From the IMG/VR virus record IMGVR_UViG_3300037484_000317: a stretch of DNA of 64,000 nucleotides; one strand, given 5' to 3'. The position numbers and the translations under genes were made by a program. The notes below the pieces were generated by a model, which saw nothing but the letters and a program-made list of their open reading frames with translations, was not told the DNA's origin and did no database searches. Positions within the stretch are counted from its first letter, which is position 1, and each line of letters opens with the position of its first letter. The DNA comes from a virus. Lineage: Duplodnaviria > Heunggongvirae > Uroviricota > Caudoviricetes. Positions 1-64,000 of the stretch are shown piece after piece.

Positions 1-805
1 GGGCGAGCTGTGGACCCATGCTTCTCTTGCTGGGGGATTTCGCAGCACCTTCGCGTTGAACTGGGCCTACAACCAGGCTGTCTACATGAAGTACGACTCG
101 TGTGTTGTCTCTCTGGAGATGACCTACGACCAGTGCATGGACATTATCTGTGCAATGCACAGTATGCACCCCAAGTTCGTGGACATCCGAATCGAGCTGG
201 GTCTTCAGCATGGGGATTCTGGGCCTAGTACCGGACTAGACTACGATAAGATCCGTAATGGAAAGCTGACTCCGGCTGAGGGCACATTCTTACTGGATCA
301 CGTGATTCCGGACTTCGAGTCTGGTGCCAAGTCCGGAGAGTACGGTAAGATCCATATTGAGACTTCGAGCTTCACTGTGGCCGACCTGAAGTCCAAAGCG
401 GAATCCCTCTATTTTCGGACCCCGTTCTCACTCCTGTTTGTGGACCACTCAGGCCTACTGGCTCCCCGCCGTCATCACGGCAACAACGCAACAGATCGGG
501 TCAACGAGGTGATCCGAGACCTCAAGGGCTTAGCTATGGACTTCAACCGGGGTTCCGGTATGGCAGTCGTAGAAATGTCGCAGATCCTGAGAGGGCAACT
601 GGTGGGTGGTCTCCAAATCCCACACACTCTGAGCAGCATACCGGACAATGGGCGTTCCTCTGACGTTGTGACCGCATCCAGCTCTCTTCTATCCGGTTCT
701 CGGATTCTGTTTCAGTGTCTCAAGGCACGAAATGCAGCAAGCCCCTTCCCGGACTTCCAATCTCGTATCACGTCATCCAGGCGTATCCTGAGTTGTGACT
801 CCTGA
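1..805 (+). CDS. DnaB-like replicative helicase, C-terminal part (5-prime truncated at window edge)
   Basis: The frame is open from the window start. LLFVDHSGLL and RVNEVIRDLKGLAMDFNRGSGMAVVEMSQILR resemble the DnaB H4/RecA-fold C-terminal motifs (IIDYLQLM; EISRSLKALAKEL..VALSQLNR). The Ser-rich C-terminal tail is atypical. Confidence 0.4.
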   Translation, partial: GELWTHASLAGGFRSTFALNWAYNQAVYMKYDSCVVSLEMTYDQCMDIICAMHSMHPKFVDIRIELGLQHGDSGPSTGLDYDKIRNGKLTPAEGTFLLDHVIPDFESGAKSGEYGKIHIETSSFTVADLKSKAESLYFRTPFSLLFVDHSGLLAPRRHHGNNATDRVNEVIRDLKGLAMDFNRGSGMAVVEMSQILRGQLVGGLQIPHTLSSIPDNGRSSDVVTASSSLLSGSRILFQCLKARNAASPFPDFQSRITSSRRILSCDS

Positions 806-830
806 CTGACAGAAGCGTAAGCACGATAGG

Positions 831-1268
831 ATGCAACACGTAATCAACGGGGCTAGCGACGACACTGTCCAGGTGGATGGCCCGAAGGGTGGCGAGTTCT
901 ACGCCTATGACCAGGCTGTCTTCTTGGAGTTCCGCCCGAGTGACGATGTGTTCTTAGTCATGTACGTACGTGGTGTGTGGCGGGTGGTGCACTACGTGAT
1001 CGGTCCGAGAGAAGAGATCGACCCCTATCGATTGAAAGTCTCTATCGATGCCATGCCCCCAGACCAAGAGGGTGAGGATGCAACGGGTCGATACACAGAT
1101 CGTGTGACCGTCGATGGTCCTGTGTCGTGGATTGAGGGGTGGGAGTCCTGGCCGCCTAAGGGCGACGAGATACGCTCACGAATTGTCGAAGCTGCCTCCA
1201 ATGGAAACCTCAGCGACCGCACAGCCCGTGACATGTGGGACGCATTCAAATTTCGGAACTGTGAGTGA
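831..1268 (+). CDS. hypothetical protein
   Basis: 145-aa ORF in the plus-strand block, with an ATGA-type overlap to the next ORF. Confidence 0.5.
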   Translation: MQHVINGASDDTVQVDGPKGGEFYAYDQAVFLEFRPSDDVFLVMYVRGVWRVVHYVIGPREEIDPYRLKVSIDAMPPDQEGEDATGRYTDRVTVDGPVSWIEGWESWPPKGDEIRSRIVEAASNGNLSDRTARDMWDAFKFRNCE

Positions 1269-1720
1269 CGATGACACATCCCAGAGCAGTTGTACGTATG
1301 CAGAATGGACAGCAAGTTCTTGACGATCCTGATGCACTAGCCGTCTTCCGAGCCGTCCAAAAGCACAACTGTATCCAGACGTGCATGGAGAACCACGATC
1401 GCATTGTACACTTCGCTAGGCGTATCGCGGAGCGTGGTCTGACATTCGATGAGGTGGTCATCACCGTTCTGAATGTGGATGATCCACATGGTGGTCCTGT
1501 CGCCGAGATGCTCATGCCTGGTCATCCATGGGACGAATACAGGGCCCGTGGGGAGGTGCCATTCGCTCGTGGGCTTGCCGCTCGTGAGGGGATTCAGTCT
1601 GTGGTCGATGAAATCGACTCAGAAGCTGGAGAAAAGCTCCGAAATATTTCCCCACACGGTGGAGAGTCCGTGATCGTCGTGGTCATGGATCATGGTGTGG
1701 TCGAGATTTTCACTTACTGA
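1265..1720 (+). CDS. hypothetical protein
   Basis: 151-aa ORF, tightly packed with its neighbours. Confidence 0.5.
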   Translation: MTMTHPRAVVRMQNGQQVLDDPDALAVFRAVQKHNCIQTCMENHDRIVHFARRIAERGLTFDEVVITVLNVDDPHGGPVAEMLMPGHPWDEYRARGEVPFARGLAAREGIQSVVDEIDSEAGEKLRNISPHGGESVIVVVMDHGVVEIFTY

Positions 1721-1736
1721 GAGCGTAAGGCCCACC

Positions 1737-1964
1737 ATGGCACGTATTGAATTGTTCGTTTTGTTTGGATTGCTGGTGGGTATCCCTATCGGCGTACTCG
1801 GCTCGCACTTCGTTCGCATGTATTTCGCTTGGCGGGATTCGCGTGTGCTTCGGGTCCGAGTCAAAGCCAACCTTCAAGAGAACATCAGTGCGGCCCACAC
1901 AGACACACTGCTGGATGAACTGTCGAAACGTGATGACCTGATTGAAACAAGGAGAAATCGATGA
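1737..1964 (+). CDS. small membrane protein (possible NfeD-like partner of the SPFH protein)
   Basis: Internal ATG of the track ORF 1692..1964, with GAGCGTAAGG 6 nt upstream. A hydrophobic helix (IELFVLFGLLVGIPIGVLG) is present, and the stop overlaps the start of the SPFH gene. Confidence 0.45.
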   Translation: MARIELFVLFGLLVGIPIGVLGSHFVRMYFAWRDSRVLRVRVKANLQENISAAHTDTLLDELSKRDDLIETRRNR

Positions 1965-2863
1965 AGAAGGCTCTGTTACTGACGATGCTGTTGGCCACCA
2001 CTGGATGCAGCGAGACAATCAATCCTGGTGAGGTCGGGGTGTGCGTCGACTGGGGACAGGTCCAGAACTGGACGTACCCGGAGGGATTTCACTGGACGGG
2101 TGGGATGGGTGTCGATGTCCTGCGCATGAGCACTCGTACGATGAGCTACGAGATGGGGTCCAGCGGCACACCGGGGGCCGAAGGTGAAGCTCAGGAAGCG
2201 GGAGTCGAGCGTGGCGACGCAGTGGCTGTGCGGTCTAGGGACCAACTCGAAGTCACGATCGCCGCCACGATTCAATTCCACTTGAGTGGCGCTTCCGCTC
2301 CAGCCATCTACCGTCTCTACGGTATGGGCTACGCGGACACGATCATCCATCCGAACGTGCGCACTTCGATTCGGGATACAGCGGCCAGTTTTACAGCGAT
2401 CAATCTCATCGACCAGCGAGCCGAATTCCAAGACCAGTTGGAAACACGCATCTTGAGTCAACTTCGAACCACGCTCAAGGCGCGTGGTGTACCTGAGAAC
2501 GCCATCGTCATTGAGGCCATCCTCGTGCAGAACATCGACCTCCCCACGGAACTTGACGCTTCGATCAATGCCGTGGTCGTGGAGCGCCAGGGAACTGCTC
2601 GTCAGGATCAGGCTCGTCTGACAGCTTTGGCGAATGCTGCACGCCTTCGGGCAGAAGCCGACGGTGAGGCAACTGCCTTGACCATTCGGGCAACAGCAGA
2701 GGCCGGGGCCAATCGCATCCGGAGCGAGTCCCTCACGCCGGCTGTTCTGCGTGCACGACAGATCGAGTTGATGGGTGACTTGCTGCGCAATGAGCACACT
2801 CGTACTCTCATGGTCCCCATCGGGAACTCCCCACTGTTCACCATGCCCACTACGGTAGAGTGA
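1961..2863 (+). CDS. SPFH/band-7 (stomatin/HflC-like) domain lipoprotein
   Basis: N-terminal signal peptide with Cys (MKKALLLTMLLATTGCSE) followed by an SPFH-like body (…QDQARLTALANAARLRAEADGEATALTIRATAEAGANRIRSESLTPAVLRARQIELMGDLL). Confidence 0.65.
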   Translation: MKKALLLTMLLATTGCSETINPGEVGVCVDWGQVQNWTYPEGFHWTGGMGVDVLRMSTRTMSYEMGSSGTPGAEGEAQEAGVERGDAVAVRSRDQLEVTIAATIQFHLSGASAPAIYRLYGMGYADTIIHPNVRTSIRDTAASFTAINLIDQRAEFQDQLETRILSQLRTTLKARGVPENAIVIEAILVQNIDLPTELDASINAVVVERQGTARQDQARLTALANAARLRAEADGEATALTIRATAEAGANRIRSESLTPAVLRARQIELMGDLLRNEHTRTLMVPIGNSPLFTMPTTVE

Positions 2864-2867
2864 GCCC

Positions 2868-3608
2868 ATGGTAAAAGTAACAGGCTCACTTGGTGGACTT
2901 GAATATCGGAAGACTTCCCGAGAGGCAGAGGCTACCGTGAAGAAGGCTACCGTGAAGAAGGCTACCGTGAAGAAGTCCATCGCAGCAACACGAAAGTCTG
3001 CCACGAAGGCCCCAGCAAAGGCCCCAGCAACCCGATCCCAATGGATGCCGGTTTGGGAGGCAGATCCACGAAGTGGCAATCCCTCTGCCGACTACAATCG
3101 GCAAGCTGGGCGAACTACTGCCACACTGCGAAACGCCGTGGACGTTCTTCTCCAGGGGAAGAACGTGGCGTACATCACTCTTTCTGTAGACCACTCGAAG
3201 GTGCTGTCCCAGATTGCATTTGAGCATCTTCAGACTGTTCTGATGGACACCGACGGGGAGTACAAGCTAGGACATACGGGACAGGCAGTGATTTCTAATG
3301 TCAGTCGTGGCAAAGGCCAGTCCCTTCGATTCGTGAGTCTAAGGCAGGTTGCACTGGGGAACCTTCGCGGTCGCTATGAGGTTGTGATCCCAGATCACCT
3401 AGCCTACGAGTCCGTCTCAGAAGAGAATCTGTCTCTGAGGGGAAAGAATGTAGCTATGATTCGAGAGCGTGAAGAGATCCAAAGGAGGGTCGTGGAAATC
3501 CAGACGTCCCTCTCCAGGTTCCAGGATTACCTTGCTCAATGCACGCCCATCCCCCTAGAATCCTCGGATGGTAACGTCAGAGCGCCCCTTCGAGAAGTGT
3601 GTGCATAG
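2868..3608 (+). CDS. hypothetical protein with N-terminal Lys-rich KKATV tandem repeats
   Basis: 246-aa ORF. The ATVKKATVKKATVKK segment is encoded by 15-bp tandem repeats at about 2936-2985, followed by a KAPAKAPA repeat. Confidence 0.5.
   Translation: MVKVTGSLGGLEYRKTSREAEATVKKATVKKATVKKSIAATRKSATKAPAKAPATRSQWMPVWEADPRSGNPSADYNRQAGRTTATLRNAVDVLLQGKNVAYITLSVDHSKVLSQIAFEHLQTVLMDTDGEYKLGHTGQAVISNVSRGKGQSLRFVSLRQVALGNLRGRYEVVIPDHLAYESVSEENLSLRGKNVAMIREREEIQRRVVEIQTSLSRFQDYLAQCTPIPLESSDGNVRAPLREVCA
2936..3035 (+). repeat. 15-bp tandem coding repeat (gtgaagaaggctacc x3.5) plus short gccccagcaaag repeat
   Basis: Direct reading of the sequence; lies inside CDS 2868..3608. Confidence 0.8.
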
Positions 3609-3616
3609 GCTTGTGA

Positions 3617-3871
3617 ATGAGTCTACCTCTTTCGGATGATCAGTTCTACATTCGGGATGTGGAAACGGGGGGCGACCTGGTTCTATGGTGGCGTCCAGAC
3701 CGAAGGGGCTACACGAGCTGCCTCGAAAAGGCTGGCATTTACTCGAAGGCTGAGGCCGAATCGATCGCCCGCATCCGTGGGACCGATGTCCCCTACCCCA
3801 AGCACGAGGTAGATTCCCTCGCGCGCCTCGTTGTTTTCCAGGATGACCTTCCCAGAAACCAGCAAGGGTAG
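3617..3871 (+). CDS. hypothetical protein
   Basis: 84-aa ORF in gene-dense context. Confidence 0.35.
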   Translation: MSLPLSDDQFYIRDVETGGDLVLWWRPDRRGYTSCLEKAGIYSKAEAESIARIRGTDVPYPKHEVDSLARLVVFQDDLPRNQQG

Positions 3872-3917
3872 CTCGACACCCTACAAGTCGAGACCCAGAA
3901 ACAAGGTAACGTAGGTC

Positions 3918-4580
3918 ATGGTACCAGTCTCTCGAATCCGCGGTCCGAATCCCACCCCAGTCCCACCCCAGATGGCACCCCCTCCCAAGTGGGACCCGCA
4001 GGCAGAGGCCCAAGCCTACTTTGCTGGCCCTCACGCCTCCTGGGCTGAGTGCCAGCGTGGTGATTGGCTCATGGCCTGGGCTGAGTCCATGAACCTAGAC
4101 AAGAGGCACCTGGTGCGTGCACGGTGTGCCATGGCCCGGCTTGTGGTTGACCCGGATAATCTGGACACAGACCAGTGCCTGCTAGCAGCTGAGGAGTGGG
4201 CTATGGGAAAGGCGATCTGGCTAGATGGTAATCTACGACCGGTGACGGATGCACCACTGGATCTTACGAAGATCCGAAATCATGCCGTTACGTGGGCCAG
4301 CATGCGCCTTGCACAGATCGCTGAGGAGAGTGAGGGGACCTTCCCACCGGACTTCTATCGATACTACGCAGCGGTCTCCGCTGCGGATTCGATTTACGTA
4401 CCTGAGCTTCCATCGTTCTCTGTGGCCCTGGCAGTAGCTGGTTGCGCACGGGCTGTAGCCTTGGAAGAGCGGGCACAGTTTCACGACCACTTTGATCGGG
4501 GCGGGGCGGAGTATCGGGCTATGCTTGCGAAATGTGCAGATGCAGTACGAGACGTGGTCGTTTACGATTCCCGGTCGTGA
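3918..4580 (+). CDS. hypothetical protein (Pro-rich N-terminus)
   Basis: 220-aa ORF. Confidence 0.5.
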   Translation: MVPVSRIRGPNPTPVPPQMAPPPKWDPQAEAQAYFAGPHASWAECQRGDWLMAWAESMNLDKRHLVRARCAMARLVVDPDNLDTDQCLLAAEEWAMGKAIWLDGNLRPVTDAPLDLTKIRNHAVTWASMRLAQIAEESEGTFPPDFYRYYAAVSAADSIYVPELPSFSVALAVAGCARAVALEERAQFHDHFDRGGAEYRAMLAKCADAVRDVVVYDSRS

Positions 4581-4753
4581 CGAAGTGGGGCGGCTATGAA
4601 ACCCAGTGCGATGTGCCCTCATGCACGACCCGATTGGCGTCAGTGCCCACATTGTCTGGGAATCAACACGGGCGATTCCGCAAGTATTGTTGCGGCAAGC
4701 ACCTACACAGAGTGGCCACCCGGGTCACGACCGAACCGTGCGCGACGGCGTAA
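4577..4753 (+). CDS. small Cys-rich (zinc-ribbon-like) protein
   Basis: The GTG start overlaps the upstream stop (GTGA). Contains CDVPSC…HGRFRKYCCGKHLH. Confidence 0.3.
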   Translation: MTKWGGYETQCDVPSCTTRLASVPTLSGNQHGRFRKYCCGKHLHRVATRVTTEPCATA

Positions 4754-4761
4754 AGAAGCAC

Positions 4762-5022
4762 ATGAAGCCAAAAACAGGTGACATTGGGTGCGTCGAGTGC
4801 GGTAAGACAGCACGGTACTATTTTTCGGGTGGTTTGTGCCCTTCGTGTCAGATGGAAATCGACGCTAACACAGCGGTCTCAAGTATCGTAGAAGACATAT
4901 CTGATCGACGTGGGCTCAAGTGGGAGTGGGGCGGGATTGACTCTGACATCCAGGATGAGATCAAGCGAGTCTGGGCCAGTGCGATTTGCGATGCCTTCAA
5001 GGACTGGCATCAGCAAGGGTAG
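4762..5022 (+). CDS. small zinc-ribbon protein
   Basis: Internal ATG of track ORF 4606..5022. Contains CVECGKTARYYFSGGLCPSC. Confidence 0.4.
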   Translation: MKPKTGDIGCVECGKTARYYFSGGLCPSCQMEIDANTAVSSIVEDISDRRGLKWEWGGIDSDIQDEIKRVWASAICDAFKDWHQQG

Positions 5023-5062
5023 CTAGACCCTACAGAGTCTGGACAAGGATTGAGGTGGGATT

Positions 5063-5215
5063 ATGAAGCCACTGACGATGACTGAAGAATTAGAGGTCGA
5101 AATCAGGGAAGCTGCTATCAAGCGAGGCGGGTTTGCGGATGGGGTCCGTATGCGGGCCCTGATTGCTGAGATAGACGCTCTACGTAAACAACTGGATGAG
5201 AGACCCAAAGAATGA
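5063..5215 (+). CDS. small protein, MKPLTMT/AEIDALR paralog family member 1
   Basis: 50-aa ORF below the track threshold, with RBS GAGGTGGG upstream. Shares the N-terminal MKPLTMT and the AEIDALR core with the genes at 41679 and 40175. ATGA overlap with the next ORF. Confidence 0.45.
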   Translation: MKPLTMTEELEVEIREAAIKRGGFADGVRMRALIAEIDALRKQLDERPKE

Positions 5216-5550
5216 TCGGCGGCAGAGACATCATCTATCCTCATGGACTGTCGGGTCAGGCACTCGACTTTGTGCAGCGATGCGTTCGTGGTGTCTGGAA
5301 CAAATCTGTGGTGGAGATGGATAGCATGCATCCTACCATCTCGGTCTTCTTCTACAAGGACCATCAGGCTTTCCAGTCTTGGAAAGAGGATGGGGCTACA
5401 CCCGAAAATGACGACACGATGATCCATCTCCTCTCGGAGTCAGGGGAGACTACGTTCGTCGTGGCCTCAACTCAGCCAGAGACTCGAAAGATGGTTGAGG
5501 ACATCATTCTTGGTCTTGACGTTAACTTCACGCATGGACCATTCGCGTGA
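5212..5550 (+). CDS. hypothetical protein
   Basis: 112-aa ORF. Confidence 0.5.
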   Translation: MIGGRDIIYPHGLSGQALDFVQRCVRGVWNKSVVEMDSMHPTISVFFYKDHQAFQSWKEDGATPENDDTMIHLLSESGETTFVVASTQPETRKMVEDIILGLDVNFTHGPFA

Positions 5551-6176
5551 GGCAAAGCATTGCCATCCTTTCGCCAGAGAAACTTCGTTATACCATTGGA
5601 TGGAACAATGCTCCAGACCTCTTCATTGCGGGGCGTGTAGACGGGGATTGGCTCATCCTGGTTTACGGGGATCTTCATTCAATCTGTGTACCTCTCTCCG
5701 CATTCCACCAAGTAGCGTCCGGCCCCAAGCCTGATCCCTCTCGTCTTAGCATCGAGGACTACGGGCAGACCGTGTGCCTTGGGGAGTATGAGATTGCAGC
5801 AGACTGGTTACGTGCTCGTCCCCGGGTTCAGGTTCATGGGTATTTGTCCATTCTCACAGGCTACGAGTTCGATAGGGGTAAGAGGATACTAATGGATCCA
5901 AGAAACGGTCGAATCTACTCTGAGGATGAAATCAAGAGTCTCCCAGCGAAGGGGGCACGCGAACGGCTTGTAGAAATCCCGCAGTCCGCTCTGGCAACCA
6001 TCGAAGAGATGGGTCCAGATGCCCGTAAAGCGTGGGCACGCGAACGACAGACATGCTCATGTGGTCACCGTCGGGTTGAGCACTCGAAGCACGGTAGTGG
6101 ACGATGCCGTGGAAGAGGCATTCAAGTCGGTCGCTGTATCTGTCAGAAGATGCGGCTCGTTAAGGTGGCCTCATGA
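5547..6176 (+). CDS. hypothetical protein with C-terminal Cys/His cluster
   Basis: 209-aa ORF ending …CSCGHRRVEHSKHGSGRCRGRGIQVGRCIC. Confidence 0.5.
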   Translation: MRQSIAILSPEKLRYTIGWNNAPDLFIAGRVDGDWLILVYGDLHSICVPLSAFHQVASGPKPDPSRLSIEDYGQTVCLGEYEIAADWLRARPRVQVHGYLSILTGYEFDRGKRILMDPRNGRIYSEDEIKSLPAKGARERLVEIPQSALATIEEMGPDARKAWARERQTCSCGHRRVEHSKHGSGRCRGRGIQVGRCICQKMRLVKVAS

Positions 6177-6382
6177 TCTCAACGCCTATCCATGATGGAC
6201 GCCTCGGGGTGCATTGCGGGTCCGATGATTCGGATCTCGCGCACTGGACCATCACGGGCGAAGTGACCTGCGTAGAGTGCCATAAGGCAGCGAGGGTTGC
6301 ATCGGATCGGGCATGGGCAAGGATAGACGCTCATGAGGCAGCGTTCGAGGCACGTATGGAAGATCTGGCCAAGGGCACATAA
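6173..6382 (+). CDS. hypothetical protein
   Basis: 69-aa ORF with Cys/His pairs. Confidence 0.4.
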   Translation: MISTPIHDGRLGVHCGSDDSDLAHWTITGEVTCVECHKAARVASDRAWARIDAHEAAFEARMEDLAKGT

Positions 6383-6687
6383 TGGGCTGGGCAGACACGT
6401 ACATCGCTGGACTGAAGCGCGGGGAGACTGTGAGCTTCCGTCCACGGGGCGGCAGCATGACTGGCAAGATCAACAGCGGCGACCTGTGCACTGTGGCGCC
6501 CCTGGGAGATACAGTACTGAAAGTCGGAGACATTGTGCTGTGTCAGGTGCATGGCAATCAGTACCTGCACTTGGTGAAGAAGCGTGCCGATGACGAACGA
6601 TACATGATCGGCAACAATCGTGGGGGTGAAAATGGCTGGATTGGACGAGCCAAGATCTTCGGTATCTTGAAGAGCGTTCAGGCTTGA
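6382..6687 (+). CDS. S24 (LexA/UmuD/signal-peptidase-like) peptidase-fold protein
   Basis: RPRGGSMTGKINSGDLCTV resembles the GDSM…GD motif of S24 peptidases, with a downstream KKR candidate catalytic Lys. Confidence 0.45.
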   Translation: MGWADTYIAGLKRGETVSFRPRGGSMTGKINSGDLCTVAPLGDTVLKVGDIVLCQVHGNQYLHLVKKRADDERYMIGNNRGGENGWIGRAKIFGILKSVQA

Positions 6688-6741
6688 TATAAGGAAAGGT
6701 ACATCTGCCTCTCAATACTGGGTCTATCCATCATTGATGGT

Positions 6742-7581
6742 ATGAACCACGAGAAGGTATACCAAGAATTGATGAGGACACGTCAGAGTTTGGACCGTAA
6801 GAGCCGAAAGGACGGGTCTTTGGAGCGACACCATATCCGTCCGAAGTGCCTTGGAGGCACTAACGCGAAGGAGAACCTTGTCTACCTGACTCCCCGGGAG
6901 CATTTCCTGGCACACCTGCTGTTGGTCCGATTCCTGACGGGAAAGCCAAAAGCACAAATGTCTTTTGCTCTCCTTATGATGACTCGGAACAACCCGAATC
7001 AAACGAGGATTGTGTCCTCTTGGCAATATGCGGTTGTAAAGAAGGCCATCAGCGAGAATTGCCGTGGATCAAATCATCCGGCGTTTGGTTTAAGGAAAAC
7101 TGAGGCTCAGAAGAAAGTGATCTCAGAGCGGATGTCTGGACCAAACAATCCCCATTACGGACAGATATCCTGGAATCATGGGTTGACGGCGGATACTTCT
7201 CCGATCCTTCGACGGGCCGGAGAGAAGTACAGCCTTTATGTCAAGGAGAACCCTAGTGTTTTGCAAGGACGTTCCCATACGGAAGAGACTCGACAGAAAA
7301 TCAGTAGAGGCCATCTTGGGAAAACGAAGAGCGAAGATCATCTCCAGAAAATTTCCCTTGCTTTAAAGGGCAGGAGCCCCACACGAGAAGCTATTGAAAA
7401 AAGCGCTTTGCTTCATCGCGGGGTCTCGCAAGAGACTCTTGTTTGTCCAAAGTGTTTGAAATCCGGTGGGACAGTCGCGATGAGACGGTGGCATTTCGAG
7501 TTCTGTGGGATTCGAAAGCCCATCTCGGAAGAAACGCGTGAAAAGATGCGTAGGGCGGCAAGGCTTCGGGTTCGAGCGTAA
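6742..7581 (+). CDS. HNH homing endonuclease with NUMOD3-type repeats
   Basis: HHIRPKCLGGTNAKENLVYLTPREHFLAH is an HNH motif. Repeated NHPAFGLRKTEAQKK / GPNNPHYGQ NUMOD-like modules follow. The gene is low-GC relative to its neighbours and freestanding. Confidence 0.75.
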   Translation: MNHEKVYQELMRTRQSLDRKSRKDGSLERHHIRPKCLGGTNAKENLVYLTPREHFLAHLLLVRFLTGKPKAQMSFALLMMTRNNPNQTRIVSSWQYAVVKKAISENCRGSNHPAFGLRKTEAQKKVISERMSGPNNPHYGQISWNHGLTADTSPILRRAGEKYSLYVKENPSVLQGRSHTEETRQKISRGHLGKTKSEDHLQKISLALKGRSPTREAIEKSALLHRGVSQETLVCPKCLKSGGTVAMRRWHFEFCGIRKPISEETREKMRRAARLRVRA

Positions 7582-7588
7582 GAGGCAC

Positions 7589-8020
7589 ATGGAACAGCGA
7601 CGTGTCAAACAAGTGCTAGTAGTCCGCAAAGATTTGCACATGAGATCCGGAAAAATCGCGGCGCAGGCGAGTCACGCTTCGATGAAAGTCCTACTCGACT
7701 TGATGGTTCAATCTGGAACGAGTTTTTTCCCGTTTGCACCATATGCAACAACGAGATCATTGACTCTCTCCCTGGAAGACGGCACACCCCTTCAACTCTG
7801 GCTGGATGGGTCCTTCACGAAGATCGTCGTCTCTGTCAACAGTGAGAGTGAGTTGGATGCTGTCTACCAAAAGGCGCAAGCAGCAGGGCTCTTGTCGGCT
7901 CTCATCGTGGACAACGGATACACGGAGTTTCATGGCGTGCCCACCAAGACCGTAGTGGCAATCGGTCCGGCGTGGGCCGATGAAATCGACCTGATCACTG
8001 GGGGCTTACCTCTCCTGTGA
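7589..8020 (+). CDS. pth2: peptidyl-tRNA hydrolase, PTH2 family
   Basis: KQVLVVRKDLHMRSGKIAAQASHAS matches the PTH2 signature (VLVVRTDL…GKIAAQCSHA). Starts at an internal ATG 8 nt after the HNH stop. Confidence 0.7.
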   Translation: MEQRRVKQVLVVRKDLHMRSGKIAAQASHASMKVLLDLMVQSGTSFFPFAPYATTRSLTLSLEDGTPLQLWLDGSFTKIVVSVNSESELDAVYQKAQAAGLLSALIVDNGYTEFHGVPTKTVVAIGPAWADEIDLITGGLPLL

Positions 8021-8199
8021 CAGACGATATCAGACCTCGTGGCACTGTAGAGGTGCGGTGCTCCGCTCCTGGATGCGAATGGCGCTTCTGGGTTGAAACG
8101 CTTGATCCACGTCTCCCTAACGGCCCCTTCTATTGTTCCGAGGGGTGCGATCCACCGGGGTCACCTCCGCGCCCACGCCTCCAGAAATCTCCCGTCTGA
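8017..8199 (+). CDS. small Cys-rich protein
   Basis: 60-aa ORF with CSAPGCEW…YCSEGCD. Confidence 0.35.
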   Translation: MTDDIRPRGTVEVRCSAPGCEWRFWVETLDPRLPNGPFYCSEGCDPPGSPPRPRLQKSPV

Positions 8200-8213
8200 G
8201 GCGTAAGGGGTAC

Positions 8214-8657
8214 ATGGACTACACGAAGATTTATGGGGGTTGGAACTCCCTGCCCGATTGCCGTATCCGTTTGGATTTGGGTGACGGTGTGGAGCACTTG
8301 TGGGGGAAGATGCTTCCGGACGGTACGTTCGGGATCAACAACATGCCCCTCGATGCCTCCTACCAGTGGCAGGATATCGTCAGCTCGCAAGAGCTTCGAA
8401 ACAGTGCCGCGCTCATCCACCGACGTTGGAAGTGCAAGACGTACTTCTGCTTCAAAGAGGATCCCAAGGGGGACCAGACACTGCGGCAGACTATCGCAGA
8501 GACCCTTCAGGCAAGAGGGCTCTACCCGGGGTTTTGGACCACAGGTGTGGGCTATGCCCTCTTCAAGGAAGACCTTGGGGAAGAGGCTAGTCAGAAAGTC
8601 ATCTCGGATGCCCTGGATGGTAAGGCTGAGTTGGTTGCGAATCCAAATCTGTCGTGA
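8214..8657 (+). CDS. hypothetical protein
   Basis: Internal ATG, preceded by TGAGGCGTAAGGGGTAC. Confidence 0.5.
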   Translation: MDYTKIYGGWNSLPDCRIRLDLGDGVEHLWGKMLPDGTFGINNMPLDASYQWQDIVSSQELRNSAALIHRRWKCKTYFCFKEDPKGDQTLRQTIAETLQARGLYPGFWTTGVGYALFKEDLGEEASQKVISDALDGKAELVANPNLS

Positions 8658-8708
8658 CCCAGGCGGTGAGAATGCATTTCACGGCTGTGGTTCCCGTGAC
8701 ATTCTGAC

Positions 8709-9332
8709 CTATTTGTATCTCCACAAGTAACCACCGGCCCTAGGTCTATTGCCCTTGCAACATGCGCAAATGTGCGCCCTAAGCGAGCCTGTTGCCTTTT
8801 CAGCAGCTAGGGCTGAATCGTAAACGGCTAATACGACACCTGTAGGGTCCAAACATTCCACAGGCTTCCGTTTCACCAAACTTAACTTTTCGCATGTGGC
8901 AGGACTCTTTACCCTACCAATTTGGTCTCTCCTTTTTCGTTCCCTCACATCTTTCCGTTGATTCAGCCTCACTGCCGAGGCACTCTTTCTGCGGCGGGTT
9001 TCCTCGGAGTCCTGTTTCTTCTGCCCCCCATAACCACCTGCACTCTTATTGTACAGTCGGCACCCAAGGGCCTTAAATCTAAGGATGTGATCCCGCTCCC
9101 CAATGAAAGCTGCCGCCTCGCTTTCATAAGGGTACTTTTCCACAAGGTGAAAATTCTGTGGCCCGTATTTCCGGATGGCCTGGTACAAATGGCTGTTTCG
9201 GAGATTGTTTCTGGAGCTGAAAGCATGCATCCTATGTTGTCTGAGGCGCTCATCTGGATTGTTTGATTTCCCAACATAGTAAGTTGGGACCAGAGCGGCC
9301 TTGTTTTGAAGCACGTAAGCGAAAGATTCCAT
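8709..9332 (-). CDS. GIY-YIG homing endonuclease
   Basis: AYVLQNK…YYVGKSNNPDERLRQH…Y is a GIY-YIG motif. The gene is on the opposite strand in a plus block, low-GC, with a Lys/Arg-rich DNA-binding tail. Confidence 0.75.
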   Translation of the reverse strand: MESFAYVLQNKAALVPTYYVGKSNNPDERLRQHRMHAFSSRNNLRNSHLYQAIRKYGPQNFHLVEKYPYESEAAAFIGERDHILRFKALGCRLYNKSAGGYGGQKKQDSEETRRRKSASAVRLNQRKDVRERKRRDQIGRVKSPATCEKLSLVKRKPVECLDPTGVVLAVYDSALAAEKATGSLRAHICACCKGNRPRAGGYLWRYK

Positions 9333-9340
9333 ACCCTACT

Positions 9341-10249
9341 ATGACACAACGTACGATTGTCATCGGTGATATTCACGGATGCCTAGAAGAATTCGAAGAG
9401 CTGCTTAGAACCATCGAGTTCAAGCAGTGTACAGACAGGCTCGTGCTCTTGGGGGACCTCGTAGACCGGGGACCGGACCCTGTGGGCGTCGTTCGTCGTG
9501 CTCGTGAGCTGGGTGCGGAGTCCGTGCTCGGGAACCACGAGGAACGTCACCTTCGTTTTCGAAGGCACGAGGCGAAGAAGTACACGAACCCCAGCTACAA
9601 GAACCCGATGAAGCCATTCGTTGGGGAACGCCTTGTGGAGCACCACGCGTACTCCGCAGAGGACTTCGCTTGGATGGCCGCCCTCCCCATCACCATCCGC
9701 CTACCGGGGAACTGGATCGCGGTGCACGCTGGATTTGAGGCGGCCTACCCACTGGAGAAGCAGCGGCCGGAGAAGATGCTCCGGGTCCGGTACGTGGACG
9801 CCACCGGGAAAATGAAGGCCATCTCCAGCGACACGGAGAAGCCTGAGGGCACGGTCCAGTGGGCCACGGTCTACAGGGAGCCTGTGCACGTCGTTTATGG
9901 GCACATGGCCCTGAGCATGGAGAAGCCGGTCTTCACGAGCGTAGCCCTGCCCAGGGCTCCGGAAACCTGGCGGGATGAAAACCTCAGGGAAGCCCCACTC
10001 TCCCTCTCAGCACCCGAGGGTCTATCGCTTTCCATCCTTCATGCGGAAGACAGGAGAGTCCTAGCAGAGATTGGGGCTACCCTCTCGCTGCTCGCCCCTG
10101 ACGAGACCTGGCTACGCTGTGCCCTGGACACCGCTTGCTGCTTTGGGGGGTCACTCTCGGCGCTCATCCTGCCTGACAGGGGTGAGCCCACGACGGCAAG
10201 CGTCAAATCCAAGGCCACCTACGCCCAGGTTTGGGCGGGGGATGACTGA
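9341..10249 (+). CDS. PPP-family Ser/Thr protein phosphatase (lambda-PP/ApaH-like metallophosphoesterase)
   Basis: IVIGDIHGC…LVLLGDLVDRGPD…GNHE are the canonical GDxHG/GDxVDRG/GNHE motifs. Confidence 0.7.
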   Translation: MTQRTIVIGDIHGCLEEFEELLRTIEFKQCTDRLVLLGDLVDRGPDPVGVVRRARELGAESVLGNHEERHLRFRRHEAKKYTNPSYKNPMKPFVGERLVEHHAYSAEDFAWMAALPITIRLPGNWIAVHAGFEAAYPLEKQRPEKMLRVRYVDATGKMKAISSDTEKPEGTVQWATVYREPVHVVYGHMALSMEKPVFTSVALPRAPETWRDENLREAPLSLSAPEGLSLSILHAEDRRVLAEIGATLSLLAPDETWLRCALDTACCFGGSLSALILPDRGEPTTASVKSKATYAQVWAGDD

Positions 10250-10427
10250 CGGGGGCCTGAGGCGGAGCCGATTCCAACTTTGTGGCCCGCTTCAGTAGGT
10301 CACTAGCATGCCCGAGAGATATACAACGGGCCATGCAGTCACGTTGGTGCTGCCAGATCTCGATGATGGCGTGTGCTTCACGACGTAGTTTGTTTGCCGC
10401 TGGGTTGCGGTCGGTTCGGTAAGGCAA
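10203..10427 (-). CDS. hypothetical small protein
   Basis: 74-aa ORF with a 4-nt overlap to the upstream minus gene. Its 3-prime end overlaps the convergent phosphatase gene. Confidence 0.25.
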   Translation of the reverse strand: MPYRTDRNPAANKLRREAHAIIEIWQHQRDCMARCISLGHASDLLKRATKLESAPPQAPVSHPPPKPGRRWPWI

Positions 10428-10429
10428 AA

Positions 10430-10753
10430 TCAGTCTGGCATGTCGAAAAGCGCCATCTCGGAATCTGTCAGCCTGTACCAGAGCTTGTCCAAGGCGTCTA
10501 GAAGGACGTTCAAAACGTCGGGGTCTTCGTTGTCAGCCGACACTTGAAGGACTCCAAGGTACGCACGAAGATTGGCGCTTTGGGGTGCCCCTGACTTTTC
10601 CAGGAAAGATCTGACGTTACTGACAACAGTTGCCCCGGTCAGTTCAGAACGGTTGACTGCGGCGTCCCGCTGGTTACGGGTGGGATGCGTGTGAACTTTC
10701 CCAGGAAGGCGAAAGCTATCCATAGCTTCTTCGAGGCTCAAAACTTTGTCCAT
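10430..10753 (-). CDS. hypothetical protein
   Basis: 107-aa ORF in the minus block. Confidence 0.5.
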   Translation of the reverse strand: MDKVLSLEEAMDSFRLPGKVHTHPTRNQRDAAVNRSELTGATVVSNVRSFLEKSGAPQSANLRAYLGVLQVSADNEDPDVLNVLLDALDKLWYRLTDSEMALFDMPD

Positions 10754-10764
10754 GCTCGGACTCT

Positions 10765-11077
10765 ACCACCGAAGACCTTGCAGCAAGGTGGCCGCATCCT
10801 CTGGCCCAATCTGTTGTGTGAGCACCACCTGAGCCCTATCCACAAAGGCGGGACGTGATGGGAGAAGGTGGCGTCCAGTGTAGGTTATGACCAGGAGCCC
10901 AACGATTAGATCTTCGTTCAGCAGAGACACATCGACGTCTTAGAGTAGAGCATCACTCTGCACACCACCTTCATCCAAGTCGTCATCGACCCAATGAAAG
11001 AGGACATCCAGTGCACGATCGTCGTGCTCACCTGCATGTAGACGATGGATCTCAATCAGTAGGGCAGTGCTGTCCAC
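10765..11077 (-). pseudogene. about 104-codon ORF interrupted by a single in-frame TAA (pseudogene, two mini-genes, or readthrough)
   Basis: Hand translation of the minus strand: GTG…VDSTALLIEIHRLHAGEHDDRALDVLFHWVDDDLDEGGVQSDALL-TAA-DVDVSLLNEDLIVGLLVITYTGRHLLPSRPAFVDRAQVVLTQQIGPEDAATLLQGLRW-TAG. It exactly fills the gap between the two flanking minus genes. Confidence 0.4.
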
Positions 11078-11081
11078 GTAC

Positions 11082-11285
11082 TCAGACTTTGTATATGCCC
11101 ATGATGAATTCGAGTGGAGCTTTTGGGGCTAATGTAACATGCGCCTCGAAGGATCCCTCTTGCCATTCGAATTTGGCACTGTGGTAGGCACCACTGAGGA
11201 CCATTTGTCGAAATCGGTCCAGTGCTAGTAGGAACGCTAGCTCCTCATATTGGCTCTGTCTTTCTGTAGCCTCTTCTATGGTCAT
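11082..11285 (-). CDS. hypothetical protein
   Basis: 67-aa ORF overlapping the DHH gene stop. Confidence 0.4.
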   Translation of the reverse strand: MTIEEATERQSQYEELAFLLALDRFRQMVLSGAYHSAKFEWQEGSFEAHVTLAPKAPLEFIMGIYKV

Positions 11286-12196
11286 ACGTTCCTGGGTCCA
11301 GGTCCAGTTACGGTCCGAGTTTCACAGGGCCCGGACCACAGCTCATCTGGTCTCTGGTAGCTAGTGAATGACGCAGCGTGCATGTGTCCATAGCCACCAA
11401 ACTTCTCGGCAAGCTTGGCCACATCAAAGCTACCCTTGGACCGAAGTGAGTACTTGAACGACTGGTCTGCCTTTTGATGCCATGCTACTGCAAAGGAATC
11501 CTCCCGTGAGTCATCCTGTGCCAACCTGCTCAGTAGTTCACTCACGATGATCCCTGACGCATTCACGATGGGTACGTTCTCGTATCCAGCGAACATGTTC
11601 CTCACTACATTATGTTCGTAGTTGCTGAGGTCAATCTCCCGAGCACGGAGGATGGCCTGTCCTTCCCCAGTGACCCGCTCAAACTCCCCCTGGTTGGAGA
11701 GATCGTCATTCAGGTAGGACCACTTCTGAAAGTCTTGGCCCCGAAATGAATGACTCTGCAAGTAGGCGTTGATCCAGCGGGAACAGAACAGATTCCATCG
11801 CCAGAGGTCTCTGTCCTCTACGTAATCTACAAGCAGGGGCCGCATGGCCCCAGGATGAAAATAGTCCCATGCCATCCCCGCCCCGCTCCGCTCCATGTCG
11901 AACTGGCAATAGGGCAAGTCGGCACAACGATCTCTCGCCGATTGGTGATGGTCTAGAACCAACAGACTCTTAGCACTGGCTGTGCCCTCCATGAGAAGTC
12001 CGCGTGAAGGACACCAGTCAAGGATGTAGACCTCCCGATCTTCTACCGAGAGAAAGTACGGGACTTCATCCCCAGCGTCATTGGTCGGAACGTACTCCGC
12101 CGAATCCCCGAACTTGCGCCAGGCGGCCCATGCAGCCACCCAGCCGTCTAGGCAATTGCCGTGGTACACCACGAGGATGTCTTTGTGGTCAGTCAT
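11282..12196 (-). CDS. DHH/DHHA1-family phosphoesterase (NrnA/GdpP/RecJ-like)
   Basis: ILVVYHGNCLDG … LVLDHHQS are the DHH motifs I-III. Confidence 0.6.
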   Translation of the reverse strand: MTDHKDILVVYHGNCLDGWVAAWAAWRKFGDSAEYVPTNDAGDEVPYFLSVEDREVYILDWCPSRGLLMEGTASAKSLLVLDHHQSARDRCADLPYCQFDMERSGAGMAWDYFHPGAMRPLLVDYVEDRDLWRWNLFCSRWINAYLQSHSFRGQDFQKWSYLNDDLSNQGEFERVTGEGQAILRAREIDLSNYEHNVVRNMFAGYENVPIVNASGIIVSELLSRLAQDDSREDSFAVAWHQKADQSFKYSLRSKGSFDVAKLAEKFGGYGHMHAASFTSYQRPDELWSGPCETRTVTGPGPRNV

Positions 12197-12407
12197 CTTG
12201 TCCTTCTTCGATCTGTCGCAGTCCCTCGCGCCTGGCTGTGCGCTTCATCCGACGGCGCCAAGCATCCCTCTTTGCCTTCGGCATGTTGGGGCGCGATCTA
12301 GTCTTGAGCCAATCATTCTCACAGCATGGGCAGAAGCCTGGTATCCAGCTCTTCTGTACCGATCCACTCCTGATCCCTTTTGGGACATTCCATAGGGTCG
12401 CACGCAT
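12189..12407 (-). CDS. hypothetical small basic protein
   Basis: 72-aa ORF immediately upstream of the DHH gene; contains CPCC. Confidence 0.3.
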   Translation of the reverse strand: MRATLWNVPKGIRSGSVQKSWIPGFCPCCENDWLKTRSRPNMPKAKRDAWRRRMKRTARREGLRQIEEGQDD

Positions 12408-12479
12408 AGCTATCTTTCTTTGACGTTAGTGTCAATGTCGCATAACCAGCTCTTTCCTATGGGGTGTATTGGAAATCAT

Positions 12480-13067
12480 CTACTGAGTCTTGCCAGTCAT
12501 GATATTGATCTGTGGGTGCTTCCTGTCGAAGTTCAGGAGAGCTTTGTCCCGTCTAGCATCCAGTTGGGTTTGTAGCTTGGCCATTTCCTCTTGGATACGT
12601 ACGGAGTCCGCATCATTTAGCATGCGTGCCACTTGTGCACGACTGGATTCGATCTTTGCGTTCTTCGCGTAGATCTTCTGGAGGTTGGGCAGGTGCTTCA
12701 AGTCCACCTGGGAACGGCATTGTATGCTGTCCTTGGCTCCACCCTGAAAGGAAGCGTCATCAGTCTCGAATAGACCGTAGCCATCCCATATTTCACGGAT
12801 CGTGCGATGGTGGGATTCAGCAATATTAATCCAAGAGGCAATTGCCTTGAACTTACCGACGAGGGTTCGTGTGGTGTCCAACGTGAAGTGAAGCGCCATG
12901 TGAGTCATCTGCACTTCAATGACTTGAAAGCGCCTGAATCTGGAGCCACGAATCCGTTCGAGATCCTTTCTCAGGACCGCGAAGAACTCATTGACGCTCT
13001 TCGCCTCACGAAGTGCATGAGTCGGAGACTCCAGTGTCTTTTTTGGCTTATTCATGGGCTCCTGCAT
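12480..13067 (-). CDS. hypothetical protein
   Basis: 195-aa ORF. Confidence 0.5.
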   Translation of the reverse strand: MQEPMNKPKKTLESPTHALREAKSVNEFFAVLRKDLERIRGSRFRRFQVIEVQMTHMALHFTLDTTRTLVGKFKAIASWINIAESHHRTIREIWDGYGLFETDDASFQGGAKDSIQCRSQVDLKHLPNLQKIYAKNAKIESSRAQVARMLNDADSVRIQEEMAKLQTQLDARRDKALLNFDRKHPQINIMTGKTQ

Positions 13068-13584
13068 GGATGGTCACCGTGGGTCTGTGCCCAGCTGCGG
13101 GCGTAACCCTGTTGTGCTCGTAGTCTACCACGAGAGGGTAGGGATAGGCCGTCACGACACTCTCCACGTAGATCGGAACCTCCGCACCACCCACGACACA
13201 GCGTACCCATGTGGCTGTGGAGTTGTGTGAGGCAAAGAGCCCGTTGGGTTCTGCCATCTCTGTCACGGCACCAGAAGAAGAGTAGGCGACCTGGAGAGGA
13301 TTTGTCAGGGACGTGTCGTATGGGATTGGGTAGGCGATAGACGGGCAGTCACCCTCGATGACACCGGTAGCAGACCGCCATACAGAGTGCGTTGCCACCC
13401 TGGTGTTTCTGGCCTTGTACAAGTCGATTACTACAGCACGTTCTAGACTGTAGTCGAAAGCTGGGACTGGTTGTGCCCGTTGATACACCGTCTGCTGGTT
13501 TTCTACGGCGGCACGGTCACGGGATTCGGATCCCAGGTCACAACCCACACTGAGTACGCACAGAACAAGCGCTAGAGTCTTCAT
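13048..13584 (-). CDS. lipoprotein (candidate o-spanin-like)
   Basis: MKTLALVLCVLSVGCDLGS is a signal peptide with an LSVGC lipobox. Confidence 0.5.
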   Translation of the reverse strand: MKTLALVLCVLSVGCDLGSESRDRAAVENQQTVYQRAQPVPAFDYSLERAVVIDLYKARNTRVATHSVWRSATGVIEGDCPSIAYPIPYDTSLTNPLQVAYSSSGAVTEMAEPNGLFASHNSTATWVRCVVGGAEVPIYVESVVTAYPYPLVVDYEHNRVTPAAGHRPTVTIHAGAHE

Positions 13585-13597
13585 TTGGAGCTACCTT

Positions 13598-13966
13598 CTA
13601 GTTGCAGGGAGAGGGATCAATCGAACGATCATCAACAGGGATTTCAGAGAGAGCACGTCTCACACGGGCACTCAGGGCTTGCTTCTGTGACTCAAGTGTA
13701 CTGACTACGCTGCCTTCGCCAGCTACTCGTGCACGAGCCAAGTCCACATCGATTCGCCTGCACTCTTCGATGTTGTTCAGTATCTCAGTACGCCGGGCCT
13801 CTACGTACCCGTGGCTACGGATGTTGCCCTCCCGCTCGGCGTCCATCAGGCTGGGACGTACTGCCCACACCCAGAAAAGGACGATGAATGCCAGGGCAAA
13901 GAGCCCAATGACCAGGTAGATGAACGCCTTACCTACAGCCCATCCTTCGTTGTCAGAAAGCATCAC
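13598..13966 (-). CDS. type-II membrane protein with coiled coil (candidate i-spanin-like)
   Basis: N-terminal TM (FIYLVIGLFALAFIVLFWVWAV) followed by a charged coiled-coil region; directly upstream of the lipoprotein gene. Confidence 0.45.
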   Translation of the reverse strand: MMLSDNEGWAVGKAFIYLVIGLFALAFIVLFWVWAVRPSLMDAEREGNIRSHGYVEARRTEILNNIEECRRIDVDLARARVAGEGSVVSTLESQKQALSARVRRALSEIPVDDRSIDPSPCN

Positions 13967-14220
13967 GTCCCCATTTCTACGCCGAGAGACTCCAGGTCTC
14001 CAGCTGTTACCAATCGAATACGATCCTCAGGGATCTTTCCGATGATCTCCGCGTTCGAGCGGAGCCTTTCCGGATTGGTGGGCACGCCCAGGCACACGTT
14101 GCAGCAGACTGTGAAGTGTGGGTAGGCATCTGAGTTGAACTCACCATCCAGTCCAATGTTCTCCGGAACGGGCATGAATGGCGAGGCGTGTGGTACAAGC
14201 ATTCCTGGGAAAGCGAGCAT
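13963..14220 (-). CDS. hypothetical protein
   Basis: Internal ATG of track ORF 13963..14280. Confidence 0.35.
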   Translation of the reverse strand: MLAFPGMLVPHASPFMPVPENIGLDGEFNSDAYPHFTVCCNVCLGVPTNPERLRSNAEIIGKIPEDRIRLVTAGDLESLGVEMGT

Positions 14221-14243
14221 GGTGTGAATCCCTCTGGCGTGTG

Positions 14244-14501
14244 TTACGCCTCTACGACCACGTATTCTGAGTCCCACCAATTTCGATTTGGGTTATTGGA
14301 CTCCTCTTGCTCCACAAGGGTGTCCGTTGGTTGTGGTGTATGCAGCCCCAACTCGAACATTTCGTCGAAGTCCCTGGCGAACTTGTCACCCAGAGCGTGA
14401 TGCTGCCCATCGTCTAGATACACGTCCCCTTCCTTCTCAACTGACCTGGCTGCGCAGATGGCAATCCACACACCATTGATGAGTCGAAGTCGGATTGCCA
14501 T
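14244..14501 (-). CDS. hypothetical protein
   Basis: 85-aa acidic ORF. Confidence 0.45.
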   Translation of the reverse strand: MAIRLRLINGVWIAICAARSVEKEGDVYLDDGQHHALGDKFARDFDEMFELGLHTPQPTDTLVEQEESNNPNRNWWDSEYVVVEA

Positions 14502-14507
14502 GCTTGG

Positions 14508-15074
14508 TCAGTACTCAGCCCCAAGGTCGAAACGCCACTCCATCAGCTCCACAGTCATACCGAACGACGGGTTGTTGAATCCCGCAGTGTATTCTGGAGG
14601 ATGGTGATGAACCTCAGCATGGAAGCGATTACCCCAACCTTCGTTTTCTCCCGGACGGAGTTTCCGAGCACCAATGTATGTGGACATCCCTAGGACGTTG
14701 AACCACCGGTGGAAAGTGAAGTACCGTACGGTTTCCTTCGGTACTTCGGGTACTACCTCCTTGTATCGGTAGTGGGGTCCCAGATAGGCAGGGTCATTCT
14801 CAATGACCTCTACGTCAGTTCGACCCCTTAGGATACTTGCTGTCATCTCCCGAGTGATCAGCAGAGGGCTTATCCGAAGGAGTTCTGCCATGGACTTTGC
14901 GAACTCCTTTGCAGAGAAGGTACCGAACGTATCGTCGTTGTCCCCGAAGATTTCCGCATAGCTCATGACGGCGCTGCGTATCACTTGCTGTATGAAATCA
15001 CCCACTAGAACTTCTCCCAGTGCTTCAGAGGATTGAGGGGGTCTGGGAACCGCCCGACCAACCAGCCAAGACAC
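14508..15074 (-). CDS. hypothetical protein
   Basis: 188-aa ORF. Confidence 0.5.
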   Translation of the reverse strand: MSWLVGRAVPRPPQSSEALGEVLVGDFIQQVIRSAVMSYAEIFGDNDDTFGTFSAKEFAKSMAELLRISPLLITREMTASILRGRTDVEVIENDPAYLGPHYRYKEVVPEVPKETVRYFTFHRWFNVLGMSTYIGARKLRPGENEGWGNRFHAEVHHHPPEYTAGFNNPSFGMTVELMEWRFDLGAEY

Positions 15075-15757
15075 CGATCTCGCAGCTCGGCTTCCACCTC
15101 AGTCTTCCGATCGAAATGGGCTCGATATTCTTCGCTGCTGACGTTGTCCGCAGGGCGAGGGAACTTCTGTTCACTGGTCACAGCGAACAGGGCCTCGCTC
15201 TCACCGCCAGGTACCTGTGCCAGCACATCGTATTTGATCGTGCCATCTTCGTAGTGACCATCGCTGAAGTCCTGGCGGATGTGGAATCGGTTCTCGATGG
15301 ACATATGAGAGCTTCGGTCGTAGAACGCTGCCTTGTAGAACACAGAGAGGCGACGGAAGCCCAAGGCATCATAGATGTAGGCCCACATGTCGTGATCTGA
15401 GGTGCGCTTGGTCCACCCCTCTGGCATCTTCGCAGGGCGGAATAGCTTGTCGTCACCTGGAGGTAGCAGCTCGAATCTCAAGCTGACAAGCATCTCTTCC
15501 GTGAGGCCGTGCATCAGCCTCTGTGGGATCTGCTCGGACTGAGCGAATTGCTCCGTGCCAGCCCGCTCCATGCCTGTGATGTACTTCTCTGACCCATTCA
15601 ACGTTGCCCCCATCAGATGGGCGAGTGGAGATCGCTCTGAGGTATTCTCAATCTCTCCGGGTTCTGCGGGTACCCGGCGAAGCTCCTTCACTACCTCTTC
15701 CGGAGAGACCCGAAGAAGTCCCATCAGTTCCACCATGTCACCCATCTTGCTTTTCAT
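15005..15757 (-). CDS. hypothetical protein
   Basis: 250-aa ORF; the true start may be downstream of 15757. Confidence 0.5.
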   Translation of the reverse strand: MKSKMGDMVELMGLLRVSPEEVVKELRRVPAEPGEIENTSERSPLAHLMGATLNGSEKYITGMERAGTEQFAQSEQIPQRLMHGLTEEMLVSLRFELLPPGDDKLFRPAKMPEGWTKRTSDHDMWAYIYDALGFRRLSVFYKAAFYDRSSHMSIENRFHIRQDFSDGHYEDGTIKYDVLAQVPGGESEALFAVTSEQKFPRPADNVSSEEYRAHFDRKTEVEAELRDRCLGWLVGRFPDPLNPLKHWEKF

Positions 15758-15772
15758 GCGTGTTCCCCTGTC

Positions 15773-17050
15773 CTACCAGCGACCGATGCTGAGGACGAGA
15801 CCGTTTTGTCCCGCCCACGATTGCACAACGTTCAACTCGGTACCCGTTGCGACCCGATTACATGCGCCCCGGACCTGAACGATGGACCGGGAGGCGTTCT
15901 GGACTTCAATGGTCAACACCCGCTCTGCACCCTTGCTCACCTGGTGAACTACGCTCCAGATGGAGACAGCACCGCTGGTGATTCGAGAGGCGTAGGACAC
16001 CACACAGTGGTGCATGGCGCGGCCCTCATCCATGAGGGCCTTTCCCGTGAGGATCTCGTCGATGAACCACTTGTTCTCACCACCCCGATTTGGGTTGGAG
16101 AAATCGAAATTCCCGGGCTTGATCCCCGAGTGCTTGAAGGTAACCCTCTGATCGAATCCGAAAGATACCCGACCGGTGCGCGGGTCCGCAACCTGATTGG
16201 CCCGGACGCGTTGAGCGGCCTGCATACCAGCGTGCCACTCTTTCATGGATCGCAACAGAGCAAGCGCAGAACGCCCCTTCATGGTGAATGTGATGTCCTC
16301 ATCACGCTTGAACCGGATGTAGTCCGTCAGGGGTCCAATCTGGTTCCGTTCCAGCATGGGATTTGCTGCGCACCAGTGAAGCACGGTGGCCCAGAAGGTC
16401 TCCTGTTCGACTGTCCCGATGGTACGGCCTGGTTCTGTCTCCATCCAAGCCTGGAGCAGTCTGCGGTCGCCCCCCATGGCGTTGACTTGCGTGCGCCGGA
16501 TGCCTTCGAGTACGCTTTCGTCGCTGGTCGTCTTTGTCAGGAGGTCGTGGCACATCGCCTTGGTCATCGGAACGGGCAGTTCGCCCTTCTTGACCAGCTT
16601 GTAGAGGCTCTCACCGGCAGCCACCTGTACCACGATGGGGATCAGGGTGGGTGGCCGGCGCTCGAAGGGAAAGAACCCACTCCAGAGGAAGGCCGGTGTG
16701 CGGTACCGCATCAGAAGGTGCTCGCAGAGGGAGCGGAAGAGCATGTCGCGCCCCTTCCCCCGTGGCTTCCAGGATTCTAGGGGACGAACGAAGGGTTCGT
16801 GTCTCAGAACGTGCTCCACCGCCGGGAGATACTCCGGAAGGATGAGTCGAGGCGCCCTCTTGGCAATGAGCGCCAGGGGCCCAACGCGCCCCACCTCAAG
16901 GCCCACGGGCCGACGGGAGAGGCTGGCTTGGATACGAGCTTCCTGGTCCGCTTGGAGAGTCGCCGCCTTCAGCTTGGACTCCGCCTGAACCCGTCGCCGA
17001 TCAGCGGCGGCACGCACCTCAGCCAGCTTCTGTTTGTCCCTCTTGTCCAT
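15773..17050 (-). CDS. hypothetical protein (C-terminal His/Cys region; possibly PcfJ-like, low certainty)
   Basis: 425-aa ORF. The C-terminus contains MHHCVVSYASRITSGAVSIWSV…VQVRGACNR. Confidence 0.5.
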   Translation of the reverse strand: MDKRDKQKLAEVRAAADRRRVQAESKLKAATLQADQEARIQASLSRRPVGLEVGRVGPLALIAKRAPRLILPEYLPAVEHVLRHEPFVRPLESWKPRGKGRDMLFRSLCEHLLMRYRTPAFLWSGFFPFERRPPTLIPIVVQVAAGESLYKLVKKGELPVPMTKAMCHDLLTKTTSDESVLEGIRRTQVNAMGGDRRLLQAWMETEPGRTIGTVEQETFWATVLHWCAANPMLERNQIGPLTDYIRFKRDEDITFTMKGRSALALLRSMKEWHAGMQAAQRVRANQVADPRTGRVSFGFDQRVTFKHSGIKPGNFDFSNPNRGGENKWFIDEILTGKALMDEGRAMHHCVVSYASRITSGAVSIWSVVHQVSKGAERVLTIEVQNASRSIVQVRGACNRVATGTELNVVQSWAGQNGLVLSIGRW

Positions 17051-17054
17051 GCGA

Positions 17055-17264
17055 CTAGAACACCCTCGTCAGTTTTCCCACAGGGAGACCAGCGGACAAA
17101 GCCTGTTCGATCTCTCGCATGTCCGAATCCGCACGCCTCTCGATAGCATCGAGTAGGTCACGAGCAAGCTTACGCTCGCAGACGTTGCAAGTCCCATCCG
17201 GAAGCATGCGGCACTGGCATCCGTACTTGCAGCAGCACGGATCCTTGTGGGTTGGGTGGGTCAT
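17055..17264 (-). CDS. small Cys-rich protein
   Basis: Contains CCCKYGCQC…CNVC. It is the first gene after the conserved promoter copy at about 17305-17346. Confidence 0.45.
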   Translation of the reverse strand: MTHPTHKDPCCCKYGCQCRMLPDGTCNVCERKLARDLLDAIERRADSDMREIEQALSAGLPVGKLTRVF

Positions 17265-17304
17265 TGTGGTTCTTGGTGGATAGATTGAGGGGATCCTGGA
17301 TCTC

Positions 17305-17346
17305 TCCTCATTTATGTAACGGACGATAGGTTGTCGATTACACGTT
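17305..17346 (-). promoter_or_regulatory. conserved bipartite promoter motif (minus strand)
   Basis: On the minus strand: CGTGTAAT-N14-CCGTTACAT AAATGAGGAGAG, then ATG of 17264. Confidence 0.55.
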
Positions 17347-17548
17347 AGGCGTTGTCAGGCAGCGTTGGACATCGTTTGCTGGCGCGATGCGTAGCAAGCT
17401 CAGCATCGAGACGTGCAATCGACCGCGTGGCCTGCAACGCATACCATTCGGTTCCTCGCGGAATTGCAAGGCTATCCTTGTCTCCGTGCCTCCACGCCTC
17501 GATCTCTTCAAGGTAAAATTCGCAGATCCCGCACTTGTTGGGACTCAT
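17345..17548 (-). CDS. hypothetical small protein
   Basis: 67-aa ORF containing CGICEFY. Confidence 0.4.
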   Translation of the reverse strand: MSPNKCGICEFYLEEIEAWRHGDKDSLAIPRGTEWYALQATRSIARLDAELATHRASKRCPTLPDNA

Positions 17549-17835
17549 CGGGAGAGACCCTCAGACCTTACGCGTTCTGCACGCAGGACGTTCTGCTCCT
17601 CTTCCTCAGCAGCCAGTAGCAGGGCAACCGCTCGCCGGATGCTATGCTTCCCAGGGGGTGGAACCTTGGGTGGGTACTTGTAGTTGTAGCGAGTCACACA
17701 GCTACGGGCCCACGCCTTCCACTTGCCCCAGGGAGACGTGCCCGTAATGGGGGTGAGGGACGGAAGGCGCTCTATGTTGGGATCCCGCCACGCAGTGACC
17801 GACCCATCCTTGGTGTTTACGACGATGTTATGCAT
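17545..17835 (-). CDS. hypothetical protein, paralog of 43333..43638
   Basis: Internal ATG with GGTGAGG RBS. NTKDGSVTAWRDPN…TGTSPWGKWKAWARS…KYPPKVPPPGKHSIRRAVALL aligns with the 43333 product. Confidence 0.5.
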   Translation of the reverse strand: MHNIVVNTKDGSVTAWRDPNIERLPSLTPITGTSPWGKWKAWARSCVTRYNYKYPPKVPPPGKHSIRRAVALLLAAEEEEQNVLRAERVRSEGLSR

Positions 17836-17842
17836 GGTTGAC

Positions 17843-17883
17843 CTCACCAGGGTAACGGGTGAGCGGTTGCAAATTACACGTTC
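17843..17883 (-). promoter_or_regulatory. conserved bipartite promoter motif (minus strand)
   Basis: On the minus strand: CGTGTAAT-N14-CCGTTACCCTGGTGAGG, then ATG of 17835. Confidence 0.55.
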
Positions 17884-17900
17884 ACCAATCAAGGACGGTG

Positions 17901-18242
17901 CTAGCCTCTTCGGTTCCATGGTGGGAGGTGGGTCTTGTGCGTGCCGCCCCTCTTGGCGACCCACGCAACGAAATTTGCCACCTTCTCGTGGGCGCGTAGC
18001 TTCTCGACCGTGTTGAAGTCGGTGCCAAGCAACTTCTCTGGGATGAATCTGTGGATTGCGTCGTGGCAGTCGGAGCACAGTTGGGCTTTGGTCTGTAGCT
18101 GCTCCCGGGTGAAGTTCCTGGCGAACCACTTGCGTGTGTGCAGCGTGCGGGGGATCAGGTGATGTCCCGTCAGAGGTGCCTCACGAGCACAGAGTTCGCA
18201 GCCTGTCACCGGCAGGAATTCATCATTGTTACCATTCCGCAT
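17901..18242 (-). CDS. HNH nuclease
   Basis: GCELCAREAPLTGHHLIPR…CSDCHDAIH shows the CxxC…HH…CxxC…H HNH architecture. Confidence 0.6.
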   Translation of the reverse strand: MRNGNNDEFLPVTGCELCAREAPLTGHHLIPRTLHTRKWFARNFTREQLQTKAQLCSDCHDAIHRFIPEKLLGTDFNTVEKLRAHEKVANFVAWVAKRGGTHKTHLPPWNRRG

Positions 18243-18415
18243 ATGGCAAAAATCATTAGCATGGCAGGTAGAAAGACTGCCGTGACTACGTTGATTGGAA
18301 ACTTCCACCTGGTTTTAGACAAGGCAGCACGCAACTCCTCATTTTCTTTGCGGAGGGCATCGAGCTGCGCTTCGTAGTTTGCACTTCGATAGGTCACTGA
18401 TCTTGGTCGGGTCAC
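18206..18415 (-). CDS. tail-anchored membrane protein with coiled coil
   Basis: Coiled-coil stretch QLDALRKENEELRAAL followed by C-terminal TM AVFLPAMLMIFAICGMV. Confidence 0.4.
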   Translation of the reverse strand: MTRPRSVTYRSANYEAQLDALRKENEELRAALSKTRWKFPINVVTAVFLPAMLMIFAICGMVTMMNSCR

Positions 18416-18432
18416 TGATCTTGGTCGCCAAG
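18396..18432. repeat. 18-bp perfect tandem duplication (gtcactgatcttggtcg x2) spanning a gene junction
   Basis: Direct reading; it duplicates the codons across the stop/start overlap of 18412..18624 and 18206..18415. Confidence 0.7.
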
Positions 18433-18624
18433 CATGTCGAGGATGCTCCGGGCTACCTCCCTGGTTTCATCTCGTGTCATCCTGACTATTTTACGAACCA
18501 TGCCGGCTGTTCCAGATGGGGTGCAAACCAGGATATTTCCACTCTTTTCAAGCACGAAGGACACAGACCGTCCACGTGATTCCCGAATACTGACACCATC
18601 CTTGGCTTTGATGACTTCACACAT
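18412..18624 (-). CDS. hypothetical small protein
   Basis: 70-aa ORF. Confidence 0.45.
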   Translation of the reverse strand: MCEVIKAKDGVSIRESRGRSVSFVLEKSGNILVCTPSGTAGMVRKIVRMTRDETREVARSILDMLGDQDQ

Positions 18625-19048
18625 AGGGGTTTGTCTTTCTGTTCGTGATTAGGCTCTGGGATTTGAGCATGGCGCGCTCTTCACGAGATACTGCGATTTG
18701 GTCGGGATTGGCGCTCTGCCCTACCCGCCAGTCACGTACGCCTGCCAGAGTTTCACCAATGCGTTCATCAACCTCACGGTCCTTCTCAGACAACGATTCC
18801 CAGGGTAGCAGGTGATTCGTCTTTGGGTCGGATTGTTCTCGCGCCCACACGACCCACACTGCACGTACAAGGCGCCCTAGGTATTCACGCCGGAGGCTTT
18901 CCCCAGTGTTGAAGTGTCCCTCGTCACAACGCCATGACTCATCAGCCCATTGCGTGAGATGTTTGCCGCATCGTTCATCGGGAGGGGCGTGTGCACGTGC
19001 TGGATACAGACATAGGCCCCACAGCGTATCACCCTTGTTTGTCGTCAT
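18617..19048 (-). CDS. hypothetical protein
   Basis: 143-aa ORF. Confidence 0.5.
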   Translation of the reverse strand: MTTNKGDTLWGLCLYPARAHAPPDERCGKHLTQWADESWRCDEGHFNTGESLRREYLGRLVRAVWVVWAREQSDPKTNHLLPWESLSEKDREVDERIGETLAGVRDWRVGQSANPDQIAVSREERAMLKSQSLITNRKTNPYV

Positions 19049-19083
19049 TCGCTACCCCACTCCATGCATCCTACGAGGATTGA

Positions 19084-19317
19084 TTAACGGTATGGAAGAG
19101 AAGCGGGGTGCACGCGTTCGCAAGCTTCGAGTGCCATCGCAGCCCCCTCTTTGAACCACATGGTTGTATGACGTGCTCCGTTACTAGAGGCAAGGGAGCG
19201 TAAAATTCGGTTCCCAAGACCATCGGAAAGAGCTTGCTGTCGGTGGTTCCAAACCGCTTCCAAAGCGTGCTCGTATCCGCGAACGAAATCCCTCATGTCT
19301 GAAGTGTGAAGGCTCAC
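19084..19317 (-). CDS. hypothetical protein
   Basis: 77-aa ORF. Confidence 0.4.
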   Translation of the reverse strand: MSLHTSDMRDFVRGYEHALEAVWNHRQQALSDGLGNRILRSLASSNGARHTTMWFKEGAAMALEACERVHPASLPYR

Positions 19318-19511
19318 GACGGTAAGACCAGCTTCATTTCAGTCCACTCCCCATCGATTCGGTATCGGAGACGGGTCATGTCATCATTACACGTCACAAG
19401 GTCGGCCTTCATCATGGTGTCGCGATCTAGCTTGGTAGTAGATCGGTAGATGGCCTTGAGTTGTGTCCGGGTCACCGTGACGGGACCATTCTTGGACTTG
19501 ATGATGATCAC
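19314..19511 (-). CDS. hypothetical protein
   Basis: 65-aa ORF with ATGA-type overlap. Confidence 0.45.
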   Translation of the reverse strand: MIIIKSKNGPVTVTRTQLKAIYRSTTKLDRDTMMKADLVTCNDDMTRLRYRIDGEWTEMKLVLPS

Positions 19512-19514
19512 GAC

Positions 19515-19778
19515 TTACCCCTTGCTGTCTCCAAGAGCCAGTACCACTGCCCTGCGAGCTTCATCTTTCCGTTCTTGCGCCACTCTTACGTAGTCACGAT
19601 CGGAACAAGTGGACATTTGCTCTGCGTAGTGGTCAAGGGAGGCGCTGACCAGTGCGTCGACTAGTTCCATGACACACTCTGTTTTGTTCTTGACCTGCGG
19701 TGCTTGCACACAGATGGGTGCTCGCACGCAGATGACTACAGTGTCCGGTCCAACCTGGGTTTTTTGTGGTCTCTTCAC
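19515..19778 (-). CDS. hypothetical protein
   Basis: 87-aa ORF. Confidence 0.45.
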   Translation of the reverse strand: MKRPQKTQVGPDTVVICVRAPICVQAPQVKNKTECVMELVDALVSASLDHYAEQMSTCSDRDYVRVAQERKDEARRAVVLALGDSKG

Positions 19779-20050
19779 TTTTCCAACTTTGAGATTGCTA
19801 GAAGCACCACACGGCCAAGTCGTGTCATGTGGTCCGTCGGACAGCTGGATTCACCCTGCATCCTGCATGTCGGACAAATGTGCGCTATGGTGATGTGTAC
19901 TGGGTCACATCCTGGAGTGGCGATATCGACCGATACTTCTTTCCACCCGCCCACTGGGGGTCGGTTGCCTGGCTCCCGGATACCACATGCATCACAATCG
20001 ATTACGTTGATGGCAGTCATCTCAGAGTTTCTTTCACAAGTGCATTGCAC
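19775..20050 (-). CDS. Cys-rich zinc-binding small protein
   Basis: Contains CTCERN…CDACG…CDPVH…CPTC. Confidence 0.45.
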   Translation of the reverse strand: MQCTCERNSEMTAINVIDCDACGIREPGNRPPVGGWKEVSVDIATPGCDPVHITIAHICPTCRMQGESSCPTDHMTRLGRVVLLAISKLEK

Positions 20051-20346
20051 GCACGGATATGCTTGACTTCGGCCGCATTCCGTAGGGATACGTTCTTAGA
20101 CCAGACCTCACGAGCCCTGTTGTACTTCTTCTCCGCTACAACCATCTCCCTTTTGAAGATGGCGACTTGAGCCTCGTAAGCTTTCAGATCATTCAGCGTG
20201 CTACGCGCAAGGTCGGCCGCAATCTTCTGTTGGATTTTGCTCATGTGGTTCTTACGCCCGCACCACAGGCCCTCAGTAGTCTGCGGGTACCCATCCTTCT
20301 GCACGACGCCTGGCAAAAAACCCCGACTCCAAAGAGTACTTCCCAC
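20017..20346 (-). CDS. hypothetical coiled-coil protein
   Basis: 109-aa ORF. Confidence 0.4.
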   Translation of the reverse strand: MGSTLWSRGFLPGVVQKDGYPQTTEGLWCGRKNHMSKIQQKIAADLARSTLNDLKAYEAQVAIFKREMVVAEKKYNRAREVWSKNVSLRNAAEVKHIRACNALVKETLR

Positions 20347-20995
20347 CGATTCCGCTGCGACGAATTTCTCCGATGTCCATCAGGTGTAGCAGTAGATTTT
20401 GAATCTCCCCCGTCAGGGAGTCAAGCACGTTTCTTGTTCCTTGCTGGTGGAGGTATCGAGCCATGATTGGCTGTACATGTTGGTTGAATAAACCGTCCAC
20501 GTCTTTCCGGTAGTCCCATTCACCCTCGGCAAAAGCGATAGTGACATGGTCCCCACTTTGGATTACCTCGAAGGTGGGAGTCCGTGTTTTGCTGGACTCA
20601 ATAGACGAAGGTCTCTTCTCTGGGGGGCATGTGCAGAGATCTGGATAGCATCCGGCGTATGCCGGGTGGGTCATGTCCCCGAAAGGCCACCCACATTCTT
20701 TACAGGTTGGGAGCGGGCGTTGTACGAGAGAATAGACCCGTTCCACATCCGCGAGGTCCAAAATTGCCGCAGTGGTGCGCCGTATTTCAACCCGTATCTC
20801 GTCTTCACACTTGGAAAGAGATGAACCCTCCGCACGGATCTCATACCCATCTCCAGTCACACGCACCTTGCATGACCCGTTAGGTTCGATGCTCACTCGG
20901 AATCTGTGCGTCCCATGGACATATCCAAAGTAGGAGAGTGCTCCCTCAGCATAGGAGCACTCGACACCAAGGAAGGTGATTGTGGATTTAGTCAT
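20273..20995 (-). CDS. hypothetical protein
   Basis: 240-aa ORF containing CKECGWPF…CTCP. Confidence 0.5.
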   Translation of the reverse strand: MTKSTITFLGVECSYAEGALSYFGYVHGTHRFRVSIEPNGSCKVRVTGDGYEIRAEGSSLSKCEDEIRVEIRRTTAAILDLADVERVYSLVQRPLPTCKECGWPFGDMTHPAYAGCYPDLCTCPPEKRPSSIESSKTRTPTFEVIQSGDHVTIAFAEGEWDYRKDVDGLFNQHVQPIMARYLHQQGTRNVLDSLTGEIQNLLLHLMDIGEIRRSGIGGKYSLESGFFARRRAEGWVPADY

Positions 20996-21327
20996 CGCAG
21001 TGGTGTCCTTCGGGCTTCGTTCTCGCAGAACTCGCGGGCCTCCCTCATGGTCCGGAGAGTCTTTTCAGAGAAGCCTGGACCGGTTGTAGTCCACCCCTCT
21101 CTTACACGCAGCACTCTGTAGTTGCGCTTTCCGTCAAGGGTTGCCGTGTACACACCGCAACATACCTTGTGCCATCGGAGACCCCCGAGAAGGATTTGAT
21201 AGACGGCCCTACCGTTCTTGTCAATCAGGAGTGGTTTTCCATCCTTCCTGTCAAGATTGGCTTGTCGCATGGCATCAAACATCACACCAGCTAGTGCCTG
21301 ATCCTCTGGAGAATTACTGAACTTCAT
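20992..21327 (-). CDS. hypothetical protein
   Basis: 111-aa ORF. Confidence 0.5.
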   Translation of the reverse strand: MKFSNSPEDQALAGVMFDAMRQANLDRKDGKPLLIDKNGRAVYQILLGGLRWHKVCCGVYTATLDGKRNYRVLRVREGWTTTGPGFSEKTLRTMREAREFCENEARRTPLR

Positions 21328-21545
21328 TGCTCACCCGTAGCTGCTGGAACACCATCCACGAAGTCGGCCACTGCGTCTTGCGCCTTGTGCAGCAGATTCA
21401 CAGCGTCAGTGAGCCGTGTATCGCAACCCATCTCTTCGACGGCGACCATTGCCTCACGGATGGCTAGCTCTGCGGGGACCATTTTGTCGAGGCGAATGCG
21501 GCGTGGAAATGAGTCAGTCATCGGTTTCTCCCGAAGATAGTCCAA
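21324..21545 (-). CDS. hypothetical protein
   Basis: 73-aa ORF. Confidence 0.4.
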   Translation of the reverse strand: MDYLREKPMTDSFPRRIRLDKMVPAELAIREAMVAVEEMGCDTRLTDAVNLLHKAQDAVADFVDGVPAATGEQ

Positions 21546-22731
21546 GAGACGAACGCTGCTCCCCCGTCAGCTCGGTGACGTCCAGCACACTCCACACCGC
21601 AGCTGGGCGCACCGTTCCGTTCTCGTCAGTGGTCGCTCCTCCCAGCCCCGCCACGAACCGCATCTCAAACTCGGCGCCGAGATAGTGCCACTTTACCGGA
21701 ACTACACTCAGCTGCGACTGGAAGTCGCAGAGCGTAGGACCATCTCCCATACCCACCAATCGATTGCGATTGAACTTGCCGCCGTCCTGAAGCGCTGCCT
21801 TGGCAATGCTCGCCATCATGGGGTGGAAGCTCTCTTCCTCCAGGAACTGGTTGCGGCATAGGTACTTGCCCTCTCCAAGGAATGGATAGAACACGTTGAT
21901 CCAACCGCTGATGTACGGCCCCCCACTCCCGCCCCCTCTAATGTATAGTGAGCGCCAGAACGCGATGTCTGGCTTGCCCTGTGCCGTTTCGACGATCTTC
22001 GTGCAGATCATCTCCAGCGGGTCGATCCACCAGCCGATGTTGCCGAACTCGCGGAGATTCCCCACACGCGTGAGCACAGACTGCCAGTCTTCGACCGTTC
22101 CTTCGAGGGTGATCTCCGGAAACCCACAGCACGTTCGCATGCCGTAGTCGAAATACCTGCTCATCGCGTCCATGAGCACGACCTCACTCGCCGCCCGCTC
22201 GACAACCCCTGTCGTCGTGAAGTCACAGACGAGCAGATCCTTCTTCTTGCCGATGTGCTTCTCGATCTGCTCACTGAACTGACCGAAAAGCCGCGTCCAG
22301 TCGTTGTCTGGAGAGTTCTTCACGAAGTCGTCCACCTGGACTTCTAGGTACTGCTTGCCCTCGAACGACACGAACTGCTTACGTAGTTCCTCCGCGTTCA
22401 TCTTCACGTGCTTTGCGAAGCCGTGAGCGATTGCTAACCAGAGATGATCTGGCGATAGTGATAGCCCCCGATGCTCGTTGTACGCAACGCCCACCGTGCG
22501 CACAAGCGCACTGCTCGTCGTATGCTCGATAAGCTGCACGTCCGAAGCACCATCGACCTGCGCACCGAACGCTGCACTCTTCTCCCCCCAACGCGAGGCC
22601 TCGCGCGAAAACTGCGCACCTACCACCGCACTCCATGGCCGTACAGTGGACCGCACCTCTTTAGTCACCTCGTCGACCTTGAATGTGAAGCTCATCGCGT
22701 CTCCATGTTGTTCATTGGTGGATTGCCGCAA
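21514..22731 (-). CDS. hypothetical protein (conserved-looking, 405 aa)
   Basis: Long ORF containing GGSGGPYISGWINVFYPF. Co-directional with, and 22 nt downstream of, the 749-aa ORF. Confidence 0.55.
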   Translation of the reverse strand: MRQSTNEQHGDAMSFTFKVDEVTKEVRSTVRPWSAVVGAQFSREASRWGEKSAAFGAQVDGASDVQLIEHTTSSALVRTVGVAYNEHRGLSLSPDHLWLAIAHGFAKHVKMNAEELRKQFVSFEGKQYLEVQVDDFVKNSPDNDWTRLFGQFSEQIEKHIGKKKDLLVCDFTTTGVVERAASEVVLMDAMSRYFDYGMRTCCGFPEITLEGTVEDWQSVLTRVGNLREFGNIGWWIDPLEMICTKIVETAQGKPDIAFWRSLYIRGGGSGGPYISGWINVFYPFLGEGKYLCRNQFLEEESFHPMMASIAKAALQDGGKFNRNRLVGMGDGPTLCDFQSQLSVVPVKWHYLGAEFEMRFVAGLGGATTDENGTVRPAAVWSVLDVTELTGEQRSSLGLSSGETDD

Positions 22732-22753
22732 TCGGTGCAGGCCTGTCTATTCG

Positions 22754-25003
22754 TCATGTGCTTTTCTTTTTGGCCTTTATCTTGGACACGGACAAGGGGG
22801 CCTTGAAGAACTTCTTGGCCTTAGGAAGAAGCGCTTCGTACTCCGTCTTCGTGAGGACTCGGATTGCGGCTCGTTCCTCCCGTTCCTTGAGACCCTTACG
22901 CTTAGCTGGATTAGTCATCCATGGCGTTCCGTAATCGAAAGCCACCTCCACAAGGGTGTCACCCATGTGCGACACCTCTCCGAGCTTGATCACTCTGGCC
23001 ACAGAGTAGAGGGGGATAGCCGTGGTTTTGGCATTGCACGACCAGAAGCAGTTGTGCTCAGGGGGCTGCCCGTTGTCTTCCCACGCGTCGATAGCGTACT
23101 TCTCAGCGTCCTCTTTACTGGCCCATTGCCCTCTTGCCCAGGCGAAGTGCCCATCCTTCAACTTCCGGGAGTCAAACTCGACGGCGTAGGCATCCTCAGG
23201 CACCCATCGCTGGGATGCTGCGTGCGTGCGATGCTTCTCAGTGAAGGTCGGACCGAGATCAAATCTCTCGACCCAGGCTTCCGCCCGACCCTTCTGCTGG
23301 AGCCACCACACGTAGTCGGGATCTGCAAGGTCTGGGTACTTCTTGGCCAGCTCCCGGTACCTCTTCACTGCCAGGAGCATCCGTTCCCGAACGTGCCACA
23401 CTTCCCGAGAGTGCGACCCATCGCGCACGTCCATTCCGAACGAGATCACGGATTCCAGCACACGGAAAGCGAGTTTCGCAAAGGATGGTGCAAGCGTCTT
23501 CGGCTCGAATAGACCACCGTACTCCTTCGAGAATGGATACCAGTGGCACTGGTATCTGAAAGACGGGGGCTCGATGTCCTCCGCTGTGGGGTCTACCTTG
23601 GACAGGGGGAATCCCTTCTCGTGCCAATCGACGCCGCCACCAATGACGCAGAGTGTTGCATCAGCTACCCGCTGCCACGATGTGAGACGCTGCTCTTCAG
23701 TCATCTCCGCCCACGGGGTCGTATCTTCCGTTTCCCGGTCCCGGATGGCCCCGTACAGCGTGGGCCACTGCTTCACCTTGGCTTGCACATAGGCGTGTGC
23801 GTTGACCTCTACGGCTTTCCAGCTCTTCAGGAAATCCCGCACGGGATCTGGCTTTCGCACCCATTCGAAGGTGGCAAACAGGACTTCTTTGCCGGAGGTG
23901 TCGTCGTCTCGCGCGTCGTCATTGTGACGAAAGCGGTAGACGCCAGGCTTCACACTGATGATCTCTGCGAGCCCTCCGCCAACCTCTTTGAGGGAACCAC
24001 CGAACTTCTCCGCTCGGCGATCGAACTCGTCGGAGTCACACAGAGAATACCACCACAGGTCCGTGCAAATGCCTGCTAGGCGCACACCCTCGAACTTAGG
24101 CTTGCGCTTGTAAGGAACGTACTCCTTGCCGTTCCAGTACTCGTCCTGAGGCTCGTTCGCGATCTTGAACTTGCCGTCGGCCAACTTGAACACAGCGGGG
24201 CTGGTATTCCCCACCATGGCGTGAGACATACCGATAGCGGCGTATGCTTGTGAGGTCTGACGACAGCCAATGACGGTGTTGATACTCTCAATCTCGTCGT
24301 CGCCCTCAGGAAGAGGGAACCACCTGCGAAGGTCGTTTGCCACTATGATCTTCCCGCTCGGGACGTTCAACTCCCATTCGTTGAGTTCAAAACCGTTGGG
24401 CAGAGGGCAGTCCTTGCCCGAGAGTCGTACCTTCTTCCCATTTGTCTCCAAACGGAAGCGTTTCTCTCCGCAGTAAGAGCATTCAGTCGAAAGGGTGGCA
24501 ACGGACAAACCGAGATCGACCCATCGGTCCAAAGTCGTTCCAGTGTGCAGTGCGCCTTGTAGGATGTTGAGATCCTCTTCAATGAGGTCTCTTCCCAAAA
24601 GGTGCACGTCCAGGATTCTCTTCTTGAAATCGTCTGGGTCGTACAGGACAGATCCGTTCTTCCAGTGGCCCCTGAGGTCCACTTCGAGCTTGGCTGACCG
24701 GAAGGCCCCTACCACCTTCGAGCGCAACTTGTAGTCGATCGGAGGCCGACCAGCGGTGTCCTTGATGTAGTCCGCAAGGAGGTCCACGGGGGTTGCCGCT
24801 GCGTTATCAAGCACGGTGGGGTGTGCCTGACGCAACTCACCCTCATCGAAGACGCCATTGGTCGTCTCGATTGGGCATAGGCCACCCTTGAGATGAGCTG
24901 CACGAAGGGTAGGCAAATCTCCCAAAGTTCTAAAGGAGAATGCCTTGACCGTGGTGTGCTCCCCGCTCGCGACTATAACAGCTAGATCTCCAGGCTTGAA
25001 CAT
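22754..25003 (-). CDS. large hypothetical protein (749 aa) with Lys-rich C-terminal tail
   Basis: Longest ORF in the window. It is preceded by a copy of the conserved promoter motif at about 25026-25058. Confidence 0.6.
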   Translation of the reverse strand: MFKPGDLAVIVASGEHTTVKAFSFRTLGDLPTLRAAHLKGGLCPIETTNGVFDEGELRQAHPTVLDNAAATPVDLLADYIKDTAGRPPIDYKLRSKVVGAFRSAKLEVDLRGHWKNGSVLYDPDDFKKRILDVHLLGRDLIEEDLNILQGALHTGTTLDRWVDLGLSVATLSTECSYCGEKRFRLETNGKKVRLSGKDCPLPNGFELNEWELNVPSGKIIVANDLRRWFPLPEGDDEIESINTVIGCRQTSQAYAAIGMSHAMVGNTSPAVFKLADGKFKIANEPQDEYWNGKEYVPYKRKPKFEGVRLAGICTDLWWYSLCDSDEFDRRAEKFGGSLKEVGGGLAEIISVKPGVYRFRHNDDARDDDTSGKEVLFATFEWVRKPDPVRDFLKSWKAVEVNAHAYVQAKVKQWPTLYGAIRDRETEDTTPWAEMTEEQRLTSWQRVADATLCVIGGGVDWHEKGFPLSKVDPTAEDIEPPSFRYQCHWYPFSKEYGGLFEPKTLAPSFAKLAFRVLESVISFGMDVRDGSHSREVWHVRERMLLAVKRYRELAKKYPDLADPDYVWWLQQKGRAEAWVERFDLGPTFTEKHRTHAASQRWVPEDAYAVEFDSRKLKDGHFAWARGQWASKEDAEKYAIDAWEDNGQPPEHNCFWSCNAKTTAIPLYSVARVIKLGEVSHMGDTLVEVAFDYGTPWMTNPAKRKGLKEREERAAIRVLTKTEYEALLPKAKKFFKAPLSVSKIKAKKKST

Positions 25004-25025
25004 TCAGGTGTTTCCATTCTTGACC

Positions 25026-25058
25026 ATGTAACGGGTCAGACCTACGGGATTTCACGAT
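25026..25058 (-). promoter_or_regulatory. conserved bipartite promoter motif variant (minus strand) upstream of the 749-aa ORF
   Basis: On the minus strand: CGTGAAAT-N14-CCGTTACATGG, about 25 nt before the ATG of 25003. Confidence 0.45.
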
Positions 25059-25201
25059 CCCTGAGAATGAGGGCTATGATGCGCAACTCAGTTGCACTGT
25101 ATCCTGTCTCTATCCAGACCCGTCCCTTGAGTGATGATGCAAACATACCTCGTAGTGGTTTCGGGAAACGCCCAGTTACTGTTGCAAGTGGGCTTCTGGG
25201 A

Positions 25202-25534
25202 TCAGCCATGCTGGTTCCTCTTGCGTTTCATCGTCACCTGATGGACCAGCTTTGGTAGTTTGGCGTGACCCTTCCCAGCCACAAACCCGTCCATCCAATC
25301 AAGTGCCCTAACGTGTGAGTGTTCGCCAAGAATGCGGTGCAGTCGACGACGGCGACCATCTACCGTCTCTTCAATGTCAGCACATTCCCCTTGACTAGGG
25401 GAGACGTAAAACTTGATGCTCAGATTGGACCCTGGCGGACCATCTTGCTTGGCACTCGTGACCCATGCACCCGGAGCCCCACGTGGGGTGACGAATCGTT
25501 GTGTGCTCAATCCAGCTCTTGTGTGCGTGCTCAT
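25202..25534 (-). CDS. hypothetical protein
   Basis: Internal ATG immediately after the upstream stop. Confidence 0.4.
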   Translation of the reverse strand: MSTHTRAGLSTQRFVTPRGAPGAWVTSAKQDGPPGSNLSIKFYVSPSQGECADIEETVDGRRRRLHRILGEHSHVRALDWMDGFVAGKGHAKLPKLVHQVTMKRKRNQHG

Positions 25535-25538
25535 GGCC

Positions 25539-25868
25539 TTAGATACCAATGCCTGACACAACCCTCATTCCGTAGTGTGCCAGAACCCTGATTGAGGTTT
25601 CGTTTTCCGCCACCTCGTTACGCCTACCGTACTGAGCTGTCACTAGTGCTGTGAGAGTTTGCAGGTAGGCTTGTTGGGGGCTCATCTCGCCACGCTCCCA
25701 AAGTAGCTGCCTTACTGCGGGTAGGGCCTTCTCGAATGCGAACATGGCGTGCATCTCGTTCTCTTCGAGATAGTCCCGAGATCCCGGGGTGGCGTCTGAG
25801 ACCTCCACGTACCCAATGGCAAACACCCTGTCGTCGATCTTCAGCTCAACCAGAGCCTCTTCCCTCAT
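25539..25868 (-). CDS. hypothetical protein
   Basis: 109-aa ORF. Confidence 0.45.
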   Translation of the reverse strand: MREEALVELKIDDRVFAIGYVEVSDATPGSRDYLEENEMHAMFAFEKALPAVRQLLWERGEMSPQQAYLQTLTALVTAQYGRRNEVAENETSIRVLAHYGMRVVSGIGI

Positions 25869-26533
25869 GGTGTTCCAGGTGGGTAGGAGGTGTAGCGCTG
25901 GCGGATTGCTTCACGGTCGTGGTCGGTGATTCGCAACCGTGGATAGTCCTGGGGCGAAGGCGCGCGAAGCGCCGGATTCATAATGCTCTGGAGGTCTCCC
26001 ACGTCGTGTGCAAGGCCGAGTACGTGGCCCAGTTGGTGCTCCAGCGCGACCGCGCGTACGGCTAGGATCGGTACATTGCACAGGCTCACGATGGTCAGCC
26101 CTGTCCCCTCGTACTCGCGTGCGTAGGTGCCAGGATTTGGGCGTTCAACCCGATACTCGAATGTAGTGGACCCCCCACACGTTGAGCAGTACCCACGGTC
26201 AGGCTCCTCAAAGGCGTCATCCACAGAGATGAGTACATGGCACTCACGATTTGGATCTACGTGATTCGCAGGTTCCACCTCAAAGGCTACAAATCCTAAC
26301 CGCCTATTGATGCGCGTCGTGATCAAAGACAGAAGAGCATAGTCCTCGTCCGTCCCCTCACCCTGGTTCATGCACGTCAGTAGAGGGAACTTGTGTTGTT
26401 CCCAATGGGGCGCATTCTCCAGGAACCCGACTTCCGTGGGTTCCGGTTGGTTGCTCCGCATTGCGTAATACGCTGCCAGGTACAAAACCACGGACGCTAC
26501 TGCAATGAGTGGAAGTAGTTTGGAGAGTTTCAC
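25865..26533 (-). CDS. membrane-anchored metzincin-like zinc metallopeptidase with HQxxH variant motif
   Basis: N-terminal TM. ALEHQLGHVLGLAHD fits HExxHxxGxxHD with Gln in place of the catalytic Glu, followed by the Met-turn SIMNP. Confidence 0.55.
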   Translation of the reverse strand: MKLSKLLPLIAVASVVLYLAAYYAMRSNQPEPTEVGFLENAPHWEQHKFPLLTCMNQGEGTDEDYALLSLITTRINRRLGFVAFEVEPANHVDPNRECHVLISVDDAFEEPDRGYCSTCGGSTTFEYRVERPNPGTYAREYEGTGLTIVSLCNVPILAVRAVALEHQLGHVLGLAHDVGDLQSIMNPALRAPSPQDYPRLRITDHDREAIRQRYTSYPPGTP

Positions 26534-27873
26534 TCGACCTCAGGCCCGAGTGCTGCACGCACCCTGCTGAGAGCTTCCTTAGCCCCCTTCAGTTCTTGCG
26601 TGGTGTCGAGTAGCGTCTGACGAGACTCCTCAATGATTTCAGAGAGTGACACCCCCATTGTGCGAACAGGGAGATTCACGGTCTGCCAGGCCGCGTCTAA
26701 CTCTTGATTGGCTTGGACCAACTCCTGACGGGCCTTGACCAACTCTTGATTGATGTCACACAGTCTTTCAACGGATCCCATTGCCCGACGTGCAGTCCAT
26801 GTCAGTGGCTCTCCGTTCTGTGGCTTGAGAATTTCAGCCAGTGCATCGATGGTATCCTGTGCGTTCTCGGGCGCACTACAAATACGATCGGCCACACGTA
26901 GGCGCAAAATAGCTTCCACAGCTCGGTCTGTGGTGGCATCGAACGTCTCGACAAGTGCTTCAACGCCAGAGGCGACGACGAGCTTGCTCCACAGATAAGA
27001 GACTGGATCCTTCGGAACCTGATTCAGGTTCATGTTGTTTTGCTTCTGGATCTTGTTAGACCAGTCAGACCTATCGAGTTCTTCCCGTAGGAAACTCACA
27101 GTTGTACGGGATCTTGTTTCAAGATCCGTGAGTGCCTCCCGGAGCCTCTTTATCTCATTCCGGTAGTAGACTGCTTCGGATGAGAATGTGTCTCTCTCCT
27201 GAATCAGACGTTCAACCAGATTGCACACCGAAAGAGTCGGATCCCCCTGTACGTCCTCGCATCGTGGTAATCGAAGTTCAGCGGAGTCCGTCTTCAGTGA
27301 CCTTGCGATTTCCTCAAACTCCCGTACGGTCGGTGCGGAACCAGCTTCGATATCGCCCAAACGTTCCGGTGAAATGGCGGAGAGGGTCGCCACCGAGTTT
27401 ATCTCCAGGCCGAGATCAGTACGACGCTTGCGAATGTTGTAGGCGATGTTCACGCCCGGGGTACTCCAAGACTGCTCTGTCTTGGCCCATTCGCGCAGGG
27501 AGTCCCTCTCGTCAGGGGTGAGGGCGGTCGGGTTCGGCATGGACCATCCCTCTGGCATAACCCACTCCCTGCCACTGTTCTTCGAAGCTCTCGAAGCTGG
27601 ATCGTCCACGAGAGTCTCTGCAACCGTGAGGGAGTACCCCATATTCCTCCGGCAGTGCCCCCTGTAATCCGTCTGATTCAGCCAGTTGTGACCCCACTCC
27701 TGAGCTTCGTTGAAGGTGTCGAATCTCTCAGGGAAGGATCCCCCACCATTCCCGTTCCTGTAGCAAACGTGGAACACCTTTCGCATGTGATTGGCCTGAT
27801 TTGTCATTGCGTCCCTTACGCTTTGCGCACAGAGGACCGACCCCAATGACCAACGTCTCCAATCCTGGACCAC
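26530..27873 (-). CDS. hypothetical protein with XRE-like HTH segment and C-terminal coiled coils
   Basis: LEINSVATLSAISPERLGDIEAGSAPTVREFEEIARSL is HTH-like; the C-terminus is coiled-coil-rich. Confidence 0.5.
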   Translation of the reverse strand: MVQDWRRWSLGSVLCAQSVRDAMTNQANHMRKVFHVCYRNGNGGGSFPERFDTFNEAQEWGHNWLNQTDYRGHCRRNMGYSLTVAETLVDDPASRASKNSGREWVMPEGWSMPNPTALTPDERDSLREWAKTEQSWSTPGVNIAYNIRKRRTDLGLEINSVATLSAISPERLGDIEAGSAPTVREFEEIARSLKTDSAELRLPRCEDVQGDPTLSVCNLVERLIQERDTFSSEAVYYRNEIKRLREALTDLETRSRTTVSFLREELDRSDWSNKIQKQNNMNLNQVPKDPVSYLWSKLVVASGVEALVETFDATTDRAVEAILRLRVADRICSAPENAQDTIDALAEILKPQNGEPLTWTARRAMGSVERLCDINQELVKARQELVQANQELDAAWQTVNLPVRTMGVSLSEIIEESRQTLLDTTQELKGAKEALSRVRAALGPEVE

Positions 27874-28028
27874 TCGGGTAGGGACGAGAGGGTGTCATCC
27901 TCGGTCAGTCGAACCCAACAATCCTGCCCACGTGCTCCGATGAGTACGCCACGCACCTCGCGTAGCATCCCTGTGCCGACACGCGTCCCAGATCCTCGGG
28001 TCACGAAAACTTCAGTTCCAAATCTCAT
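27816..28028 (-). CDS. hypothetical small protein
   Basis: 70-aa ORF preceded by the conserved promoter copy (28037-28078) and AAGGAG RBS. Confidence 0.45.
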   Translation of the reverse strand: MRFGTEVFVTRGSGTRVGTGMLREVRGVLIGARGQDCWVRLTEDDTLSSLPEWSRIGDVGHWGRSSVRKA

Positions 28029-28036
28029 GGCGAATT

Positions 28037-28078
28037 CTCCTTACCTGGGTAACGACTGAGAACCAGTGGATTACACGG
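28037..28078 (-). promoter_or_regulatory. conserved bipartite promoter motif (minus strand)
   Basis: On the minus strand: CGTGTAAT-N15-CGTTACCCAGGTAAGGAG, then ATG of 28028. Confidence 0.55.
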
Positions 28079-28637
28079 ATGAGAGCTTCTTGGCGGCAGG
28101 TTGCGGGGAATCCACAAGAGCCCGAGTGGACCAGTAGACGATGGATTCCGCGAACTGCTGTGCCGTGAAATCCCCACGGGTTCCTCCTTCGAGCACAAGG
28201 AAATTGCGAGCCATGGTCATGGGATCCATGGGCTCCTCCTCCACGGACTCCCGAGCGTTGATGGACACGATCTCGAAATCGCAGTCCGTCGTTGCCTCAT
28301 TCCCTTCCACCAGAACCGCATGGGAGTAGAGCACCACAAAGGCGTACTTGGCCTGTGTCTTCTTGCCTTGGGCTCGGACGCTCAGGTAGGGGGCTTCCGG
28401 TTCCCTACGAGCCCCAAAGACCGCCCTGAGGGGCGTCTCCAGGTTCACCTGCACAGTGCTGGAGCGGAACCTCTCAGGTGGGACAGGGACCAGCAGGACA
28501 CCTGGCTTGTAGCCCTGCTTTCCCTCATGGAAACAGAGGCAGACCAGCTGAATCAGTTCGTCCTCTGTGCCCTCGAAGTGAGAGTACGGGGACTCCGGTG
28601 TCTGTCGACGAACGAAGTCATTGAGTGCGATAGTCAT
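28071..28637 (-). CDS. hypothetical protein
   Basis: 188-aa ORF. Confidence 0.5.
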   Translation of the reverse strand: MTIALNDFVRRQTPESPYSHFEGTEDELIQLVCLCFHEGKQGYKPGVLLVPVPPERFRSSTVQVNLETPLRAVFGARREPEAPYLSVRAQGKKTQAKYAFVVLYSHAVLVEGNEATTDCDFEIVSINARESVEEEPMDPMTMARNFLVLEGGTRGDFTAQQFAESIVYWSTRALVDSPQPAAKKLSSV

Positions 28638-28924
28638 CGGACTCCCTTTCCGGGGCCAGATGCGGCAAAACGCTGTGCCAGCATCCTTCCAATCACCTCA
28701 CCCCGTTGCTTCAGCTCTTGCATCCTAGATTGGGTCACTGGGTCACAACCATTGAAGGTCGCCCCTGCAAGGAATCCGATGCAGTAACGGTACAGGCCCC
28801 AATTTACGGTGGCCTGATGTAGGTCCCCAGAGGACATGGACACCTTCTGATTGCACGCTCTGCGCAACCTGATAAGCGAGTTGTCCGCATCGTCCAAGGC
28901 GGTCTTGATGTCGTCTTCTCTCAT
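28634..28924 (-). CDS. hypothetical protein
   Basis: 96-aa ORF. Confidence 0.45.
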   Translation of the reverse strand: MREDDIKTALDDADNSLIRLRRACNQKVSMSSGDLHQATVNWGLYRYCIGFLAGATFNGCDPVTQSRMQELKQRGEVIGRMLAQRFAASGPGKGVR

Positions 28925-29259
28925 GGTTGCTTCTTCCCAGCATTTCGCATCTCGGCTGCTTCAAGGGTAAACAGCCACGTCTCGATGCGTTCTTTCGCCT
29001 CTACCAGACCCAGGCCACACTCTTCTCGCAGGATCCTGATTGCCGAGATCTTCGAACTGGTGGAGTTAAAAGGATTCTCCAATCCGAGAGCAACCCGCTT
29101 CACTAGATGGCTCATCCCAGGACGGGGGCCCAGATGGTTCTGGAGTTCGGCTGCTAGTTGTACGTTCGCTGCCTCTGCGTCTCCCACTCGCTTTTTCAGC
29201 TTGCGGATCTCTTCCTTGAGGGCGAGGATCTCAGCTTCGTGGCTACCGAGCATGGTCAT
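28921..29259 (-). CDS. coiled-coil protein with ribosomal L7/L12 C-terminal-like domain
   Basis: KISAIRILREECGLGLVEAKERIE resembles the L7/L12 C-terminal motif (KIAVIKAVR..TGLGLKEAKDLVE). The N-terminus is coiled coil. Confidence 0.5.
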   Translation of the reverse strand: MTMLGSHEAEILALKEEIRKLKKRVGDAEAANVQLAAELQNHLGPRPGMSHLVKRVALGLENPFNSTSSKISAIRILREECGLGLVEAKERIETWLFTLEAAEMRNAGKKQP

Positions 29260-29429
29260 ACAGGAGCCTTTCGTGATCCCAGGTTACCCGATTCGCGGTG
29301 CTCCGCGCACGCTGCACACAGCGGGTCATCCGCAAGTGCGACTTCATCGCAGTGACGCAGCCGTGTCATGCCCCACTCAGCGTTCGTGTCCGTTCGGTAC
29401 TTGACGTACCCCTTACAATGGTTGGTCAT
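29256..29429 (-). CDS. small Cys-rich protein, tandem paralog of 29426..29629 (approximate coordinates)
   Basis: Hand-translated 57-aa ORF MTNHCKGYVKYRTDTNAEWGMTRLRHCDEVALADDPLCAACAEH…. It shares CKGYV(K/R)(F/Y)R…CD…D.LC.ACA.H with the adjacent gene, and its stop overlaps the next gene's ATG. Confidence 0.4.
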   Translation of the reverse strand: MTNHCKGYVKYRTDTNAEWGMTRLRHCDEVALADDPLCAACAEHRESGNLGSRKAPV

Positions 29430-29629
29430 GCGCGAACCTTACGGCAAGAGGAGGCAGAGAAACTCCGCCTCGCGTGGGCAGCACATGCCTTACACAGTCC
29501 ATCTTCAATGGCCAGCCCGTCACAGGGGCGCAATCGGGACTTGCCCCCGAACGCCTCACCCTTGGGGATGCGGAATCTGACGTAACCCTTGCAGGGTCCG
29601 TTGACCACCTCGCTGGGACTTGAATTCAT
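29426..29629 (-). CDS. small Cys-rich protein
   Basis: 67-aa ORF containing CKGYVRFR…CDG…LCKACAAH. Confidence 0.45.
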   Translation of the reverse strand: MNSSPSEVVNGPCKGYVRFRIPKGEAFGGKSRLRPCDGLAIEDGLCKACAAHARRSFSASSCRKVRA

Positions 29630-29635
29630 GTGTGG

Positions 29636-29761
29636 TTACCAGAACTTAGCCAGGAAGTGGCACAGAACGTACAGGCCAGCCACGAACCCCACCACAGTAG
29701 CGACCCCGATGATGTTGATCATCAGCTCGATCGACGTGTACCCTGCGTTCCGCTTGTTCAT
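29636..29761 (-). CDS. 41-aa prepilin/type-IV-pilin-like peptide
   Basis: MNKRNAG|YTSIELMINIIGVATVVGFVAG is a near match to the class-III signal / N-methylation motif (G-F/Y-T-x-I-E-L-hydrophobic). It has its own promoter copy (29790-29832). Confidence 0.45.
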   Translation of the reverse strand: MNKRNAGYTSIELMINIIGVATVVGFVAGLYVLCHFLAKFW

Positions 29762-29789
29762 TGTGTTGTGTCCTTTTGGTTGGTCATCT

Positions 29790-29832
29790 TCCCTACGCCC
29801 TGGTAACGAACGGGCTGGAAGATTTACACGAT
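29790..29832 (-). promoter_or_regulatory. conserved bipartite promoter motif (minus strand) for the pilin-like gene
   Basis: On the minus strand: CGTGTAAA-N14-CGTTACC, then AGGGCGTAGGGAAG, then ATG. Confidence 0.55.
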
Positions 29833-29853
29833 CCGGACGAAAGATTCTCCGAA

Positions 29854-29896
29854 ACGTGTAAGGAGAGGAAGGTCGACCGTTGCCAGGGCGAGGAAG
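29854..29896 (+). promoter_or_regulatory. conserved bipartite promoter motif (plus strand), divergent partner
   Basis: CGTGTAAG-N14-CCGTTGCC AGGGCGAGGAAG precedes the ATG at 29908. Confidence 0.55.
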
Positions 29897-29907
29897 CCGC
29901 ATTCAAA

Positions 29908-30315
29908 ATGAGCCGCAAGTACAAGACCAAGAGAAAGTCGCAGATGGATGCCCAAGTGGCGTACTTATGTAAGTTGCTTGTTCACGCGACGGACCAGCTC
30001 TACTCAATGGCCTTGGAGCGTACATGTGTCAGACCTTATGGTCCGGATGACCCCAGGGCGTTCGAGTGGATGAGTAAGATTCGGCCAGGTGATATGGTCG
30101 TAGAGAAGACCTCATTCAGACTGAACCCCGAAAGACTTGGCCGTATCCTTGCGATAGAAGAAAGCAAGAATTTGTACTGGCTGGTACTGGCTGATGGTCG
30201 GGTTGTCTCCTGGTCAAACTGCTCGTTCGTTCGCATTCCAGACCTTCGACACTGGAGGGGTTTGCCTATGAAGAAGTCGGGGGACCCGGATCCGGACACT
30301 GAGGATTGGGGATGA
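29908..30315 (+). CDS. hypothetical protein
   Basis: Internal ATG (MSRKYKTKRKSQ…) downstream of the promoter motif. Confidence 0.5.
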   Translation: MSRKYKTKRKSQMDAQVAYLCKLLVHATDQLYSMALERTCVRPYGPDDPRAFEWMSKIRPGDMVVEKTSFRLNPERLGRILAIEESKNLYWLVLADGRVVSWSNCSFVRIPDLRHWRGLPMKKSGDPDPDTEDWG

Positions 30316-30332
30316 AAGGAGTAAGACGATCA

Positions 30333-30581
30333 ATGAAGCCACGCACCGTAACACTCGCCGATGGGCGCGAGGTTCTGAACCGACCCCTCCGGCGTATCGG
30401 TGGTAAAGACGCCTCACAGAACGAACGCGAGCCCAAGATGCAGCGTTTTCGCAGTGGGACCGGGGAGACGCGCGATCTCGGGTGGCAATGGCAGTGCCGA
30501 TGCGGAAACACGGGAGCGAAGAAGTACATGAGCGCGTGGTGGTGCCCAGCCTGCGGACGCGAAAAGGGCGCGGCGTTTTGA
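30333..30581 (+). CDS. small zinc-ribbon protein
   Basis: Contains CRCGNTGAKKYMSAWWCPACG. Confidence 0.4.
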   Translation: MKPRTVTLADGREVLNRPLRRIGGKDASQNEREPKMQRFRSGTGETRDLGWQWQCRCGNTGAKKYMSAWWCPACGREKGAAF

Positions 30582-30609
30582 TGGGCGACACAACGTGGAT
30601 GGGCGACCA

Positions 30610-30882
30610 ATGAAGCTAAGTCAAATACAGTTCGACCTGCTCCGTGCTATCGCCAGCTCCGCTTCCAAGCGAATCGTTACGATCGGTGGTGGCTACTGGG
30701 CTGTAGATGGTGTTCGTGTGTCGGAGGGAGCACGTACGGTGCACGCGCTTGAGAGACGGGAACTCGTAGCGAAGCTCCCAGGCGCCAGATACAGTTCGAC
30801 CTACGAGTTGACGAAACTCGGTGTGATCCTGTTGTTGGATGCAGGGATGCACATTGGTTCCGAGGGACGGATGGCGCCATGA
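30610..30882 (+). CDS. small winged-helix-like protein
   Basis: QFDLLRAIASS…RTVHALERRELVA is wH-like. Confidence 0.4.
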   Translation: MKLSQIQFDLLRAIASSASKRIVTIGGGYWAVDGVRVSEGARTVHALERRELVAKLPGARYSSTYELTKLGVILLLDAGMHIGSEGRMAP

Positions 30883-31328
30883 CTGGACCGTATCGACCTG
30901 TGCCCCAAGCTCCGAAACAAGCGGTCTGCGCTCTTCTGACCAGGAACACTGGGCAAATCCTCGGTGTGTCGAGAAGGGGGAAGCCCGACGACATGAACTT
31001 GCCTGGGGGAAAGGTAGACCCTGGTGAGTCCCTCGAACAGGCTTGTGTCCGAGAGGTCTTTGAGGAGACCGGACTTCACATCTCCAATCTCCAGCTCGTG
31101 TTCCATCGTCTGTGTGACGGGGAGACCCCGTATGAGGCGTACACTTATACTGCCAACTTCACGGGAATTCCCTCCACACAGGAAGAGGGGCTCCATGTGA
31201 GGTGGATTGAATGGGAAGATTTACTCAAACCGTCCAACACGTTTGCTGTGTACAACAACCAGCTCTTTCGGTGTTACGCAGACAAGATCTACACGGACAG
31301 AATTGCTTCAGGTAGAACTCGACCATGA
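30879..31328 (+). CDS. Nudix hydrolase
   Basis: Nudix box GGKVDPGESLEQACVREVFEETGL (GX5EX7REUXEEXGU). Confidence 0.75.
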   Translation: MTGPYRPVPQAPKQAVCALLTRNTGQILGVSRRGKPDDMNLPGGKVDPGESLEQACVREVFEETGLHISNLQLVFHRLCDGETPYEAYTYTANFTGIPSTQEEGLHVRWIEWEDLLKPSNTFAVYNNQLFRCYADKIYTDRIASGRTRP

Positions 31329-32308
31329 CTGAACGACACCCTCATCGAGACCTTGTGGTAGTGGGTTACGGCGGGGAGCTGGGTCCACGCAAAATCCCCT
31401 ACCTAGTCACCCCACTGTACGCCATTGAATCCATACCTCGTCGGCGCACTGGCCCTTGTACCATTCTCATGCCGCCCTATGAAGAAAACGAAGATGGGGT
31501 TGTGGCTGACGGGTACACGACATTTCAGCACTTACGAGATCTAGCGGAGACTGGTGACGCTACCCTTCTTCCGCAACCAGTTCAAGCACTCCACAACGGG
31601 TGTTTGTACGGGCCTGTTGGAGAGGGCCCAGTTGTCTACACGACTCGTGCTTTGGCACTCCTCATACTAACGGACTTCGCGACACTCAAGAGAAACGCTG
31701 GTGATTCCCTACGAGATGCGGGGCACTTGTCGGCTGCCTTAGAGCAGTACGAACTCGCTGCGGCTGTCTCACAAGATCCTGTTGACTACAAGCGAATGTT
31801 GCTCTGTGAGCCATTTCTAAGTGAGAGTCGAAAGAGGCGTATCACTGCCTGGAGTGAGGGGGGGCGCTCTATCTTGACAGATGCTCCGCCCGAGGTTCCA
31901 AGCGGTCCGGAGGGAACAAATGTCGATGACATCGTTAACCTTTGCGACTTGCCGGATGGCTCGGTTGTGGACTTCGCAGGTTTCAAGTACACACTGGGCC
32001 CTGTCGTTTTCAACGCGTTGGGAAATGAGCGGACATTGTTGGGGGGCGAAGGGGGTGTGCGAACGTGCTCTGCAAAAGCAATCGCCCGCCTCGTTTCGGT
32101 GCCCACACCACCCAAAGAGCCTGTGATGATGTCCTTCCGGGCGTTCGTCTACCATATGCTCCGGGATTGTGTCCCGGCTGGGGAGATCGAACGCTGGGTC
32201 CAGGACATCGAGAAGAACCCTCCCCCATGGGAGTTCTCCAACAAGCACCTGGCAGCCTATGCCACGGAAATCTGCGAACGACTTTCCAAGGTTGCCCCCT
32301 CTGAGTAA
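31325..32308 (+). CDS. hypothetical protein
   Basis: 327-aa ORF. Confidence 0.5.
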   Translation: MTERHPHRDLVVVGYGGELGPRKIPYLVTPLYAIESIPRRRTGPCTILMPPYEENEDGVVADGYTTFQHLRDLAETGDATLLPQPVQALHNGCLYGPVGEGPVVYTTRALALLILTDFATLKRNAGDSLRDAGHLSAALEQYELAAAVSQDPVDYKRMLLCEPFLSESRKRRITAWSEGGRSILTDAPPEVPSGPEGTNVDDIVNLCDLPDGSVVDFAGFKYTLGPVVFNALGNERTLLGGEGGVRTCSAKAIARLVSVPTPPKEPVMMSFRAFVYHMLRDCVPAGEIERWVQDIEKNPPPWEFSNKHLAAYATEICERLSKVAPSE

Positions 32309-32385
32309 AACCCCAGGTATAGTCTATCACTCGGTACAGGGACCACCGGGTTACACACGGTCCCAACACACGGGAGAGACAGTAC

Positions 32386-32592
32386 ATGGGCAATTCCAAT
32401 GCATACGAGATCAGGCACGCACTTCTTTCACAGGCAAAAGACATGCTCTTCGAGGAGTGGCATGGTGTCGTCAATGTAGAAGCGATGGCGGCTAACTTTG
32501 AAAATCGTGCTCCGAAGCCGGTTCCGGCTCCAACTGTGGCTGAAGTCAAGAGTGTCGCTGAGAGCCTCTACGAATTCGTGCAGAAGAGGTAA
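32386..32592 (+). CDS. hypothetical small protein
   Basis: 68-aa ORF followed by a strong terminator. Confidence 0.45.
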   Translation: MGNSNAYEIRHALLSQAKDMLFEEWHGVVNVEAMAANFENRAPKPVPAPTVAEVKSVAESLYEFVQKR

Positions 32593-32618
32593 ACCACTTC
32601 AAGGCTGGCCGGAAACAA

Positions 32619-32650
32619 GGGGGCGGGGGATTTGATCCCCTGCCCCTTTT
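32619..32650. terminator. bidirectional rho-independent terminator between convergent genes
   Basis: GGGGCGGGGGA-TTTGA-TCCCCTGCCCC: an 11-bp stem with one G-U pair and a 5-nt loop, followed by TTTT. Its reverse complement is also followed by T-rich sequence. Confidence 0.6.
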
Positions 32651-33032
32651 ACTTGCGGCGTGTCTTGGTTGGGTTTTGGCGGTGCTTCCGAGGTCGGTCT
32701 TCCTCCTTCACGAATGCTTCCCAGTCCTCCCGAGTCACTCCCTGAATTGCTCCCGCATGCATGAGGATCGTGCCCAAGCCGAACGCGGCCCCTGTGATAA
32801 ATCCGTGGTTGACACGACGGGATAATGTCCCGTTCTGGATCATCATTGTCTCCACAACGTGGAGCGCCTCATGGAGGAGGATGATGACTTTTCCCATTTC
32901 AGACTGACCTGGCTTGAGGGAGAGCACCCCAGTCGCCTCGTCCCAGCTCCCAAGGGCGTCGGGGATCTCTTGCTCTTTGATTGTGATTGGGGCTCCCAGG
33001 GATCGGAAGGTGACTGGTAGTTTCATAGCCAA
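32649..33032 (-). CDS. hypothetical protein
   Basis: 127-aa ORF on the opposite strand within the plus block. Confidence 0.45.
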   Translation of the reverse strand: MAMKLPVTFRSLGAPITIKEQEIPDALGSWDEATGVLSLKPGQSEMGKVIILLHEALHVVETMMIQNGTLSRRVNHGFITGAAFGLGTILMHAGAIQGVTREDWEAFVKEEDRPRKHRQNPTKTRRK

Positions 33033-33058
33033 CTTTACACTTCAAAGGCGTAAGAGAA

Positions 33059-33106
33059 TCGTGTAAAAGTTCTTCTCCGCCCCGTTACTAAGAAGAGAGA
33101 GGTGGC
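33059..33106 (+). promoter_or_regulatory. conserved bipartite promoter motif upstream of ligA
   Basis: CGTGTAAA-N14-CCGTTAC, then AAGAAGAGAGAGGTGG RBS. Confidence 0.55.
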
Positions 33107-33117
33107 CCATTGCCGCC

Positions 33118-35025
33118 TTGGGAGCCCTTGTGACCGAAAGCTCAATCAAAAAGCAGCTCGCCGACGCACTCGCCGACCTCCGCCATGCCTACTACAACAC
33201 GGGCGAGCCTCTCATGGACGATGATGAGTTCGACGCTCTCGTAGAACGCGCTCGTGCCATGGGCCTCGACGTGGATTCGGTTGTAGGGGCCCCCACGGAA
33301 GGGTCCGTTCCCCACAAGACCCCCATGCTGTCCCTTGAAAAGGTGACGACGGCTGAGGGTGTACGGAAGTTCGTGTCGGAGGTCGGTCGCGGGCAGGTCT
33401 TGCTCATCCAGTGCAAGTTCGATGGTGTGAGCCTCTCCCTGCACTACGAGAGTGGCAAGCTTGAGAGGGCCCTGACGCGTGGGGACGGCATGTCGGGCGA
33501 GGACGTGACGCACATCGTTTCGCTCCTGCCCAGCGTGCCCACGGCGCTTCCGGGTGCCGATGCTCCCGGTGCATTCACGGGGGAGATTCGCGGTGAGGTG
33601 GTCATCCACAAGGTGGACCTTCACGCCAAGTTCAAGAACACCCGCAATGCTGTGAGCGGTCTGCTCAACGCCCGAACGAAGTCCCCTGGAGACGCAGCCA
33701 AGTACAAGTGCCGCTTCTACGCATTTGAATTGCTGCATGCTCCCCGAGTAGAGAAGTACAGCCTTAAGGCATGGGGATTCTCTCAGCCCACAGGGTACTC
33801 GTGCACCACCTTCGAGGAGGTCTACGAACACATCCAGACCATCTTGGCGGGGCGCTCGGATCTCCCATACAGCATTGACGGTGTGGTGGTCAAGGTCGTG
33901 GACCTTGAGGTCCGTGCCAAGCTCGGCAATCGAAGCAACTCCCCCCGCTGGGCGTTCGCCTTCAAGCCGGAATCCGAGACGGCTGTGACCCGGCTCAATG
34001 GTGTGACGTGGCAGGTCGGTTCCGGTGGCCAGGTGACGCCTGTAGCCGAGCTGGAGCCCGTGGATCTGATGGGTACTACCATCGCTCGTGCTTCGCTGCA
34101 CAATCCCCTCCAGATTCAGACGCTGGGCATCTGCATCGGCGATGAGGTCGTCATCAAGCGGGCGAATGACGTGATCCCTCAGGTGGTTCGTGTCTCTGTG
34201 CCTGCCGCAGAGCGGGCTAGGATCGTCACACCGTCCGTGTGTCCCGCATGTGCGACGCGTCTCGTGCAGGAAGGCAACAGCCAGCAGGTCCAGTGCCCAG
34301 ATATCAGTGTGTGCCCGGCACAGATCTGTGGCCGCCTTCTCAAGTGGGCAGCACGCCCCGCTGCGGACATGGACGCCATCGGTCCCGTGTGGGTCGAGAA
34401 GTTCGTGGACAGTGGACTGGTGAAGTCCCCCGCTGACTTCTACACCCTGACAGAAGCCAGGCTCTCGGGCCTGGAAGGTATGGGACCGAAAAATCCCGCG
34501 AAGTTCCTCAAGAATATCGAGAAGTCCAAGGCTCTCGGTATGCGTCGGGCTCTCATCGGGTTTGCAATCCACAATGCCAGCGATGGTACAGCCAAGCGTC
34601 TCTGCTGGAACTTCAAGACGGTGGAAGAGGTGGCTACTGCCACTGAGGGACAGCTGATGTCCATCGAAGACATCGGACCTGTCGTCGCAGCGAGCATTCG
34701 ACAGTTTTTCCAGAGCGCAGGGTCGTTGCTCACGGGTCTTCGGACGGCGGGTGTGAACCTCGACCGTCTCCCAGAGGATGCCCCGGCTTCTGCCAATGCC
34801 TCCCTCGTGGGCAAGACCTTCGTGATCACGGGTGCCGTGAGTAATGGCCGCGCAGCCTTCTCCAAGGAGCTGGAGGTGCTTGGCGCCAAGGTGAGTAGCT
34901 CGGTAAGTGCCAACACGACCGCGCTCATCACGGACGATCCTGACGCAACCAGCGGCAAGGCGAAGCAGGCGAGAGACCTGGGCATTCCGTTCCTGACGGA
35001 GGCCCAAGTTCGGGCGATGTTCTGA
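33118..35025 (+). CDS. ligA: NAD-dependent DNA ligase
   Basis: Adenylation motif CKFDGVS (KxDG), an OB/zinc finger CPACATRLVQEGNSQQVQCPD…CPAQ, HhH and C-terminal BRCT-like segments. The start is TTG per the track; a GTG at 33130 is an alternative. Confidence 0.8.
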   Translation: MGALVTESSIKKQLADALADLRHAYYNTGEPLMDDDEFDALVERARAMGLDVDSVVGAPTEGSVPHKTPMLSLEKVTTAEGVRKFVSEVGRGQVLLIQCKFDGVSLSLHYESGKLERALTRGDGMSGEDVTHIVSLLPSVPTALPGADAPGAFTGEIRGEVVIHKVDLHAKFKNTRNAVSGLLNARTKSPGDAAKYKCRFYAFELLHAPRVEKYSLKAWGFSQPTGYSCTTFEEVYEHIQTILAGRSDLPYSIDGVVVKVVDLEVRAKLGNRSNSPRWAFAFKPESETAVTRLNGVTWQVGSGGQVTPVAELEPVDLMGTTIARASLHNPLQIQTLGICIGDEVVIKRANDVIPQVVRVSVPAAERARIVTPSVCPACATRLVQEGNSQQVQCPDISVCPAQICGRLLKWAARPAADMDAIGPVWVEKFVDSGLVKSPADFYTLTEARLSGLEGMGPKNPAKFLKNIEKSKALGMRRALIGFAIHNASDGTAKRLCWNFKTVEEVATATEGQLMSIEDIGPVVAASIRQFFQSAGSLLTGLRTAGVNLDRLPEDAPASANASLVGKTFVITGAVSNGRAAFSKELEVLGAKVSSSVSANTTALITDDPDATSGKAKQARDLGIPFLTEAQVRAMF

Positions 35026-35037
35026 GGGAAGAACCTA

Positions 35038-35460
35038 GTGACTGGTGAACTCGTGCCAAACAACTTTGGGGAAATGGTCCCAACACGCAATTGCCACGCC
35101 CTCAAGAAGGGCAGTGGGTTCAACCGTGGGTATTGCGAGCGATCTGGGCAAGCTGAGTACGCAGGTCGTTGTTGGCAGCATCGGCCACTCGCACGCGATG
35201 AGAAAGAGGCGGTTCGAAAGGCCAAGATTGCCAAGACTCGTGCAACTGACTGGTACGAGACTGAACTCGCTGCACTGCGTGTAGCACGAATAGCGTATGA
35301 GAAGAAGAGCGAGGAATTGCTCGAATGGCTCAGTAGCAACAAGGCGACGCTTCCGAAGGCGATTCGTGCTCGTGTAGAGGAGGTCGACGTGCTCAACGAT
35401 GCGTGGATCGACGCAGACGCTAACGTAGACCTCGCCAGAGAAGCGCTGGGTGCCCTGTGA
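35038..35460 (+). CDS. hypothetical protein
   Basis: 140-aa ORF. Confidence 0.45.
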   Translation: MTGELVPNNFGEMVPTRNCHALKKGSGFNRGYCERSGQAEYAGRCWQHRPLARDEKEAVRKAKIAKTRATDWYETELAALRVARIAYEKKSEELLEWLSSNKATLPKAIRARVEEVDVLNDAWIDADANVDLAREALGAL

Positions 35461-35491
35461 ATGGCCAAATCGGATTCTGAAAGGTGTAGTG

Positions 35492-35674
35492 ATGAACATG
35501 TCTGAACACAAAGAGGATCGAGTCTTCAAGAAGGCAATCAAGAGCGCACTCATCGGTGTGCGTGAACGACTGACGAACGGGGATATAGATGGCGTGGAGA
35601 AGGGTCTTCGGGAGGCAGCCGAGATGACTGAGGTATTCCGGATTCGGTTCAATGAGCGGAATACTCACGGATAG
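35492..35674 (+). CDS. hypothetical small protein
   Basis: Internal ATG (MNMSEHK…). Confidence 0.4.
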   Translation: MNMSEHKEDRVFKKAIKSALIGVRERLTNGDIDGVEKGLREAAEMTEVFRIRFNERNTHG

Positions 35675-35686
35675 GGGGCGAAGACA

Positions 35687-35992
35687 ATGAAGGTTCTGAA
35701 GAAGGGTACGCCTCAAAAGGGATGGGCCAAAAAGTACGACTGTTCCGGGAATGGGAACAGAGGTGGCGGATGCGGGGCCAAGTTGCTCGTGGAGCAGAAC
35801 GATGTGTTCCGGACCGCGTCTCATCACTACGATGGTAGCAATGAGGCCTACAACACATTCAGGTGTCCTGAGTGCGGAGTCTGGACGGACATTCCTATGG
35901 GGGATGTAGGATTCGACGTACGGTTGTTGGATCCGCAGAGAGATGGTAAGAAGAGTGGCGCCCCATTGATCCCTGAATCTGATCCCCTTTGA
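35687..35992 (+). CDS. zinc-ribbon protein
   Basis: CSGNGNRGGGCG…CPECG. Confidence 0.5.
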   Translation: MKVLKKGTPQKGWAKKYDCSGNGNRGGGCGAKLLVEQNDVFRTASHHYDGSNEAYNTFRCPECGVWTDIPMGDVGFDVRLLDPQRDGKKSGAPLIPESDPL

Positions 35993-36237
35993 TTAGTGAC
36001 GACAGGCGAGCGCGCGCCAAGCAACGCGGAGCGTGTGACGCACCGTGGACGTGTGCACCGGCCCCAGGAGACGTGGGACTTGATCTTCGCGCCACGTGCC
36101 CGAAGTGCAGCAGGCGGGTAGCTGTGACACGCGGTGGCCGGTACGCAAACCACAACTCAGTGGATAGGCGTAAGGTAGCCTATGAATCAGCCTCCCAGCT
36201 ACACCGGATTCCCAAGTCCTTCCCTTCAACTGATTGA
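35989..36237 (+). CDS. possible zinc-ribbon protein (TTG start)
   Basis: CDAPWTC…CPKC; overlaps the next ORF by 55 nt. Confidence 0.25.
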   Translation: MISDDRRARAKQRGACDAPWTCAPAPGDVGLDLRATCPKCSRRVAVTRGGRYANHNSVDRRKVAYESASQLHRIPKSFPSTD

Positions 36238-36778
36238 GGAAGTGATAGAACAGTGTGGTGGGGATGAGTCGTGGCCTGTCAGTGCCAAACTCCTTGTTCA
36301 TAGATTACGGGCGGAGATTGCCCGTTGGCGGAATGGGACTTATCACCCTGACCCGAAGACAAATGCCGAGATCCTAGCCGACCTTGAGGAAGGTCGGGCA
36401 GTAGACCGCTCTGCCGGGATTGTTGAGGGTTGGCACAAGAGCCAGGGTGGGTATGAAATCCAGACCCTGACCACCCTCTCGATCAAAGTTGTTCGAATCA
36501 ATCGGCCTATTACCCCCACCACTGATCATTTTGTGCATGTCCTGGTAGAACGCAGGGGATGCCAAGGCCACTTTGCGCTCATGTCCCGGGACATGACCAG
36601 AGAAGAAGCTGAGTCATTTGCCCACGATCTTGGATACGACTTTGAGGGCTGCACACCGCTCTGCATTCACTGCGGAGACACGGGAGTCCTTCTAGAAGTG
36701 AGTCCAGGTGATGTTCCCCGAGAGCGCAAATGCCCTTGTGTTTCAAACGATAACAAAGAGGTCTATGGATCAGAGTGA
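36182..36778 (+). CDS. hypothetical protein with C-terminal Cys cluster
   Basis: 198-aa ORF containing CTPLCIHCGDTG…CPC. Confidence 0.5.
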   Translation: MNQPPSYTGFPSPSLQLIEEVIEQCGGDESWPVSAKLLVHRLRAEIARWRNGTYHPDPKTNAEILADLEEGRAVDRSAGIVEGWHKSQGGYEIQTLTTLSIKVVRINRPITPTTDHFVHVLVERRGCQGHFALMSRDMTREEAESFAHDLGYDFEGCTPLCIHCGDTGVLLEVSPGDVPRERKCPCVSNDNKEVYGSE

Positions 36779-38402
36779 CATGCAGAAGGCACTTGTTGGG
36801 CAACATGACAAACTCATGGGACTGATTCGTAGTCGAGCCAAGGACTTGGCTGCTTCAATCGATACGTGGCTTCGTACCGAGTACAGAGAGCCGGAAGAGA
36901 CGATGCCCAAGGTCAAGGATGGAGAAGGAGGCCCGACAGCCATGTACTACGACCTGGCTGTCAAGTACGAGAAGATGCAACAACGGGCAGAGGCCGCAGA
37001 GAAACGTACTGAGGATGTGGTTAGAGCCATTAGCAAGGCCATTACCGGTGAGGACCGTGGGATCGATACTCTGAAGTTGGTCGGTGGTAGATTACTGAAG
37101 CTGATCAAGAAGCACACTGCCAATCATCAACAGGTTGATGAGATGAGGCAATATCTGGCCGCTTTTGACATCGAGATTCGAAATCTGCACCGTAGTCTCA
37201 AAATTGCCGAGGCAAAGTGCCTGTGCGAGCCCACCGACGCGTGCAAGACGCATGGTCGGTGCTGGACTCATAGCAAGGAGGATCTCTCCGAAACATTTGG
37301 AGAGGCCGCAGAACGTCTTGGCATCCTAGATCGTGGGGAATACGAGGAAATCACAGGCGGCACCTACCCACTAGAGAATGATGAGGGATGGGGCTGCACG
37401 TGCATGCTGAACGAAGAGGGGGACATGATTGTGATGATTAGCGCTACCTGTCCCAAGCATGGGGGTTCCGCAGGCTTTCAACCGATGAGGTCCCGGCAGG
37501 GTTGGCCAAGGATCTTGAAAGTGAAGCCCTTCCTGTGCCCCGTATGCAACCGCAAGATGCTAGCCAATGGTGCCAGCTACAAGTGCTCGAACTGCGGTAA
37601 CACAGAACTTCGTTCGTGCACTTGTGAGTGGTCCATGGTCGAATCCGATGTGATCGAGAAGCTGAATCCCACTTGTCCAATGCACGGGGATGAACCCACT
37701 CGTGTGCGGATGGAACCTCCGGAAAAGGAACAGGACCGCGCGAACCGGATGCATGAGGGCATTGCCCGTACCATAGAGGAGGCGGAGTCCCTTCTTCACA
37801 TGGTGGGGCTCCCTGCTACCTTGTGGCCCTCGTTCACGCTTGAAGGATCTGGCGGTGTGGTCGCCTACAGCAAGAAGGAGTTTGATGACCTGATCCGAGA
37901 GTGTTTTCGACTGAGTGTGACACACGAGTGTCGGATACTCGGGTTTGTCTCTGGTGCCAAAGAGGTCATGAAGAGCAGGTATCTCCCTCGTGGATCCAGT
38001 GTGGAAGAGATCATGGAAAGAGTCTCGGACAGACTTGGGGCACAACCGCAAGAGAAGGCTGAGTCTGTCTCCGCTCGCAAGGCAGATAGAGCCGCTTGTA
38101 CCGTAGAAGAAGCAGAAGCCATTGTCGCAGAGATTGGCTTCCCTGTTATCCTGATCCCATCTCTCTCGCTTGATGAGAGAACCATTACTGCCGCTACAGA
38201 CAGGGAAGAATTCAACAAGCAACTCCCAATAGTCTTCGGGCGAAGTCCAGTTCATGAGATTCGAATTGTCAAGTTGGGTCCCGTGCGCTTTCTTCTGGAT
38301 GACTTGAGACAGGCTCGGAAGCTGTGCGGGACTGTGGATTACTCCTCCAGCCAGGAAGCTCTTTTGAAGTTCTGGCAATCCATGCGGAGTGTTCTAGGAT
38401 GA
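36765..38402 (+). CDS. large hypothetical protein with internally repeated Cys modules and duplicated C-terminal segments
   Basis: Repeats GWGCTCMLNEEGDMIVMISATCPKHGG / RSCTCEWSMVESDVIEKLNPTCPMHGD, and TIEEAESLLHMVGLPATLWPSFTLEG / TVEEAEAIVAEIGFPVILIPSLSLDE. Confidence 0.55.
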   Translation: MDQSDMQKALVGQHDKLMGLIRSRAKDLAASIDTWLRTEYREPEETMPKVKDGEGGPTAMYYDLAVKYEKMQQRAEAAEKRTEDVVRAISKAITGEDRGIDTLKLVGGRLLKLIKKHTANHQQVDEMRQYLAAFDIEIRNLHRSLKIAEAKCLCEPTDACKTHGRCWTHSKEDLSETFGEAAERLGILDRGEYEEITGGTYPLENDEGWGCTCMLNEEGDMIVMISATCPKHGGSAGFQPMRSRQGWPRILKVKPFLCPVCNRKMLANGASYKCSNCGNTELRSCTCEWSMVESDVIEKLNPTCPMHGDEPTRVRMEPPEKEQDRANRMHEGIARTIEEAESLLHMVGLPATLWPSFTLEGSGGVVAYSKKEFDDLIRECFRLSVTHECRILGFVSGAKEVMKSRYLPRGSSVEEIMERVSDRLGAQPQEKAESVSARKADRAACTVEEAEAIVAEIGFPVILIPSLSLDERTITAATDREEFNKQLPIVFGRSPVHEIRIVKLGPVRFLLDDLRQARKLCGTVDYSSSQEALLKFWQSMRSVLG

Positions 38403-38436
38403 CAGCGTTCCTGACTGTCAATGAGGTATAACAACT

Positions 38437-38688
38437 GTGGCAAACCACCAAGCCTGCGATGACTGCGGCAACCCCCAGCACGCCGAGTACGCCCTGAAGA
38501 AAGAGCGATGGCTCGCGGTCGCCAGGATCGAAGAGATCCTCTGTCTTGACTGCTTAGGCCGCCGGATGGTAATTCGGTATCCAACGGTCAGGTTGACGCT
38601 GCCCGATTTTGAGTTCCTATCGGTAGGCGGATCAATCCTGATCGACTCCAATCCCGGTACTCCCGGGGGTCCTGTTGATGGAACCTAA
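38437..38688 (+). CDS. hypothetical small Cys-containing protein
   Basis: 83-aa ORF with a GTG start. Confidence 0.4.
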   Translation: MANHQACDDCGNPQHAEYALKKERWLAVARIEEILCLDCLGRRMVIRYPTVRLTLPDFEFLSVGGSILIDSNPGTPGGPVDGT

Positions 38689-38866
38689 GAGACACCCTGG
38701 AGCATCTCCATCGGCACCATGGGGACAGCACCCAGTGGTTGCAAGAGAATAGGCGTAAGGAGATCCTGGCGCTTGAAAAGAGCGGCCACGTGGAAAACAC
38801 CGGACGTGGAAGTACGTTCTTGACGGATGGGGGCCATCGCGCTCTTGGCTGTCGCTAGGGGACCAA

Positions 38867-39220
38867 ATGAAAGATATGCTGGAATCAATCTACGGCACCA
38901 CCTTCGCGGCTAGCTTTGCGGAAGTGGTTTTCATCATAGCAGAGGCAAGGAAAATTACTCCAGATGACGTTATTGGTGATGACCAGGAACGCCGATTCTG
39001 TGGAGCTGTGGCCTCTCGTGTAGCAGCCGCTGCTGTGACCACTTGGAAAGAGATCAATGCCGAACGTGCCCCAGACCCGGCGTCTTTGGGATTCTGCGCA
39101 CGTGCGGACCAGCGCTCAGAGTATCGGGAAGTGACTGGAAAGGATGTTGGTACACCCCCAAGACCCAGACGTACTGGGTCGAGCTTCACTCCTTCATTCC
39201 AGGATGGTGAGGACGTATGA
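38867..39220 (+). CDS. hypothetical protein
   Basis: 117-aa ORF. Confidence 0.45.
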   Translation: MKDMLESIYGTTFAASFAEVVFIIAEARKITPDDVIGDDQERRFCGAVASRVAAAAVTTWKEINAERAPDPASLGFCARADQRSEYREVTGKDVGTPPRPRRTGSSFTPSFQDGEDV

Positions 39221-39582
39221 CTCTCAATAGATACGACCAAGCATATGCGGAGGCCGCTGGAAGAGTGGCCCTCAAGGGCTATCCACCTACTCCCTGCAAG
39301 TCTTACGCTATGCTGCGCCCTCTGGAGCCCGGAAAGATCGTATGGGAGGAGTCCACACCCAACCACCATGTGGCCTATCTGGATGAGGGGCACAACGTTT
39401 GTATTGAGGTGATTCGGAACCGTAGCTGGAAGAAACTAGGATTGGTATGGAACATCGTGATGTTCGGCAACCCGCATACCGGTTTTCCTCCTCATGACAG
39501 CCTAGATAGCGCAAAGAGAACTGCCGAGATCGAGAGCCTTCTATTGATCCGATTGATGGCTGAACGAATGGGGATGGAATAG
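39217..39582 (+). CDS. hypothetical protein
   Basis: 121-aa ORF. Confidence 0.45.
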   Translation: MTLNRYDQAYAEAAGRVALKGYPPTPCKSYAMLRPLEPGKIVWEESTPNHHVAYLDEGHNVCIEVIRNRSWKKLGLVWNIVMFGNPHTGFPPHDSLDSAKRTAEIESLLLIRLMAERMGME

Positions 39583-39584
39583 CT

Positions 39585-40175
39585 GTGGCACGGTGGAAAG
39601 ACTCAGTGGGGGACACTATGAGCCGATGGCAAGATGCGTATTCCGTGGGTGACAATGTTGAGGTGAGAACCATGCCAGAGAATCCATGGTTCCCAGCAAA
39701 GGTGAGCCGATTCGACCGCGACACCATTTACGTGTCCGTTCCTGGAGAATCTAGGGAGATGGCTGTGCGACGTCGTTCGGACATCAAGGTAGAGGACGAA
39801 GAGGAACCATTTGCAGCGCCGCTGGAAGAAGAGATTCTAGAAGAGGCACGTCGAAATCTGAGCCTGGCTTTGAGTCTGGAAACAGAGACCAGCGATGGGA
39901 TCCTTATGGCCCACGTTCGGGAAGCCTTGCGTCTGATTGGTGGTGCTATTCGTGATCGGGGACGTGAGGGTCCTTACCCGATCACGATGGAGGCTACTCA
40001 GGACCGAAGGCTGGAGTCTGCCGAACTGGAACTCAAGAGGTTGAGTTCCGAGTACGAGAGCCTGAATACACGCCTGAGGCAGGCAGAGGCAGCAAACGAA
40101 AAATCCATCTTTGAGATCGGCAAACTGCGCACACAGATAGAGGATGTCCGCGCAGGCAGGCAAAGGATACGGTAA
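39585..40175 (+). CDS. hypothetical protein, Tudor/SH3-like N-terminal segment plus coiled coil
   Basis: WQDAYSVGDNVEVRTMPENPWFPAKVSRFDRDTIYVSVPG, then a coiled-coil stretch. Confidence 0.45.
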   Translation: MARWKDSVGDTMSRWQDAYSVGDNVEVRTMPENPWFPAKVSRFDRDTIYVSVPGESREMAVRRRSDIKVEDEEEPFAAPLEEEILEEARRNLSLALSLETETSDGILMAHVREALRLIGGAIRDRGREGPYPITMEATQDRRLESAELELKRLSSEYESLNTRLRQAEAANEKSIFEIGKLRTQIEDVRAGRQRIR

Positions 40176-40381
40176 TGAAAGCCATCACGATGAGTGACGT
40201 TCAGGAGATTGCGATCAGGACAGATCACGGACATGGGTGTCCGGGGGCAAACCCGTGCACAAGTCCGTACTGCACCCTGTCCCACAAGTCCAAGACCTGC
40301 GTACCGTGTGTTCTTTTAGCGGAGATTGATGCCTTGCGTGGTCGACTCCAGGCCGAGATTAACGCTGTGATGGGAGACTGA
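40175..40381 (+). CDS. small protein, AEIDALR family member 2
   Basis: MKAITMS… LLAEIDALRGRLQAEI. Confidence 0.45.
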   Translation: MKAITMSDVQEIAIRTDHGHGCPGANPCTSPYCTLSHKSKTCVPCVLLAEIDALRGRLQAEINAVMGD

Positions 40382-40386
40382 GACAG

Positions 40387-40653
40387 ATGCCAATAGATCC
40401 ACAGACCAAGTCTTTGGAAACCATTCGAGAGATTGGTTTCGACAACACATTCCATGTTGGGCGGGGGCACACTGAGGTAGTCTTCTTTCTTGGGCCGCAC
40501 ATGCTGGATGGTCGTGAACGATCCGATCACGCAACAGAAGAGGCGCTCCTGGATTTCATCGACTACTGGGAAAATCAGATCCAGGTAGCCAAAGACTACC
40601 TGGCCAACGATCGAGACAGCAACACACATAGTTGGATTCGAAGGGGGACCTGA
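40387..40653 (+). CDS. hypothetical protein
   Basis: 88-aa ORF. Confidence 0.4.
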   Translation: MPIDPQTKSLETIREIGFDNTFHVGRGHTEVVFFLGPHMLDGRERSDHATEEALLDFIDYWENQIQVAKDYLANDRDSNTHSWIRRGT

Positions 40654-41666
40654 TGGAGATCACATTTTGGGGAGTCCGTGGTTCGGTTCCATCGCCCATG
40701 GTTGGACAGGAGGTCGAAGACAAGATCTTCGGTGGCATCGCTGAGGCTCTTGCTGCCGGACTACCACGTGGTGCTTCCTCTGACGAGATACGAGCTTTCA
40801 TCAAGAGCCTCCCGTTCTCGAAGAGGTCTACTCACGGAGGCAATACCACGTGCGTAGAAGTACGGTGCGGGAACACTCCAATCATTCTCGACATGGGCAC
40901 GGGTCTGCGGGAGCTGGGTACTCGACAGATGCAGGAACTCTTCAAGACCAAGAGTCTACTGGGCCACATCCTCCAGAGTCACGTTCATTGGGACCACATT
41001 CAAGGCGTCCCATTCTGGAAACCTCTCTATGCCCCTCGCCGTATGTTCCCCAACTGCCAGTTTACATTTTACGGCGGCAAGGAATGGGAGTTGGATTTGC
41101 AGGCGGCCCTCAAGCAACAGATGCAGGGGCAGGTCTTCCCGGTTCAGTTCGAAGAGATTCGACGTATCGGTATGACCATGCAGTTCGAGACTGTGTTCGA
41201 TGCGTGGTCTACAGTGTTGGCTACAGAGGACTCTAGTGTTCACGTTCTTGCCCGAAAGCTGAACCATCCGCAAGAGACATTTGGATACCGTCTCACGTAC
41301 GGAAAGAACGGAACCCCGCAGCAAAAGACTGTAGCCTTCACCACGGACCATGAACCATACTCTAGGGGTATCCCGAAAGGTTTAGTGGAGTTGGTGAGGG
41401 AGGCAGACGTGTGGATCACAGACTGCCAGTACACACTCCATGAGTACACAGGGCAAGTCGGTGGGGTACAGAAGTTTGGCTGGGGACATTCTTTCCCGGA
41501 GTACATCGCCACGGTGGCGAATGAGGCCAAGCCCAAGATGATCATCACCACGCACCACGATCCAGAAGCTTCGGATGAGGCTATCGAGGCCATCGCTGCC
41601 GCTGTACAATCCGATTGCGGCATTCCAACGATGCCTGCCTTTGAAGGTCTGTCGTTCACTGTCTAA
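40632..41666 (+). CDS. MBL-fold metallo-hydrolase (RNase Z/PhnP-like phosphodiesterase family)
   Basis: HxHxDH motif SHVHWDHIQG; a second His/Asp cluster lies downstream. Confidence 0.6.
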   Translation: MDSKGDLMEITFWGVRGSVPSPMVGQEVEDKIFGGIAEALAAGLPRGASSDEIRAFIKSLPFSKRSTHGGNTTCVEVRCGNTPIILDMGTGLRELGTRQMQELFKTKSLLGHILQSHVHWDHIQGVPFWKPLYAPRRMFPNCQFTFYGGKEWELDLQAALKQQMQGQVFPVQFEEIRRIGMTMQFETVFDAWSTVLATEDSSVHVLARKLNHPQETFGYRLTYGKNGTPQQKTVAFTTDHEPYSRGIPKGLVELVREADVWITDCQYTLHEYTGQVGGVQKFGWGHSFPEYIATVANEAKPKMIITTHHDPEASDEAIEAIAAAVQSDCGIPTMPAFEGLSFTV

Positions 41667-41678
41667 TTGGAGCCCGAC

Positions 41679-41960
41679 ATGAAACCACTTACGATGACAG
41701 CTGGACGAGAAGAGTATCTTCGCAAGATCATGGAAGGTGGGGTCATCCTTCTGGCCAATGAGAGGGCGGAGATCATTGCGGAGATTGACGCACTTAGGAT
41801 CCACGCTGATTCCTTGCGTGCAGCTGCGGAACGCGTGAGTACAACTCAGAGAGCACTTCGTGAAGTATCTGTGGGCCCTGGGGCTGGTCAGATGATGAAA
41901 CTGTTCGAGGAATCCGCCAGGGACTCTTTGGATGCACTAGATAAGGTTCTGGGAGTCTGA
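41679..41960 (+). CDS. small protein, MKPLTMT/AEIDALR family member 3
   Basis: ATG after a TGGAGC RBS. MKPLTMT… IIAEIDALRIHADSL. Confidence 0.45.
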   Translation: MKPLTMTAGREEYLRKIMEGGVILLANERAEIIAEIDALRIHADSLRAAAERVSTTQRALREVSVGPGAGQMMKLFEESARDSLDALDKVLGV

Positions 41961-42026
41961 CGTGACCGACTCTTCCCTAGATACCCAGCCTTCATCCAGA
42001 AGAGTAGGCGACAACCGGAGTGATCC

Positions 42027-42614
42027 ATGGCTCATTACTACTCGCTTGATCACCTAGTCACTTTCATCGAGGGTCCCAACGGTGAAGCGTGCTGCCGTAT
42101 TCTCGCTGACCACAGGAAGCTTTTCCAGGTTGTGCAAGGCTCGACGAACAATCACCAGGCATGGGCCGGTGGCTACTTCGATCACGTGCAAGAGGTAATG
42201 AACATCGCTATCGTGCTCTACAACAAGCTGCACGAAATCCGTGAGCTGCCGTTCACTGAATCTGACACTCTCTTGATCCTGTTCCTCCACGACATTGAGA
42301 AGCCGTGGAAGTACGAGTTGAAGGACGGCATCCTCTTCCACGTTCCCTCTCTGGAGACGAAGGATCAGGCTCACGAGTTCCGCGCTGCGAAGCTCCGCGA
42401 GTACGGGATCGTGCTCACGGAGGAGCAGCAGAACGCTCTGCGATACGTTGAGGGGGAGTTCGAAGACTACTCCTCTCGCCGGAGAGTCATGGGGCCGCTT
42501 GCAGCTCTCTGTCACATGGCAGACGTGGCCAGCGCTCGAATCTGGTTTGACCACCCGAAGGAATTCTCGGACGATGAGCCGTGGTTGGACGCAGGACGAC
42601 AACGTGACAAGTAA
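42027..42614 (+). CDS. HD-domain phosphohydrolase (YfbR-like 5-prime-deoxynucleotidase family candidate)
   Basis: H…HD motif: GGYFDHVQEVMNIA … LILFLHDIEKPW. Confidence 0.6.
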   Translation: MAHYYSLDHLVTFIEGPNGEACCRILADHRKLFQVVQGSTNNHQAWAGGYFDHVQEVMNIAIVLYNKLHEIRELPFTESDTLLILFLHDIEKPWKYELKDGILFHVPSLETKDQAHEFRAAKLREYGIVLTEEQQNALRYVEGEFEDYSSRRRVMGPLAALCHMADVASARIWFDHPKEFSDDEPWLDAGRQRDK

Positions 42615-42843
42615 GGCAGTGCTTGATCAGGAATTCTTCTGCCCTGGTTGCGGTCAGAAGAAGGCGGAATGCGCGTGTCCTGAGTGTCCAATCTGCCACC
42701 ACAAGGTCGATCCTACCTATTGTTATTGTGGATCCCCCAAGGAAGAGCACGGTGGCTATGAGGGTCATCCTTTCGTTCCAAATGGGTGTGGTTGTGGATT
42801 CAATCAAAGCGTGGATAGTGACAAGGACGATACCCCATGGTGA
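42604..42843 (+). CDS. small Cys-rich protein
   Basis: GTG start overlapping the upstream stop. CPGCGQKKAECACPECPICHH…CYCG. Confidence 0.35.
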   Translation: MTSKAVLDQEFFCPGCGQKKAECACPECPICHHKVDPTYCYCGSPKEEHGGYEGHPFVPNGCGCGFNQSVDSDKDDTPW

Positions 42844-43052
42844 ACGAAAATCTCTGCACTGCCAAGTACGTGGGATGTCTGGCAAGTCCTTGCAAAGAGT
42901 CCGTGTGTCCCCCAATGTGCCAGAGTTGTATCAATCAAGAGGTGACCTATGCTCGTCAACGAGTCAGTGTTCTACGTTGCGAGTTGGAGGTACATCGTCT
43001 TGAATTGGCACGACTTGGTTATGACGCTTCCCACAAGGTAGCTTCAAAGTGA
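42837..43052 (+). CDS. small Cys-rich protein
   Basis: 71-aa ORF. Confidence 0.35.
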   Translation: MVNENLCTAKYVGCLASPCKESVCPPMCQSCINQEVTYARQRVSVLRCELEVHRLELARLGYDASHKVASK

Positions 43053-43063
43053 GACCCTAAGCG

Positions 43064-43285
43064 ATGGCACTGACCCAACGAGAGAAAAACCTTCGACCTG
43101 TCATCCAGAGGCATGCTGGTACGTTGAACTGGGAAGTGTCACGCGTCGAGTGCCGTGGATGCAGCTATGGTCGTGGACGCACAAGAGAGGCAGCTCTAGT
43201 GGCGTGGTGTGCAGATGTGAACAGGCGTAGGGAAATGGGCGAAGAGGTAGCGCCCATCCCAGAGATGCCCAACCGGGCAAACTGA
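43064..43285 (+). CDS. hypothetical small protein
   Basis: 73-aa ORF. Confidence 0.4.
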   Translation: MALTQREKNLRPVIQRHAGTLNWEVSRVECRGCSYGRGRTREAALVAWCADVNRRREMGEEVAPIPEMPNRAN

Positions 43286-43286
43286 T

Positions 43287-43328
43287 CATGTAAATGTTGG
43301 ATCCCCATCCGTTACATGGGTGAGGATC
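43287..43328 (+). promoter_or_regulatory. conserved bipartite promoter motif upstream of the 43333 paralog
   Basis: CATGTAAAT-N13-CCGTTACATGGGTGAGGA, then ATG. Confidence 0.5.
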
Positions 43329-43332
43329 CAAC

Positions 43333-43638
43333 ATGGAAAACGAGAAACCCAACGAATGCGCTGTGGTAGGGACCAAGGACGGTCCTGTCTCCGCGTGGCG
43401 CAAGCCCGACTCGTTCTGGGACCCGGACACGAAGCGGCGGCCGACGTTCAGCATCGTCGGATCTTCCCCGTGGGGTGCGTGGTCGGCCTTCATGAGGGAC
43501 GGACGGTTCGCCCACGGCTACACGTATCCCGAGGGGGCTCCGACCGTGGGGCGCTCTGCAATCCGCCGTGCGGTATCCAAGCTGTACGTCATGGAAGAGG
43601 CCGCGCTGGAGGCCCGACACCCCGTGGTGGCGACGTGA
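43333..43638 (+). CDS. hypothetical protein, paralog of 17545..17835
   Basis: GTKDGPVSAWRKPD…VGSSPWGAWSAFMRD…YPEGAPTVGRSAIRRAVSKL. Confidence 0.5.
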   Translation: MENEKPNECAVVGTKDGPVSAWRKPDSFWDPDTKRRPTFSIVGSSPWGAWSAFMRDGRFAHGYTYPEGAPTVGRSAIRRAVSKLYVMEEAALEARHPVVAT

Positions 43639-43919
43639 TCACCGCCTCCCAATTGCGTAGCCTGTGCCCGACCGACCGGGTGTACGTCCGGTCCACGGAG
43701 GACGCTGACTGGTTCCGTGCCGAGGTCAAGGTCATAGGCCGTGCCCCTGGGCGGGGTAGGCCAATGGCTGCGTACTGTCGTCCAGTGGACGATTCTAGTG
43801 GGGTCAAGGTGCCCGCTTGGTACCGGCGCATCGACATTCGGCTGGATGCACCTAGCTCTGGTGGTTCTAGCGTCCGATTTGTCGAGAGACTCTGTGCCGA
43901 GTGCTCTGGAAAGGCGTAA
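43635..43919 (+). CDS. hypothetical protein
   Basis: The GTG start overlaps the upstream stop (GTGA). Confidence 0.4.
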   Translation: MITASQLRSLCPTDRVYVRSTEDADWFRAEVKVIGRAPGRGRPMAAYCRPVDDSSGVKVPAWYRRIDIRLDAPSSGGSSVRFVERLCAECSGKA

Positions 43920-43926
43920 TCGGAAC

Positions 43927-44409
43927 ATGACCCCCACGCAAGAGGACATCCTTCGAGTGCTTCAACCAAACATCGGTCTGAACACCACTGCGATCTCGTT
44001 TCTGCTCAAGTGGACAGACCCACGGTCTGGACAGCAAAGGGTTCGTGCCGTCTCGAAGGCTCTCCAATCTATGTGGAAGGAAGGCCTTGTTCGACAGCAC
44101 GGTAGGAAGTGGGAGATCACGACGGATGGACAGATCAGCATCGCCTCTGAGAAGACGAAGGCGGTGATCTCTGGTCTCTCAGAACTAGTTCGGAAAGAAC
44201 AACTCTGTCTCTCGTCCTTCGTGATCCACTGGATTCGCTCTATGTTCGATGAGAACGATACTACAGGCCCACGAGTGGCCTACTTCGAGTTGCTCTCTTC
44301 GATCACAGACAGCGATATTGCCAGGATGCTGAACACCTATGGGCAAAGAAAGCACTGGTCGAAAAACTACTTGGAGTTTTTGGGACAAGCCAACAGGCAG
44401 GACACATGA
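43927..44409 (+). CDS. winged-helix-like DNA-binding protein
   Basis: Internal ATG. ILRVLQPNIGLNTTAISFLLKWTD…VRAVSKALQSMWKEGLV. Confidence 0.45.
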   Translation: MTPTQEDILRVLQPNIGLNTTAISFLLKWTDPRSGQQRVRAVSKALQSMWKEGLVRQHGRKWEITTDGQISIASEKTKAVISGLSELVRKEQLCLSSFVIHWIRSMFDENDTTGPRVAYFELLSSITDSDIARMLNTYGQRKHWSKNYLEFLGQANRQDT

Positions 44410-44792
44410 CTGAGCCTGCACAAGAGTACCCACGATACGAGAAGAAGTTCGGATCTTACTACCTCATGGGTAGTCCGCCCTCCGCTTTGGGGAACGGAAG
44501 AATCATTACCATGACGGATATAGTGGCAATTGCATTTGACATATCTGTATCGGATGGCTCTGCGCTTCTCCTCAAACATGGCTCTCCCACCAACGTAGAA
44601 AAGTACGTCCAGGAGTATCGGAAGAGGCTTCTGAACGACGGGGATGACTTTTCTCGTGACCTTGCTGCTGCCATCCGATCAATCACCCTTTCCCCAGACT
44701 TCGATGTGGAAGAGATCAATCATTGCCTTCACATCTCTGGCTACTTGACTGTCATGCTTCGGAAACACTGCCCAGAAGCCTTGTCCCTGTGA
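44406..44792 (+). CDS. hypothetical protein
   Basis: 128-aa ORF. Confidence 0.45.
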   Translation: MTEPAQEYPRYEKKFGSYYLMGSPPSALGNGRIITMTDIVAIAFDISVSDGSALLLKHGSPTNVEKYVQEYRKRLLNDGDDFSRDLAAAIRSITLSPDFDVEEINHCLHISGYLTVMLRKHCPEALSL

Positions 44793-44799
44793 GAAACAA

Positions 44800-45222
44800 A
44801 TGAGCAAGACAGCCGAATTGGAACTGGCGAAATTCGCAGAGACAGACACGTACGAGGAAGCCCTTCGGGCCCTCGTGAAGTCGATCTCAAATCCAGACCC
44901 ACCCCTTCCGGCATTCAGCGTGCACGATGGGGAGTTATGCTATTCGTACTCGTACCTGGCGGCGATGGAACGTGCTGAAGCCCTGTTGAAGCAACGAGAT
45001 GATGGGACTCGACAGACGGTACGTGAGGGTAACACATTCGAGACACGTATGGCAGTCATCGAAGAGATTGAGAAGCATACGTACCGGGGAGTTCTGGCAG
45101 GGTCTAATATTGGTGGGCGGCTCGATGACCTGATTACTGCTGCACGTACTAGTGAACACCAGTGCGAATGTGGCCGGAAACTATCTATAGGCCGCTGCCA
45201 CATTTGCGACAATGACGAATAG
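44800..45222 (+). CDS. hypothetical protein with C-terminal CxxC…CxxC
   Basis: 140-aa ORF. Confidence 0.45.
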   Translation: MSKTAELELAKFAETDTYEEALRALVKSISNPDPPLPAFSVHDGELCYSYSYLAAMERAEALLKQRDDGTRQTVREGNTFETRMAVIEEIEKHTYRGVLAGSNIGGRLDDLITAARTSEHQCECGRKLSIGRCHICDNDE

Positions 45223-45227
45223 CAAGC

Positions 45228-46751
45228 ATGAAATTCGACTTCCTCACCCCTGCTGATAAGCCAGCCTGCTATCATGTAGCCAACCCACAGGGTTTGGACG
45301 TCAAGTTGTTTGCGAATCCCAACGTCCTCCTAGAGAAGGATGGGTTCGCGCAGCTCTTTGACTTCCTGGACGTGGCCCGTGCCGTTTCCGACGTGCGGGA
45401 GGCGGAAGTCAAGGGCAGGTTGTCCTACTTTAGGGATGCCCCTGCTGGCATAGACAAGGTCGTTCTGACTCCGGATTTCCACAAGGGGTCTTTCGTTCCT
45501 GTGGGTGTTGTCCTTCGGGCCAATCACTTCGTCATCCCACAGGCCATCGGAAACGACATCTGCTGCGGGATGCGTCTCTTGGTGACGGACATTCCGGTAG
45601 AGGCACTGGATCCCTACTGGCCTGACATCCAGAAGCGGCTACGTGCGATCTTCTTTGCAGGCGAGCGGAATATCCCAATGTCTCCCCGCCAGCGAGAGGC
45701 TGTACTTCGTGAGGGTTTGCCTGGTCTCTTGCGGTTTGCCGAAGACAACGAGAAGACCGGCATTTGGACTCGGTTTGACCGTGCTTCTGAAATGGCCAAC
45801 GTGTCCAGGGCGCACAACAATGGTCAGGTAGAGACTACTCGTCTCTTTGGATTCGAAAAGTTCATCCGCTCTTCCGGAAAGGTGGATGGACGAGATCCTC
45901 AGATCGGATGTGTGGGAGGTGGAAACCACTTTGTGGAGCTGCAACGCATTGATGCTCTCTACTCGTCTCAAGCGCACGAGTGGGGATTGAGCAAGGGATG
46001 TCTGGCTATCATGGTCCACTCCGGGTCTGTGGCGCTGGGTCATACCGTTGGTGGCTACTTCATGGGACGCGCTAAGGAGCTTTTCCCGACGACCGTGAAG
46101 GCTCCGGCAGAAGGCTTCTACCCCATCCCCACAGATGGCCCACTGGCAGATGAGGGACGTTTCTACCTAGACGGGATGGGCAATGCCGCGAACTTCGCTT
46201 TTGCCAACCGCCTCTTTCTTGGGTTGATGGCAGTTCGCGCAATCGAAGAGGCCACAGGGCGCACGGTTTCATCTCGGCTAGTGTATGATGCACCCCACAA
46301 TCTCGTGTTCCACACCGGGAAGAGCATGGTCCATCGGAAGGGTGCCACACCTGCGTACGGCCCTGATGAGAAGGACTACAACGGTCGCCCGGTAATCATT
46401 CCCGGGTCCATGGGGGCGGCTAGTTATCTTCTAGCAGGTCTCGGAAATGAGAACGCTCTTTCGAGCGCATGTCATGGAGCAGGACGGGCTTTGTCGAGAA
46501 GCAAGGCTTCTCATGTGGCTAAGGATGTCTACGAACGTGAGACTGGTGGGCTGCGAATCGTGGGTCCCGTAGACTTCAGGGACCCAGCTCTTTCTCGCCG
46601 ACGGGACATCCTAGATAACTACGAGAAGAGAATGATGGAGGAAGCGCCGTACGCGTATAAGGCTGTGGAGCCTGTAGTTGACTCTGTTGTCGATGCTGAG
46701 ATTGCAACGAGGGTCGCTCGACTCTGGCCCATTTGCACGGTGAAGGGGTAA
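45228..46751 (+). CDS. rtcB: RtcB RNA ligase (long, archaeal/eukaryal-type, 507 aa)
   Basis: GGGNHFVELQ metal-binding motif and the C-terminal HGAGR motif carrying the GMP-attachment His. Confidence 0.8.
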   Translation: MKFDFLTPADKPACYHVANPQGLDVKLFANPNVLLEKDGFAQLFDFLDVARAVSDVREAEVKGRLSYFRDAPAGIDKVVLTPDFHKGSFVPVGVVLRANHFVIPQAIGNDICCGMRLLVTDIPVEALDPYWPDIQKRLRAIFFAGERNIPMSPRQREAVLREGLPGLLRFAEDNEKTGIWTRFDRASEMANVSRAHNNGQVETTRLFGFEKFIRSSGKVDGRDPQIGCVGGGNHFVELQRIDALYSSQAHEWGLSKGCLAIMVHSGSVALGHTVGGYFMGRAKELFPTTVKAPAEGFYPIPTDGPLADEGRFYLDGMGNAANFAFANRLFLGLMAVRAIEEATGRTVSSRLVYDAPHNLVFHTGKSMVHRKGATPAYGPDEKDYNGRPVIIPGSMGAASYLLAGLGNENALSSACHGAGRALSRSKASHVAKDVYERETGGLRIVGPVDFRDPALSRRRDILDNYEKRMMEEAPYAYKAVEPVVDSVVDAEIATRVARLWPICTVKG

Positions 46752-46759
46752 CTCCAACC

Positions 46760-47341
46760 ATGATCAATCTGGCAGGGCATAAGGACCCGGACCCCATCTG
46801 TGAGGAAGAACTCTTCATCGCAGGTATTGCCCCCGTGCGACAAGAGTGCTTTCCGACAAATCGTGAGGTCAAGACTCGGGTCACGGGGCAGCTTGGTGGC
46901 ATCACGTTCCATCGTGCCTGGTACTACTGGGTTGCGGATGGTGACGTGCCCCTGGACGTAGCCCACAAGATGTATGCACAGGAGCCCTACGGGAAGCGTG
47001 ACGTGCGGGTCGCTGGGCACTGTGGTTGCCCGCCTCCAGAGGAATGGGCAGAGCACCGAGATGCAAACGGGAAACGGGTGATTCTACTTAGTCCAGGGGA
47101 CAGAGACCTCGTCACCCAGTTCTACGCGGGGACTCTGGCCCCATTCATGAACGATGTCATCCTCAAGATGTGCACAGAAAATACCTGTGTGACAACCAAG
47201 GAGGAACGAGACAAGCTCTCTGTATCAGCGTTCGTCACGACATATCACATTGACTCTCAGGCCGGACTCAAGGTCTTTGCGGATGCGATGCGAGAACGAC
47301 TGACACAAACGGATAGTTTGGGTTGGTCCCGTGGTGATTGA
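46760..47341 (+). CDS. hypothetical protein
   Basis: Internal ATG. Confidence 0.45.
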   Translation: MINLAGHKDPDPICEEELFIAGIAPVRQECFPTNREVKTRVTGQLGGITFHRAWYYWVADGDVPLDVAHKMYAQEPYGKRDVRVAGHCGCPPPEEWAEHRDANGKRVILLSPGDRDLVTQFYAGTLAPFMNDVILKMCTENTCVTTKEERDKLSVSAFVTTYHIDSQAGLKVFADAMRERLTQTDSLGWSRGD

Positions 47342-47347
47342 CATCCC

Positions 47348-47791
47348 ATGATCATCAATCCGTTTGGTCCCTATTCGTTCGTGAACAGCGCGATTGCCAT
47401 AGGTGGCATCGCTGCGTACGGGGAGCCCCTCGATCGATTCGGATTCATACTGAATGTGGCTTTGGAGTTCTTTGAGGACCCACCCGGGGAGAGGTCCGTA
47501 ACGAGCGGAGGTCAGCCGGTCCAACAGATGCGGCTGGTAGACACCAACGATATTGAGTCCCAAGTTCCATCGGTTCTACGGGCTGTGGGCTTGGTCCACG
47601 CTGCACGTCTGGAAGACAAGTTTGTACTTGTGACGTGTGCTGCCGGCCGAAATCGGTCAGCCCTCGTGGTCGCGGAGTATCTCATTCAGCATGGGCATGA
47701 CGCCCAGAAGGTGATTTCCGGTATCCAGGCAAGGCGGGCCAAGTCCCTGACCAATGAGACGTTCGTGAACTGGCTACTAAGGCGTCGATGA
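47348..47791 (+). CDS. dual-specificity/tyrosine protein phosphatase
   Basis: CX5R P-loop VTCAAGRNRS. Confidence 0.65.
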   Translation: MIINPFGPYSFVNSAIAIGGIAAYGEPLDRFGFILNVALEFFEDPPGERSVTSGGQPVQQMRLVDTNDIESQVPSVLRAVGLVHAARLEDKFVLVTCAAGRNRSALVVAEYLIQHGHDAQKVISGIQARRAKSLTNETFVNWLLRRR

Positions 47792-48621
47792 ATAGGGATC
47801 CAGTAAATATGAACCACGTCGAATTTCAATCCTGTCGAGTGCTCTCTAATAACGAGGTTTCTGAAGACCAGTGGAGTGCTATTCAACACGCCTATAAGAG
47901 CATTGAAGAGCTTGCACTCCGTGACTGGAGTCCGGATAAGAGTGACGAATCCTCGTCGCTTGTCCCAAGGTTCAACCAGGTTGGCAGCGCAACCTGTACC
48001 CTTTTCGAGGGTGACGCCTTCATGACTTTGTTGGATGCCATCACAACGTTGCACACTCGGCCCCGTGTGGAATCCTCCATTCGTGACTCGATCGTATCTG
48101 GGCATGGTCGTTGTCTGGAGACCAATAACCGCACCATTACTGTTCCTGTCACGCCCATCGTGTTAAGGGATCTCCCTTACAACTTGGGTGTCACACCTCT
48201 CATCTTGGTGAATTCCTTTGAGGCATTAGTTGTTGCCTTGCGTGCTCGTTACGGCCCCCGTGATTCTTCAAATGGGTTCCGAGACGACGCGTTGAAGTGT
48301 TGGCCTGCGCTGGAGCGTGTGCAGCGTGCTGGCACTGTCGGATGGATGGCCGTATCTCGACCCGAGGTTGGTGACTTGTATGCCGCAGAAGGTGAGATGC
48401 TCAAAATCGAAGCGTGGCGAAGAGACTTGACGCCTTCGTTCCGCGGCTTCATTGATGCTCTAGCCCGAGACTATTCCCGGTACGTGGATGTACCTACCCC
48501 ACTGTTTGTAGTGCCGATTGATGCGGCTGGTGTTACGCGCCCGGAACAGAGGGATGAACTTTTCAAGCTCCTCCCTTTGCTAAGACACCCTCGCGTGCTC
48601 TATCTCATCAACAGTGACTAG
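47788..48621 (+). CDS. hypothetical protein
   Basis: 277-aa ORF. Confidence 0.5.
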   Translation: MNRDPVNMNHVEFQSCRVLSNNEVSEDQWSAIQHAYKSIEELALRDWSPDKSDESSSLVPRFNQVGSATCTLFEGDAFMTLLDAITTLHTRPRVESSIRDSIVSGHGRCLETNNRTITVPVTPIVLRDLPYNLGVTPLILVNSFEALVVALRARYGPRDSSNGFRDDALKCWPALERVQRAGTVGWMAVSRPEVGDLYAAEGEMLKIEAWRRDLTPSFRGFIDALARDYSRYVDVPTPLFVVPIDAAGVTRPEQRDELFKLLPLLRHPRVLYLINSD

Positions 48622-49661
48622 TGGATTACGCTGCATCCGAGTCCGAGATCGAAAAGATCACTGAGCGCGTCAGTGGATTGATTCGAATGGCGCGTGGTGG
48701 GGTAAACCACAACGAGTGCCTCTCTGCGTTATCCGCAGCAAAGAAACTGATTGGGTTTTACAAGCTCAATCCGAAGGATTTCGGGCTGAAGGTTCCGAAG
48801 GCACAACCCTCTCAACGCTCCGAACCTGAATGGGAGATGCCTCCATCTTTCGTACAAGTAATCCCCCATGGTACTTCGATGGGTGGGTCTCCAGCCAACC
48901 CACTGGTTGAAGAGATGAAGTATCACGATGGATGGCTTCTGTTTACGAACTGGGTTGGACACAGGAACGTGGAACAAATGTGGGCAGAGTGCTTCGATGC
49001 CCCCAGCATGCTCTGGTATGCGTGGCTTCGTGGCGTGCCACTTGGGTATCAGGTTCTTGCGTTGTGCGCTGTTGCGAATCTTTCCCGAAAGAGACTGAGT
49101 CATCCTGATCCACGTTTTGCAGAAGCGCTGAAGGTGATGATGCAGATGTGCGTGAACGACCCCAGTAGGCCACTTGATACAGCAGTACTCGTGAAAGCCA
49201 TGGAACTGGCAAATTCCGCTTATCCTTCGGAGTTGCTTCGGGGGACACCCAAGACAACAGTTGTCGAACCCAACAAGTTAATGGCGGCTGAAGTGTCGAA
49301 GGTCATTGAGCAGATCGCAGAATATGCCATTCGGGCCGTAGCTGAGTGGCCAGAAACTACAGCTGCCACTCAACGGCGTATGAACGATGCATTGCGCAGC
49401 GTCGAAAGTAGTATCGGGTACAGTCTTGACTGTTGGCCGGAAGCTGCGGATGCGGTTCGCAAGTACATCCCATTCGAAGTGCTACAGGAAGCCCTGTTCC
49501 AAGACATCTTTGCGGATGGTAAATACCCGTACAAGCCACTAGATGGTGCCATGAGAAAAGCTGAACTGGGTGGCACCTCGCCCAAGTTCTGTGATCAGTG
49601 TGGCGCAAGACATGCTCCTAGGGCCCAGTTCTGCGCCTCTTGTGGGAAGAAGGCTCTATGA
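48621..49661 (+). CDS. hypothetical protein with C-terminal zinc ribbon
   Basis: CDQCGARHAPRAQFCASCG. Confidence 0.5.
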   Translation: MDYAASESEIEKITERVSGLIRMARGGVNHNECLSALSAAKKLIGFYKLNPKDFGLKVPKAQPSQRSEPEWEMPPSFVQVIPHGTSMGGSPANPLVEEMKYHDGWLLFTNWVGHRNVEQMWAECFDAPSMLWYAWLRGVPLGYQVLALCAVANLSRKRLSHPDPRFAEALKVMMQMCVNDPSRPLDTAVLVKAMELANSAYPSELLRGTPKTTVVEPNKLMAAEVSKVIEQIAEYAIRAVAEWPETTAATQRRMNDALRSVESSIGYSLDCWPEAADAVRKYIPFEVLQEALFQDIFADGKYPYKPLDGAMRKAELGGTSPKFCDQCGARHAPRAQFCASCGKKAL

Positions 49662-49945
49662 TTCCTTCCGTAGGATCGATTAGCACGACCAACGTTTTTC
49701 ACTTCATTGAAGCACTTGGAGTCCAACAGCTACGGAGAGACCTTCCTCATTGGAAGTGGGTTGCATTGCACCGTGGATTTGGATGGTGGTATCAGGGCAC
49801 GTACGGAAAGCGGATGGCCATGGTCTACCCGTGCGCAATGTTGACCGGAATTGAGGATGTCTATCGCACTGTGTGGATGGTGTGCGAGGAAAAGACAGAT
49901 ACGCAGTTTGCTTTGTGGTACTGGACTGCGAAAGAAGGGGCATAG
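49658..49945 (+). CDS. hypothetical protein
   Basis: ATGA overlap with the upstream stop. Confidence 0.4.
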   Translation: MIPSVGSISTTNVFHFIEALGVQQLRRDLPHWKWVALHRGFGWWYQGTYGKRMAMVYPCAMLTGIEDVYRTVWMVCEEKTDTQFALWYWTAKEGA

Positions 49946-49946
49946 A

Positions 49947-50243
49947 ATGCGAAGAGAGCTGTCAGCGGATAACACTGGACTCATCCTGGATGGAAATCCA
50001 GACGAGCGGGCTCCAGCCTGGGGCAAGATCACCTATAGTGTGAGTGAACCTAAGGGGCGCGAGTCGTACATGGGTGGTGGGGTCTATTGGTGTAGTCACT
50101 GTGCATCCTGGCGTCCCTTCGAGGAAGGTTGCGCTGACGCGGCCGAGCGCACTACTGGACCGATTTGCGACGAGTGCTGGTCCCGGTGGGTGGGCTTGGG
50201 GATGACAGGACGTTGGGTTGAGGGGGACGCTCTGTGTACGTGA
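49947..50243 (+). CDS. zinc-ribbon protein
   Basis: CSHCASW…CDECWSRW. Confidence 0.4.
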   Translation: MRRELSADNTGLILDGNPDERAPAWGKITYSVSEPKGRESYMGGGVYWCSHCASWRPFEEGCADAAERTTGPICDECWSRWVGLGMTGRWVEGDALCT

Positions 50244-50452
50244 AGCGTTGCACGATCACCGTGGGGAACCTGTGGGGAGTGTCCGCAGTCGAGCGTGAGG
50301 TACGTGGCGTTCTCTTTCGGGAGGGGTTCGAGTTCACGATCGAAAAACAGCGGGGCTGGATGAACACGGTCTTCTACCTGACGGTTCGAGGACCCATCCC
50401 GGAGAAAGTAGAGAATGTTGTCTCCAGAATCAGTGCGTGGATCAATCAGTGA
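50234..50452 (+). CDS. hypothetical small protein
   Basis: 72-aa ORF. Confidence 0.4.
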   Translation: MYVKRCTITVGNLWGVSAVEREVRGVLFREGFEFTIEKQRGWMNTVFYLTVRGPIPEKVENVVSRISAWINQ

Positions 50453-50464
50453 CCTGGGATCAAA

Positions 50465-50508
50465 TCGTGTAATCCTCCGACCCCCATCCGTTAGTGGGGT
50501 GAGGACAT
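50465..50508 (+). promoter_or_regulatory. conserved bipartite promoter motif
   Basis: CGTGTAAT-N14-CCGTTAG TGGGGTGAGGA, then ATG at 50513. Confidence 0.55.
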
Positions 50509-50512
50509 CACC

Positions 50513-50710
50513 ATGCGAAGGACCACAGCGGACATCCGACAGAGTCTGACCCGTCACGGCTACGTGGCCAAGGGTCCCGTGGACCCGGTCGATAGCGTGG
50601 TGCGCAACCTCATTCGCCACGAACGAGACCTCCAGCACGATCGGCTACCCCGCTGCCTGATGTACTTGTTCGAGTACCTGGAAATTGCAGAGATGGAAGG
50701 GGAGAGCTGA
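50513..50710 (+). CDS. hypothetical small protein
   Basis: 65-aa ORF. Confidence 0.45.
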   Translation: MRRTTADIRQSLTRHGYVAKGPVDPVDSVVRNLIRHERDLQHDRLPRCLMYLFEYLEIAEMEGES

Positions 50711-50910
50711 TGGCCAAGCGCGTTCGGGATCGGGTGGAATGCGTCAAGCTCACGAAGGTCTCCCACGCTTGGAAACGTGGCGCGTACCTCCATGCGGCAG
50801 TGTACGTCGGCGCCAATGTGAGGGTCACCGCTGACAACTACCCGGTCGGTTCCGTGTTCCTGGATGCTCTTCCAATCTCGGAGCAGCGTCGCCTCAAGCT
50901 GAGTGCGTAA
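50710..50910 (+). CDS. hypothetical small protein
   Basis: 66-aa ORF. Confidence 0.45.
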   Translation: MAKRVRDRVECVKLTKVSHAWKRGAYLHAAVYVGANVRVTADNYPVGSVFLDALPISEQRRLKLSA

Positions 50911-50918
50911 GGAATCTC

Positions 50919-51359
50919 ATGATTGAAAAGCACATACGAAAAGATGGGCGCAGCGAAGAGGTTGTGATCGTTTACCCGGGGCACCCCCTCACGATTGCAA
51001 CGCTCATCCTTACGAAGTACGGGACGAGCGGTGTGGACCTGGCGGTGGCATTTGCCAAGCATGAGGCCAAGGACGGCTACTCTTGTCCCAATGCGCTTGC
51101 AGATGTGGACATCCCTGGGGCTGGGGACTGTGTTTACAACGCCCTGGACATCTTGCAGGGCATCCGGACGGGGATCCGGACCCCTGAGGCTGCCGTGGCT
51201 GAGGCCGCAGCCATATGGCGGTACGAGCGGGCATCCGACTACAAGGACAAGCTGGAGGCTGGGGAAGCCGAAGCCAAGTCTATCGAAGGGGACTTCCTTC
51301 TGCTAGCGAGGCGCATCGAGGTGTGGGGTGTTGTTGGAGATGGTCATGCGGCCGGATGA
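50919..51359 (+). CDS. hypothetical protein
   Basis: 146-aa ORF. Confidence 0.5.
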   Translation: MIEKHIRKDGRSEEVVIVYPGHPLTIATLILTKYGTSGVDLAVAFAKHEAKDGYSCPNALADVDIPGAGDCVYNALDILQGIRTGIRTPEAAVAEAAAIWRYERASDYKDKLEAGEAEAKSIEGDFLLLARRIEVWGVVGDGHAAG

Positions 51360-51915
51360 TGCGGCGATGATTGAGGCGTGCGAAGCGACCCGGGACGTTC
51401 TTCGCATTGAGGAACTCCTACAGTGCAAGAGGCTGGAAGTAGGGGCCATCGAGGAGACCCTTCGTTTCAAGAATGGGGAAGTGGAGGCTCTCGAAAAGAG
51501 CCTGGCTTGTGCACGGGAGATACACAAGATGGCTCGGGAGAATCTGAGAGCAATCCTGAAGGTTGAGGAGGATGCTGCGGGGATTTCGGTGGAAGATCTT
51601 GAAGCAGCTGGCATTAGTGATTTGGTGCGGCGAGTCCGTGAGCGTGCCCAGACAGATCAGCCTGGCGCCTTCGATGACCTACTTGCAACAATCGAGGAGA
51701 ACGCGAAGACCGACCCCCACACGATCGACCTCATCTTCAAGGATTTGGACACGGCCACGGACTCCCCGGAGCTTCTGATTGCGGTGCTCACGGCAACTCT
51801 CCGCTGGAAGGATTACACTCCCAGGCGCATGCGTTTCATTCAGGAAGTCGCGAACCGACTCAACGCAGAGGTGGGCGAAGTCCGCACCAACAACATCCTA
51901 AATGGTCTGCGGTAA
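51346..51915 (+). CDS. hypothetical protein
   Basis: The internal start is ambiguous; the frame runs 51328..51915. Confidence 0.45.
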   Translation: MRPDDAAMIEACEATRDVLRIEELLQCKRLEVGAIEETLRFKNGEVEALEKSLACAREIHKMARENLRAILKVEEDAAGISVEDLEAAGISDLVRRVRERAQTDQPGAFDDLLATIEENAKTDPHTIDLIFKDLDTATDSPELLIAVLTATLRWKDYTPRRMRFIQEVANRLNAEVGEVRTNNILNGLR

Positions 51916-51930
51916 GCGTAACCCACAATC

Positions 51931-52188
51931 ATGCCTGACAAGAACAAACTCAAGGTGCTGGCGGAGCAGGGTGTGCGGATCGTACCGACGTGCGGAACGT
52001 GTACGCACGGGAAGTTCTTCGGACGGCCGTGGGGAGAGTGCTCTCTTCGAACGTACCAACATGAAAAGCACACCGGGCTACGGCAAATGCCAGCCCATCT
52101 GTCGTTCACCTGTCCCAGTTATGGGTCCGGGTCTGCGAATCTCCAAGAGCTGGGTGAGTACGCCACCCTGATTCCTACGAAAGACTGA
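51931..52188 (+). CDS. small Cys-containing protein
   Basis: CGTCTHG…C…CPSYG. Confidence 0.4.
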   Translation: MPDKNKLKVLAEQGVRIVPTCGTCTHGKFFGRPWGECSLRTYQHEKHTGLRQMPAHLSFTCPSYGSGSANLQELGEYATLIPTKD

Positions 52189-52213
52189 ACTACGAAAATC
52201 GTCGTTCTGGTAC
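52186..52213 (+). promoter_or_regulatory. sigma70-like promoter (TTGACA-N16-TATGTT) upstream of the methyltransferase gene
   Basis: cTTGACAcctgaaccttctggtaTATGTTacc; this is a different class from the CGTGTAA/CCGTTAC motif. Confidence 0.45.
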
Positions 52214-52867
52214 TTGACACCTGAACCTTCTGGTATATGTTACCAGTACCCAAAGACAAACAAGATGGCACCCAAAGAAACACGAAATCCTTTCCGATGG
52301 TCACGAGACACTCCGGCAGTCACGCCGAGTATCGTGCTGACTGACCCTCGCTACCCACACAACGTGGGGGCTGCGGTCCGTGCATGCTCGTGCTTTGGGG
52401 TGAAGCAAGTGTGGCTCACGGGTCATCGGGTCGCAGACCAGGTGGCAAAGGCTCAGAGGCTTCCACGTGAAGAGCGCATGAAGGGCTTCTCTGACGTTCA
52501 ACTGGTCCTGGAAGACCGTCCGTTCGACTACTTCGGGAAAGTCACCCCTGTCGCAGTGGAGCTTCTAGAGGGGAGTGAGAACCTCCTGACGTTCGAGCAT
52601 CCTGAGAACGCGGTGTACATCTTCGGACCCGAGGATGGCAGCATCCCTGGTCCGGTGCGCAAGCTGTGTCATCGTCGGGTGTTCATTCCTACACGGCACT
52701 GCACCAATCTAGGCGCCGCAGTGTATCTCTTGTTGTACGACCGCATGGTCAAGGATTTTCATGCGGGCCGGATACAGTCCCTGCCAATCAGCGAGACTCT
52801 GGCTGAAGATCGTGGCTGGGCTGTGGATGACAATCCCGAGTTCTCGGTAGCGGTAGCAGGAAAGTAG
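52214..52867 (+). CDS. SPOUT (SpoU/TrmH-type) RNA 2-prime-O-methyltransferase
   Basis: VVLTDPRYPHNVGAAVRACSCFGV… and AVYIFGPEDGSIPGPV match the TrmH/SpoU motifs. Confidence 0.7.
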   Translation: MTPEPSGICYQYPKTNKMAPKETRNPFRWSRDTPAVTPSIVLTDPRYPHNVGAAVRACSCFGVKQVWLTGHRVADQVAKAQRLPREERMKGFSDVQLVLEDRPFDYFGKVTPVAVELLEGSENLLTFEHPENAVYIFGPEDGSIPGPVRKLCHRRVFIPTRHCTNLGAAVYLLLYDRMVKDFHAGRIQSLPISETLAEDRGWAVDDNPEFSVAVAGK

Positions 52868-52870
52868 ATC

Positions 52871-54040
52871 ATGGCACTCTCAGAAATCAGCTCGTCAAAC
52901 GTCCCCGTCAAGATCTGGTCGCCCCTCAAGGACGTCGAGTCGGCAGCGTTGACGCAGCTTCGTAATACGGCCTCTCTTCCGTGGGTCGCACACCACGTAG
53001 CGGTTATGCCCGATGTCCATTTCGGAATCGGAGCGACGGTAGGAAGCGTTGTCGCCATGCGCGGGGCTGTTTCCCCGGCTTGCGTGGGTGTCGACATTGG
53101 CTGCGGAATGGCTGCAATCCGCACCAGTCTCCGCTCGCATGACCTTCCTCACTCCCTGCTTGCACTGCGCACGGACATCGAGACCGCAGTGCCTGTCGCA
53201 CACAACGGGCACAGCAAGGGAATGAGCCCTTATGCCCGCAAGAGTGAGCTGTGGGCAGAGTTCAAGGACTTGCACCCCAAGGTTCAGGACTTGCTCTCCA
53301 AGGCGCAGATTCAGCTTGGCACTCTGGGGGGTGGCAATCACTTCATCGAGATTTGCATTGATACTGAGAAGCGCGTGTGGGTGATGCTGCACTCGGGCTC
53401 GCGGAACATCGGCAAGTCCTTGGCTGAGATCCACATCGCGGTGGCCAAGAAGCTTGAGCACAACCAACCCCTGGTGGACCGAGACCTTGCGGTGTTTCTT
53501 GCGGGCACAAAGGAGATGCAGGACTATCGGCGAGATCTGTACTTCGCACAACGCTACGCGGCTGAGAACCGACAGGTGATGATCTCGCTGGTCAAGGACG
53601 TGATGGTCAAGCACTTCCCGCAGGTCACCTACGACCCGGTGATTGCGTGCCATCATAACTACGTCTCTGAAGAGACGCACTTTGGAGACGATCTGTTCGT
53701 GACTCGCAAGGGTGCCATCTCGGCCCGCAAGGGTGAGCTTGGGATCATTCCTGGCAGCATGGGCACCAAGTCCTACATCGTGAGTGGGCTTGGTTGTGAA
53801 GAGAGCTTCTGCTCGGCTTCGCATGGTGCTGGGCGCCGCATGTCACGAGGTGACGCAAAGCGGCGCTTCACACGAGATGACCTCGAAGAGCAGACGGCTG
53901 GTGTCGAGTGCCGCAAGGACGGGGGCGTGATCGACGAAATCCCAGCTTGTTACAAAGATATCGATCAGGTCATGGCGAATCAAGGCGATCTCGTGGCGAT
54001 CGTACACGAACTGAAACAAGTCCTGTGCGTTAAGGGATGA
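52871..54040 (+). CDS. rtcB: RtcB RNA ligase (short bacterial-type, 389 aa)
   Basis: GGGNHFIEICID and C-terminal SHGAGRRMSR. Confidence 0.8.
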   Translation: MALSEISSSNVPVKIWSPLKDVESAALTQLRNTASLPWVAHHVAVMPDVHFGIGATVGSVVAMRGAVSPACVGVDIGCGMAAIRTSLRSHDLPHSLLALRTDIETAVPVAHNGHSKGMSPYARKSELWAEFKDLHPKVQDLLSKAQIQLGTLGGGNHFIEICIDTEKRVWVMLHSGSRNIGKSLAEIHIAVAKKLEHNQPLVDRDLAVFLAGTKEMQDYRRDLYFAQRYAAENRQVMISLVKDVMVKHFPQVTYDPVIACHHNYVSEETHFGDDLFVTRKGAISARKGELGIIPGSMGTKSYIVSGLGCEESFCSASHGAGRRMSRGDAKRRFTRDDLEEQTAGVECRKDGGVIDEIPACYKDIDQVMANQGDLVAIVHELKQVLCVKG

Positions 54041-55122
54041 AGATGGATCAGACTACAGCAGTCGAGCGTTTGCGGAAGGCAAAACGTCCTGAAGACATCT
54101 TCGGGACGCTTGCGGAAGGCCCACTTCCGACGCGCTTGCACGCACTGAAGCACCGCTTCGATAGTCTTCTACTGCATGTGCATCCGGACCGTAATCCTGA
54201 CTTGCCGGATGCGGGACTACACATCACTCGCCTTATGGCTCTCCGAAAGGAAGCAGAGAACCTGTTGCAGACGGGGGCTTACGGCAAGGTGCGCAAGGCC
54301 GTGGTCGAAGCCGTGCTCAAATCTCGTACGGGCGTGTACAAGGTGCACAAGGAATATCGGGTGGGGGAGGTTGCAGACTTGTTCCTCGGCGAGACGGACA
54401 AGGGGCAGAAGTGCCTGTTGAAGGTGGTTCGGCACCCGAGTGAAAACGACCTACTTGATTTCGAAGCACGGACACTTGCGGAGCTGCACAAGCAGACTGG
54501 GGACAAGGCGAAGACCTTCCAGAAGTACCTTCCGAAGCTTCTCGACAGCTTTCCGCTAATCGAGGGGGGTAAACACCGGAGGGTGAATGTCTTGGACGTG
54601 GCTGAGGACTACGTCTCTCTCGCGGAGATTCACGCCGCATACCCTGACGGCATTGACCCCCGTGATGCGGCCTGGATGATTCGACGAGTCTTCGAGGTGC
54701 TCGGCTGGATTCACGAACTGGGGTACGTCCACGGTGCGGTGCTTCCAGAGCATGTGCTGGTTCACCCGACAGGACACGGAGCACGCCTAGTGGGCTGGTC
54801 CTATGCGGTCAAGACAGGACAACGGCTCTTGGCAGTCAGTGCTCTTCGCAAGGACATGTACCCGCCGTCTGTCATGAGCCGTAAGCCCGCCACACCAGTG
54901 CTTGACGTCCAGCTCGTTCGTGAGTGCGCAACTATCTTGCTGTCCGACAAGAACGGTTTGCTGCGGGCCGATGTACCGAAGGCACTCTCGGCTTTCCTGA
55001 CCAAGTGTAAGAGTGGAAAAGTCCTGGACGGTTGGGATGCCTACCGTGAGTACAACGAAGTTCTGAAGAAGTGTTATGGCAAGCGGGAGTATCGCGCGTT
55101 TGCGATGCCGACGAGTGTCTGA
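54037..55122 (+). CDS. J-domain (DnaJ-like) protein fused to a degenerate protein-kinase-like domain (pseudokinase)
   Basis: J-domain EDIFGTL…LKHRFDSLLLHVHPDRNPD…LHITRLMALRKEAENLL with the HPD motif. The kinase fold is QKCLLKVV (VAIK-like), …FEARTLAELH (alphaC), IHELGYVHGAVLPEHVLV (HRDLKPEN with D to A and K to V), and HGARLVGWSYAV (DFG replaced by VGW). Confidence 0.55.
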   Translation: MKMDQTTAVERLRKAKRPEDIFGTLAEGPLPTRLHALKHRFDSLLLHVHPDRNPDLPDAGLHITRLMALRKEAENLLQTGAYGKVRKAVVEAVLKSRTGVYKVHKEYRVGEVADLFLGETDKGQKCLLKVVRHPSENDLLDFEARTLAELHKQTGDKAKTFQKYLPKLLDSFPLIEGGKHRRVNVLDVAEDYVSLAEIHAAYPDGIDPRDAAWMIRRVFEVLGWIHELGYVHGAVLPEHVLVHPTGHGARLVGWSYAVKTGQRLLAVSALRKDMYPPSVMSRKPATPVLDVQLVRECATILLSDKNGLLRADVPKALSAFLTKCKSGKVLDGWDAYREYNEVLKKCYGKREYRAFAMPTSV

Positions 55123-55136
55123 GAAGGAGAGTCAAA

Positions 55137-56108
55137 ATGGGATATTCAAGCTGGTCGGGCGACGCATACGATCACATCAGCAGGCCACGTGCGAAGATGG
55201 ACTACGGCACTGCGAGGGCAACAGTCTTCTCGTCTCGACTCAAGTCGAGTCTCGACCCGAAGGGTGTGAAGGTTCGAGAGTCGCGAGACAGCGCCGACCA
55301 TCCGGAGAGCAACGCGATCGGCGTGCTGTTCGATGTGACGGGCAGCATGGGGCAGACGCCGTATGAGTTCGCCCAGAAGAAGTTGGGTGGCCTGATGAAG
55401 ATGCTCGTCGACAAGGGTGTGATCGGCCACCCCCAGGTACTCTTCGGCGCGATCGGCGACTCCTACTCGGACACAACGCCGTTCCAGGTCGGGCAGTTCG
55501 AGTCGGGCGTCGAGATGGACACATGTCTCACGGACATCTTCATCGAGGGCGGCGGCGGTGGCCAAAACAAGGAGAGCTACGGGCTGGGGCACTACTTCTT
55601 CGCACGTCACACGTCGATCGACTGCTCTGAGAAGCGTGGAAAGAAGGGCTACCTCTTCACGGTCGGTGACGAGCTGGTCTGGCCGACAATCACGGCCGCC
55701 GAAGCCGAGCGGGTCTTCGGGGACACGATCGAAGATACAACGGTGGCTGACCTCATCCATGAGTGTGAGAGCCGCTACAACGTGTTCCACATCGTCGTGG
55801 GGACGTCCACCGGTAATCGGCCTGAGATCCTCGCAGGATGGAAGGCGCTGCTCGGCGAGCGTGCACTCAAGCTCGATGACCCGGACAACATCTGCGAGCT
55901 GATTGCAGCGACCATAGGCCTCTGCGAGGGGCACAGCCTCGATGTGGTGAATGGCGTTCTGCGGGACTCCGGAGCCAGCGCAGGCGCCGTGAAGTCGGTT
56001 GGGGCTGCCATCGTTCCGCTGCGGGACTCCCTGGCGCGTTCGGCCGTTGGTTCGATCCTCGGGAACCTCCCAGCAAGCGCTGCACCCAGCGGCACCATCC
56101 GCCTCTGA
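55137..56108 (+). CDS. von Willebrand factor A (vWA) domain protein with MIDAS
   Basis: VLFDVTGSMG (DxTGS MIDAS) plus downstream T and D residues; a GAAGGAGAG RBS precedes the internal ATG. Confidence 0.6.
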   Translation: MGYSSWSGDAYDHISRPRAKMDYGTARATVFSSRLKSSLDPKGVKVRESRDSADHPESNAIGVLFDVTGSMGQTPYEFAQKKLGGLMKMLVDKGVIGHPQVLFGAIGDSYSDTTPFQVGQFESGVEMDTCLTDIFIEGGGGGQNKESYGLGHYFFARHTSIDCSEKRGKKGYLFTVGDELVWPTITAAEAERVFGDTIEDTTVADLIHECESRYNVFHIVVGTSTGNRPEILAGWKALLGERALKLDDPDNICELIAATIGLCEGHSLDVVNGVLRDSGASAGAVKSVGAAIVPLRDSLARSAVGSILGNLPASAAPSGTIRL

Positions 56109-56111
56109 GCC

Positions 56112-57374
56112 ATGTCCACCCACATCGTCACTGATCTGGGTTTTGGTGACGGTGGGAAGGGCACCATAGTCGATGCGGATGCGCGTCGCTGTTCGAGTCC
56201 ACCACTTGTGGTGAGGTACAACGGCGGCGCGCAAGCTGGACACAACGTGCATACAGCGGACGGGCGGCACCATACATTCTCACAGTTTGGGGCCGCCACG
56301 TTTGTACCGGGCTCTAGGACGTTGCTTTCGAAGCACTTCATCCTGCACCCGGGTGGGCTCATGGTTGAGAACGAGCACCTTGTCTCGCTTGGCGTTACTG
56401 ACGCCCTCAAGCGTCTCAGTATCGACGCACGAGCGCTGGTCATCACGCCGTATCATCAAGCCGCCAACCGTCTACGGGAAGCTGCTCGTGGTTCGGCTCG
56501 GCATGGCACTTGTGGTTTAGGGATTGGGGAAACGGTCGCCGATTCACTAGAGCACAGGGACGAAGCTTTGCGTGTGGCAGATCTTCTGGACCCCGCAACC
56601 CTTCGGCGAAAACTTTCCTCCGCGTGTGAGAGGATGCACCAGCAGATGCCATTGCCGTGGTCCGTGCGAGCGAACTTTGAGCTATGGCGTACGGCAGATC
56701 TGCTTACGAAGATCGGAAAGTTTCTTCATGTCATCTCCGCAAGTGATGCAGATTCTCAAATCAGAGAGTCAGAGCATGTGATTTTCGAGGGGGCACAGGG
56801 CGTGCTCCTCGATGAGTGGCTTGGGTTCCATCCGCACACAACGTGGAGCACCACGACCACGGCAAACGCTGACGCCATGATTGCGGAGACTGGCCGCACC
56901 GGGCCCGTAGAGCGAATCGGCGTCGTTCGTGCGTACGCAACCCGCCATGGTCAGGGCCCGTTCCCCACGGAGGATGCAGCACTCACAGAGCAGCTCCGCG
57001 ATACCCACAACACGGACACTGGACCTCAGGGCAGCTTCCGTGTCGGTTGGTTTGATGTGCCCCTCACCAAGTACGCATTGAGTGCGTGCCCTGGGATCAC
57101 GTCTCTCGCTGTGACGTGTCTCGATCGTCTTGCAAATGTTCCCGAGTGGTCTGTATGCGAGGCGTACGAAGGGGGAGATCGTCTAGTAGTGAACCACGGG
57201 CATGACCTCGCGTACCAGGAGCAACTGACGCACTACCTCATGGGGTGCACGCCCGTGCTGCGGGGGGTACCCAGTGATGTCCAAGGGTACGTGCGCGAGA
57301 TCGAGCAGTGTACAGGTCTGCCGGTCTCTGTCATTTCGCTGGGCCCCACAGCAGAAGACAAGCGCTGGATTTAG
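56112..57374 (+). CDS. adenylosuccinate synthetase family protein (PurA-like; candidate PurZ)
   Basis: P-loop GDGGKGTIVD (canonical GDEGKGK), VVRYNGGAQAGHNV, TCGLGIGET, FEGAQGVLLD, AYATRHGQGPFPTE, and SLGPTAEDK are collinear with PurA along the whole length. Confidence 0.75.
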   Translation: MSTHIVTDLGFGDGGKGTIVDADARRCSSPPLVVRYNGGAQAGHNVHTADGRHHTFSQFGAATFVPGSRTLLSKHFILHPGGLMVENEHLVSLGVTDALKRLSIDARALVITPYHQAANRLREAARGSARHGTCGLGIGETVADSLEHRDEALRVADLLDPATLRRKLSSACERMHQQMPLPWSVRANFELWRTADLLTKIGKFLHVISASDADSQIRESEHVIFEGAQGVLLDEWLGFHPHTTWSTTTTANADAMIAETGRTGPVERIGVVRAYATRHGQGPFPTEDAALTEQLRDTHNTDTGPQGSFRVGWFDVPLTKYALSACPGITSLAVTCLDRLANVPEWSVCEAYEGGDRLVVNHGHDLAYQEQLTHYLMGCTPVLRGVPSDVQGYVREIEQCTGLPVSVISLGPTAEDKRWI

Positions 57375-57417
57375 ATTCAGAGGTGTAAGGGATGCCAGTT
57401 CCGTGGGAAGGGGCACG

Positions 57418-57816
57418 ATGTCGATGACGCACAAGATTGATGCAGAGGCTCTTCGGGAGTTGGTTGGTAGGCTAGCCGGTGAGCTAGCCGGTAACGAAGA
57501 TGCAATCGAGCATGTCAACGATGTCCTCGTTGAACATGGGTTTATGATTAGGGGGCTTTATGGTGTGGTTGATTCGAGGCGCCCCCCGTATGTTCGTGTA
57601 GGGCTAAATGGGACTGCGATGCGTCGTCAGGGATCTGGTTACTATCGCGAATGGGGTGCATGGGGTGTGGGTGATGTCTTTGTCGATGGGCGACACGTTG
57701 CTTCCGTCCCGGATGGGGCGAAGAACTATTGCCGGGGGGTATTCCACGGTCTGGACCTGATCCCAATCTCACGGGAAGAGTATCTCAAAGACGGTGGGGA
57801 ACCCCGGGAAGGGTGA
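57418..57816 (+). CDS. hypothetical protein
   Basis: Internal ATG. Confidence 0.45.
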   Translation: MSMTHKIDAEALRELVGRLAGELAGNEDAIEHVNDVLVEHGFMIRGLYGVVDSRRPPYVRVGLNGTAMRRQGSGYYREWGAWGVGDVFVDGRHVASVPDGAKNYCRGVFHGLDLIPISREEYLKDGGEPREG

Positions 57817-57817
57817 T

Positions 57818-58093
57818 ATGACTGCATGGGTCGAAAAAAGTCCGGGTCAGAACGCTGCTGTGATCGACGAAGACAGCGGTCTAGGTGACTCCGCAGTACT
57901 TGTGGGGCTGGACAGACTTGATTGGATTCGGCTTCCTGAGAAGCTGGGTGGGATGCAGGTACGTGTCCTTTCCAGAGAACAGACGTTGTGCCCATTCCAC
58001 AAGAATCATGATTGCGCCCATTACCACCTAGACAGTGGATTCTCTGTGGCTGAGTGTGACCAGTTCTATTGGTACAGGAAGGTCACCCCGTGA
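57818..58093 (+). CDS. hypothetical small protein
   Basis: ATG after the upstream TGA. CPFHKNHDCAHYH. Confidence 0.4.
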   Translation: MTAWVEKSPGQNAAVIDEDSGLGDSAVLVGLDRLDWIRLPEKLGGMQVRVLSREQTLCPFHKNHDCAHYHLDSGFSVAECDQFYWYRKVTP

Positions 58094-58692
58094 AGCACTA
58101 TCCAAGCGTCAGTCGAGAGCCCCGGTACGGAGCACCATGCTACGTGTTCCCGAAGTACGACGGGTCGAACATCCGCGTCGAGTGGTCGCCCAAGAAGGGC
58201 TTCTCGAAGTTTGGATCCCGCAAGGTTCTGATCGGAGATGATGCTCTGCTTGCTGCTGCGTTCCCCCTACTTCGTGAGCATGAGGATGCCCTCGCGAAGA
58301 TCTTCCGTGGGGAGCGATGGGAGCGGGTGATTTGCTTCTTCGAGTACTGGGGCCCGAAGTCGTTTGCTGGGCTGCACGAGCCCGGGGACGTGATGAGCAC
58401 GACACTCATTGACCTTGACGTGTTCAAGCGGGGTCAAATCGACCCACGGGACTTCATCAAGCTCACGGAAGGCTTGCCCAACGTGGCGCAGTGCATCGGC
58501 ACTCGGTTCAACGCTGAGAACGCTGAACAGGTCCGGGACGGTACGTTCGAGGGGCAGACCGATGAGGGTGTCGTCTGCAAGGTGCCGTCATCTCGCAAAT
58601 GGGAACCGCCGTACATGTTCAAGAGCAAGCGGTCTACCTGGATTGAGCGGGTCTATGCTCTTCACGGGGCACGAGCGGAAGAGTTCCTGTGA
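58090..58692 (+). CDS. ATP-dependent RNA ligase, minimal nucleotidyltransferase domain (Rnl2/Rnl-like)
   Basis: Motif I FPKYDGSNIRV (KxDGxN adenylation Lys), III ICFFEYWG, IV LIDLDVF, V EGVVCKVPSSRKWEPPYMFKSK. The GTG start overlaps the upstream stop. Confidence 0.6.
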   Translation: MKHYPSVSREPRYGAPCYVFPKYDGSNIRVEWSPKKGFSKFGSRKVLIGDDALLAAAFPLLREHEDALAKIFRGERWERVICFFEYWGPKSFAGLHEPGDVMSTTLIDLDVFKRGQIDPRDFIKLTEGLPNVAQCIGTRFNAENAEQVRDGTFEGQTDEGVVCKVPSSRKWEPPYMFKSKRSTWIERVYALHGARAEEFL

Positions 58693-59093
58693 TGCAACTC
58701 GACCTAAGCGAGATCACCCAAAAGTACTTTCCTGAGGTGGACGAACCTGAGGACATCAACTGTGGGCGGTGCTATCAGTGGGCGTGGTTGGCGTACCTCA
58801 AGACCCGGGGCCAACTCTTGACCTACGATGACGACGATGGGGGGTTTAGTTCACACGCTTTCATCCGGGTAGGCGACAAGTACTACGACAGTGAACGGCC
58901 ACAGGGTGTCGAAAGTGTCGAGCACCTACCCTTCTTTGAGAATGAGCCGCTTACGATACGTGTTACCGAGGTGTCGGCACGGAAGTTCAGATCCTATTGG
59001 CAGGTGTGTGATACTTTTGACCCTTGGAATATGGGCCCATGGCCTACGCGACTACCCAAGCGACTACCCAAGGTGCAACATGCCGAACAGTGA
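58689..59093 (+). CDS. hypothetical protein
   Basis: 134-aa ORF. Confidence 0.45.
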   Translation: MMQLDLSEITQKYFPEVDEPEDINCGRCYQWAWLAYLKTRGQLLTYDDDDGGFSSHAFIRVGDKYYDSERPQGVESVEHLPFFENEPLTIRVTEVSARKFRSYWQVCDTFDPWNMGPWPTRLPKRLPKVQHAEQ

Positions 59094-59427
59094 GTTCCTT
59101 AAACGTTGGGCGGTTCCCGTGAAGCACAAAGAATTCACAGGTGAGTTCTTTTGTCCGTGCGGTTGCGGGCTGGTGTGCAGAGAAGTGCGCTGCGTCCACT
59201 GCGACAAGGTTATGCCTCCCGGGGAGTCCGACTACTACATGGTCCTTCATCCCATTTGGAGTAAGGCCACACATGGCAAAGAGCGTGACGGTCAAATGCA
59301 CTGGGATTGTCTAACTATCCGACTTGCAGGCTTAGGGCACACGCTCACTTTCGCAGATCTGATGGCTCTCCCGATGAACGAAGCCTTCAAGCGCGAAAAG
59401 CTAGAACATCACCCTACGATCATGTAA
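59080..59427 (+). CDS. Cys-rich hypothetical protein
   Basis: FFCPCGCGLVCREVRCVHCD. Confidence 0.4.
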   Translation: MPNSEFLKRWAVPVKHKEFTGEFFCPCGCGLVCREVRCVHCDKVMPPGESDYYMVLHPIWSKATHGKERDGQMHWDCLTIRLAGLGHTLTFADLMALPMNEAFKREKLEHHPTIM

Positions 59428-59462
59428 TCGATCCGACCTCGCCCGTTACCAAGGTGGAGAGC
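59420..59462 (+). promoter_or_regulatory. conserved bipartite promoter motif
   Basis: CATGTAAT-N14-CCGTTACC AAGGTGGAGAG, then ATG at 59466. Confidence 0.55.
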
Positions 59463-59465
59463 TAG

Positions 59466-59798
59466 ATGAAAAAAGAACTCTGGAAACGAGAACCAGCGAA
59501 GTGGTCAGATACGGAGCTGATCGGAGAACTGACGAGTCGCTACGCGCCAACTCAGGTCCCTCCTTGTCGTGTCTGTGGTGGTGAACTATCCATTCAAGCG
59601 GTCGGTGGCGGGCTGCCGACAAAGTGGGCATGCTCTGGGTATGGGGAGGATGGCATCCATCTACCTGACCGCAGCCTGGCCGACCAGCACTACAGAGACT
59701 CGCAGTTCGAAGACCGCCGTCAGGGTGGCGACGGGGCAGTGATAGAAGCTCTAAGTCGCTGGGCAGCAGTGGCCAAGACAGCGACCAAGAAGAAGTAA
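59466..59798 (+). CDS. hypothetical protein
   Basis: 110-aa ORF. Confidence 0.5.
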   Translation: MKKELWKREPAKWSDTELIGELTSRYAPTQVPPCRVCGGELSIQAVGGGLPTKWACSGYGEDGIHLPDRSLADQHYRDSQFEDRRQGGDGAVIEALSRWAAVAKTATKKK

Positions 59799-60025
59799 TG
59801 CGTACACGATTTCAGGTCTGTGATAGTGACTCTCTTCGGGAAACAGCGGGAACGCGAGCTGACGCATTCCGTATCGCCTGCGATATCGCAGAGCGTGACC
59901 AAATCCCTGTCACTGTTCACGATCGAATGGCCCACCTGGGGTGTCCCCAAGAGTGGGTGATTCATCCTGGAACAGGGTTCAAGAACTTCCTGTGGCTACC
60001 CCCAACAAAGACCCGAACAGCATGA
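59798..60025 (+). CDS. hypothetical small protein
   Basis: 75-aa ORF. Confidence 0.4.
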   Translation: MRTRFQVCDSDSLRETAGTRADAFRIACDIAERDQIPVTVHDRMAHLGCPQEWVIHPGTGFKNFLWLPPTKTRTA

Positions 60026-60507
60026 AACTGACGAAGAAAACGTGGGACTCCGTGCGTGGAACACCGCAGGCAAAAGCTCTGCGGGATGCGGCTGTTCTCT
60101 GGGCTGGTGCATACACCGGATCTGAAGCCGGATTTGCAGCAATCGACCAGCAACTCATCGAGGCAGCCCTATCACTTGCCGCCGACCGTTCCCGCTTCTC
60201 TCGCGGCTACGAGGCTGCTGTGCAGGATGCTATCGAGATTGTCGAAGACAACCCGTATACGTCAGCACCCTGTGGGCGTCGCATCGCAGAACAGCTCTTC
60301 TACCGCACGAGGCGTGCGTCAGGATCCGACTTCGCACGTATGGAGGATGCCCTCTGGGGTCTTCTGCAATCTGTGTTGTCGGTTGGGAATAGACCCAAGC
60401 CTCTTGAACAGGCGATCAAGGTTGCTGGAGATCTTGTGACTGGGATCGAGAAACGTCGGTTGCGTAAGAAGTACACTGGTCCGAAGCGAGATCGCCGTGG
60501 AACCTGA
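60022..60507 (+). CDS. hypothetical protein
   Basis: Internal ATG. Confidence 0.45.
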   Translation: MKLTKKTWDSVRGTPQAKALRDAAVLWAGAYTGSEAGFAAIDQQLIEAALSLAADRSRFSRGYEAAVQDAIEIVEDNPYTSAPCGRRIAEQLFYRTRRASGSDFARMEDALWGLLQSVLSVGNRPKPLEQAIKVAGDLVTGIEKRRLRKKYTGPKRDRRGT

Positions 60508-60829
60508 AACAATCTATTTCCTCATGGTGGAATCCAAAAACATCATGCTGGGCACTAAGAGCTGGGACTCTCTGTGCTATCTCCCAGACGCTCAGTCAGC
60601 TGATGACCTTCTCTCAAAGGTCAATGATTTCCATGTCGCCTACTGGAAGACGTATCAAGCCAAAGTCCGTGACTTGAGTGGGAGAACTCCCAGTCGAGAC
60701 ACCTCGGAGCCCATGGCATTCCTTGTTGCACTCAGTAGAGAGCTAGGCACCTCACCGCGACAGATTCAAGGTCCGGCCTTCATCACAGGATTTCAGGTAA
60801 TCCCTGTACCACTAGCGCACAAGGCGTAA
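60497..60829 (+). CDS. hypothetical protein
   Basis: 110-aa ORF. Confidence 0.45.
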   Translation: MEPETIYFLMVESKNIMLGTKSWDSLCYLPDAQSADDLLSKVNDFHVAYWKTYQAKVRDLSGRTPSRDTSEPMAFLVALSRELGTSPRQIQGPAFITGFQVIPVPLAHKA

Positions 60830-60837
60830 GGGACAGG

Positions 60838-62058
60838 ATGAAATTCTCGATCAGTAGGAAGAGCCTTTTGCAGGGTCTGGATTGTATTCGCACCACGGCT
60901 GCTAAGAAGAGCACAATTCCAATCCTGAACGGTGTCTGTCTCAAGGCAGAGGGAAGTGGCGTATGCTTCTCCGCAACAGACTGCACTGTGTTCATTCGGA
61001 CTCAGATCGCAGCGACGGTTGCACTGGAGGGCTCCGTTGTGGTGAATGCCCGAGATCTCTACGACATTGCGAAGGTGTTACCAGACGGACCTGTGACCTT
61101 CGAAGTGAGCGAGCACCTTGTACTGGAAGTGACTTGTGGGAGAATTAGCCACAAGTTGCAGGGCCATTCGAGCGAGGACTTTCCGGTGTTCCCTGAACGT
61201 GTGGATGCGGGGTGTGTGAAGATTGATGTGGGGATGGTCAAGGAGTTGATTGACTGCACCCAGTACGCAATCTCGAATGGGAATTGGAACAGCCCGGGTA
61301 CCTGTGGGGCTTCCTTTGAGTGTGATGGTGGCACTCTTCGTATGATCGCTACAGACGGCCTGCGCCTCAGCAAGGCGGAGATCAAGATGGATGGGGTTGT
61401 GTCCGACTTCAAGATGCTCGTGCCGTCCAAGGGCATCCAAGAGCTGCTGGGGCTCGTTGAAGGGGTTCAGGTCAGTCGTAAAAAGGGAGATCATCGAGGC
61501 GCGGCCCGATGGCAACCTCTGGTGGTTGAAGTGAGTCAAGAGCGTGGGACAGCGTTCTTTTACAGCTCTGGGATACAACTCTCGGTACGGCTTATCGAAG
61601 CTACATTTCCTTCGTACGAGTACGTCATCCCCAAGAAGGATGAGATCGTTGTACTTGCCTCGCGGATTGTTCTGCTAGAGGCATTGAAGAGGATCTCTCA
61701 TGGTAAGTGGGGTAGCGTTCGGCTTGAGTTCCTTCCAGGGAAGTGGAACAGAGACAGCTCTGAATATCTTTCAGGGAGTCTGAAGATCTTCAGTGCCGAT
61801 CCTAATGTGGGTGAAAGATCCGAGGAGGTCACCGTGGATTACACGGGGGACCCCATCACTATCGGGTTCGAAGCGATGTACCTGCTCGATGTGCTCGGAG
61901 CCCTGCATTCCGATGAGATTTCGCTAGGATTTTCTGTGACCAAGGGGACATCGAACACAATCAATCTGATGACTATCCGACCTGTACAAGAGTACAGTTA
62001 CATCGATTTCGTGGGTTTGGTCATGTCATTGCGGGCAAAACCAGACGGGACCTTTTGA
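60838..62058 (+). CDS. dnaN: DNA polymerase III beta sliding clamp
   Basis: The N-terminus MKFSISRKSLLQGLDCIRTTAAKKSTIPILNGVCLKAEGSGVCFSATDCTVFIR is collinear with DnaN, and the three-domain length fits. Confidence 0.7.
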   Translation: MKFSISRKSLLQGLDCIRTTAAKKSTIPILNGVCLKAEGSGVCFSATDCTVFIRTQIAATVALEGSVVVNARDLYDIAKVLPDGPVTFEVSEHLVLEVTCGRISHKLQGHSSEDFPVFPERVDAGCVKIDVGMVKELIDCTQYAISNGNWNSPGTCGASFECDGGTLRMIATDGLRLSKAEIKMDGVVSDFKMLVPSKGIQELLGLVEGVQVSRKKGDHRGAARWQPLVVEVSQERGTAFFYSSGIQLSVRLIEATFPSYEYVIPKKDEIVVLASRIVLLEALKRISHGKWGSVRLEFLPGKWNRDSSEYLSGSLKIFSADPNVGERSEEVTVDYTGDPITIGFEAMYLLDVLGALHSDEISLGFSVTKGTSNTINLMTIRPVQEYSYIDFVGLVMSLRAKPDGTF

Positions 62059-62059
62059 A

Positions 62060-62102
62060 TCGTGTAAGGAGAGGGCACCTGTCCGTTACCAGGGTGAGGA
62101 CC
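62060..62102 (+). promoter_or_regulatory. conserved bipartite promoter motif
   Basis: CGTGTAAG-N14-CCGTTACC AGGGTGAGGA, then ATG at 62106. Confidence 0.55.
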
Positions 62103-62105
62103 ACT

Positions 62106-62501
62106 ATGACCTACCCGACCGCCCCTGAACTCAAGGAAGCAATCTACGCCCTGGAATGCGCGTGCTACGCCAACGGGATGAGCCTCGAAGCGAATGAAAA
62201 CAACGAAGTGCGCAATGCAGCTCGTGCTGCCGTGGGCGAGCAGATCAAGGTTCTGCTCAACCGCATTGCAGTCGCAGAGCGCACGGTCGATGCCCTTGGA
62301 GTCAGTCAGACCCAGATGGTCCGTGAGCATGGGGAGCGCCTTGCTCTAATGGGGGCTGCTCTGGCCGTAGCCGATACGGCAATCACGCACACTGTTGGGC
62401 TTTCATGCATGACTCCACTAGCGGCTCGTCCGTGCCCATGCTTCGCGTGCTGCACGACCCGAGCCTACAATGAGGCTCGCGCCAAGACGAGGGATCTGTG
62501 A
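62106..62501 (+). CDS. hypothetical protein
   Basis: Internal ATG downstream of the promoter motif. Confidence 0.5.
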   Translation: MTYPTAPELKEAIYALECACYANGMSLEANENNEVRNAARAAVGEQIKVLLNRIAVAERTVDALGVSQTQMVREHGERLALMGAALAVADTAITHTVGLSCMTPLAARPCPCFACCTTRAYNEARAKTRDL

Positions 62502-62950
62502 TTATGGACCTAGACACTCAGACGAAGAACCTGGTAGTTATCGGGAGCCTGCGTACCAAGATGGCTGAGGCAAAGCGCCGTTTGGATGCGGCTATTTCTG
62601 TTCACGATCAGGTCAGGGCGTCCGGCGAATCGCCAGAGATCATTGGGGCAGCCGACAAGATCTCTACGGAGGCTGCATCTGCCTACAACAAAGTGTATCT
62701 TGAGGTTTTGGACCTACAGATCCTGATTGACAGGAGCCCAAATACAGGAGCCTACACAAATCTAGCTGTCTGCGATGCGGCATTCGTCGTCGCACTGGCT
62801 GAGTACCACATTGCCGTTGCTGGCTTAGCCAGCAGGAAGGCTGCGTGGGAGGAGCGTGCCTTGAAGTCGGCCCAGGAAACCCTGGAGGCTGCACGAGTTG
62901 CTGTGCTCAAGGCGTGGGCAACACTCGGCCAGACCTACATGACACCTTGA
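62498..62950 (+). CDS. hypothetical protein
   Basis: 150-aa ORF. Confidence 0.5.
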   Translation: MIMDLDTQTKNLVVIGSLRTKMAEAKRRLDAAISVHDQVRASGESPEIIGAADKISTEAASAYNKVYLEVLDLQILIDRSPNTGAYTNLAVCDAAFVVALAEYHIAVAGLASRKAAWEERALKSAQETLEAARVAVLKAWATLGQTYMTP

Positions 62951-62955
62951 GGCGT

Positions 62956-63141
62956 ATGGCGCAGAACAGAACCCCATCAGACATCGGTTCGATCCTGGAA
63001 GCACGCAACCCAGGGGCTGACTCTGGCAGTATGCCTCGCCGAAGGCGTAAGCGTCCTACGCGAGCTGAACGCTCGAAGGCATCCACTCACCAACGAAATC
63101 TGGATAGCATCGCTCGATGGCTGGTCTCGGACAAGGACTGA
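62956..63141 (+). CDS. hypothetical small basic protein
   Basis: Internal ATG. Confidence 0.35.
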   Translation: MAQNRTPSDIGSILEARNPGADSGSMPRRRRKRPTRAERSKASTHQRNLDSIARWLVSDKD

Positions 63142-63142
63142 C

Positions 63143-63364
63143 ATGGGGACACTGAGTGCTCTTCGCGCAAATGGGAGGGGTCCGCGCCCACGTTCCAATG
63201 GTAGCCATACGGGCCCGTTGCGGAAGATCCTTGCGACCGAGTACAAGGGGGTCACCCCCTTCGAAACGCTTGAGTGCGGTCACACCATCATGGCCAAACG
63301 CGACCTGATGGGATTCACAAATGCTGTTCGGCGCAGGTGCTGGGAGTGTAAGAGCATTCCATGA
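63143..63364 (+). CDS. small zinc-binding protein
   Basis: ECGHT…CWEC. Confidence 0.4.
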   Translation: MGTLSALRANGRGPRPRSNGSHTGPLRKILATEYKGVTPFETLECGHTIMAKRDLMGFTNAVRRRCWECKSIP

Positions 63365-63756
63365 ACGACACCCCGACTGAACTGGCGCGTGTGACCCAAG
63401 AACTGAATGACATCCTTTTGCGAGCAGAGGATGTGTTGCACAGGACGTACACGGTTGGGGCACGGGTGCGAGTCTGTCCGCAGTACGGTCAGGACTACCT
63501 GGTTCTCCGCGAGCACAACGCAAAACGCCGACTGTTCCATGAGCGCCTGCGGCCCAATGGAACCGTGAAACACAGCACTCGGATTCAGAGTGCGCCCCGT
63601 TGGTTTCGTATTGAGGCAGCCAACAACCTCAACAAGTTGGTGGCTGCGCTTGATGTGGAAGTGCAGAGGAATGAGGCAAGACTAGAAGCCTTGAATGAGA
63701 GGATCCTGAATGGGGTTGGGGTGATTCGCATCGTTGGTCCCAAGGACATGCTGTAA
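63361..63756 (+). CDS. hypothetical protein
   Basis: 131-aa ORF. Confidence 0.5.
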   Translation: MNDTPTELARVTQELNDILLRAEDVLHRTYTVGARVRVCPQYGQDYLVLREHNAKRRLFHERLRPNGTVKHSTRIQSAPRWFRIEAANNLNKLVAALDVEVQRNEARLEALNERILNGVGVIRIVGPKDML

Positions 63757-63768
63757 AAGGAGGATGCG

Positions 63769-64000
63769 ATGGCAATCATCGTTTGTCCAGAGTGCTACGG
63801 AAGGGTGTCCGATCGTGCACCATCATGTCCACACTGTGGATTCGTAGTCTCTTCCAGTACAGGAGAGCTTCTACATTGCGGGCACTGTGAGGGAACTGGA
63901 ACCTGCACAAAAGGTTTTTCCTTCTGGGGGCCGCGTTCGTGTCCGGGTTGTCTTACAAAAGCTGATGTGCACCAGTCGGCAGAAAAGGTTGTTCCTTGTT
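63769..64000 (+). CDS. zinc-ribbon protein (3-prime truncated at window edge)
   Basis: AAAGGAGG RBS 6 nt upstream. MAIIVCPECYGRVSDRAPSCPHCG…CGHCEG…CPGC, with the frame open to the end of the window. Confidence 0.45.
   Translation, partial: MAIIVCPECYGRVSDRAPSCPHCGFVVSSSTGELLHCGHCEGTGTCTKGFSFWGPRSCPGCLTKADVHQSAEKVVPC

What the first reader, a model, noticed from the sequence alone, without database searches (positions are those of the whole stretch)
29636..29761. 41-aa prepilin-like peptide with its own promoter at the strand-switch
Seen in sequence: MNKRNAG|YTSIELMINIIGVATVVGFVAGLYVLCHFLAKFW. This nearly matches the type IV pilin / pseudopilin class-III leader (positively charged leader, Gly-1, aromatic +1, Thr, x, Ile, Glu+5, then a hydrophobic helix).

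The ORF is missed by the 60-aa ORF track. It is the first gene after a consensus promoter copy and sits back-to-back with another promoter.

Inference: a phage-encoded minimal pilin mimic. It could be processed by host prepilin peptidase and poison or modify type IV pili or T2SS. That could serve superinfection exclusion, receptor masking or twitching modulation. Alternatively it is a tiny membrane peptide that only coincidentally resembles a pilin.
Basis: partly seen in the sequence, partly recalled or inferred. Interest (0 to 1): 0.55.

Follow-up and report, generated by a model that had tools for sequence, protein, structure and literature searches.

The report
Phage mini-prepilin with conserved KFW tail
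A real 41-residue phage gene encodes a headless, pilin-like membrane peptide from a large undescribed family of phage peptides sharing an invariant C-terminal tail; it may let phages tamper with host pilus or secretion machinery, which is untested.

Summary
The ORF is real: minus strand 29761->29636, MNKRNAG|YTSIELMINIIGVATVVGFVAGLYVLCHFLAKFW. It is the first gene after one of two back-to-back copies of a repeated promoter-like motif.

The pilin resemblance is not chance. An exhaustive profile search found about 150 clusters of 37-45 aa peptides. Across 152 members, Gly-1 is kept in 149, Phe/Tyr+1 in 149, Thr+2 in 149 and Glu+5 in 151. The Gly-to-His spacing is 28 residues in 143. All end in Y-V-x-x-H-F-[ILV]-x-K-[FY]-W, then a stop. 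A profile built without the window peptide scores it at 60 bits. Canonical members, including two Aeromonas phages, pass Pfam N_methyl; the window peptide does not.

The combined motif is almost confined to phage DNA: 2 hits in 185,579 bacterial genomes. Genes sit in early, replication or recombination regions and have no conserved partner.

New twist: the C-terminal tail alone marks a larger set of 29-50 aa single-helix phage peptides, and most of these lack the prepilin signal. The tail is therefore probably the working part, and the prepilin signal is the front end of one branch.

Cleavage by prepilin peptidase is likely. Interference with type IV pili or type II secretion is plausible but unproven. 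No Pfam, NCBIfam, PHROGs, PADLOC or PDB family, and no paper found, describes it.

The parts
29636..29761 (-). 41-aa mini-prepilin ORF (with stop): MNKRNAG|YTSIELMINIIGVATVVGFVAGLYVLCHFLAKFW*
   Evidence: Searches give the sequence. The leave-one-out family HMM scores it 60.0 bits, E 2e-17, against 4.4 bits for the next best of 1818 six-frame segments. AlphaFold2 predicts a single helix over residues 10-40, mean pLDDT 89.7.
29741..29761 (-). Predicted cytoplasmic leader MNKRNAG (net charge +2) ending in Gly-1; predicted prepilin-peptidase cleavage after Gly7
   Evidence: Read directly from the sequence. Gly-1 is present in 149 of 152 family members. That cleavage follows the conserved Gly comes from PMC4471445. 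Cleavage of this peptide is inferred, not shown.
29660..29740 (-). Mature residues 1-27 (YTSIELMINIIGVATVVGFVAGLYVLC): pilin alpha1N-like hydrophobic helix with Glu5 and Tyr24
   Evidence: Family statistics are. Mean Kyte-Doolittle hydropathy is 1.79. The family profile matches MshA, PilA and Geopilin chains in PDB over profile positions 1-26 only.
29636..29659 (-). Invariant C-terminal tail HFLAKFW plus stop codon, the signature of the wider peptide set
   Evidence: H, F, K and W are invariant, and a stop follows W directly in 150 of 152 members. The same tail occurs in more than 120 IMG/VR loci, most without a prepilin motif. Synonymous codons and all three stop codons are used.
29771..29775 (-). 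Shine-Dalgarno-like AAGGA, 10 nt upstream of the ATG
   Evidence: Read from the sequence. Its function is inferred.
29758..29787 (-). 9-codon upstream ORF (MTNQKDTTQ*) placed where other promoter copies have their gene start; its TGA overlaps the peptide's ATG (ATGA)
   Evidence: Read from the alignment of motif copies. Translational coupling is an inference.
29802..29832 (-). Promoter-like motif copy (ATCGTGTAA-N15-CGTTACC) pointing at the peptide gene
   Evidence: The pattern has 11 matches, comprising 10 gene-oriented copies, against 1.07 expected. No shuffle out of 100 reached that count. The copies are aligned.
29853..29894 (+). Divergent copy of the same motif, followed by GAGGA and the ATG at 29908 of the first rightward gene
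   Evidence: (repeat family D2).
29256..29629 (-). Two paralogous Cys-rich small genes (67 aa and 57 aa) immediately downstream in the same leftward operon
   Evidence: ORFs are listed. The two proteins are 44% identical, E 4e-12. Neither has a Pfam hit.

Best explanation
The ORF is a genuine, probably early-expressed gene of a large uncultivated phage. It encodes a 41-residue 'headless prepilin'.

Proposed mechanism, step by step:
1. The basic leader MNKRNAG stays in the cytoplasm.
2. The rest inserts as a single N-in/C-out helix in the inner membrane.
3. The host type IVa/T2SS-class prepilin peptidase (PilD/GspO type) cuts after Gly7 and probably N-methylates Tyr1.
4. This leaves a 34-residue peptide that is essentially a pilin alpha1N helix, with Glu5 and Tyr24. 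It ends in the invariant tail H-F-L-A-K-F-W-COOH at the periplasmic face.
5. The prepilin front end delivers the peptide into the pool of pilin subunits at the type IV filament assembly platform.
6. Because it has no globular head, its tail jams or mis-primes assembly of type IV pili and/or the T2SS pseudopilus.
7. The benefit to the phage would be early host takeover, exclusion of pilus-dependent competitors, or protection of progeny.

Status of each part:
- Shown: the gene, its family membership, protein-level selection on both the prepilin signal and the tail, restriction of the combined motif to phage DNA, location in early-type regions, and absence of a phage partner gene.
- Inferred: membrane topology, cleavage and methylation, and expression timing.
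- Hypothetical: the pilus/T2SS target and the benefit to the phage.
For: - Family size: the exhaustive profile search returned about 147 of its top 150 hits as 37-108 aa proteins matched end to end.
- Conservation in 152 members: Gly-1 149, F/Y+1 149, Thr+2 149, Glu+5 151, Leu+6 132. The Gly-to-His distance is 28 in 143 members, and a stop follows W directly in 150.
- Independent membership test: a leave-one-out HMM gives 60 bits, E 2e-17.
- Canonical members pass Pfam PF07963 (22.1 and 29.3 bits against a 21.2 cutoff). TIGR02532 is passed by one member (23.6) and only just reached by the other (16.3), against a 16.3 cutoff.
- The family profile matches MshA, PilA and Geopilin N-termini in PDB.
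- Gly-1 is essential for processing. Glu5 is dispensable for processing but needed for assembly and methylation (PMC4471445). Near-invariant Glu5 therefore argues for engagement beyond cleavage.
- Protein-level selection: synonymous codons vary at invariant residues, and the loci span 27-62% GC.
- Phage restriction: the combined N-terminal plus tail pattern has 2 hits in 185,579 species genomes. Both are prophage-like elements of about 65 kb in Paraburkholderia. The same pattern has 24 hits in IMG/VR and 81 in metagenomes.
- No conserved neighbour gene across 92 to 164 loci, so the target is presumably a host component.
- Early-type context: by synteny, the copy in Aeromonas phage TS3 lies in the region corresponding to the T5 first-step-transfer region. 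Recurrent neighbours elsewhere are Erf, RecE-like exonuclease, primase/helicase and NinG.
- In the window it is the first gene after a repeated promoter-like motif.
- Precedents: the 30-aa N-in membrane peptide PfsE blocks T4P via PilC (PMC8764522). Phage FimU and truncated 60-aa phage PilA are reported in PMC12952977.
Against: - No experiment or structure links this peptide to PilD, pili or T2SS.
- The window peptide misses the curated prepilin thresholds.
- In the IMG/VR sample, 75 of 85 new distinct tail-bearing ORFs lack any prepilin motif. The shared activity therefore cannot require being a pilin, and the target may have nothing to do with pili.
- The host of this phage is unknown, so the presence of a PilD-type peptidase is assumed.
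- The tail has no detectable similarity to anything in PDB, Pfam, PHROGs, NCBIfam or PADLOC.
Confidence: 0.45

Rival explanations
1. Tail-centred effector unrelated to pili. The working part is the single transmembrane helix plus the Y-x3-HFxxKFW-COOH tail. It acts on some other conserved envelope target, for example the division or elongation machinery in the manner of a Kil-like takeover peptide, or an inner-membrane channel used for DNA entry by superinfecting phages. In this branch the prepilin signal only provides SRP/Sec targeting and removal of the charged leader. That would yield a peptide of 34 aa, similar in size to the leaderless members of 29-36 aa.
For: - Most tail-bearing peptides have no prepilin motif, yet they keep invariant Y, H, F, K, F and W and a similar size.
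- Intermediate forms exist, such as MKGFTTAAL... and MKKQRGATLIEL....
- Recurrent neighbours are recombination genes such as Erf and RecE-like exonuclease. From my own knowledge, that is where lambda and P22 carry kil.
- There is no pilus-related neighbour anywhere.
Against: - A pure targeting role does not explain near-invariant Glu5, Thr2 and Leu6. Glu5 is not needed for cleavage (PMC4471445), and a charged residue inside a membrane helix is costly.
- The subfamily reproduces the exact pilin consensus FTLIEL rather than a generic anchor.
Confidence: 0.3
2. Decoy substrate. The peptide is made in excess early in infection and competitively occupies the prepilin peptidase. Host pilins and pseudopilins then stay unprocessed, and all type IV filaments (T4P, T2SS, competence pili) shut down. 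The peptide itself does not enter any filament.
For: - The recognition elements for the peptidase are perfectly conserved, including Gly-1 and a short basic leader.
- The gene is small, placed first after a promoter-like motif, and is in early regions.
- There is no partner gene.
Against: - It does not explain the invariant tail at the opposite membrane face from the peptidase active site, which is cytoplasmic (PMC10191384).
- It does not explain the conservation of Glu5.
- It does not explain the tail-only relatives.
- A cleaved substrate is a weak inhibitor unless product release is slow.
Confidence: 0.1
3. Lysis or membrane-permeabilising peptide. It would be a holin, antiholin or pinholin-like protein, or a depolarising peptide, whose activity is timed by removal of the leader.
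For: - It is a single short transmembrane helix.
- It has conserved His and Lys near one membrane face.
- Small single-TM holins exist (my own knowledge).
Against: - No endolysin, spanin or holin neighbours were seen in the loci examined. The recurrent neighbours are replication and recombination genes.
- The positions are early or pre-early by synteny, and in the window it is the first gene of an operon of small unknown genes.
Confidence: 0.05
4. Not a gene, or a coincidental resemblance in a spurious small ORF.
For: - It is only 41 codons.
- There is no hit to the curated prepilin models for this sequence.
Against: - The leave-one-out HMM gives E 2e-17.
- There are hundreds of homologues with protein-level conservation across 27-62% GC.
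- The identical protein is called in JGI and ENA data.
Confidence: 0.01

Closest known systems
Type IVa pilins, MSHA pilins and T2SS pseudopilins (PilA, MshA, GspG): class III signal peptide, Pfam PF07963, TIGR02532
   Same: It shares the short basic leader ending in Gly, F/Y at +1, Thr at +2, Glu at +5 and a hydrophobic alpha1N helix. The family profile aligns to MshA, PilA and Geopilin over profile positions 1-26. Canonical family members pass the curated models.
   Different: The mature peptide is only 34 residues. It has no alpha1C and no globular head, and ends instead in the unique HFxxKFW tail. The combined motif is almost absent from bacterial genomes. It is never seen next to pilus genes. 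The window peptide itself falls below the model thresholds.
Geobacter PilA-N (Geopilin domain 1), a naturally truncated pilin of about 60 residues
   Same: It is a pilin reduced largely to the N-terminal helix, and it is among the best PDB matches (9egp and 7tgg).
   Different: Geopilin is a bacterial protein. It retains alpha1C, pairs with a separate PilA-C head protein (PMC10191384), and lacks the KFW tail.
Phage-encoded pilins: P-FimU of Pseudomonas F10-like prophages, and the P-PilA groups including a truncated PilA of about 60 residues in six virulent Pseudomonas phages (Sztanko et al. 2026, PMC12952977)
   Same: These are phage genes that imitate type IV pilus subunits. The authors propose that the truncated, headless versions either incorporate into pili or block assembly to stop superinfection, which is the same logic as proposed here.
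   Different: P-FimU proteins are full-length minor pilins that are shown to incorporate into pili. The 60-residue PilA fragments are untested. The PHROG families matched here (phrog_13280, phrog_10597) align only to the N-terminus, and none of these proteins carries the HFxxKFW tail. The present family is shorter, spans very different phage types, and belongs to a wider set of tail-bearing peptides that mostly lacks the pilin signal.
PfsE of Pseudomonas filamentous phage Pf4 (Schmidt et al. 2022, PMC8764522)
   Same: It is a tiny (30 aa) N-in single-helix phage peptide with a conserved aromatic cluster (YxWGW). It blocks type IV pili by binding PilC and gives superinfection exclusion. It is a functional precedent for how the tail could work.
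   Different: PfsE has no prepilin signal and a different aromatic motif. It is restricted to Pf prophages. Sequence similarity to PfsE was not tested here.
Pilins of the archaeal provirus SNJ2 (Xiang et al. 2025, PMC12426801)
   Same: These are virus-encoded type IV pilins that hijack host processing and assembly machinery.
   Different: They are full pilins that build functional filaments in a haloarchaeon. They are not headless peptides.

Membership tests
Class III signal peptide / type IV prepilin (definition in PMC10191384 and PMC4471445) | Hydrophilic leader peptide that ends in Gly (or Ala) | tested here: met
   The leader is MNKRNAG with net charge +2. Gly-1 is present in 149 of 152 relatives.
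Class III signal peptide / type IV prepilin | About 20-25 mainly hydrophobic residues after the cleavage site that form an alpha-helix, usually with Glu at +5 | tested here: met
   The segment is YTSIELMINIIGVATVVGFVAGLYVLC, with mean hydropathy 1.79. AlphaFold2 predicts a helix over residues 10-40. Glu5 is present, and is kept in 151 of 152 relatives.
Class III signal peptide / type IV prepilin | Score at or above the curated cutoffs of Pfam PF07963 (21.2 bits) and TIGR02532 (16.3 bits) | tested here: not met
   The window peptide gives no PF07963 or TIGR02532 hit even at E<=10. Its relatives do better: Ahp1 scores 22.1 and 16.3 bits, and TS3 scores 29.3 and 23.6 bits.
Class III signal peptide / type IV prepilin | PROSITE PS00409 pattern, as I recall it: [KRHEQSTAG]-G-[FYLIVM]-[ST]-[LT]-[LIVP]-E-[LIVMFWSTAG](14) | tested here: not met
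   A regex of the pattern does not match the window peptide, because of S at +3 and N at +9. It matches 38 of 144 family members. The pattern was taken from memory.
Type IV pilin (structural subunit) | 'Lollipop' architecture: an alpha1 helix of about 50 residues whose C-terminal half packs against a globular head | tested here: not met
   The mature peptide would be 34 residues, forming a single helix with no head. The PDB matches stop at profile position 26-27.
Type IV pilin (structural subunit) | Cleavage and N-methylation by a prepilin peptidase, and polymerisation into a filament | not testable with these tools
   This needs mass spectrometry in hosts with and without pilD, and pilus preparations.
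Mini-prepilin subfamily with the HFxxKFW tail (defined here) | Length 37-45 aa; G-1, F/Y+1, T+2 and E+5; exactly 28 residues from Gly-1 to His; C-terminus Y-x3-H-F-[ILV]-x-K-[FY]-W followed by a stop | tested here: met
   All features are present: G7, Y8, T9, E12, Y31, H35 and W41 followed by a stop. The leave-one-out HMM gives 60.0 bits, E 2e-17.
Wider set of phage single-helix peptides with the Y-x3-HFxxKFW-COOH tail (defined here) | A 29-50 aa single hydrophobic helix ending in the invariant tail, encoded in phage DNA | tested here: met
   The tail-only HMM scores the window ORF 28.7 bits, E 1.3e-7. Note that this HMM alignment (A5) includes the window peptide's own C-terminal 28 residues as one of its 40 rows, so it is not an independent test. 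It is the only hit in the window. The wider set is documented.
Holin or lysis-cassette small membrane proteins | Location next to endolysin or spanin genes, with late expression | tested here: not met
   The neighbours are small unknown genes, DUF3228, an HTH protein and NUDIX in the window. In other loci they are Erf, exonuclease, helicase and NinG. Expression timing was not measured.
PfsE-like T4P inhibitors | Binding to PilC and suppression of twitching; the YxWGW motif | not tested
   No interaction assay was possible and no sequence comparison with PfsE was run. The resemblance is only in size, predicted topology and an aromatic cluster (PMC8764522).

The most novel reading that the evidence does not exclude
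Phages of many unrelated types carry an undescribed set of inner-membrane peptides of about 30-40 residues, whose invariant Y-x3-H-F-x2-K-F-W-COOH tail is a warhead against a conserved host envelope machine. One branch, including this gene, has captured the class III prepilin signal. The host's own prepilin peptidase then matures it into the smallest known pilin-like protein, a 34-residue 'headless pilin'. The peptide is fed into, and jams, type IV pilus or T2SS assembly. This would be a general early-infection strategy for takeover or superinfection exclusion.
Probability: 0.3. Interest if true: 0.8.

Novelty: new variant of a known kind. Interest (0 to 1): 0.7.

Why it matters
If the peptide is a prepilin-peptidase substrate that interferes with type IV filaments, three things follow.
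- It would be the minimal natural pilin, a 34-residue alpha1N helix plus a 7-residue tail. That makes it a ready-made probe of what the assembly platform and peptidase recognise.
- It would add a widespread lytic-phage counterpart to the few known pilus-targeting phage proteins (PfsE, Tip, Aqs1, P-FimU).
- It could be a template for peptide inhibitors of pili and type II secretion, which are virulence factors.

Whatever the mechanism turns out to be, the search uncovered a large, strongly conserved family of tiny phage proteins that is almost entirely unannotated. The copy in Aeromonas phage TS3 is not annotated in GenBank at all. This shows how much conserved biology sits below usual ORF-length cutoffs. 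Two cultured Aeromonas phages carry it, so the hypothesis can be tested directly.

Tried and rejected
- Megablast of 6 kb around the locus against GenBank phages found no match. The only cultured relative of a neighbouring gene is Microcystis phage MaAM05, at 46% identity. Its syntenic small ORF is unrelated.
- The single-sequence homology search returned only the query itself.
- tblastn with an artificial consensus peptide and with two tail-only peptides found nothing, possibly because of low-complexity masking.
I replaced it with degenerate DNA patterns.
- A 28-residue tail alignment was too short for the protein search.
- Host identification failed. The window has no tRNA genes. The PurA/PurZ-like gene hits mainly mycobacteriophages at 41% identity.
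- PADLOC, PHROGs, Pfam, NCBIfam and PDB have no model or structure for the tail.
- No conserved partner gene was found, so a two-component phage system is rejected.
- Lysis-cassette membership is rejected on genomic context.
- Seven literature searches found no description of this family.
- I did not run a fold search on the AlphaFold model, because a lone helix gives meaningless matches.

Full report
1. The observation

The minus strand from 29761 to 29636 encodes MNKRNAGYTSIELMINIIGVATVVGFVAGLYVLCHFLAKFW followed by TAA. The mechanical ORF list extends the same frame to an upstream ATG at 29902, giving 88 aa. That extension runs across the divergent control region. All relatives have only a 4-9 residue leader, so the 41-aa start is preferred. 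An AAGGA lies 10 nt upstream of it.

A relaxed prepilin motif occurs once in the six-frame translation of the window, against a mean of 0.1 in shuffles.

The identical protein is already called in JGI and ENA metagenome data, on a contig of 160,816 bp.

2. Genomic setting

The window is part of a large uncultivated phage.
- It carries an NAD-dependent ligase, two RtcB paralogues, a PurA/PurZ-like synthetase and a sliding clamp.
- GC content is about 56%.
- It has no close relative among 50,697 GenBank phage records.
- One neighbouring gene, a DUF3228 protein, is 46% identical to a gene of Microcystis phage MaAM05.

Transcription diverges at about 29.8 kb. A motif (a/t)TCGTGTAA-N16-CCGTTAC, usually followed by GGTGAGGA and an ATG, has 10 gene-oriented copies. 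Only about 1 is expected by chance. Two copies sit back to back here:
- 29828->29804 on the minus strand, pointing at the peptide gene;
- 29857-29882 on the plus strand, pointing at the gene that starts at 29908.

No sigma-70-type promoter-like site was found on the peptide's (minus) strand; the single weak match, 9 of 12 positions, lies on the plus strand. The motif's promoter function is inferred. From my own knowledge, its two blocks and 16-nt spacing resemble promoters used by ECF-type sigma factors.

The peptide gene is the first real gene of the leftward operon. It is followed by two paralogous Cys-rich genes and several genes of unknown function.

In the peptide's copy of the motif, the usual gene-start position is occupied by a 9-codon ORF. 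Its TGA stop overlaps the peptide's ATG.

3. Relatives

tblastn found two cultured phages carrying near-canonical versions.
- Aeromonas phage Ahp1_CNU-2021 (Straboviridae): MKNMKQTGFTLIEMIFAIFGLASLIGAGFGVYAIVHFVTKYW.
- Aeromonas phage vB_AdhS_TS3 (Demerecviridae): MKRAKGFTLIELIFCILALGLLGGGGYVVIHFIAKFW. This copy is not annotated in GenBank.

Both pass Pfam N_methyl; TS3 also passes TIGR02532 and Ahp1 scores exactly at its cutoff. The window peptide does not pass either model.

A profile of eight members was searched against 1.84 billion representative proteins. About 147 of the top 150 hits are 37-108 aa proteins, mostly 40-41 aa, matched end to end.

Conservation across 152 members:

| Feature | Members with it (of 152) |
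|---|---|
| Gly-1 | 149 |
| Phe/Tyr+1 (Tyr in 47) | 149 |
| Thr+2 | 149 |
| Glu+5 | 151 |
| Leu+6 | 132 |
| Gly-to-His distance exactly 28 | 143 |
| Tyr four residues before His | 122 |
| Stop directly after the final W | 150 |

A profile built without the window peptide scores it 60.0 bits, E 2e-17. The next best of 1818 six-frame segments scores 4.4 bits. The window peptide's unusual Tyr+1 and Ser+3 are both normal within the family.

Invariant residues use all synonymous codons, and all three stop codons occur. Carrier loci range from 27 to 62% GC. Selection is therefore on the protein.

4. Distribution and context

I used a degenerate DNA pattern for G-[FY]-T-x2-E-x22-H-F-x2-K-[FY]-W-stop. 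Its hits were:
- 2 in one genome each of 185,579 bacterial and archaeal species. Both are Paraburkholderia and lie inside prophage-like elements of about 65 kb, next to a RecE-like exonuclease, a methyltransferase and an HNH gene.
- 24 in IMG/VR viral contigs of 5-353 kb.
- 81 in metagenome contigs.

Clustering of neighbouring genes over 92 and then 164 non-redundant loci found no gene that travels with the peptide. The recurrent co-directional neighbours are Erf-like annealing proteins, RecE-like exonucleases, primase/helicases and NinG/Rap. These are early replication and recombination regions, not lysis or structural modules.

In TS3 the gene lies at 7483-7593. This is in the rightward block that corresponds by synteny to T5.011-T5.017, inside the T5 first-step-transfer region, which is the first DNA to enter the cell. 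That placement is a positional inference.

5. Comparison with pilins

The family profile matches solved MshA, PilA and Geobacter PilA-N chains, but only over the leader and the first 20 or so mature residues. AlphaFold2 predicts one continuous helix over residues 10-40, with pLDDT 89.7.

By the published definition of a class III signal peptide (PMC10191384, PMC4471445), the peptide qualifies. As a pilin subunit it does not, because it has no alpha1C and no head.

According to PMC4471445:
- Gly-1 is absolutely required for processing.
- Glu5 is always dispensable for processing, but is needed for homopolymer assembly and, in T4P, for methylation.

The near-invariance of Glu5, a charged residue inside a membrane helix, is therefore the strongest computational hint that these peptides do more than get cleaved.

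From my memory of PAK pilin numbering, the invariant Tyr falls at mature position 24, where type IVa pilins also carry a conserved Tyr. I did not test this.

6. The unexpected part

The 462-kb uncultured phage LR756500 carries ...IIYIAFHFISKFW* without any G-F-T-x-x-E motif. This prompted a scan of IMG/VR for the tail alone (Y-x3-H-F-x2-K-F-W-stop).
- Of 85 new distinct ORFs, 75 lack a prepilin motif. Nearly all are still single-helix peptides ending in the same tail; among the 58 I could trim to a start Met, lengths are 29-50 aa.
- Examples are MRNYLGCAVYFFLGGLFWYIVIHFIIKFW and MKKILFIWGLFASLVVMFWALIAYVIVHFIKKFW.
- Their commonest lengths are 29-36 aa, which bracket the 34 aa predicted for the cleaved window peptide.
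- Intermediate forms exist, for example MKKQRGATLIEL... and MKGFTTAAL....
- One locus (L211) carries two copies.

No Pfam, PHROGs, PADLOC or PDB entry matches the tail. A final protein search returned only unnamed metagenomic proteins.

The conserved core is therefore a membrane helix plus the tail. The prepilin signal is the front end of roughly a quarter of the members in this sample.

7. Mechanism

Most likely (about 0.45):
- The leader holds the N-terminus in the cytoplasm.
- A PilD/GspO-type peptidase removes it, and probably methylates Tyr1.
- The 34-residue product joins the membrane pool of pilin subunits.
- Lacking a head, it interferes through its tail with assembly of type IV pili and/or the T2SS pseudopilus.

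Two precedents make this reasonable.
- PfsE is a 30-aa N-in peptide with an aromatic cluster that blocks T4P through PilC (PMC8764522).
- Sztanko et al. reported P-FimU, and 60-residue truncated PilA genes in virulent Pseudomonas phages. They proposed that the truncated forms either incorporate into pili or block assembly (PMC12952977).

Main rival (about 0.3): the tail acts on a different envelope target, and the prepilin signal is only a targeting and processing device. The abundance of tail-only members favours this rival. The strict retention of Glu5, Thr2 and Leu6 argues against it.

Less likely are a pure decoy substrate for the peptidase (0.1), a lysis peptide (0.05) and a spurious ORF (0.01).

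8. Novelty and verdict

Phage-encoded pilin mimics and tiny pilus-inhibiting phage peptides are known kinds. This family has a 34-residue mature 'headless pilin', an invariant KFW tail, and links to a larger set of tail-bearing peptides. I did not find it in Pfam, NCBIfam, PHROGs, PADLOC, PDB or seven literature searches. I rate it a new variant of a known kind.

Its interpretation is partly supported: the resemblance is selected rather than coincidental, but the function is unproven and the tail is probably the key part. The hypothesis can be tested directly in Aeromonas with phages TS3 and Ahp1.

Noticed in passing
window, minus strand: 17342->17317, 17878->17853, 28075->28050, 29828->29804; plus strand: 29857-29882, 33062-33087, 43289-43314, 50468-50493, 59423-59448, 62063-62088: A repeated promoter-like motif, (a/t)TCGTGTAA-N16-CCGTTAC-(cag)GGTGAGGA-N4-8-ATG, has 10 gene-oriented copies against about 1 expected. 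It is not sigma-70-like. From memory, its TGTAA / 16-nt spacer / CGTTA layout resembles ECF-type sigma factor promoters, which suggests a phage-encoded or hijacked alternative sigma factor. I did not look for a sigma factor gene.
   Followed up: partly
window 29758-29787 (-): A 9-codon upstream ORF (MTNQKDTTQ*) sits exactly where other motif copies have their gene start. Its TGA stop overlaps the peptide's ATG (ATGA). This may be translational coupling or a leader peptide.
   Followed up: no
window 29426-29629 (-) and 29256-29429 (-): Two tandem paralogous small Cys-rich proteins (CKGYV...C...CxAC), 44% identical with E 4e-12, lie directly downstream of the peptide. Neither has a Pfam hit. One metagenomic family member (P0108) has a Cys-rich N-terminal extension fused in frame to the mini-prepilin.
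   Followed up: partly
IMG/VR loci L120-L224; L119 (LR756500.1 455686-458772); L211 has two copies: A large undescribed set of 29-50 aa phage single-helix peptides ends in the invariant Y-x3-H-F-x2-K-F-W-stop. Most have no prepilin signal.
   Followed up: partly
L036 (Aeromonas phage vB_AdhS_TS3, OP820700.1) 7483-7593: The TS3 family member is not annotated in the GenBank record. By synteny it lies in the region corresponding to the T5 first-step-transfer (pre-early) region.
   Followed up: yes
window 45228-46751 (+), 52871-54040 (+), 56112-57374 (+), 33118-35025 (+): The phage carries two RtcB-type RNA ligase paralogues, a PurA/PurZ-like adenylosuccinate synthetase (41% identical to those of mycobacteriophages) and an NAD-dependent DNA ligase. 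The PurZ-like gene raises the possibility of modified (2-aminoadenine) DNA. I did not examine this.
   Followed up: no
window 2929-2982 (+): There are three and a half tandem copies of a 15-nt unit (AGGCTACCGTGAAGA) inside the ORF at 2868-3608. This is probably a short peptide repeat.
   Followed up: no
window 28921-29259 (-): The 112-aa protein in the same operon has a weak, sub-threshold match to the ribosomal L7/L12 C-terminal domain (24.6 bits against a 25.9 cutoff).
   Followed up: no
L010/L020 and L011/L031 (Paraburkholderia antibiotica and P. panacisoli): The only bacterial-genome hits of the full motif lie in prophage-like elements of about 65 kb. These belong to a group of related IMG/VR contigs of 64-69 kb. 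Paraburkholderia is therefore a second tractable host genus.
   Followed up: partly

Follow-up and report, generated by a model that had tools for sequence, protein, structure and literature searches.

RNA ligases of the window

Do the RNA-processing genes crowded into positions 45228-58692 of the window, the whole 64,000-nt stretch of viral DNA analyzed here, make up one repair system, or does only part of them belong together? The window probably derives from the accessory (non-structural) region of a huge phage, and its closest relatives are IMG/VR contigs of 100-545 kb, the huge-phage records LR756511 and LR745208, and phage XacN1. The first-pass annotation had proposed a supercluster of two RtcB paralogs, an Rnl-type RNA ligase, a SpoU methyltransferase and a dual-specificity phosphatase. 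All five genes indeed lie on the + strand, with catalytic motifs that are intact rather than degenerate, and a role in the repair of RNA breaks, most likely in tRNA, would be the natural reading of such genes and motifs.

RtcB-1 (45228-46751, +) is a 507-aa 3'-phosphate RNA ligase of the long archaeal/eukaryal type (PF01139, E=6e-84), which aligns full-length to the Thermus and Pyrococcus RtcB structures with every metal and His-GMP residue retained. Its motifs PDFH (residues 82-85), NDICCG (109-114), GGGNHF (230-235), VHSGS (263-267), APHN (355-358) and CHGAGR (415-420) align with the metal/GMP residues D95, C98, N202/H203, H234, H329 and H404 of Pyrococcus horikoshii RtcB. RtcB-2 (52871-54040, +), a 389-aa ligase of the short bacterial type (PF01139, E=5e-121; phrog_1075, E=4e-137), possesses equivalents of all these motifs, including the GGGNHF and HGAGR signatures initially noted in both paralogs, and retains the catalytic residues.

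The third ligase gene (58090-58692, +) encodes a minimal stand-alone Rnl-like covalent nucleotidyltransferase of ~200 aa, a probable ATP-dependent RNA ligase. Its likely start is GTG 58090, compared to 58069 in the mechanical ORF, because the family members begin with MK.YPS and an AGGAAGG lies upstream. The protein scores 16.8 bits against Pfam RNA_ligase, under the cutoff of 27, and matches PHROG 548 'RNA ligase' with an E-value of 8e-9. The family comprises at least 397 proteins of ~205 aa; in an alignment of 35 sequences, residues K29, D31, G32, E92, D115, E166, G167, K171, K185 and K187 are invariant, which upholds the earlier assignment of motifs I, III, IV and V and adds motif IIIa. The top 23 PDB matches of the AlphaFold model (pLDDT 93) are all RNA ligases, each with a Foldseek probability of 1.00, and the best are TbREL1, T4 Rnl2, T4 Rnl1, NgrRnl and MthRnl.

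Conservation of the cluster among relatives

We estimate that random placement of three ligase genes inside 13.5 kb of a 300-kb genome has a probability of ~0.006, so such a grouping would be unlikely by chance for a genome measuring a few hundred kb. Nevertheless, the supercluster does not hold up as one system, since relatives either lack RtcB-1, the Rnl-like ligase and the phosphatase or have them at other places. In one relative, RtcB-1 is followed by g55071 and PurA with no intervening genes, and the Rnl gene lies ~41 kb off on the opposite strand; no synteny of RtcB-1 with the other parts was found in the relatives. The best explanation is that the three ligases were acquired and inherited separately. 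Nor is the completeness once claimed for the repair kit supported, for none of the ORFs in the window contains a polynucleotide 5'-kinase motif. The window has no tRNA genes and no Rfam matches. In addition, it was an overstatement to call three ligases covering both end chemistries unusual, as mixed RtcB/Rnl complements in jumbo phages have been published (PMC7824862).

The dual-specificity phosphatase (47348-47791, +; PF00782, 42.7 bits against a cutoff of 33.5; phrog_10650) does carry the CX5R signature, as CAAGRNRS at residues 97-104. However, none of its homologs elsewhere lies beside an RtcB-1, RtcB-2 or Rnl homolog, and a single weak match is located 7.6 kb from a SpoU gene (L198). The phosphatase has no conserved link to any ligase in relatives, its place in the proposed cluster is unsupported, and its participation in any RNA-repair function is doubtful. 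A kinase-like protein with an HPD motif (54037-55122, +), g55071 (55071-56108, +) and a PurA-type adenylosuccinate synthetase (56112-57374, +; PF00709, E=1e-76) follow RtcB-2 in tight packing, with matches to phrog_3043, phrog_2971 and PF00709. The g55071-PurA pair is kept by itself in three other loci (L020, L265 and L270), and the genes at 54037-57374 are not shown to belong to RNA repair. The PTH2-type peptidyl-tRNA hydrolase noted elsewhere in the window was found at ~7607-8017 (+), with 49% identity (E=2e-35) to a PF01981-annotated ORF that is located between a SpoU and an RtcB in locus L124.

The SpoU methyltransferase and its junction with RtcB-2

The product of the methyltransferase gene (52265-52867, +) belongs to a distinct subfamily of SpoU/TrmH-class SPOUT RNA 2'-O-methyltransferases and scores 60.1 bits with PF00588 (cutoff 29.7). 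The mechanical ORF (52214-52867) begins at TTG 52214, which is the -35 box of a sigma-70-like promoter match (TTGACA-16-TATGTT, 52214-52241, +; 10 of 12 positions) ahead of the probable start; ATG 52265 is the likelier initiation codon. The promoter match is weak, as such matches are no commoner in the region than in shuffled sequence. The 3-nt spacing reported for the junction is exact: after the stop codon TAG (52865-52867) come ATC and the ATG of RtcB-2. The two genes share a reading frame, and the ribosome-binding sequence of RtcB-2, AGGAAAG, is situated within the 3' end of SpoU. Directly upstream of SpoU, g51931 (51931-52188, +) encodes a Cys-rich protein of 85 aa that matches no Pfam family.

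SpoU has the motifs NVGAAVR, FGPEDG and IPTRHCTNLG in addition to the insert LPREERMKG, which represents the invariant insert R..PREER..G that, along with Cys/His residues, is peculiar to the subfamily. The structure model (pLDDT 86) matches SPOUT methyltransferases only. TrmL (Nm34) and TrmJ (Nm32) are likewise small dimeric-type SPOUT enzymes that share the three motifs and the fold, but SpoU differs from them in its insert and Cys/His residues, and scores 20-28 bits compared to equivalog cutoffs of 167-190; it also falls far under the RlmB cutoff. Neither sequence nor fold singles out a substrate or position, TrmH, TrmJ, TrmL, RlmB and Nhr scoring about equally. The grouping with Gm18 or rRNA housekeeping enzymes that had been considered is not seen among characterized enzymes: the profile E-value is ~3e-4 to TrmJ, TrmH and TrmL alike. 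However, chromosomal copies in cyanobacteria are 60-68% identical and occupy ordinary neighborhoods beside ftsH, peptidase or TPR genes.

Linkage of the SpoU subfamily to RNA-repair genes

The methyltransferase-RtcB adjacency that had drawn attention to the locus reflects a recurrent, statistically supported linkage, and of the whole region, only the methyltransferase-ligase pairing is met again, both in other phages and in an RNA-repair operon of a bacterium. The order g51931-SpoU-RtcB is kept in loci L116 (SpoU 81% and RtcB 72% identical) and L118 (78% and 70%), with gaps of 4-9 nt, and the genes flanking the L116 block have no homologs in the window. Homologs of g51931 (61-65% identity) lie immediately 5' of SpoU in L116, L118 and L119, and between SpoU and RtcB in L001. 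SpoU is partnered by RtcB from three or more lineages, by the same minimal Rnl family, and by KptA/Tpt1, RtcA and Ro60.

Four SpoU subclades (A-D), with a mutual identity of 50-65%, are each found with RNA-repair genes. Clade A accompanies RtcB-2-type ligases, except in L124, which instead has a 35%-identical RtcB and a PTH2 gene. Clade B shows the order RtcB-KptA-SpoU in L146, L147, L220 and L240, and clade C has a minimal Rnl 3-1424 nt off in L142, L145, L159, L178, L213, L219, L225 and L251; altogether, at least nine other loci place the Rnl-like family at such distances from a SpoU-family gene. Clade D includes the bacterial operon RtcR | RtcB-RtcA-x-SpoU-x-Ro60...RtcB of L176, whose operon RtcB is 49% identical to RtcB-2, and SpoU is also found with Ro60 in L168 and L194.

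Among 155 SpoU loci dereplicated at 95%, 16 ligase genes lie within 2 kb of SpoU and eight at 2-10 kb, giving densities of 3.2 and 0.58 per 100 kb, respectively (5.5-fold; binomial p=4e-5), and every one of the 16 near ligases lies on the strand of SpoU. Because loci of one subclade share ancestry, the effectively independent associations number closer to 4-8 than to 16. Among loci with full flanks, 11 of 96 have a ligase within 2 kb, and ~85-90% of SpoU-family loci, the cyanobacterial chromosomal copies among them, have none inside 10 kb. The subfamily is absent from all 86 RtcB-anchored loci (80 for RtcB-2 and six for RtcB-1), including L021, which harbors the closest RtcB-2 homolog (87% identity) with no SpoU within 10 kb, and L023, on whose contig a SpoU lies ~35 kb from the RtcB homolog.

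Homologs of SpoU, RtcB and Rnl often reside amid tRNA arrays, one Rnl homolog beginning 5 nt past a tRNA-Gly, which favors tRNA as the class of substrate. Viral loci with tRNA genes within 10 kb number 46 of 82 for SpoU, 40 of 80 for RtcB-2 and five of six for RtcB-1. The tRNA density around SpoU is flat (33.6 near and 30.0 far per 100 kb), which indicates that ligases are more closely linked to SpoU than joint location in tRNA islands would entail.

These data bear on the most serious alternative, namely that SpoU is a host-derived, housekeeping-type tRNA/rRNA 2'-O-methyltransferase that matures phage or host tRNAs, brought near the ligases by shared early/tRNA-island regions and end-to-end packing, with no mechanistic coupling. 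The neighborhoods of the cyanobacterial copies, together with the ligase-free majority of SpoU loci, fit a housekeeping enzyme; about half of the viral loci of the three families lie in or beside tRNA arrays, and the window genes from 52265 to 57374 each abut or overlap a neighbor irrespective of function. However, packing would not readily account for a ligase density that drops past 2 kb while the tRNA density holds steady, for the uniform co-orientation, or for partners that belong to two unrelated ligase superfamilies, represent several RtcB lineages and occur in varied gene orders. Moreover, phage packing is inapplicable to the single bacterial locus in which SpoU sits within an RtcR-controlled RtcB-RtcA-Ro60 operon. 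An uncoupled origin is rather unlikely, yet deserves to be taken seriously.

A proposed route of sealing and protection

Metal-independent ribotoxins, such as anticodon nucleases, produce 2',3'-cyclic-phosphate or 3'-phosphate and 5'-OH ends. RtcB-1 and RtcB-2 would seal ends of this kind, and the minimal Rnl-like enzyme would seal 3'-OH and 5'-phosphate ends. Transesterifying RNases require the 2'-OH located 5' of the scissile phosphate, a requirement exploited by bacterial Hen1 in the Pnkp/Hen1 system. We propose, at roughly even odds, that g51931, SpoU and RtcB-2 form a module, probably transcribed together, in which 2'-O-methylation by SpoU protects RNA resealed by RtcB-2. SpoU may methylate the ribose at or beside the site of nuclease attack, most likely in the tRNA anticodon loop, acting on intact, nicked or resealed RNA. 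The methyl group would remove the nucleophile of the nuclease, so that RNA resealed by RtcB-2, or RNA still uncut, would resist cutting, and the module might thereby serve counter-defense.

Alternatively, one RtcB and the methyltransferase might repair and protect rRNA cut by colicin-E3-like or sarcin-like toxins. RtcB2-PrfH is reported to mend colicin-E3-cut 16S rRNA (PMC9304027, PMC9223846). rRNA 2'-O-methyltransferases are numerous among SPOUT enzymes and include protective ones, such as the thiostrepton and nosiheptide resistance enzymes, which are among the structural neighbors of SpoU; related loci also hold PTH2, tmRNA and a ribosomal-L12-like gene. Yet no PrfH-like gene was seen, the NCBIfam model of PrfH-linked RtcB reaches 145 bits, short of its cutoff of 272, and tRNA arrays rather than rRNA-related genes dominate the neighborhoods, all of which make an rRNA target improbable. 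Least probable is a Hen1-style order, in which the 2'-OH of the 3'-terminal nucleotide of broken RNA is methylated before RtcB-2 seals it: the Pnkp/Hen1 analogy, the tight SpoU-RtcB-2 coupling and KptA/Tpt1, which acts at the junction 2' position and lies directly 5' of SpoU in the four clade B loci, speak for it, but characterized SPOUT 2'-O-methyltransferases, including all structural neighbors of the SpoU model, act at internal positions of folded tRNA or rRNA, the cyclic-phosphate ends left by ribotoxins have no free 2'-OH and are used by RtcB directly, and the window shows no 3'-phosphatase or cyclic phosphodiesterase linked to the module.

Comparison with known systems

Similar to Pnkp/Hen1, the proposed sealing-and-methylation module is operonic and would couple an RNA ligase to a 2'-O-methyltransferase to yield a junction resistant to recleavage. 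However, Hen1 is a Rossmann-fold enzyme that acts on the 3'-terminal nucleotide before sealing, and Pnkp combines kinase, phosphatase and ATP-ligase, whereas the phage pairs a SPOUT (trefoil-knot) methyltransferase with RtcB or a minimal Rnl and has no linked kinase-phosphatase. The RtcR-regulated RtcBA (+ Rsr/Ro60-Y RNA) operon of E. coli and Salmonella resembles the locus in that RtcB-2 is of the bacterial short type, and L176 places the SpoU subfamily inside such an operon; the window differs in lacking RtcR, RtcA and Ro60, and in the literature searched there is no report of a SPOUT methyltransferase in the E. coli or Salmonella RtcBA operons. As with T4 Pnkp and Rnl1, which counter the PrrC anticodon nuclease, the phage may heal and seal host-cleaved tRNA, and the Rnl-like gene has the same covalent nucleotidyltransferase fold, but the window has no Pnkp-type kinase-phosphatase and its sealing chemistry would be mainly that of RtcB. 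Compared to Rnl1-Rnl5, the Rnl-like ligase is a catalytic domain of 200 aa devoid of accessory domains.

Mixed RtcB/Rnl complements were already described in the jumbo-phage survey of Iyer, Anantharaman, Krishnan, Burroughs and Aravind (2021, PMC7824862), which also cites three Rnl2 paralogs for XacN1, a phage that carries a 38.5%-identical homolog of the Rnl-like ligase. That survey does not mention a SPOUT/SpoU RNA methyltransferase as a repair component, and what goes beyond the first-pass annotation is the finding that a SpoU subfamily recurrently shares operons with RNA-repair genes. The several genes gathered in the window would keep the RNA pool for translation intact, and a mark such as methylation at the Nm34 and Nm32 positions could block cleavage of the anticodon loop. 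Altogether, the pairing of methyltransferase and ligase suggests a "seal and protect" upkeep of working tRNA under host attack.

Gene content of the window

Family searches bore out the RtcB, phosphatase, methyltransferase and RNA ligase genes proposed in the first-pass annotation, with two start sites corrected. They belong to an unbroken series of tightly spaced ORFs that occupies the plus strand from 44.8 to 62 kb. The phosphatase gene (47348-47791, +) exceeds the curated threshold of PF00782 (42.7 bits against a cutoff of 33.5) and encodes a CX5R(S/T) loop of sequence CAAGRNRS; by this Pfam match and loop, the product is predicted to be a dual-specificity phosphatase, the substrate of which could be protein or an RNA 5' end. 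The stop codon of RtcB-2, the shorter of the two RtcB genes, overlaps the start of a kinase-like gene (54037-55122, +; phrog_3043) in an ATGA sequence. The N-terminal segment of the kinase-like protein resembles a J-domain and contains an HPD tripeptide (residues 49-51), and Pfam reports no J-domain. Further downstream are g55071 (55071 onward, +; phrog_2971), which contains a MIDAS-like DVTGSMG sequence, and a gene for a PurA-type adenylosuccinate synthetase (56112-57374, +; PF00709, E=1e-76). The pair (55071-57374) is kept in other huge-phage contigs (L020, L265, L270), and PurA homologs adjoin or sit a few kb from SpoU-family genes at several loci (L149, L211, L250 and L160, the last with a gap of 9 nt). 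Assignment of the PurA-like gene to PurZ of the 2-aminoadenine pathway was rejected, as the alignment to canonical PurA spans the entire protein.

Elsewhere in the window, the PTH2 gene noted in the first-pass annotation was located at ~7607-8017, directly downstream of an HNH/NUMOD3 homing-endonuclease-like gene (6742-7581). Other identified genes encode a DnaB-like helicase fragment (56-805), a DHH phosphoesterase (11282-12196), a DUF4419 protein (21514-22731), a NUDIX protein (30879-31328), a full NAD-dependent DNA ligase (33118-35025), an HD-domain protein (42027-42614) and a sliding clamp (60838-62058). A lambda-phosphatase-type metallophosphoesterase (9263-10249; PF00149, phrog_246) is a candidate end-healing enzyme. 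The window places it 35 kb away from RtcB-1, and three of six loci (L015, L017, L018) have a homolog of it at a distance of 1.4-4 kb from the RtcB-1 homolog. No polynucleotide kinase or P-loop kinase motif was found in the window ORFs, so that the earlier claim of a “complete” repair kit is not supported.

Neither capsid, terminase nor tail genes were found among the scanned window ORFs, and megablast comparison of the 13.5-kb region with phage records gave no close DNA match. Gene by gene, the nearest relatives are IMG/VR contigs of ~100-545 kb, in addition to the “uncultured huge phage” records LR756511 and LR745208 and the Xanthomonas jumbo phage XacN1. The best inference is that the window is part of a huge phage.

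Two RtcB paralogs with intact active sites

RtcB-1 (45228-46751, +; 507 aa) and RtcB-2 (52871-54040, +; 389 aa) both match PF01139 along the whole protein, with scores of 283 bits (E=6e-84) and 405 bits (E=5e-121), respectively, against a cutoff of 27. Solved RtcB structures align along the length of both proteins, and the residues corresponding to D95, C98, N202/H203, H234, H329 and H404 of the Pyrococcus horikoshii enzyme (P. horikoshii) are identical in both paralogs. The Asp/Cys/His metal ligands and the GMP-carrying His are thus kept in the two proteins, in agreement with the intact active sites claimed earlier. Judged by sequence, both are members of the RtcB 3'-phosphate RNA ligase family and predicted GTP- and Mn2+-dependent ligases, which would join 2',3'-cyclic-phosphate or 3'-phosphate ends to 5'-OH ends.

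The junction between the SpoU gene and RtcB-2 reads TAG-ATC-ATG, which confirms the 3-nt spacing, and a Shine-Dalgarno-like AGGAAAG for RtcB-2 is situated within the 3' end of SpoU. The TAG stop and the RtcB-2 start codon share a reading frame both in the window (52865-52873 region) and in L118 (1078-1092); in L116 (4256-4265) the SpoU stop is TGA and the two frames differ. Related contigs L014, L018 and L020 carry an amber-suppressor-like tRNA(CUA). Given the in-frame TAG and this tRNA in relatives, read-through could yield a SpoU-RtcB fusion protein. Recoding of TAG in the window was rejected, as TAG is the stop codon in 8 of 55 window genes and the standard code leaves the genes intact.

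A stand-alone catalytic domain predicted to be an RNA ligase

The Rnl-like ligase, a covalent nucleotidyltransferase, is encoded by an ORF at 58069-58692 (+; 207 aa), the probable start of which is GTG 58090 in place of the mechanical start at 58069. The protein falls below the curated threshold of Pfam RNA_ligase (PF09414; 16.8 bits against 27) and matches PHROG 548 “RNA ligase” with E=8e-9; many members of its family carry a precomputed PF09414 match. At least 397 relatives were found in a collection of 5.8 billion proteins, nearly all of 200-206 residues, and many of them encoded by contigs of 200-860 kb. Across 35 aligned members, K29, D31 and G32 (motif I, KYDGSN), E92 (motif III), D115 (IIIa), E166, G167 and K171 (motif IV), and K185 and K187 (motif V) are invariant, so that the adenylation Lys and the motifs I, III, IV and V first seen in the window protein hold for the family.

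A sequence-only search of the PDB returned noise, and the family alignment and a structure model were needed. The AlphaFold model from the 35-member alignment has a mean pLDDT of 93. Structural similarity search using Foldseek revealed that the best 23 PDB matches are all RNA ligases, with query-normalised TM-scores of 0.52-0.63, including TbREL1, T4 Rnl2, T4 Rnl1, Naegleria Rnl and archaeal Rnl, and with DNA ligases placed lower in the list. Rnl1 and Rnl2 possess an additional C-terminal domain, and Rnl5 an N-terminal OB domain. The accessory domains that define Rnl1-Rnl5 are absent from the present family, which at ~200-206 residues consists of the catalytic domain only; the protein therefore stands outside any named Rnl class. 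Based on the model, it is a stand-alone catalytic domain and a predicted ATP-dependent RNA ligase. As a possible minimal RNA ligase, the family may have practical interest.

The SpoU protein is a predicted SPOUT 2'-O-methyltransferase

The SpoU ORF (52214-52867, +) matches PF00588 with 60.1 bits against a cutoff of 29.7. Its probable start is ATG 52265, the TTG at 52214 being part of the -35 hexamer of a TTGACA-16-TATGTT match. The SpoU motifs are conserved at N50-R56, G138-G142 and I158-G167. The structure model adopts a SPOUT fold (pLDDT 86), and its structural neighbours are exclusively RNA 2'-O-methyltransferases. Taken together, motifs and model predict a SpoU/TrmH-class SPOUT 2'-O-methyltransferase. 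The family profile reaches an E-value of ~3e-4 at best against any solved SPOUT enzyme, and neither fold nor profile searches allow a substrate class to be assigned.

The subfamily is well conserved, with 1,419 matches at E<=0.001. An insert is invariant at R82, P84-R85-E86-E87-R88 and G91 (R..PREER..G), as are C60, C152, H153 and C163, and H162 is present in at least 90% of members; these Cys and His residues may form a metal site, and the insert may bind RNA. Long SpoU “fusion” ORFs at some loci were dismissed as spurious high-GC N-terminal extensions. Members are present on huge-phage-like contigs and also, with 60-68% identity, in cyanobacterial chromosomes, where the neighbours are ordinary genes (ftsH, a chorismate-binding enzyme, an M28 peptidase and TPR proteins). 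The possible grouping with housekeeping enzymes, a caveat of the first-pass annotation, is thus answered in two ways: the protein lies below all equivalog cutoffs for TrmL, TrmJ, TrmH(Gm18) and RlmB (NCBIfam 17-28 bits against 160-267), whereas its closeness to the chromosomal cyanobacterial genes speaks for such a grouping.

SpoU genes are linked to RNA ligase genes beyond the window

A first synteny test on 12 IMG/VR loci, obtained by single-protein patterns, had suggested that the SpoU-RtcB adjacency is unique to this phage. Closer metagenomic relatives and a wider survey, in which profile-based scans of metagenome and viral contigs were followed by HMM searches of all ORFs, overturned this view. 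In L116 (SpoU 81% and RtcB 72% identical) and L118 (78% and 70%), the block of SpoU, RtcB and g51931, the 85-residue Cys-rich ORF directly upstream of SpoU, is kept with gaps of 4-9 nt. The L116 genes that flank the block lack window homologs, and only the three block genes are in common. In L124 and L126, SpoU (73%) is followed by PTH2 and then, 4.2 kb downstream, by an RtcB from a different lineage that is 35% identical to RtcB-2.

Three further arrangements were found. The minimal Rnl family lies 3-1424 nt from SpoU on the same strand in L142, L145, L159, L178, L213, L219, L225 and L251. The order RtcB-KptA/Tpt1-SpoU recurs in L146, L147, L220 and L240, in each of which a conserved ORF of 128-131 residues comes after SpoU; KptA/Tpt1 is an RNA 2'-phosphotransferase. 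On the 443-kb contig of L146, GIY-YIG endonuclease, vWA and GroEL-like chaperonin genes are also close by. L176 (5424-15949) is a textbook bacterial Rtc/Rsr repair operon enclosing this SpoU subfamily: a divergent RtcR gene precedes RtcB, RtcA, a 66-residue ORF, SpoU, a 117-residue ORF and Ro60 (TROVE and vWA domains), and farther on there is another RtcB that shares only 34% identity with the first. The SpoU-Ro60 pairing is also found in L168 and L194. Profiles of Rnl, RtcB and SpoU gave no match to a 202-residue ORF near SpoU in L279 or to the 202- and 194-residue ORFs in L116.

The four linkage patterns correspond to four SpoU subclades that are mutually only 50-65% identical, their partner RtcBs are mutually 25-50% identical, and gene order varies among the patterns. 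Over 155 SpoU loci dereplicated at 95% identity, 16 ligase genes, all on the same strand, lie within 2 kb of SpoU and eight at 2-10 kb, corresponding to densities of 3.2 versus 0.58 genes per 100 kb (binomial p=4e-5), with the real number of linkage events smaller than these counts because loci within a subclade are not independent. A ligase is found within 2 kb in 11 of the 96 loci having at least 2 kb on both sides. The link between SpoU and RNA ligases is therefore real and wider than the window: both of the unrelated ligase superfamilies are in agreement, and so are three additional repair genes. The methyltransferase-RtcB adjacency stressed in the first-pass annotation accordingly stands in that it recurs in other phages and in a bacterial operon. 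None of 80 RtcB-2-anchored loci, including the closest homolog L021 (87% identity), has SpoU within 10 kb.

The 13-kb block is not a conserved unit

The larger “supercluster” of ligase, methyltransferase and phosphatase genes proposed for 45228-58692 did not hold as a unit, for gene order and membership differ in relatives. In IMGVR_UViG_3300033233_000001, the RtcB-1 homolog (75% identity) is directly followed by g55071 and PurA homologs, with no phosphatase, SpoU, RtcB-2 or kinase gene in between, and the Rnl homolog (65-66% identity) lies ~41 kb off on the opposite strand. On one contig, SpoU and the RtcB-2 homolog are separated by ~35 kb, and no conserved neighbours were found for the phosphatase or for g46733. 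Nor is the possession of several ligases of both chemistries unusual, as had been held. Such sets are already documented in large phages, where the ligases are read as non-redundant and PTH2, KptA and tRNA arrays are counted in the same counter-measure (PMC7824862). The multi-ligase cluster by itself is therefore ordinary.

tRNA as the most likely common substrate

The window has no tRNA genes and no match to Rfam families, so that the target RNA cannot be read from it. Among viral loci, tRNA genes occur within 10 kb in 46 of 82 SpoU-anchored, 40 of 80 RtcB-2-anchored and five of six RtcB-1-anchored loci. Several SpoU- and RtcB-family loci sit inside tRNA arrays, and one Rnl homolog begins 5 nt past a tRNA-Gly gene. 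As about half of the viral loci are near tRNA genes, tRNA is favoured as the most likely common substrate. tmRNA genes are present on related contigs (L116, 2746-3144; L069, 790-1165; L009, 19737-20156), in L116 immediately upstream of the g51931-SpoU-RtcB block.

These tRNA genes also suggest a simpler explanation, in which SpoU is a host-like housekeeping methyltransferase merely co-resident with other tRNA genes, in keeping with its cyanobacterial chromosomal relatives. However, tRNA density around SpoU is alike near and far (33.6 versus 30.0 per 100 kb) whereas ligase density falls away, indicating that the ligase-SpoU linkage is tighter than common residence in a tRNA island; we regard co-residence as the less likely reading. 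That rRNA rather than tRNA is the target is quite improbable in view of the same tRNA-rich neighbourhoods.

A proposed “seal and protect” model

Transesterifying RNases require a 2'-OH nucleophile. We propose, at about even odds (roughly 0.5), that 2'-O-methylation by SpoU shields RNA resealed by a ligase. Where host ribotoxins have cut, the RtcBs would rejoin the resulting 2',3'-cyclic-phosphate and 5'-OH ends, and the Rnl-like enzyme would seal 3'-OH/5'-P ends left by different nucleases or by end-healing enzymes whose genes lie elsewhere. SpoU would 2'-O-methylate intact, nicked or resealed tRNA at the attack site or next to it, and thereby take away the nucleophile needed by these RNases. 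The Hen1-style order, in which the broken end is methylated and then sealed, has the precedent of Pnkp/Hen1 but is very improbable here, since the known targets of characterised SPOUT enzymes are internal positions in folded RNA, and the 2'-OH is not free at a cyclic-phosphate end. Beyond the “seal and protect” model, we tentatively suggest as a possibility that the SpoU subfamily, with its PREERMKG insert and CH...HC set, is a dedicated repair-associated 2'-O-methyltransferase, a convergent “immunising” arm independent of Hen1. Bacterial operons under RtcR control and huge phages alike would use it to mark the site of ribotoxin attack, which would keep RNA resealed by RtcB or the minimal Rnl from renewed cleavage.

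Relation to known RNA repair systems

To our knowledge, RNA repair coupled to protective methylation is represented by a single known system, Pnkp/Hen1. The likeness of the window module to this system is functional only, and every feature of membership fails. Its methyltransferase is the Rossmann-fold Hen1 whereas the window enzyme is of the SPOUT class, and its ligase is Pnkp, which combines kinase, phosphatase and ligase, compared to RtcB and no kinase-phosphatase in the window. The Rtc/Rsr operon shares RtcB with the window module; its sigma-54 activator RtcR, its cyclase RtcA and Ro60 are absent among the scanned window ORFs but present together with the SpoU subfamily in L176. The abstract of Burroughs and Aravind 2016 reportedly lists “methylases” for end protection in the general syntax of RNA-repair systems, so that the concept of methylase protection is already known. 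No description of a linkage between RtcB or Rnl and SPOUT/SpoU/TrmH enzymes was found in the literature, although this 2016 comparative survey may list a SPOUT version. The nearest published remark is the co-enrichment of RtcB, archease and TrmH in some thermophilic (hot-spring) cyanobacteria (PMC9600594).

The SPOUT-ligase partnership is thus the specific hypothesis that goes beyond an ordinary multi-ligase cluster, and it is cheap to test with few ingredients: a 200-residue enzyme, SAM, tRNA and a nuclease. If true, a second, structurally unrelated methyltransferase family would partner RtcB, the minimal Rnl, KptA, RtcA and Ro60, and “seal and protect” would emerge as a general strategy in conflicts between ribotoxins and the RNAs they attack. 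Bacterial Rtc/Rsr operons would gain another candidate component. Moreover, the partnership would represent a concrete phage counter-defence against tRNA-cleaving immune systems, and would bear on bacterial Rtc biology as well.
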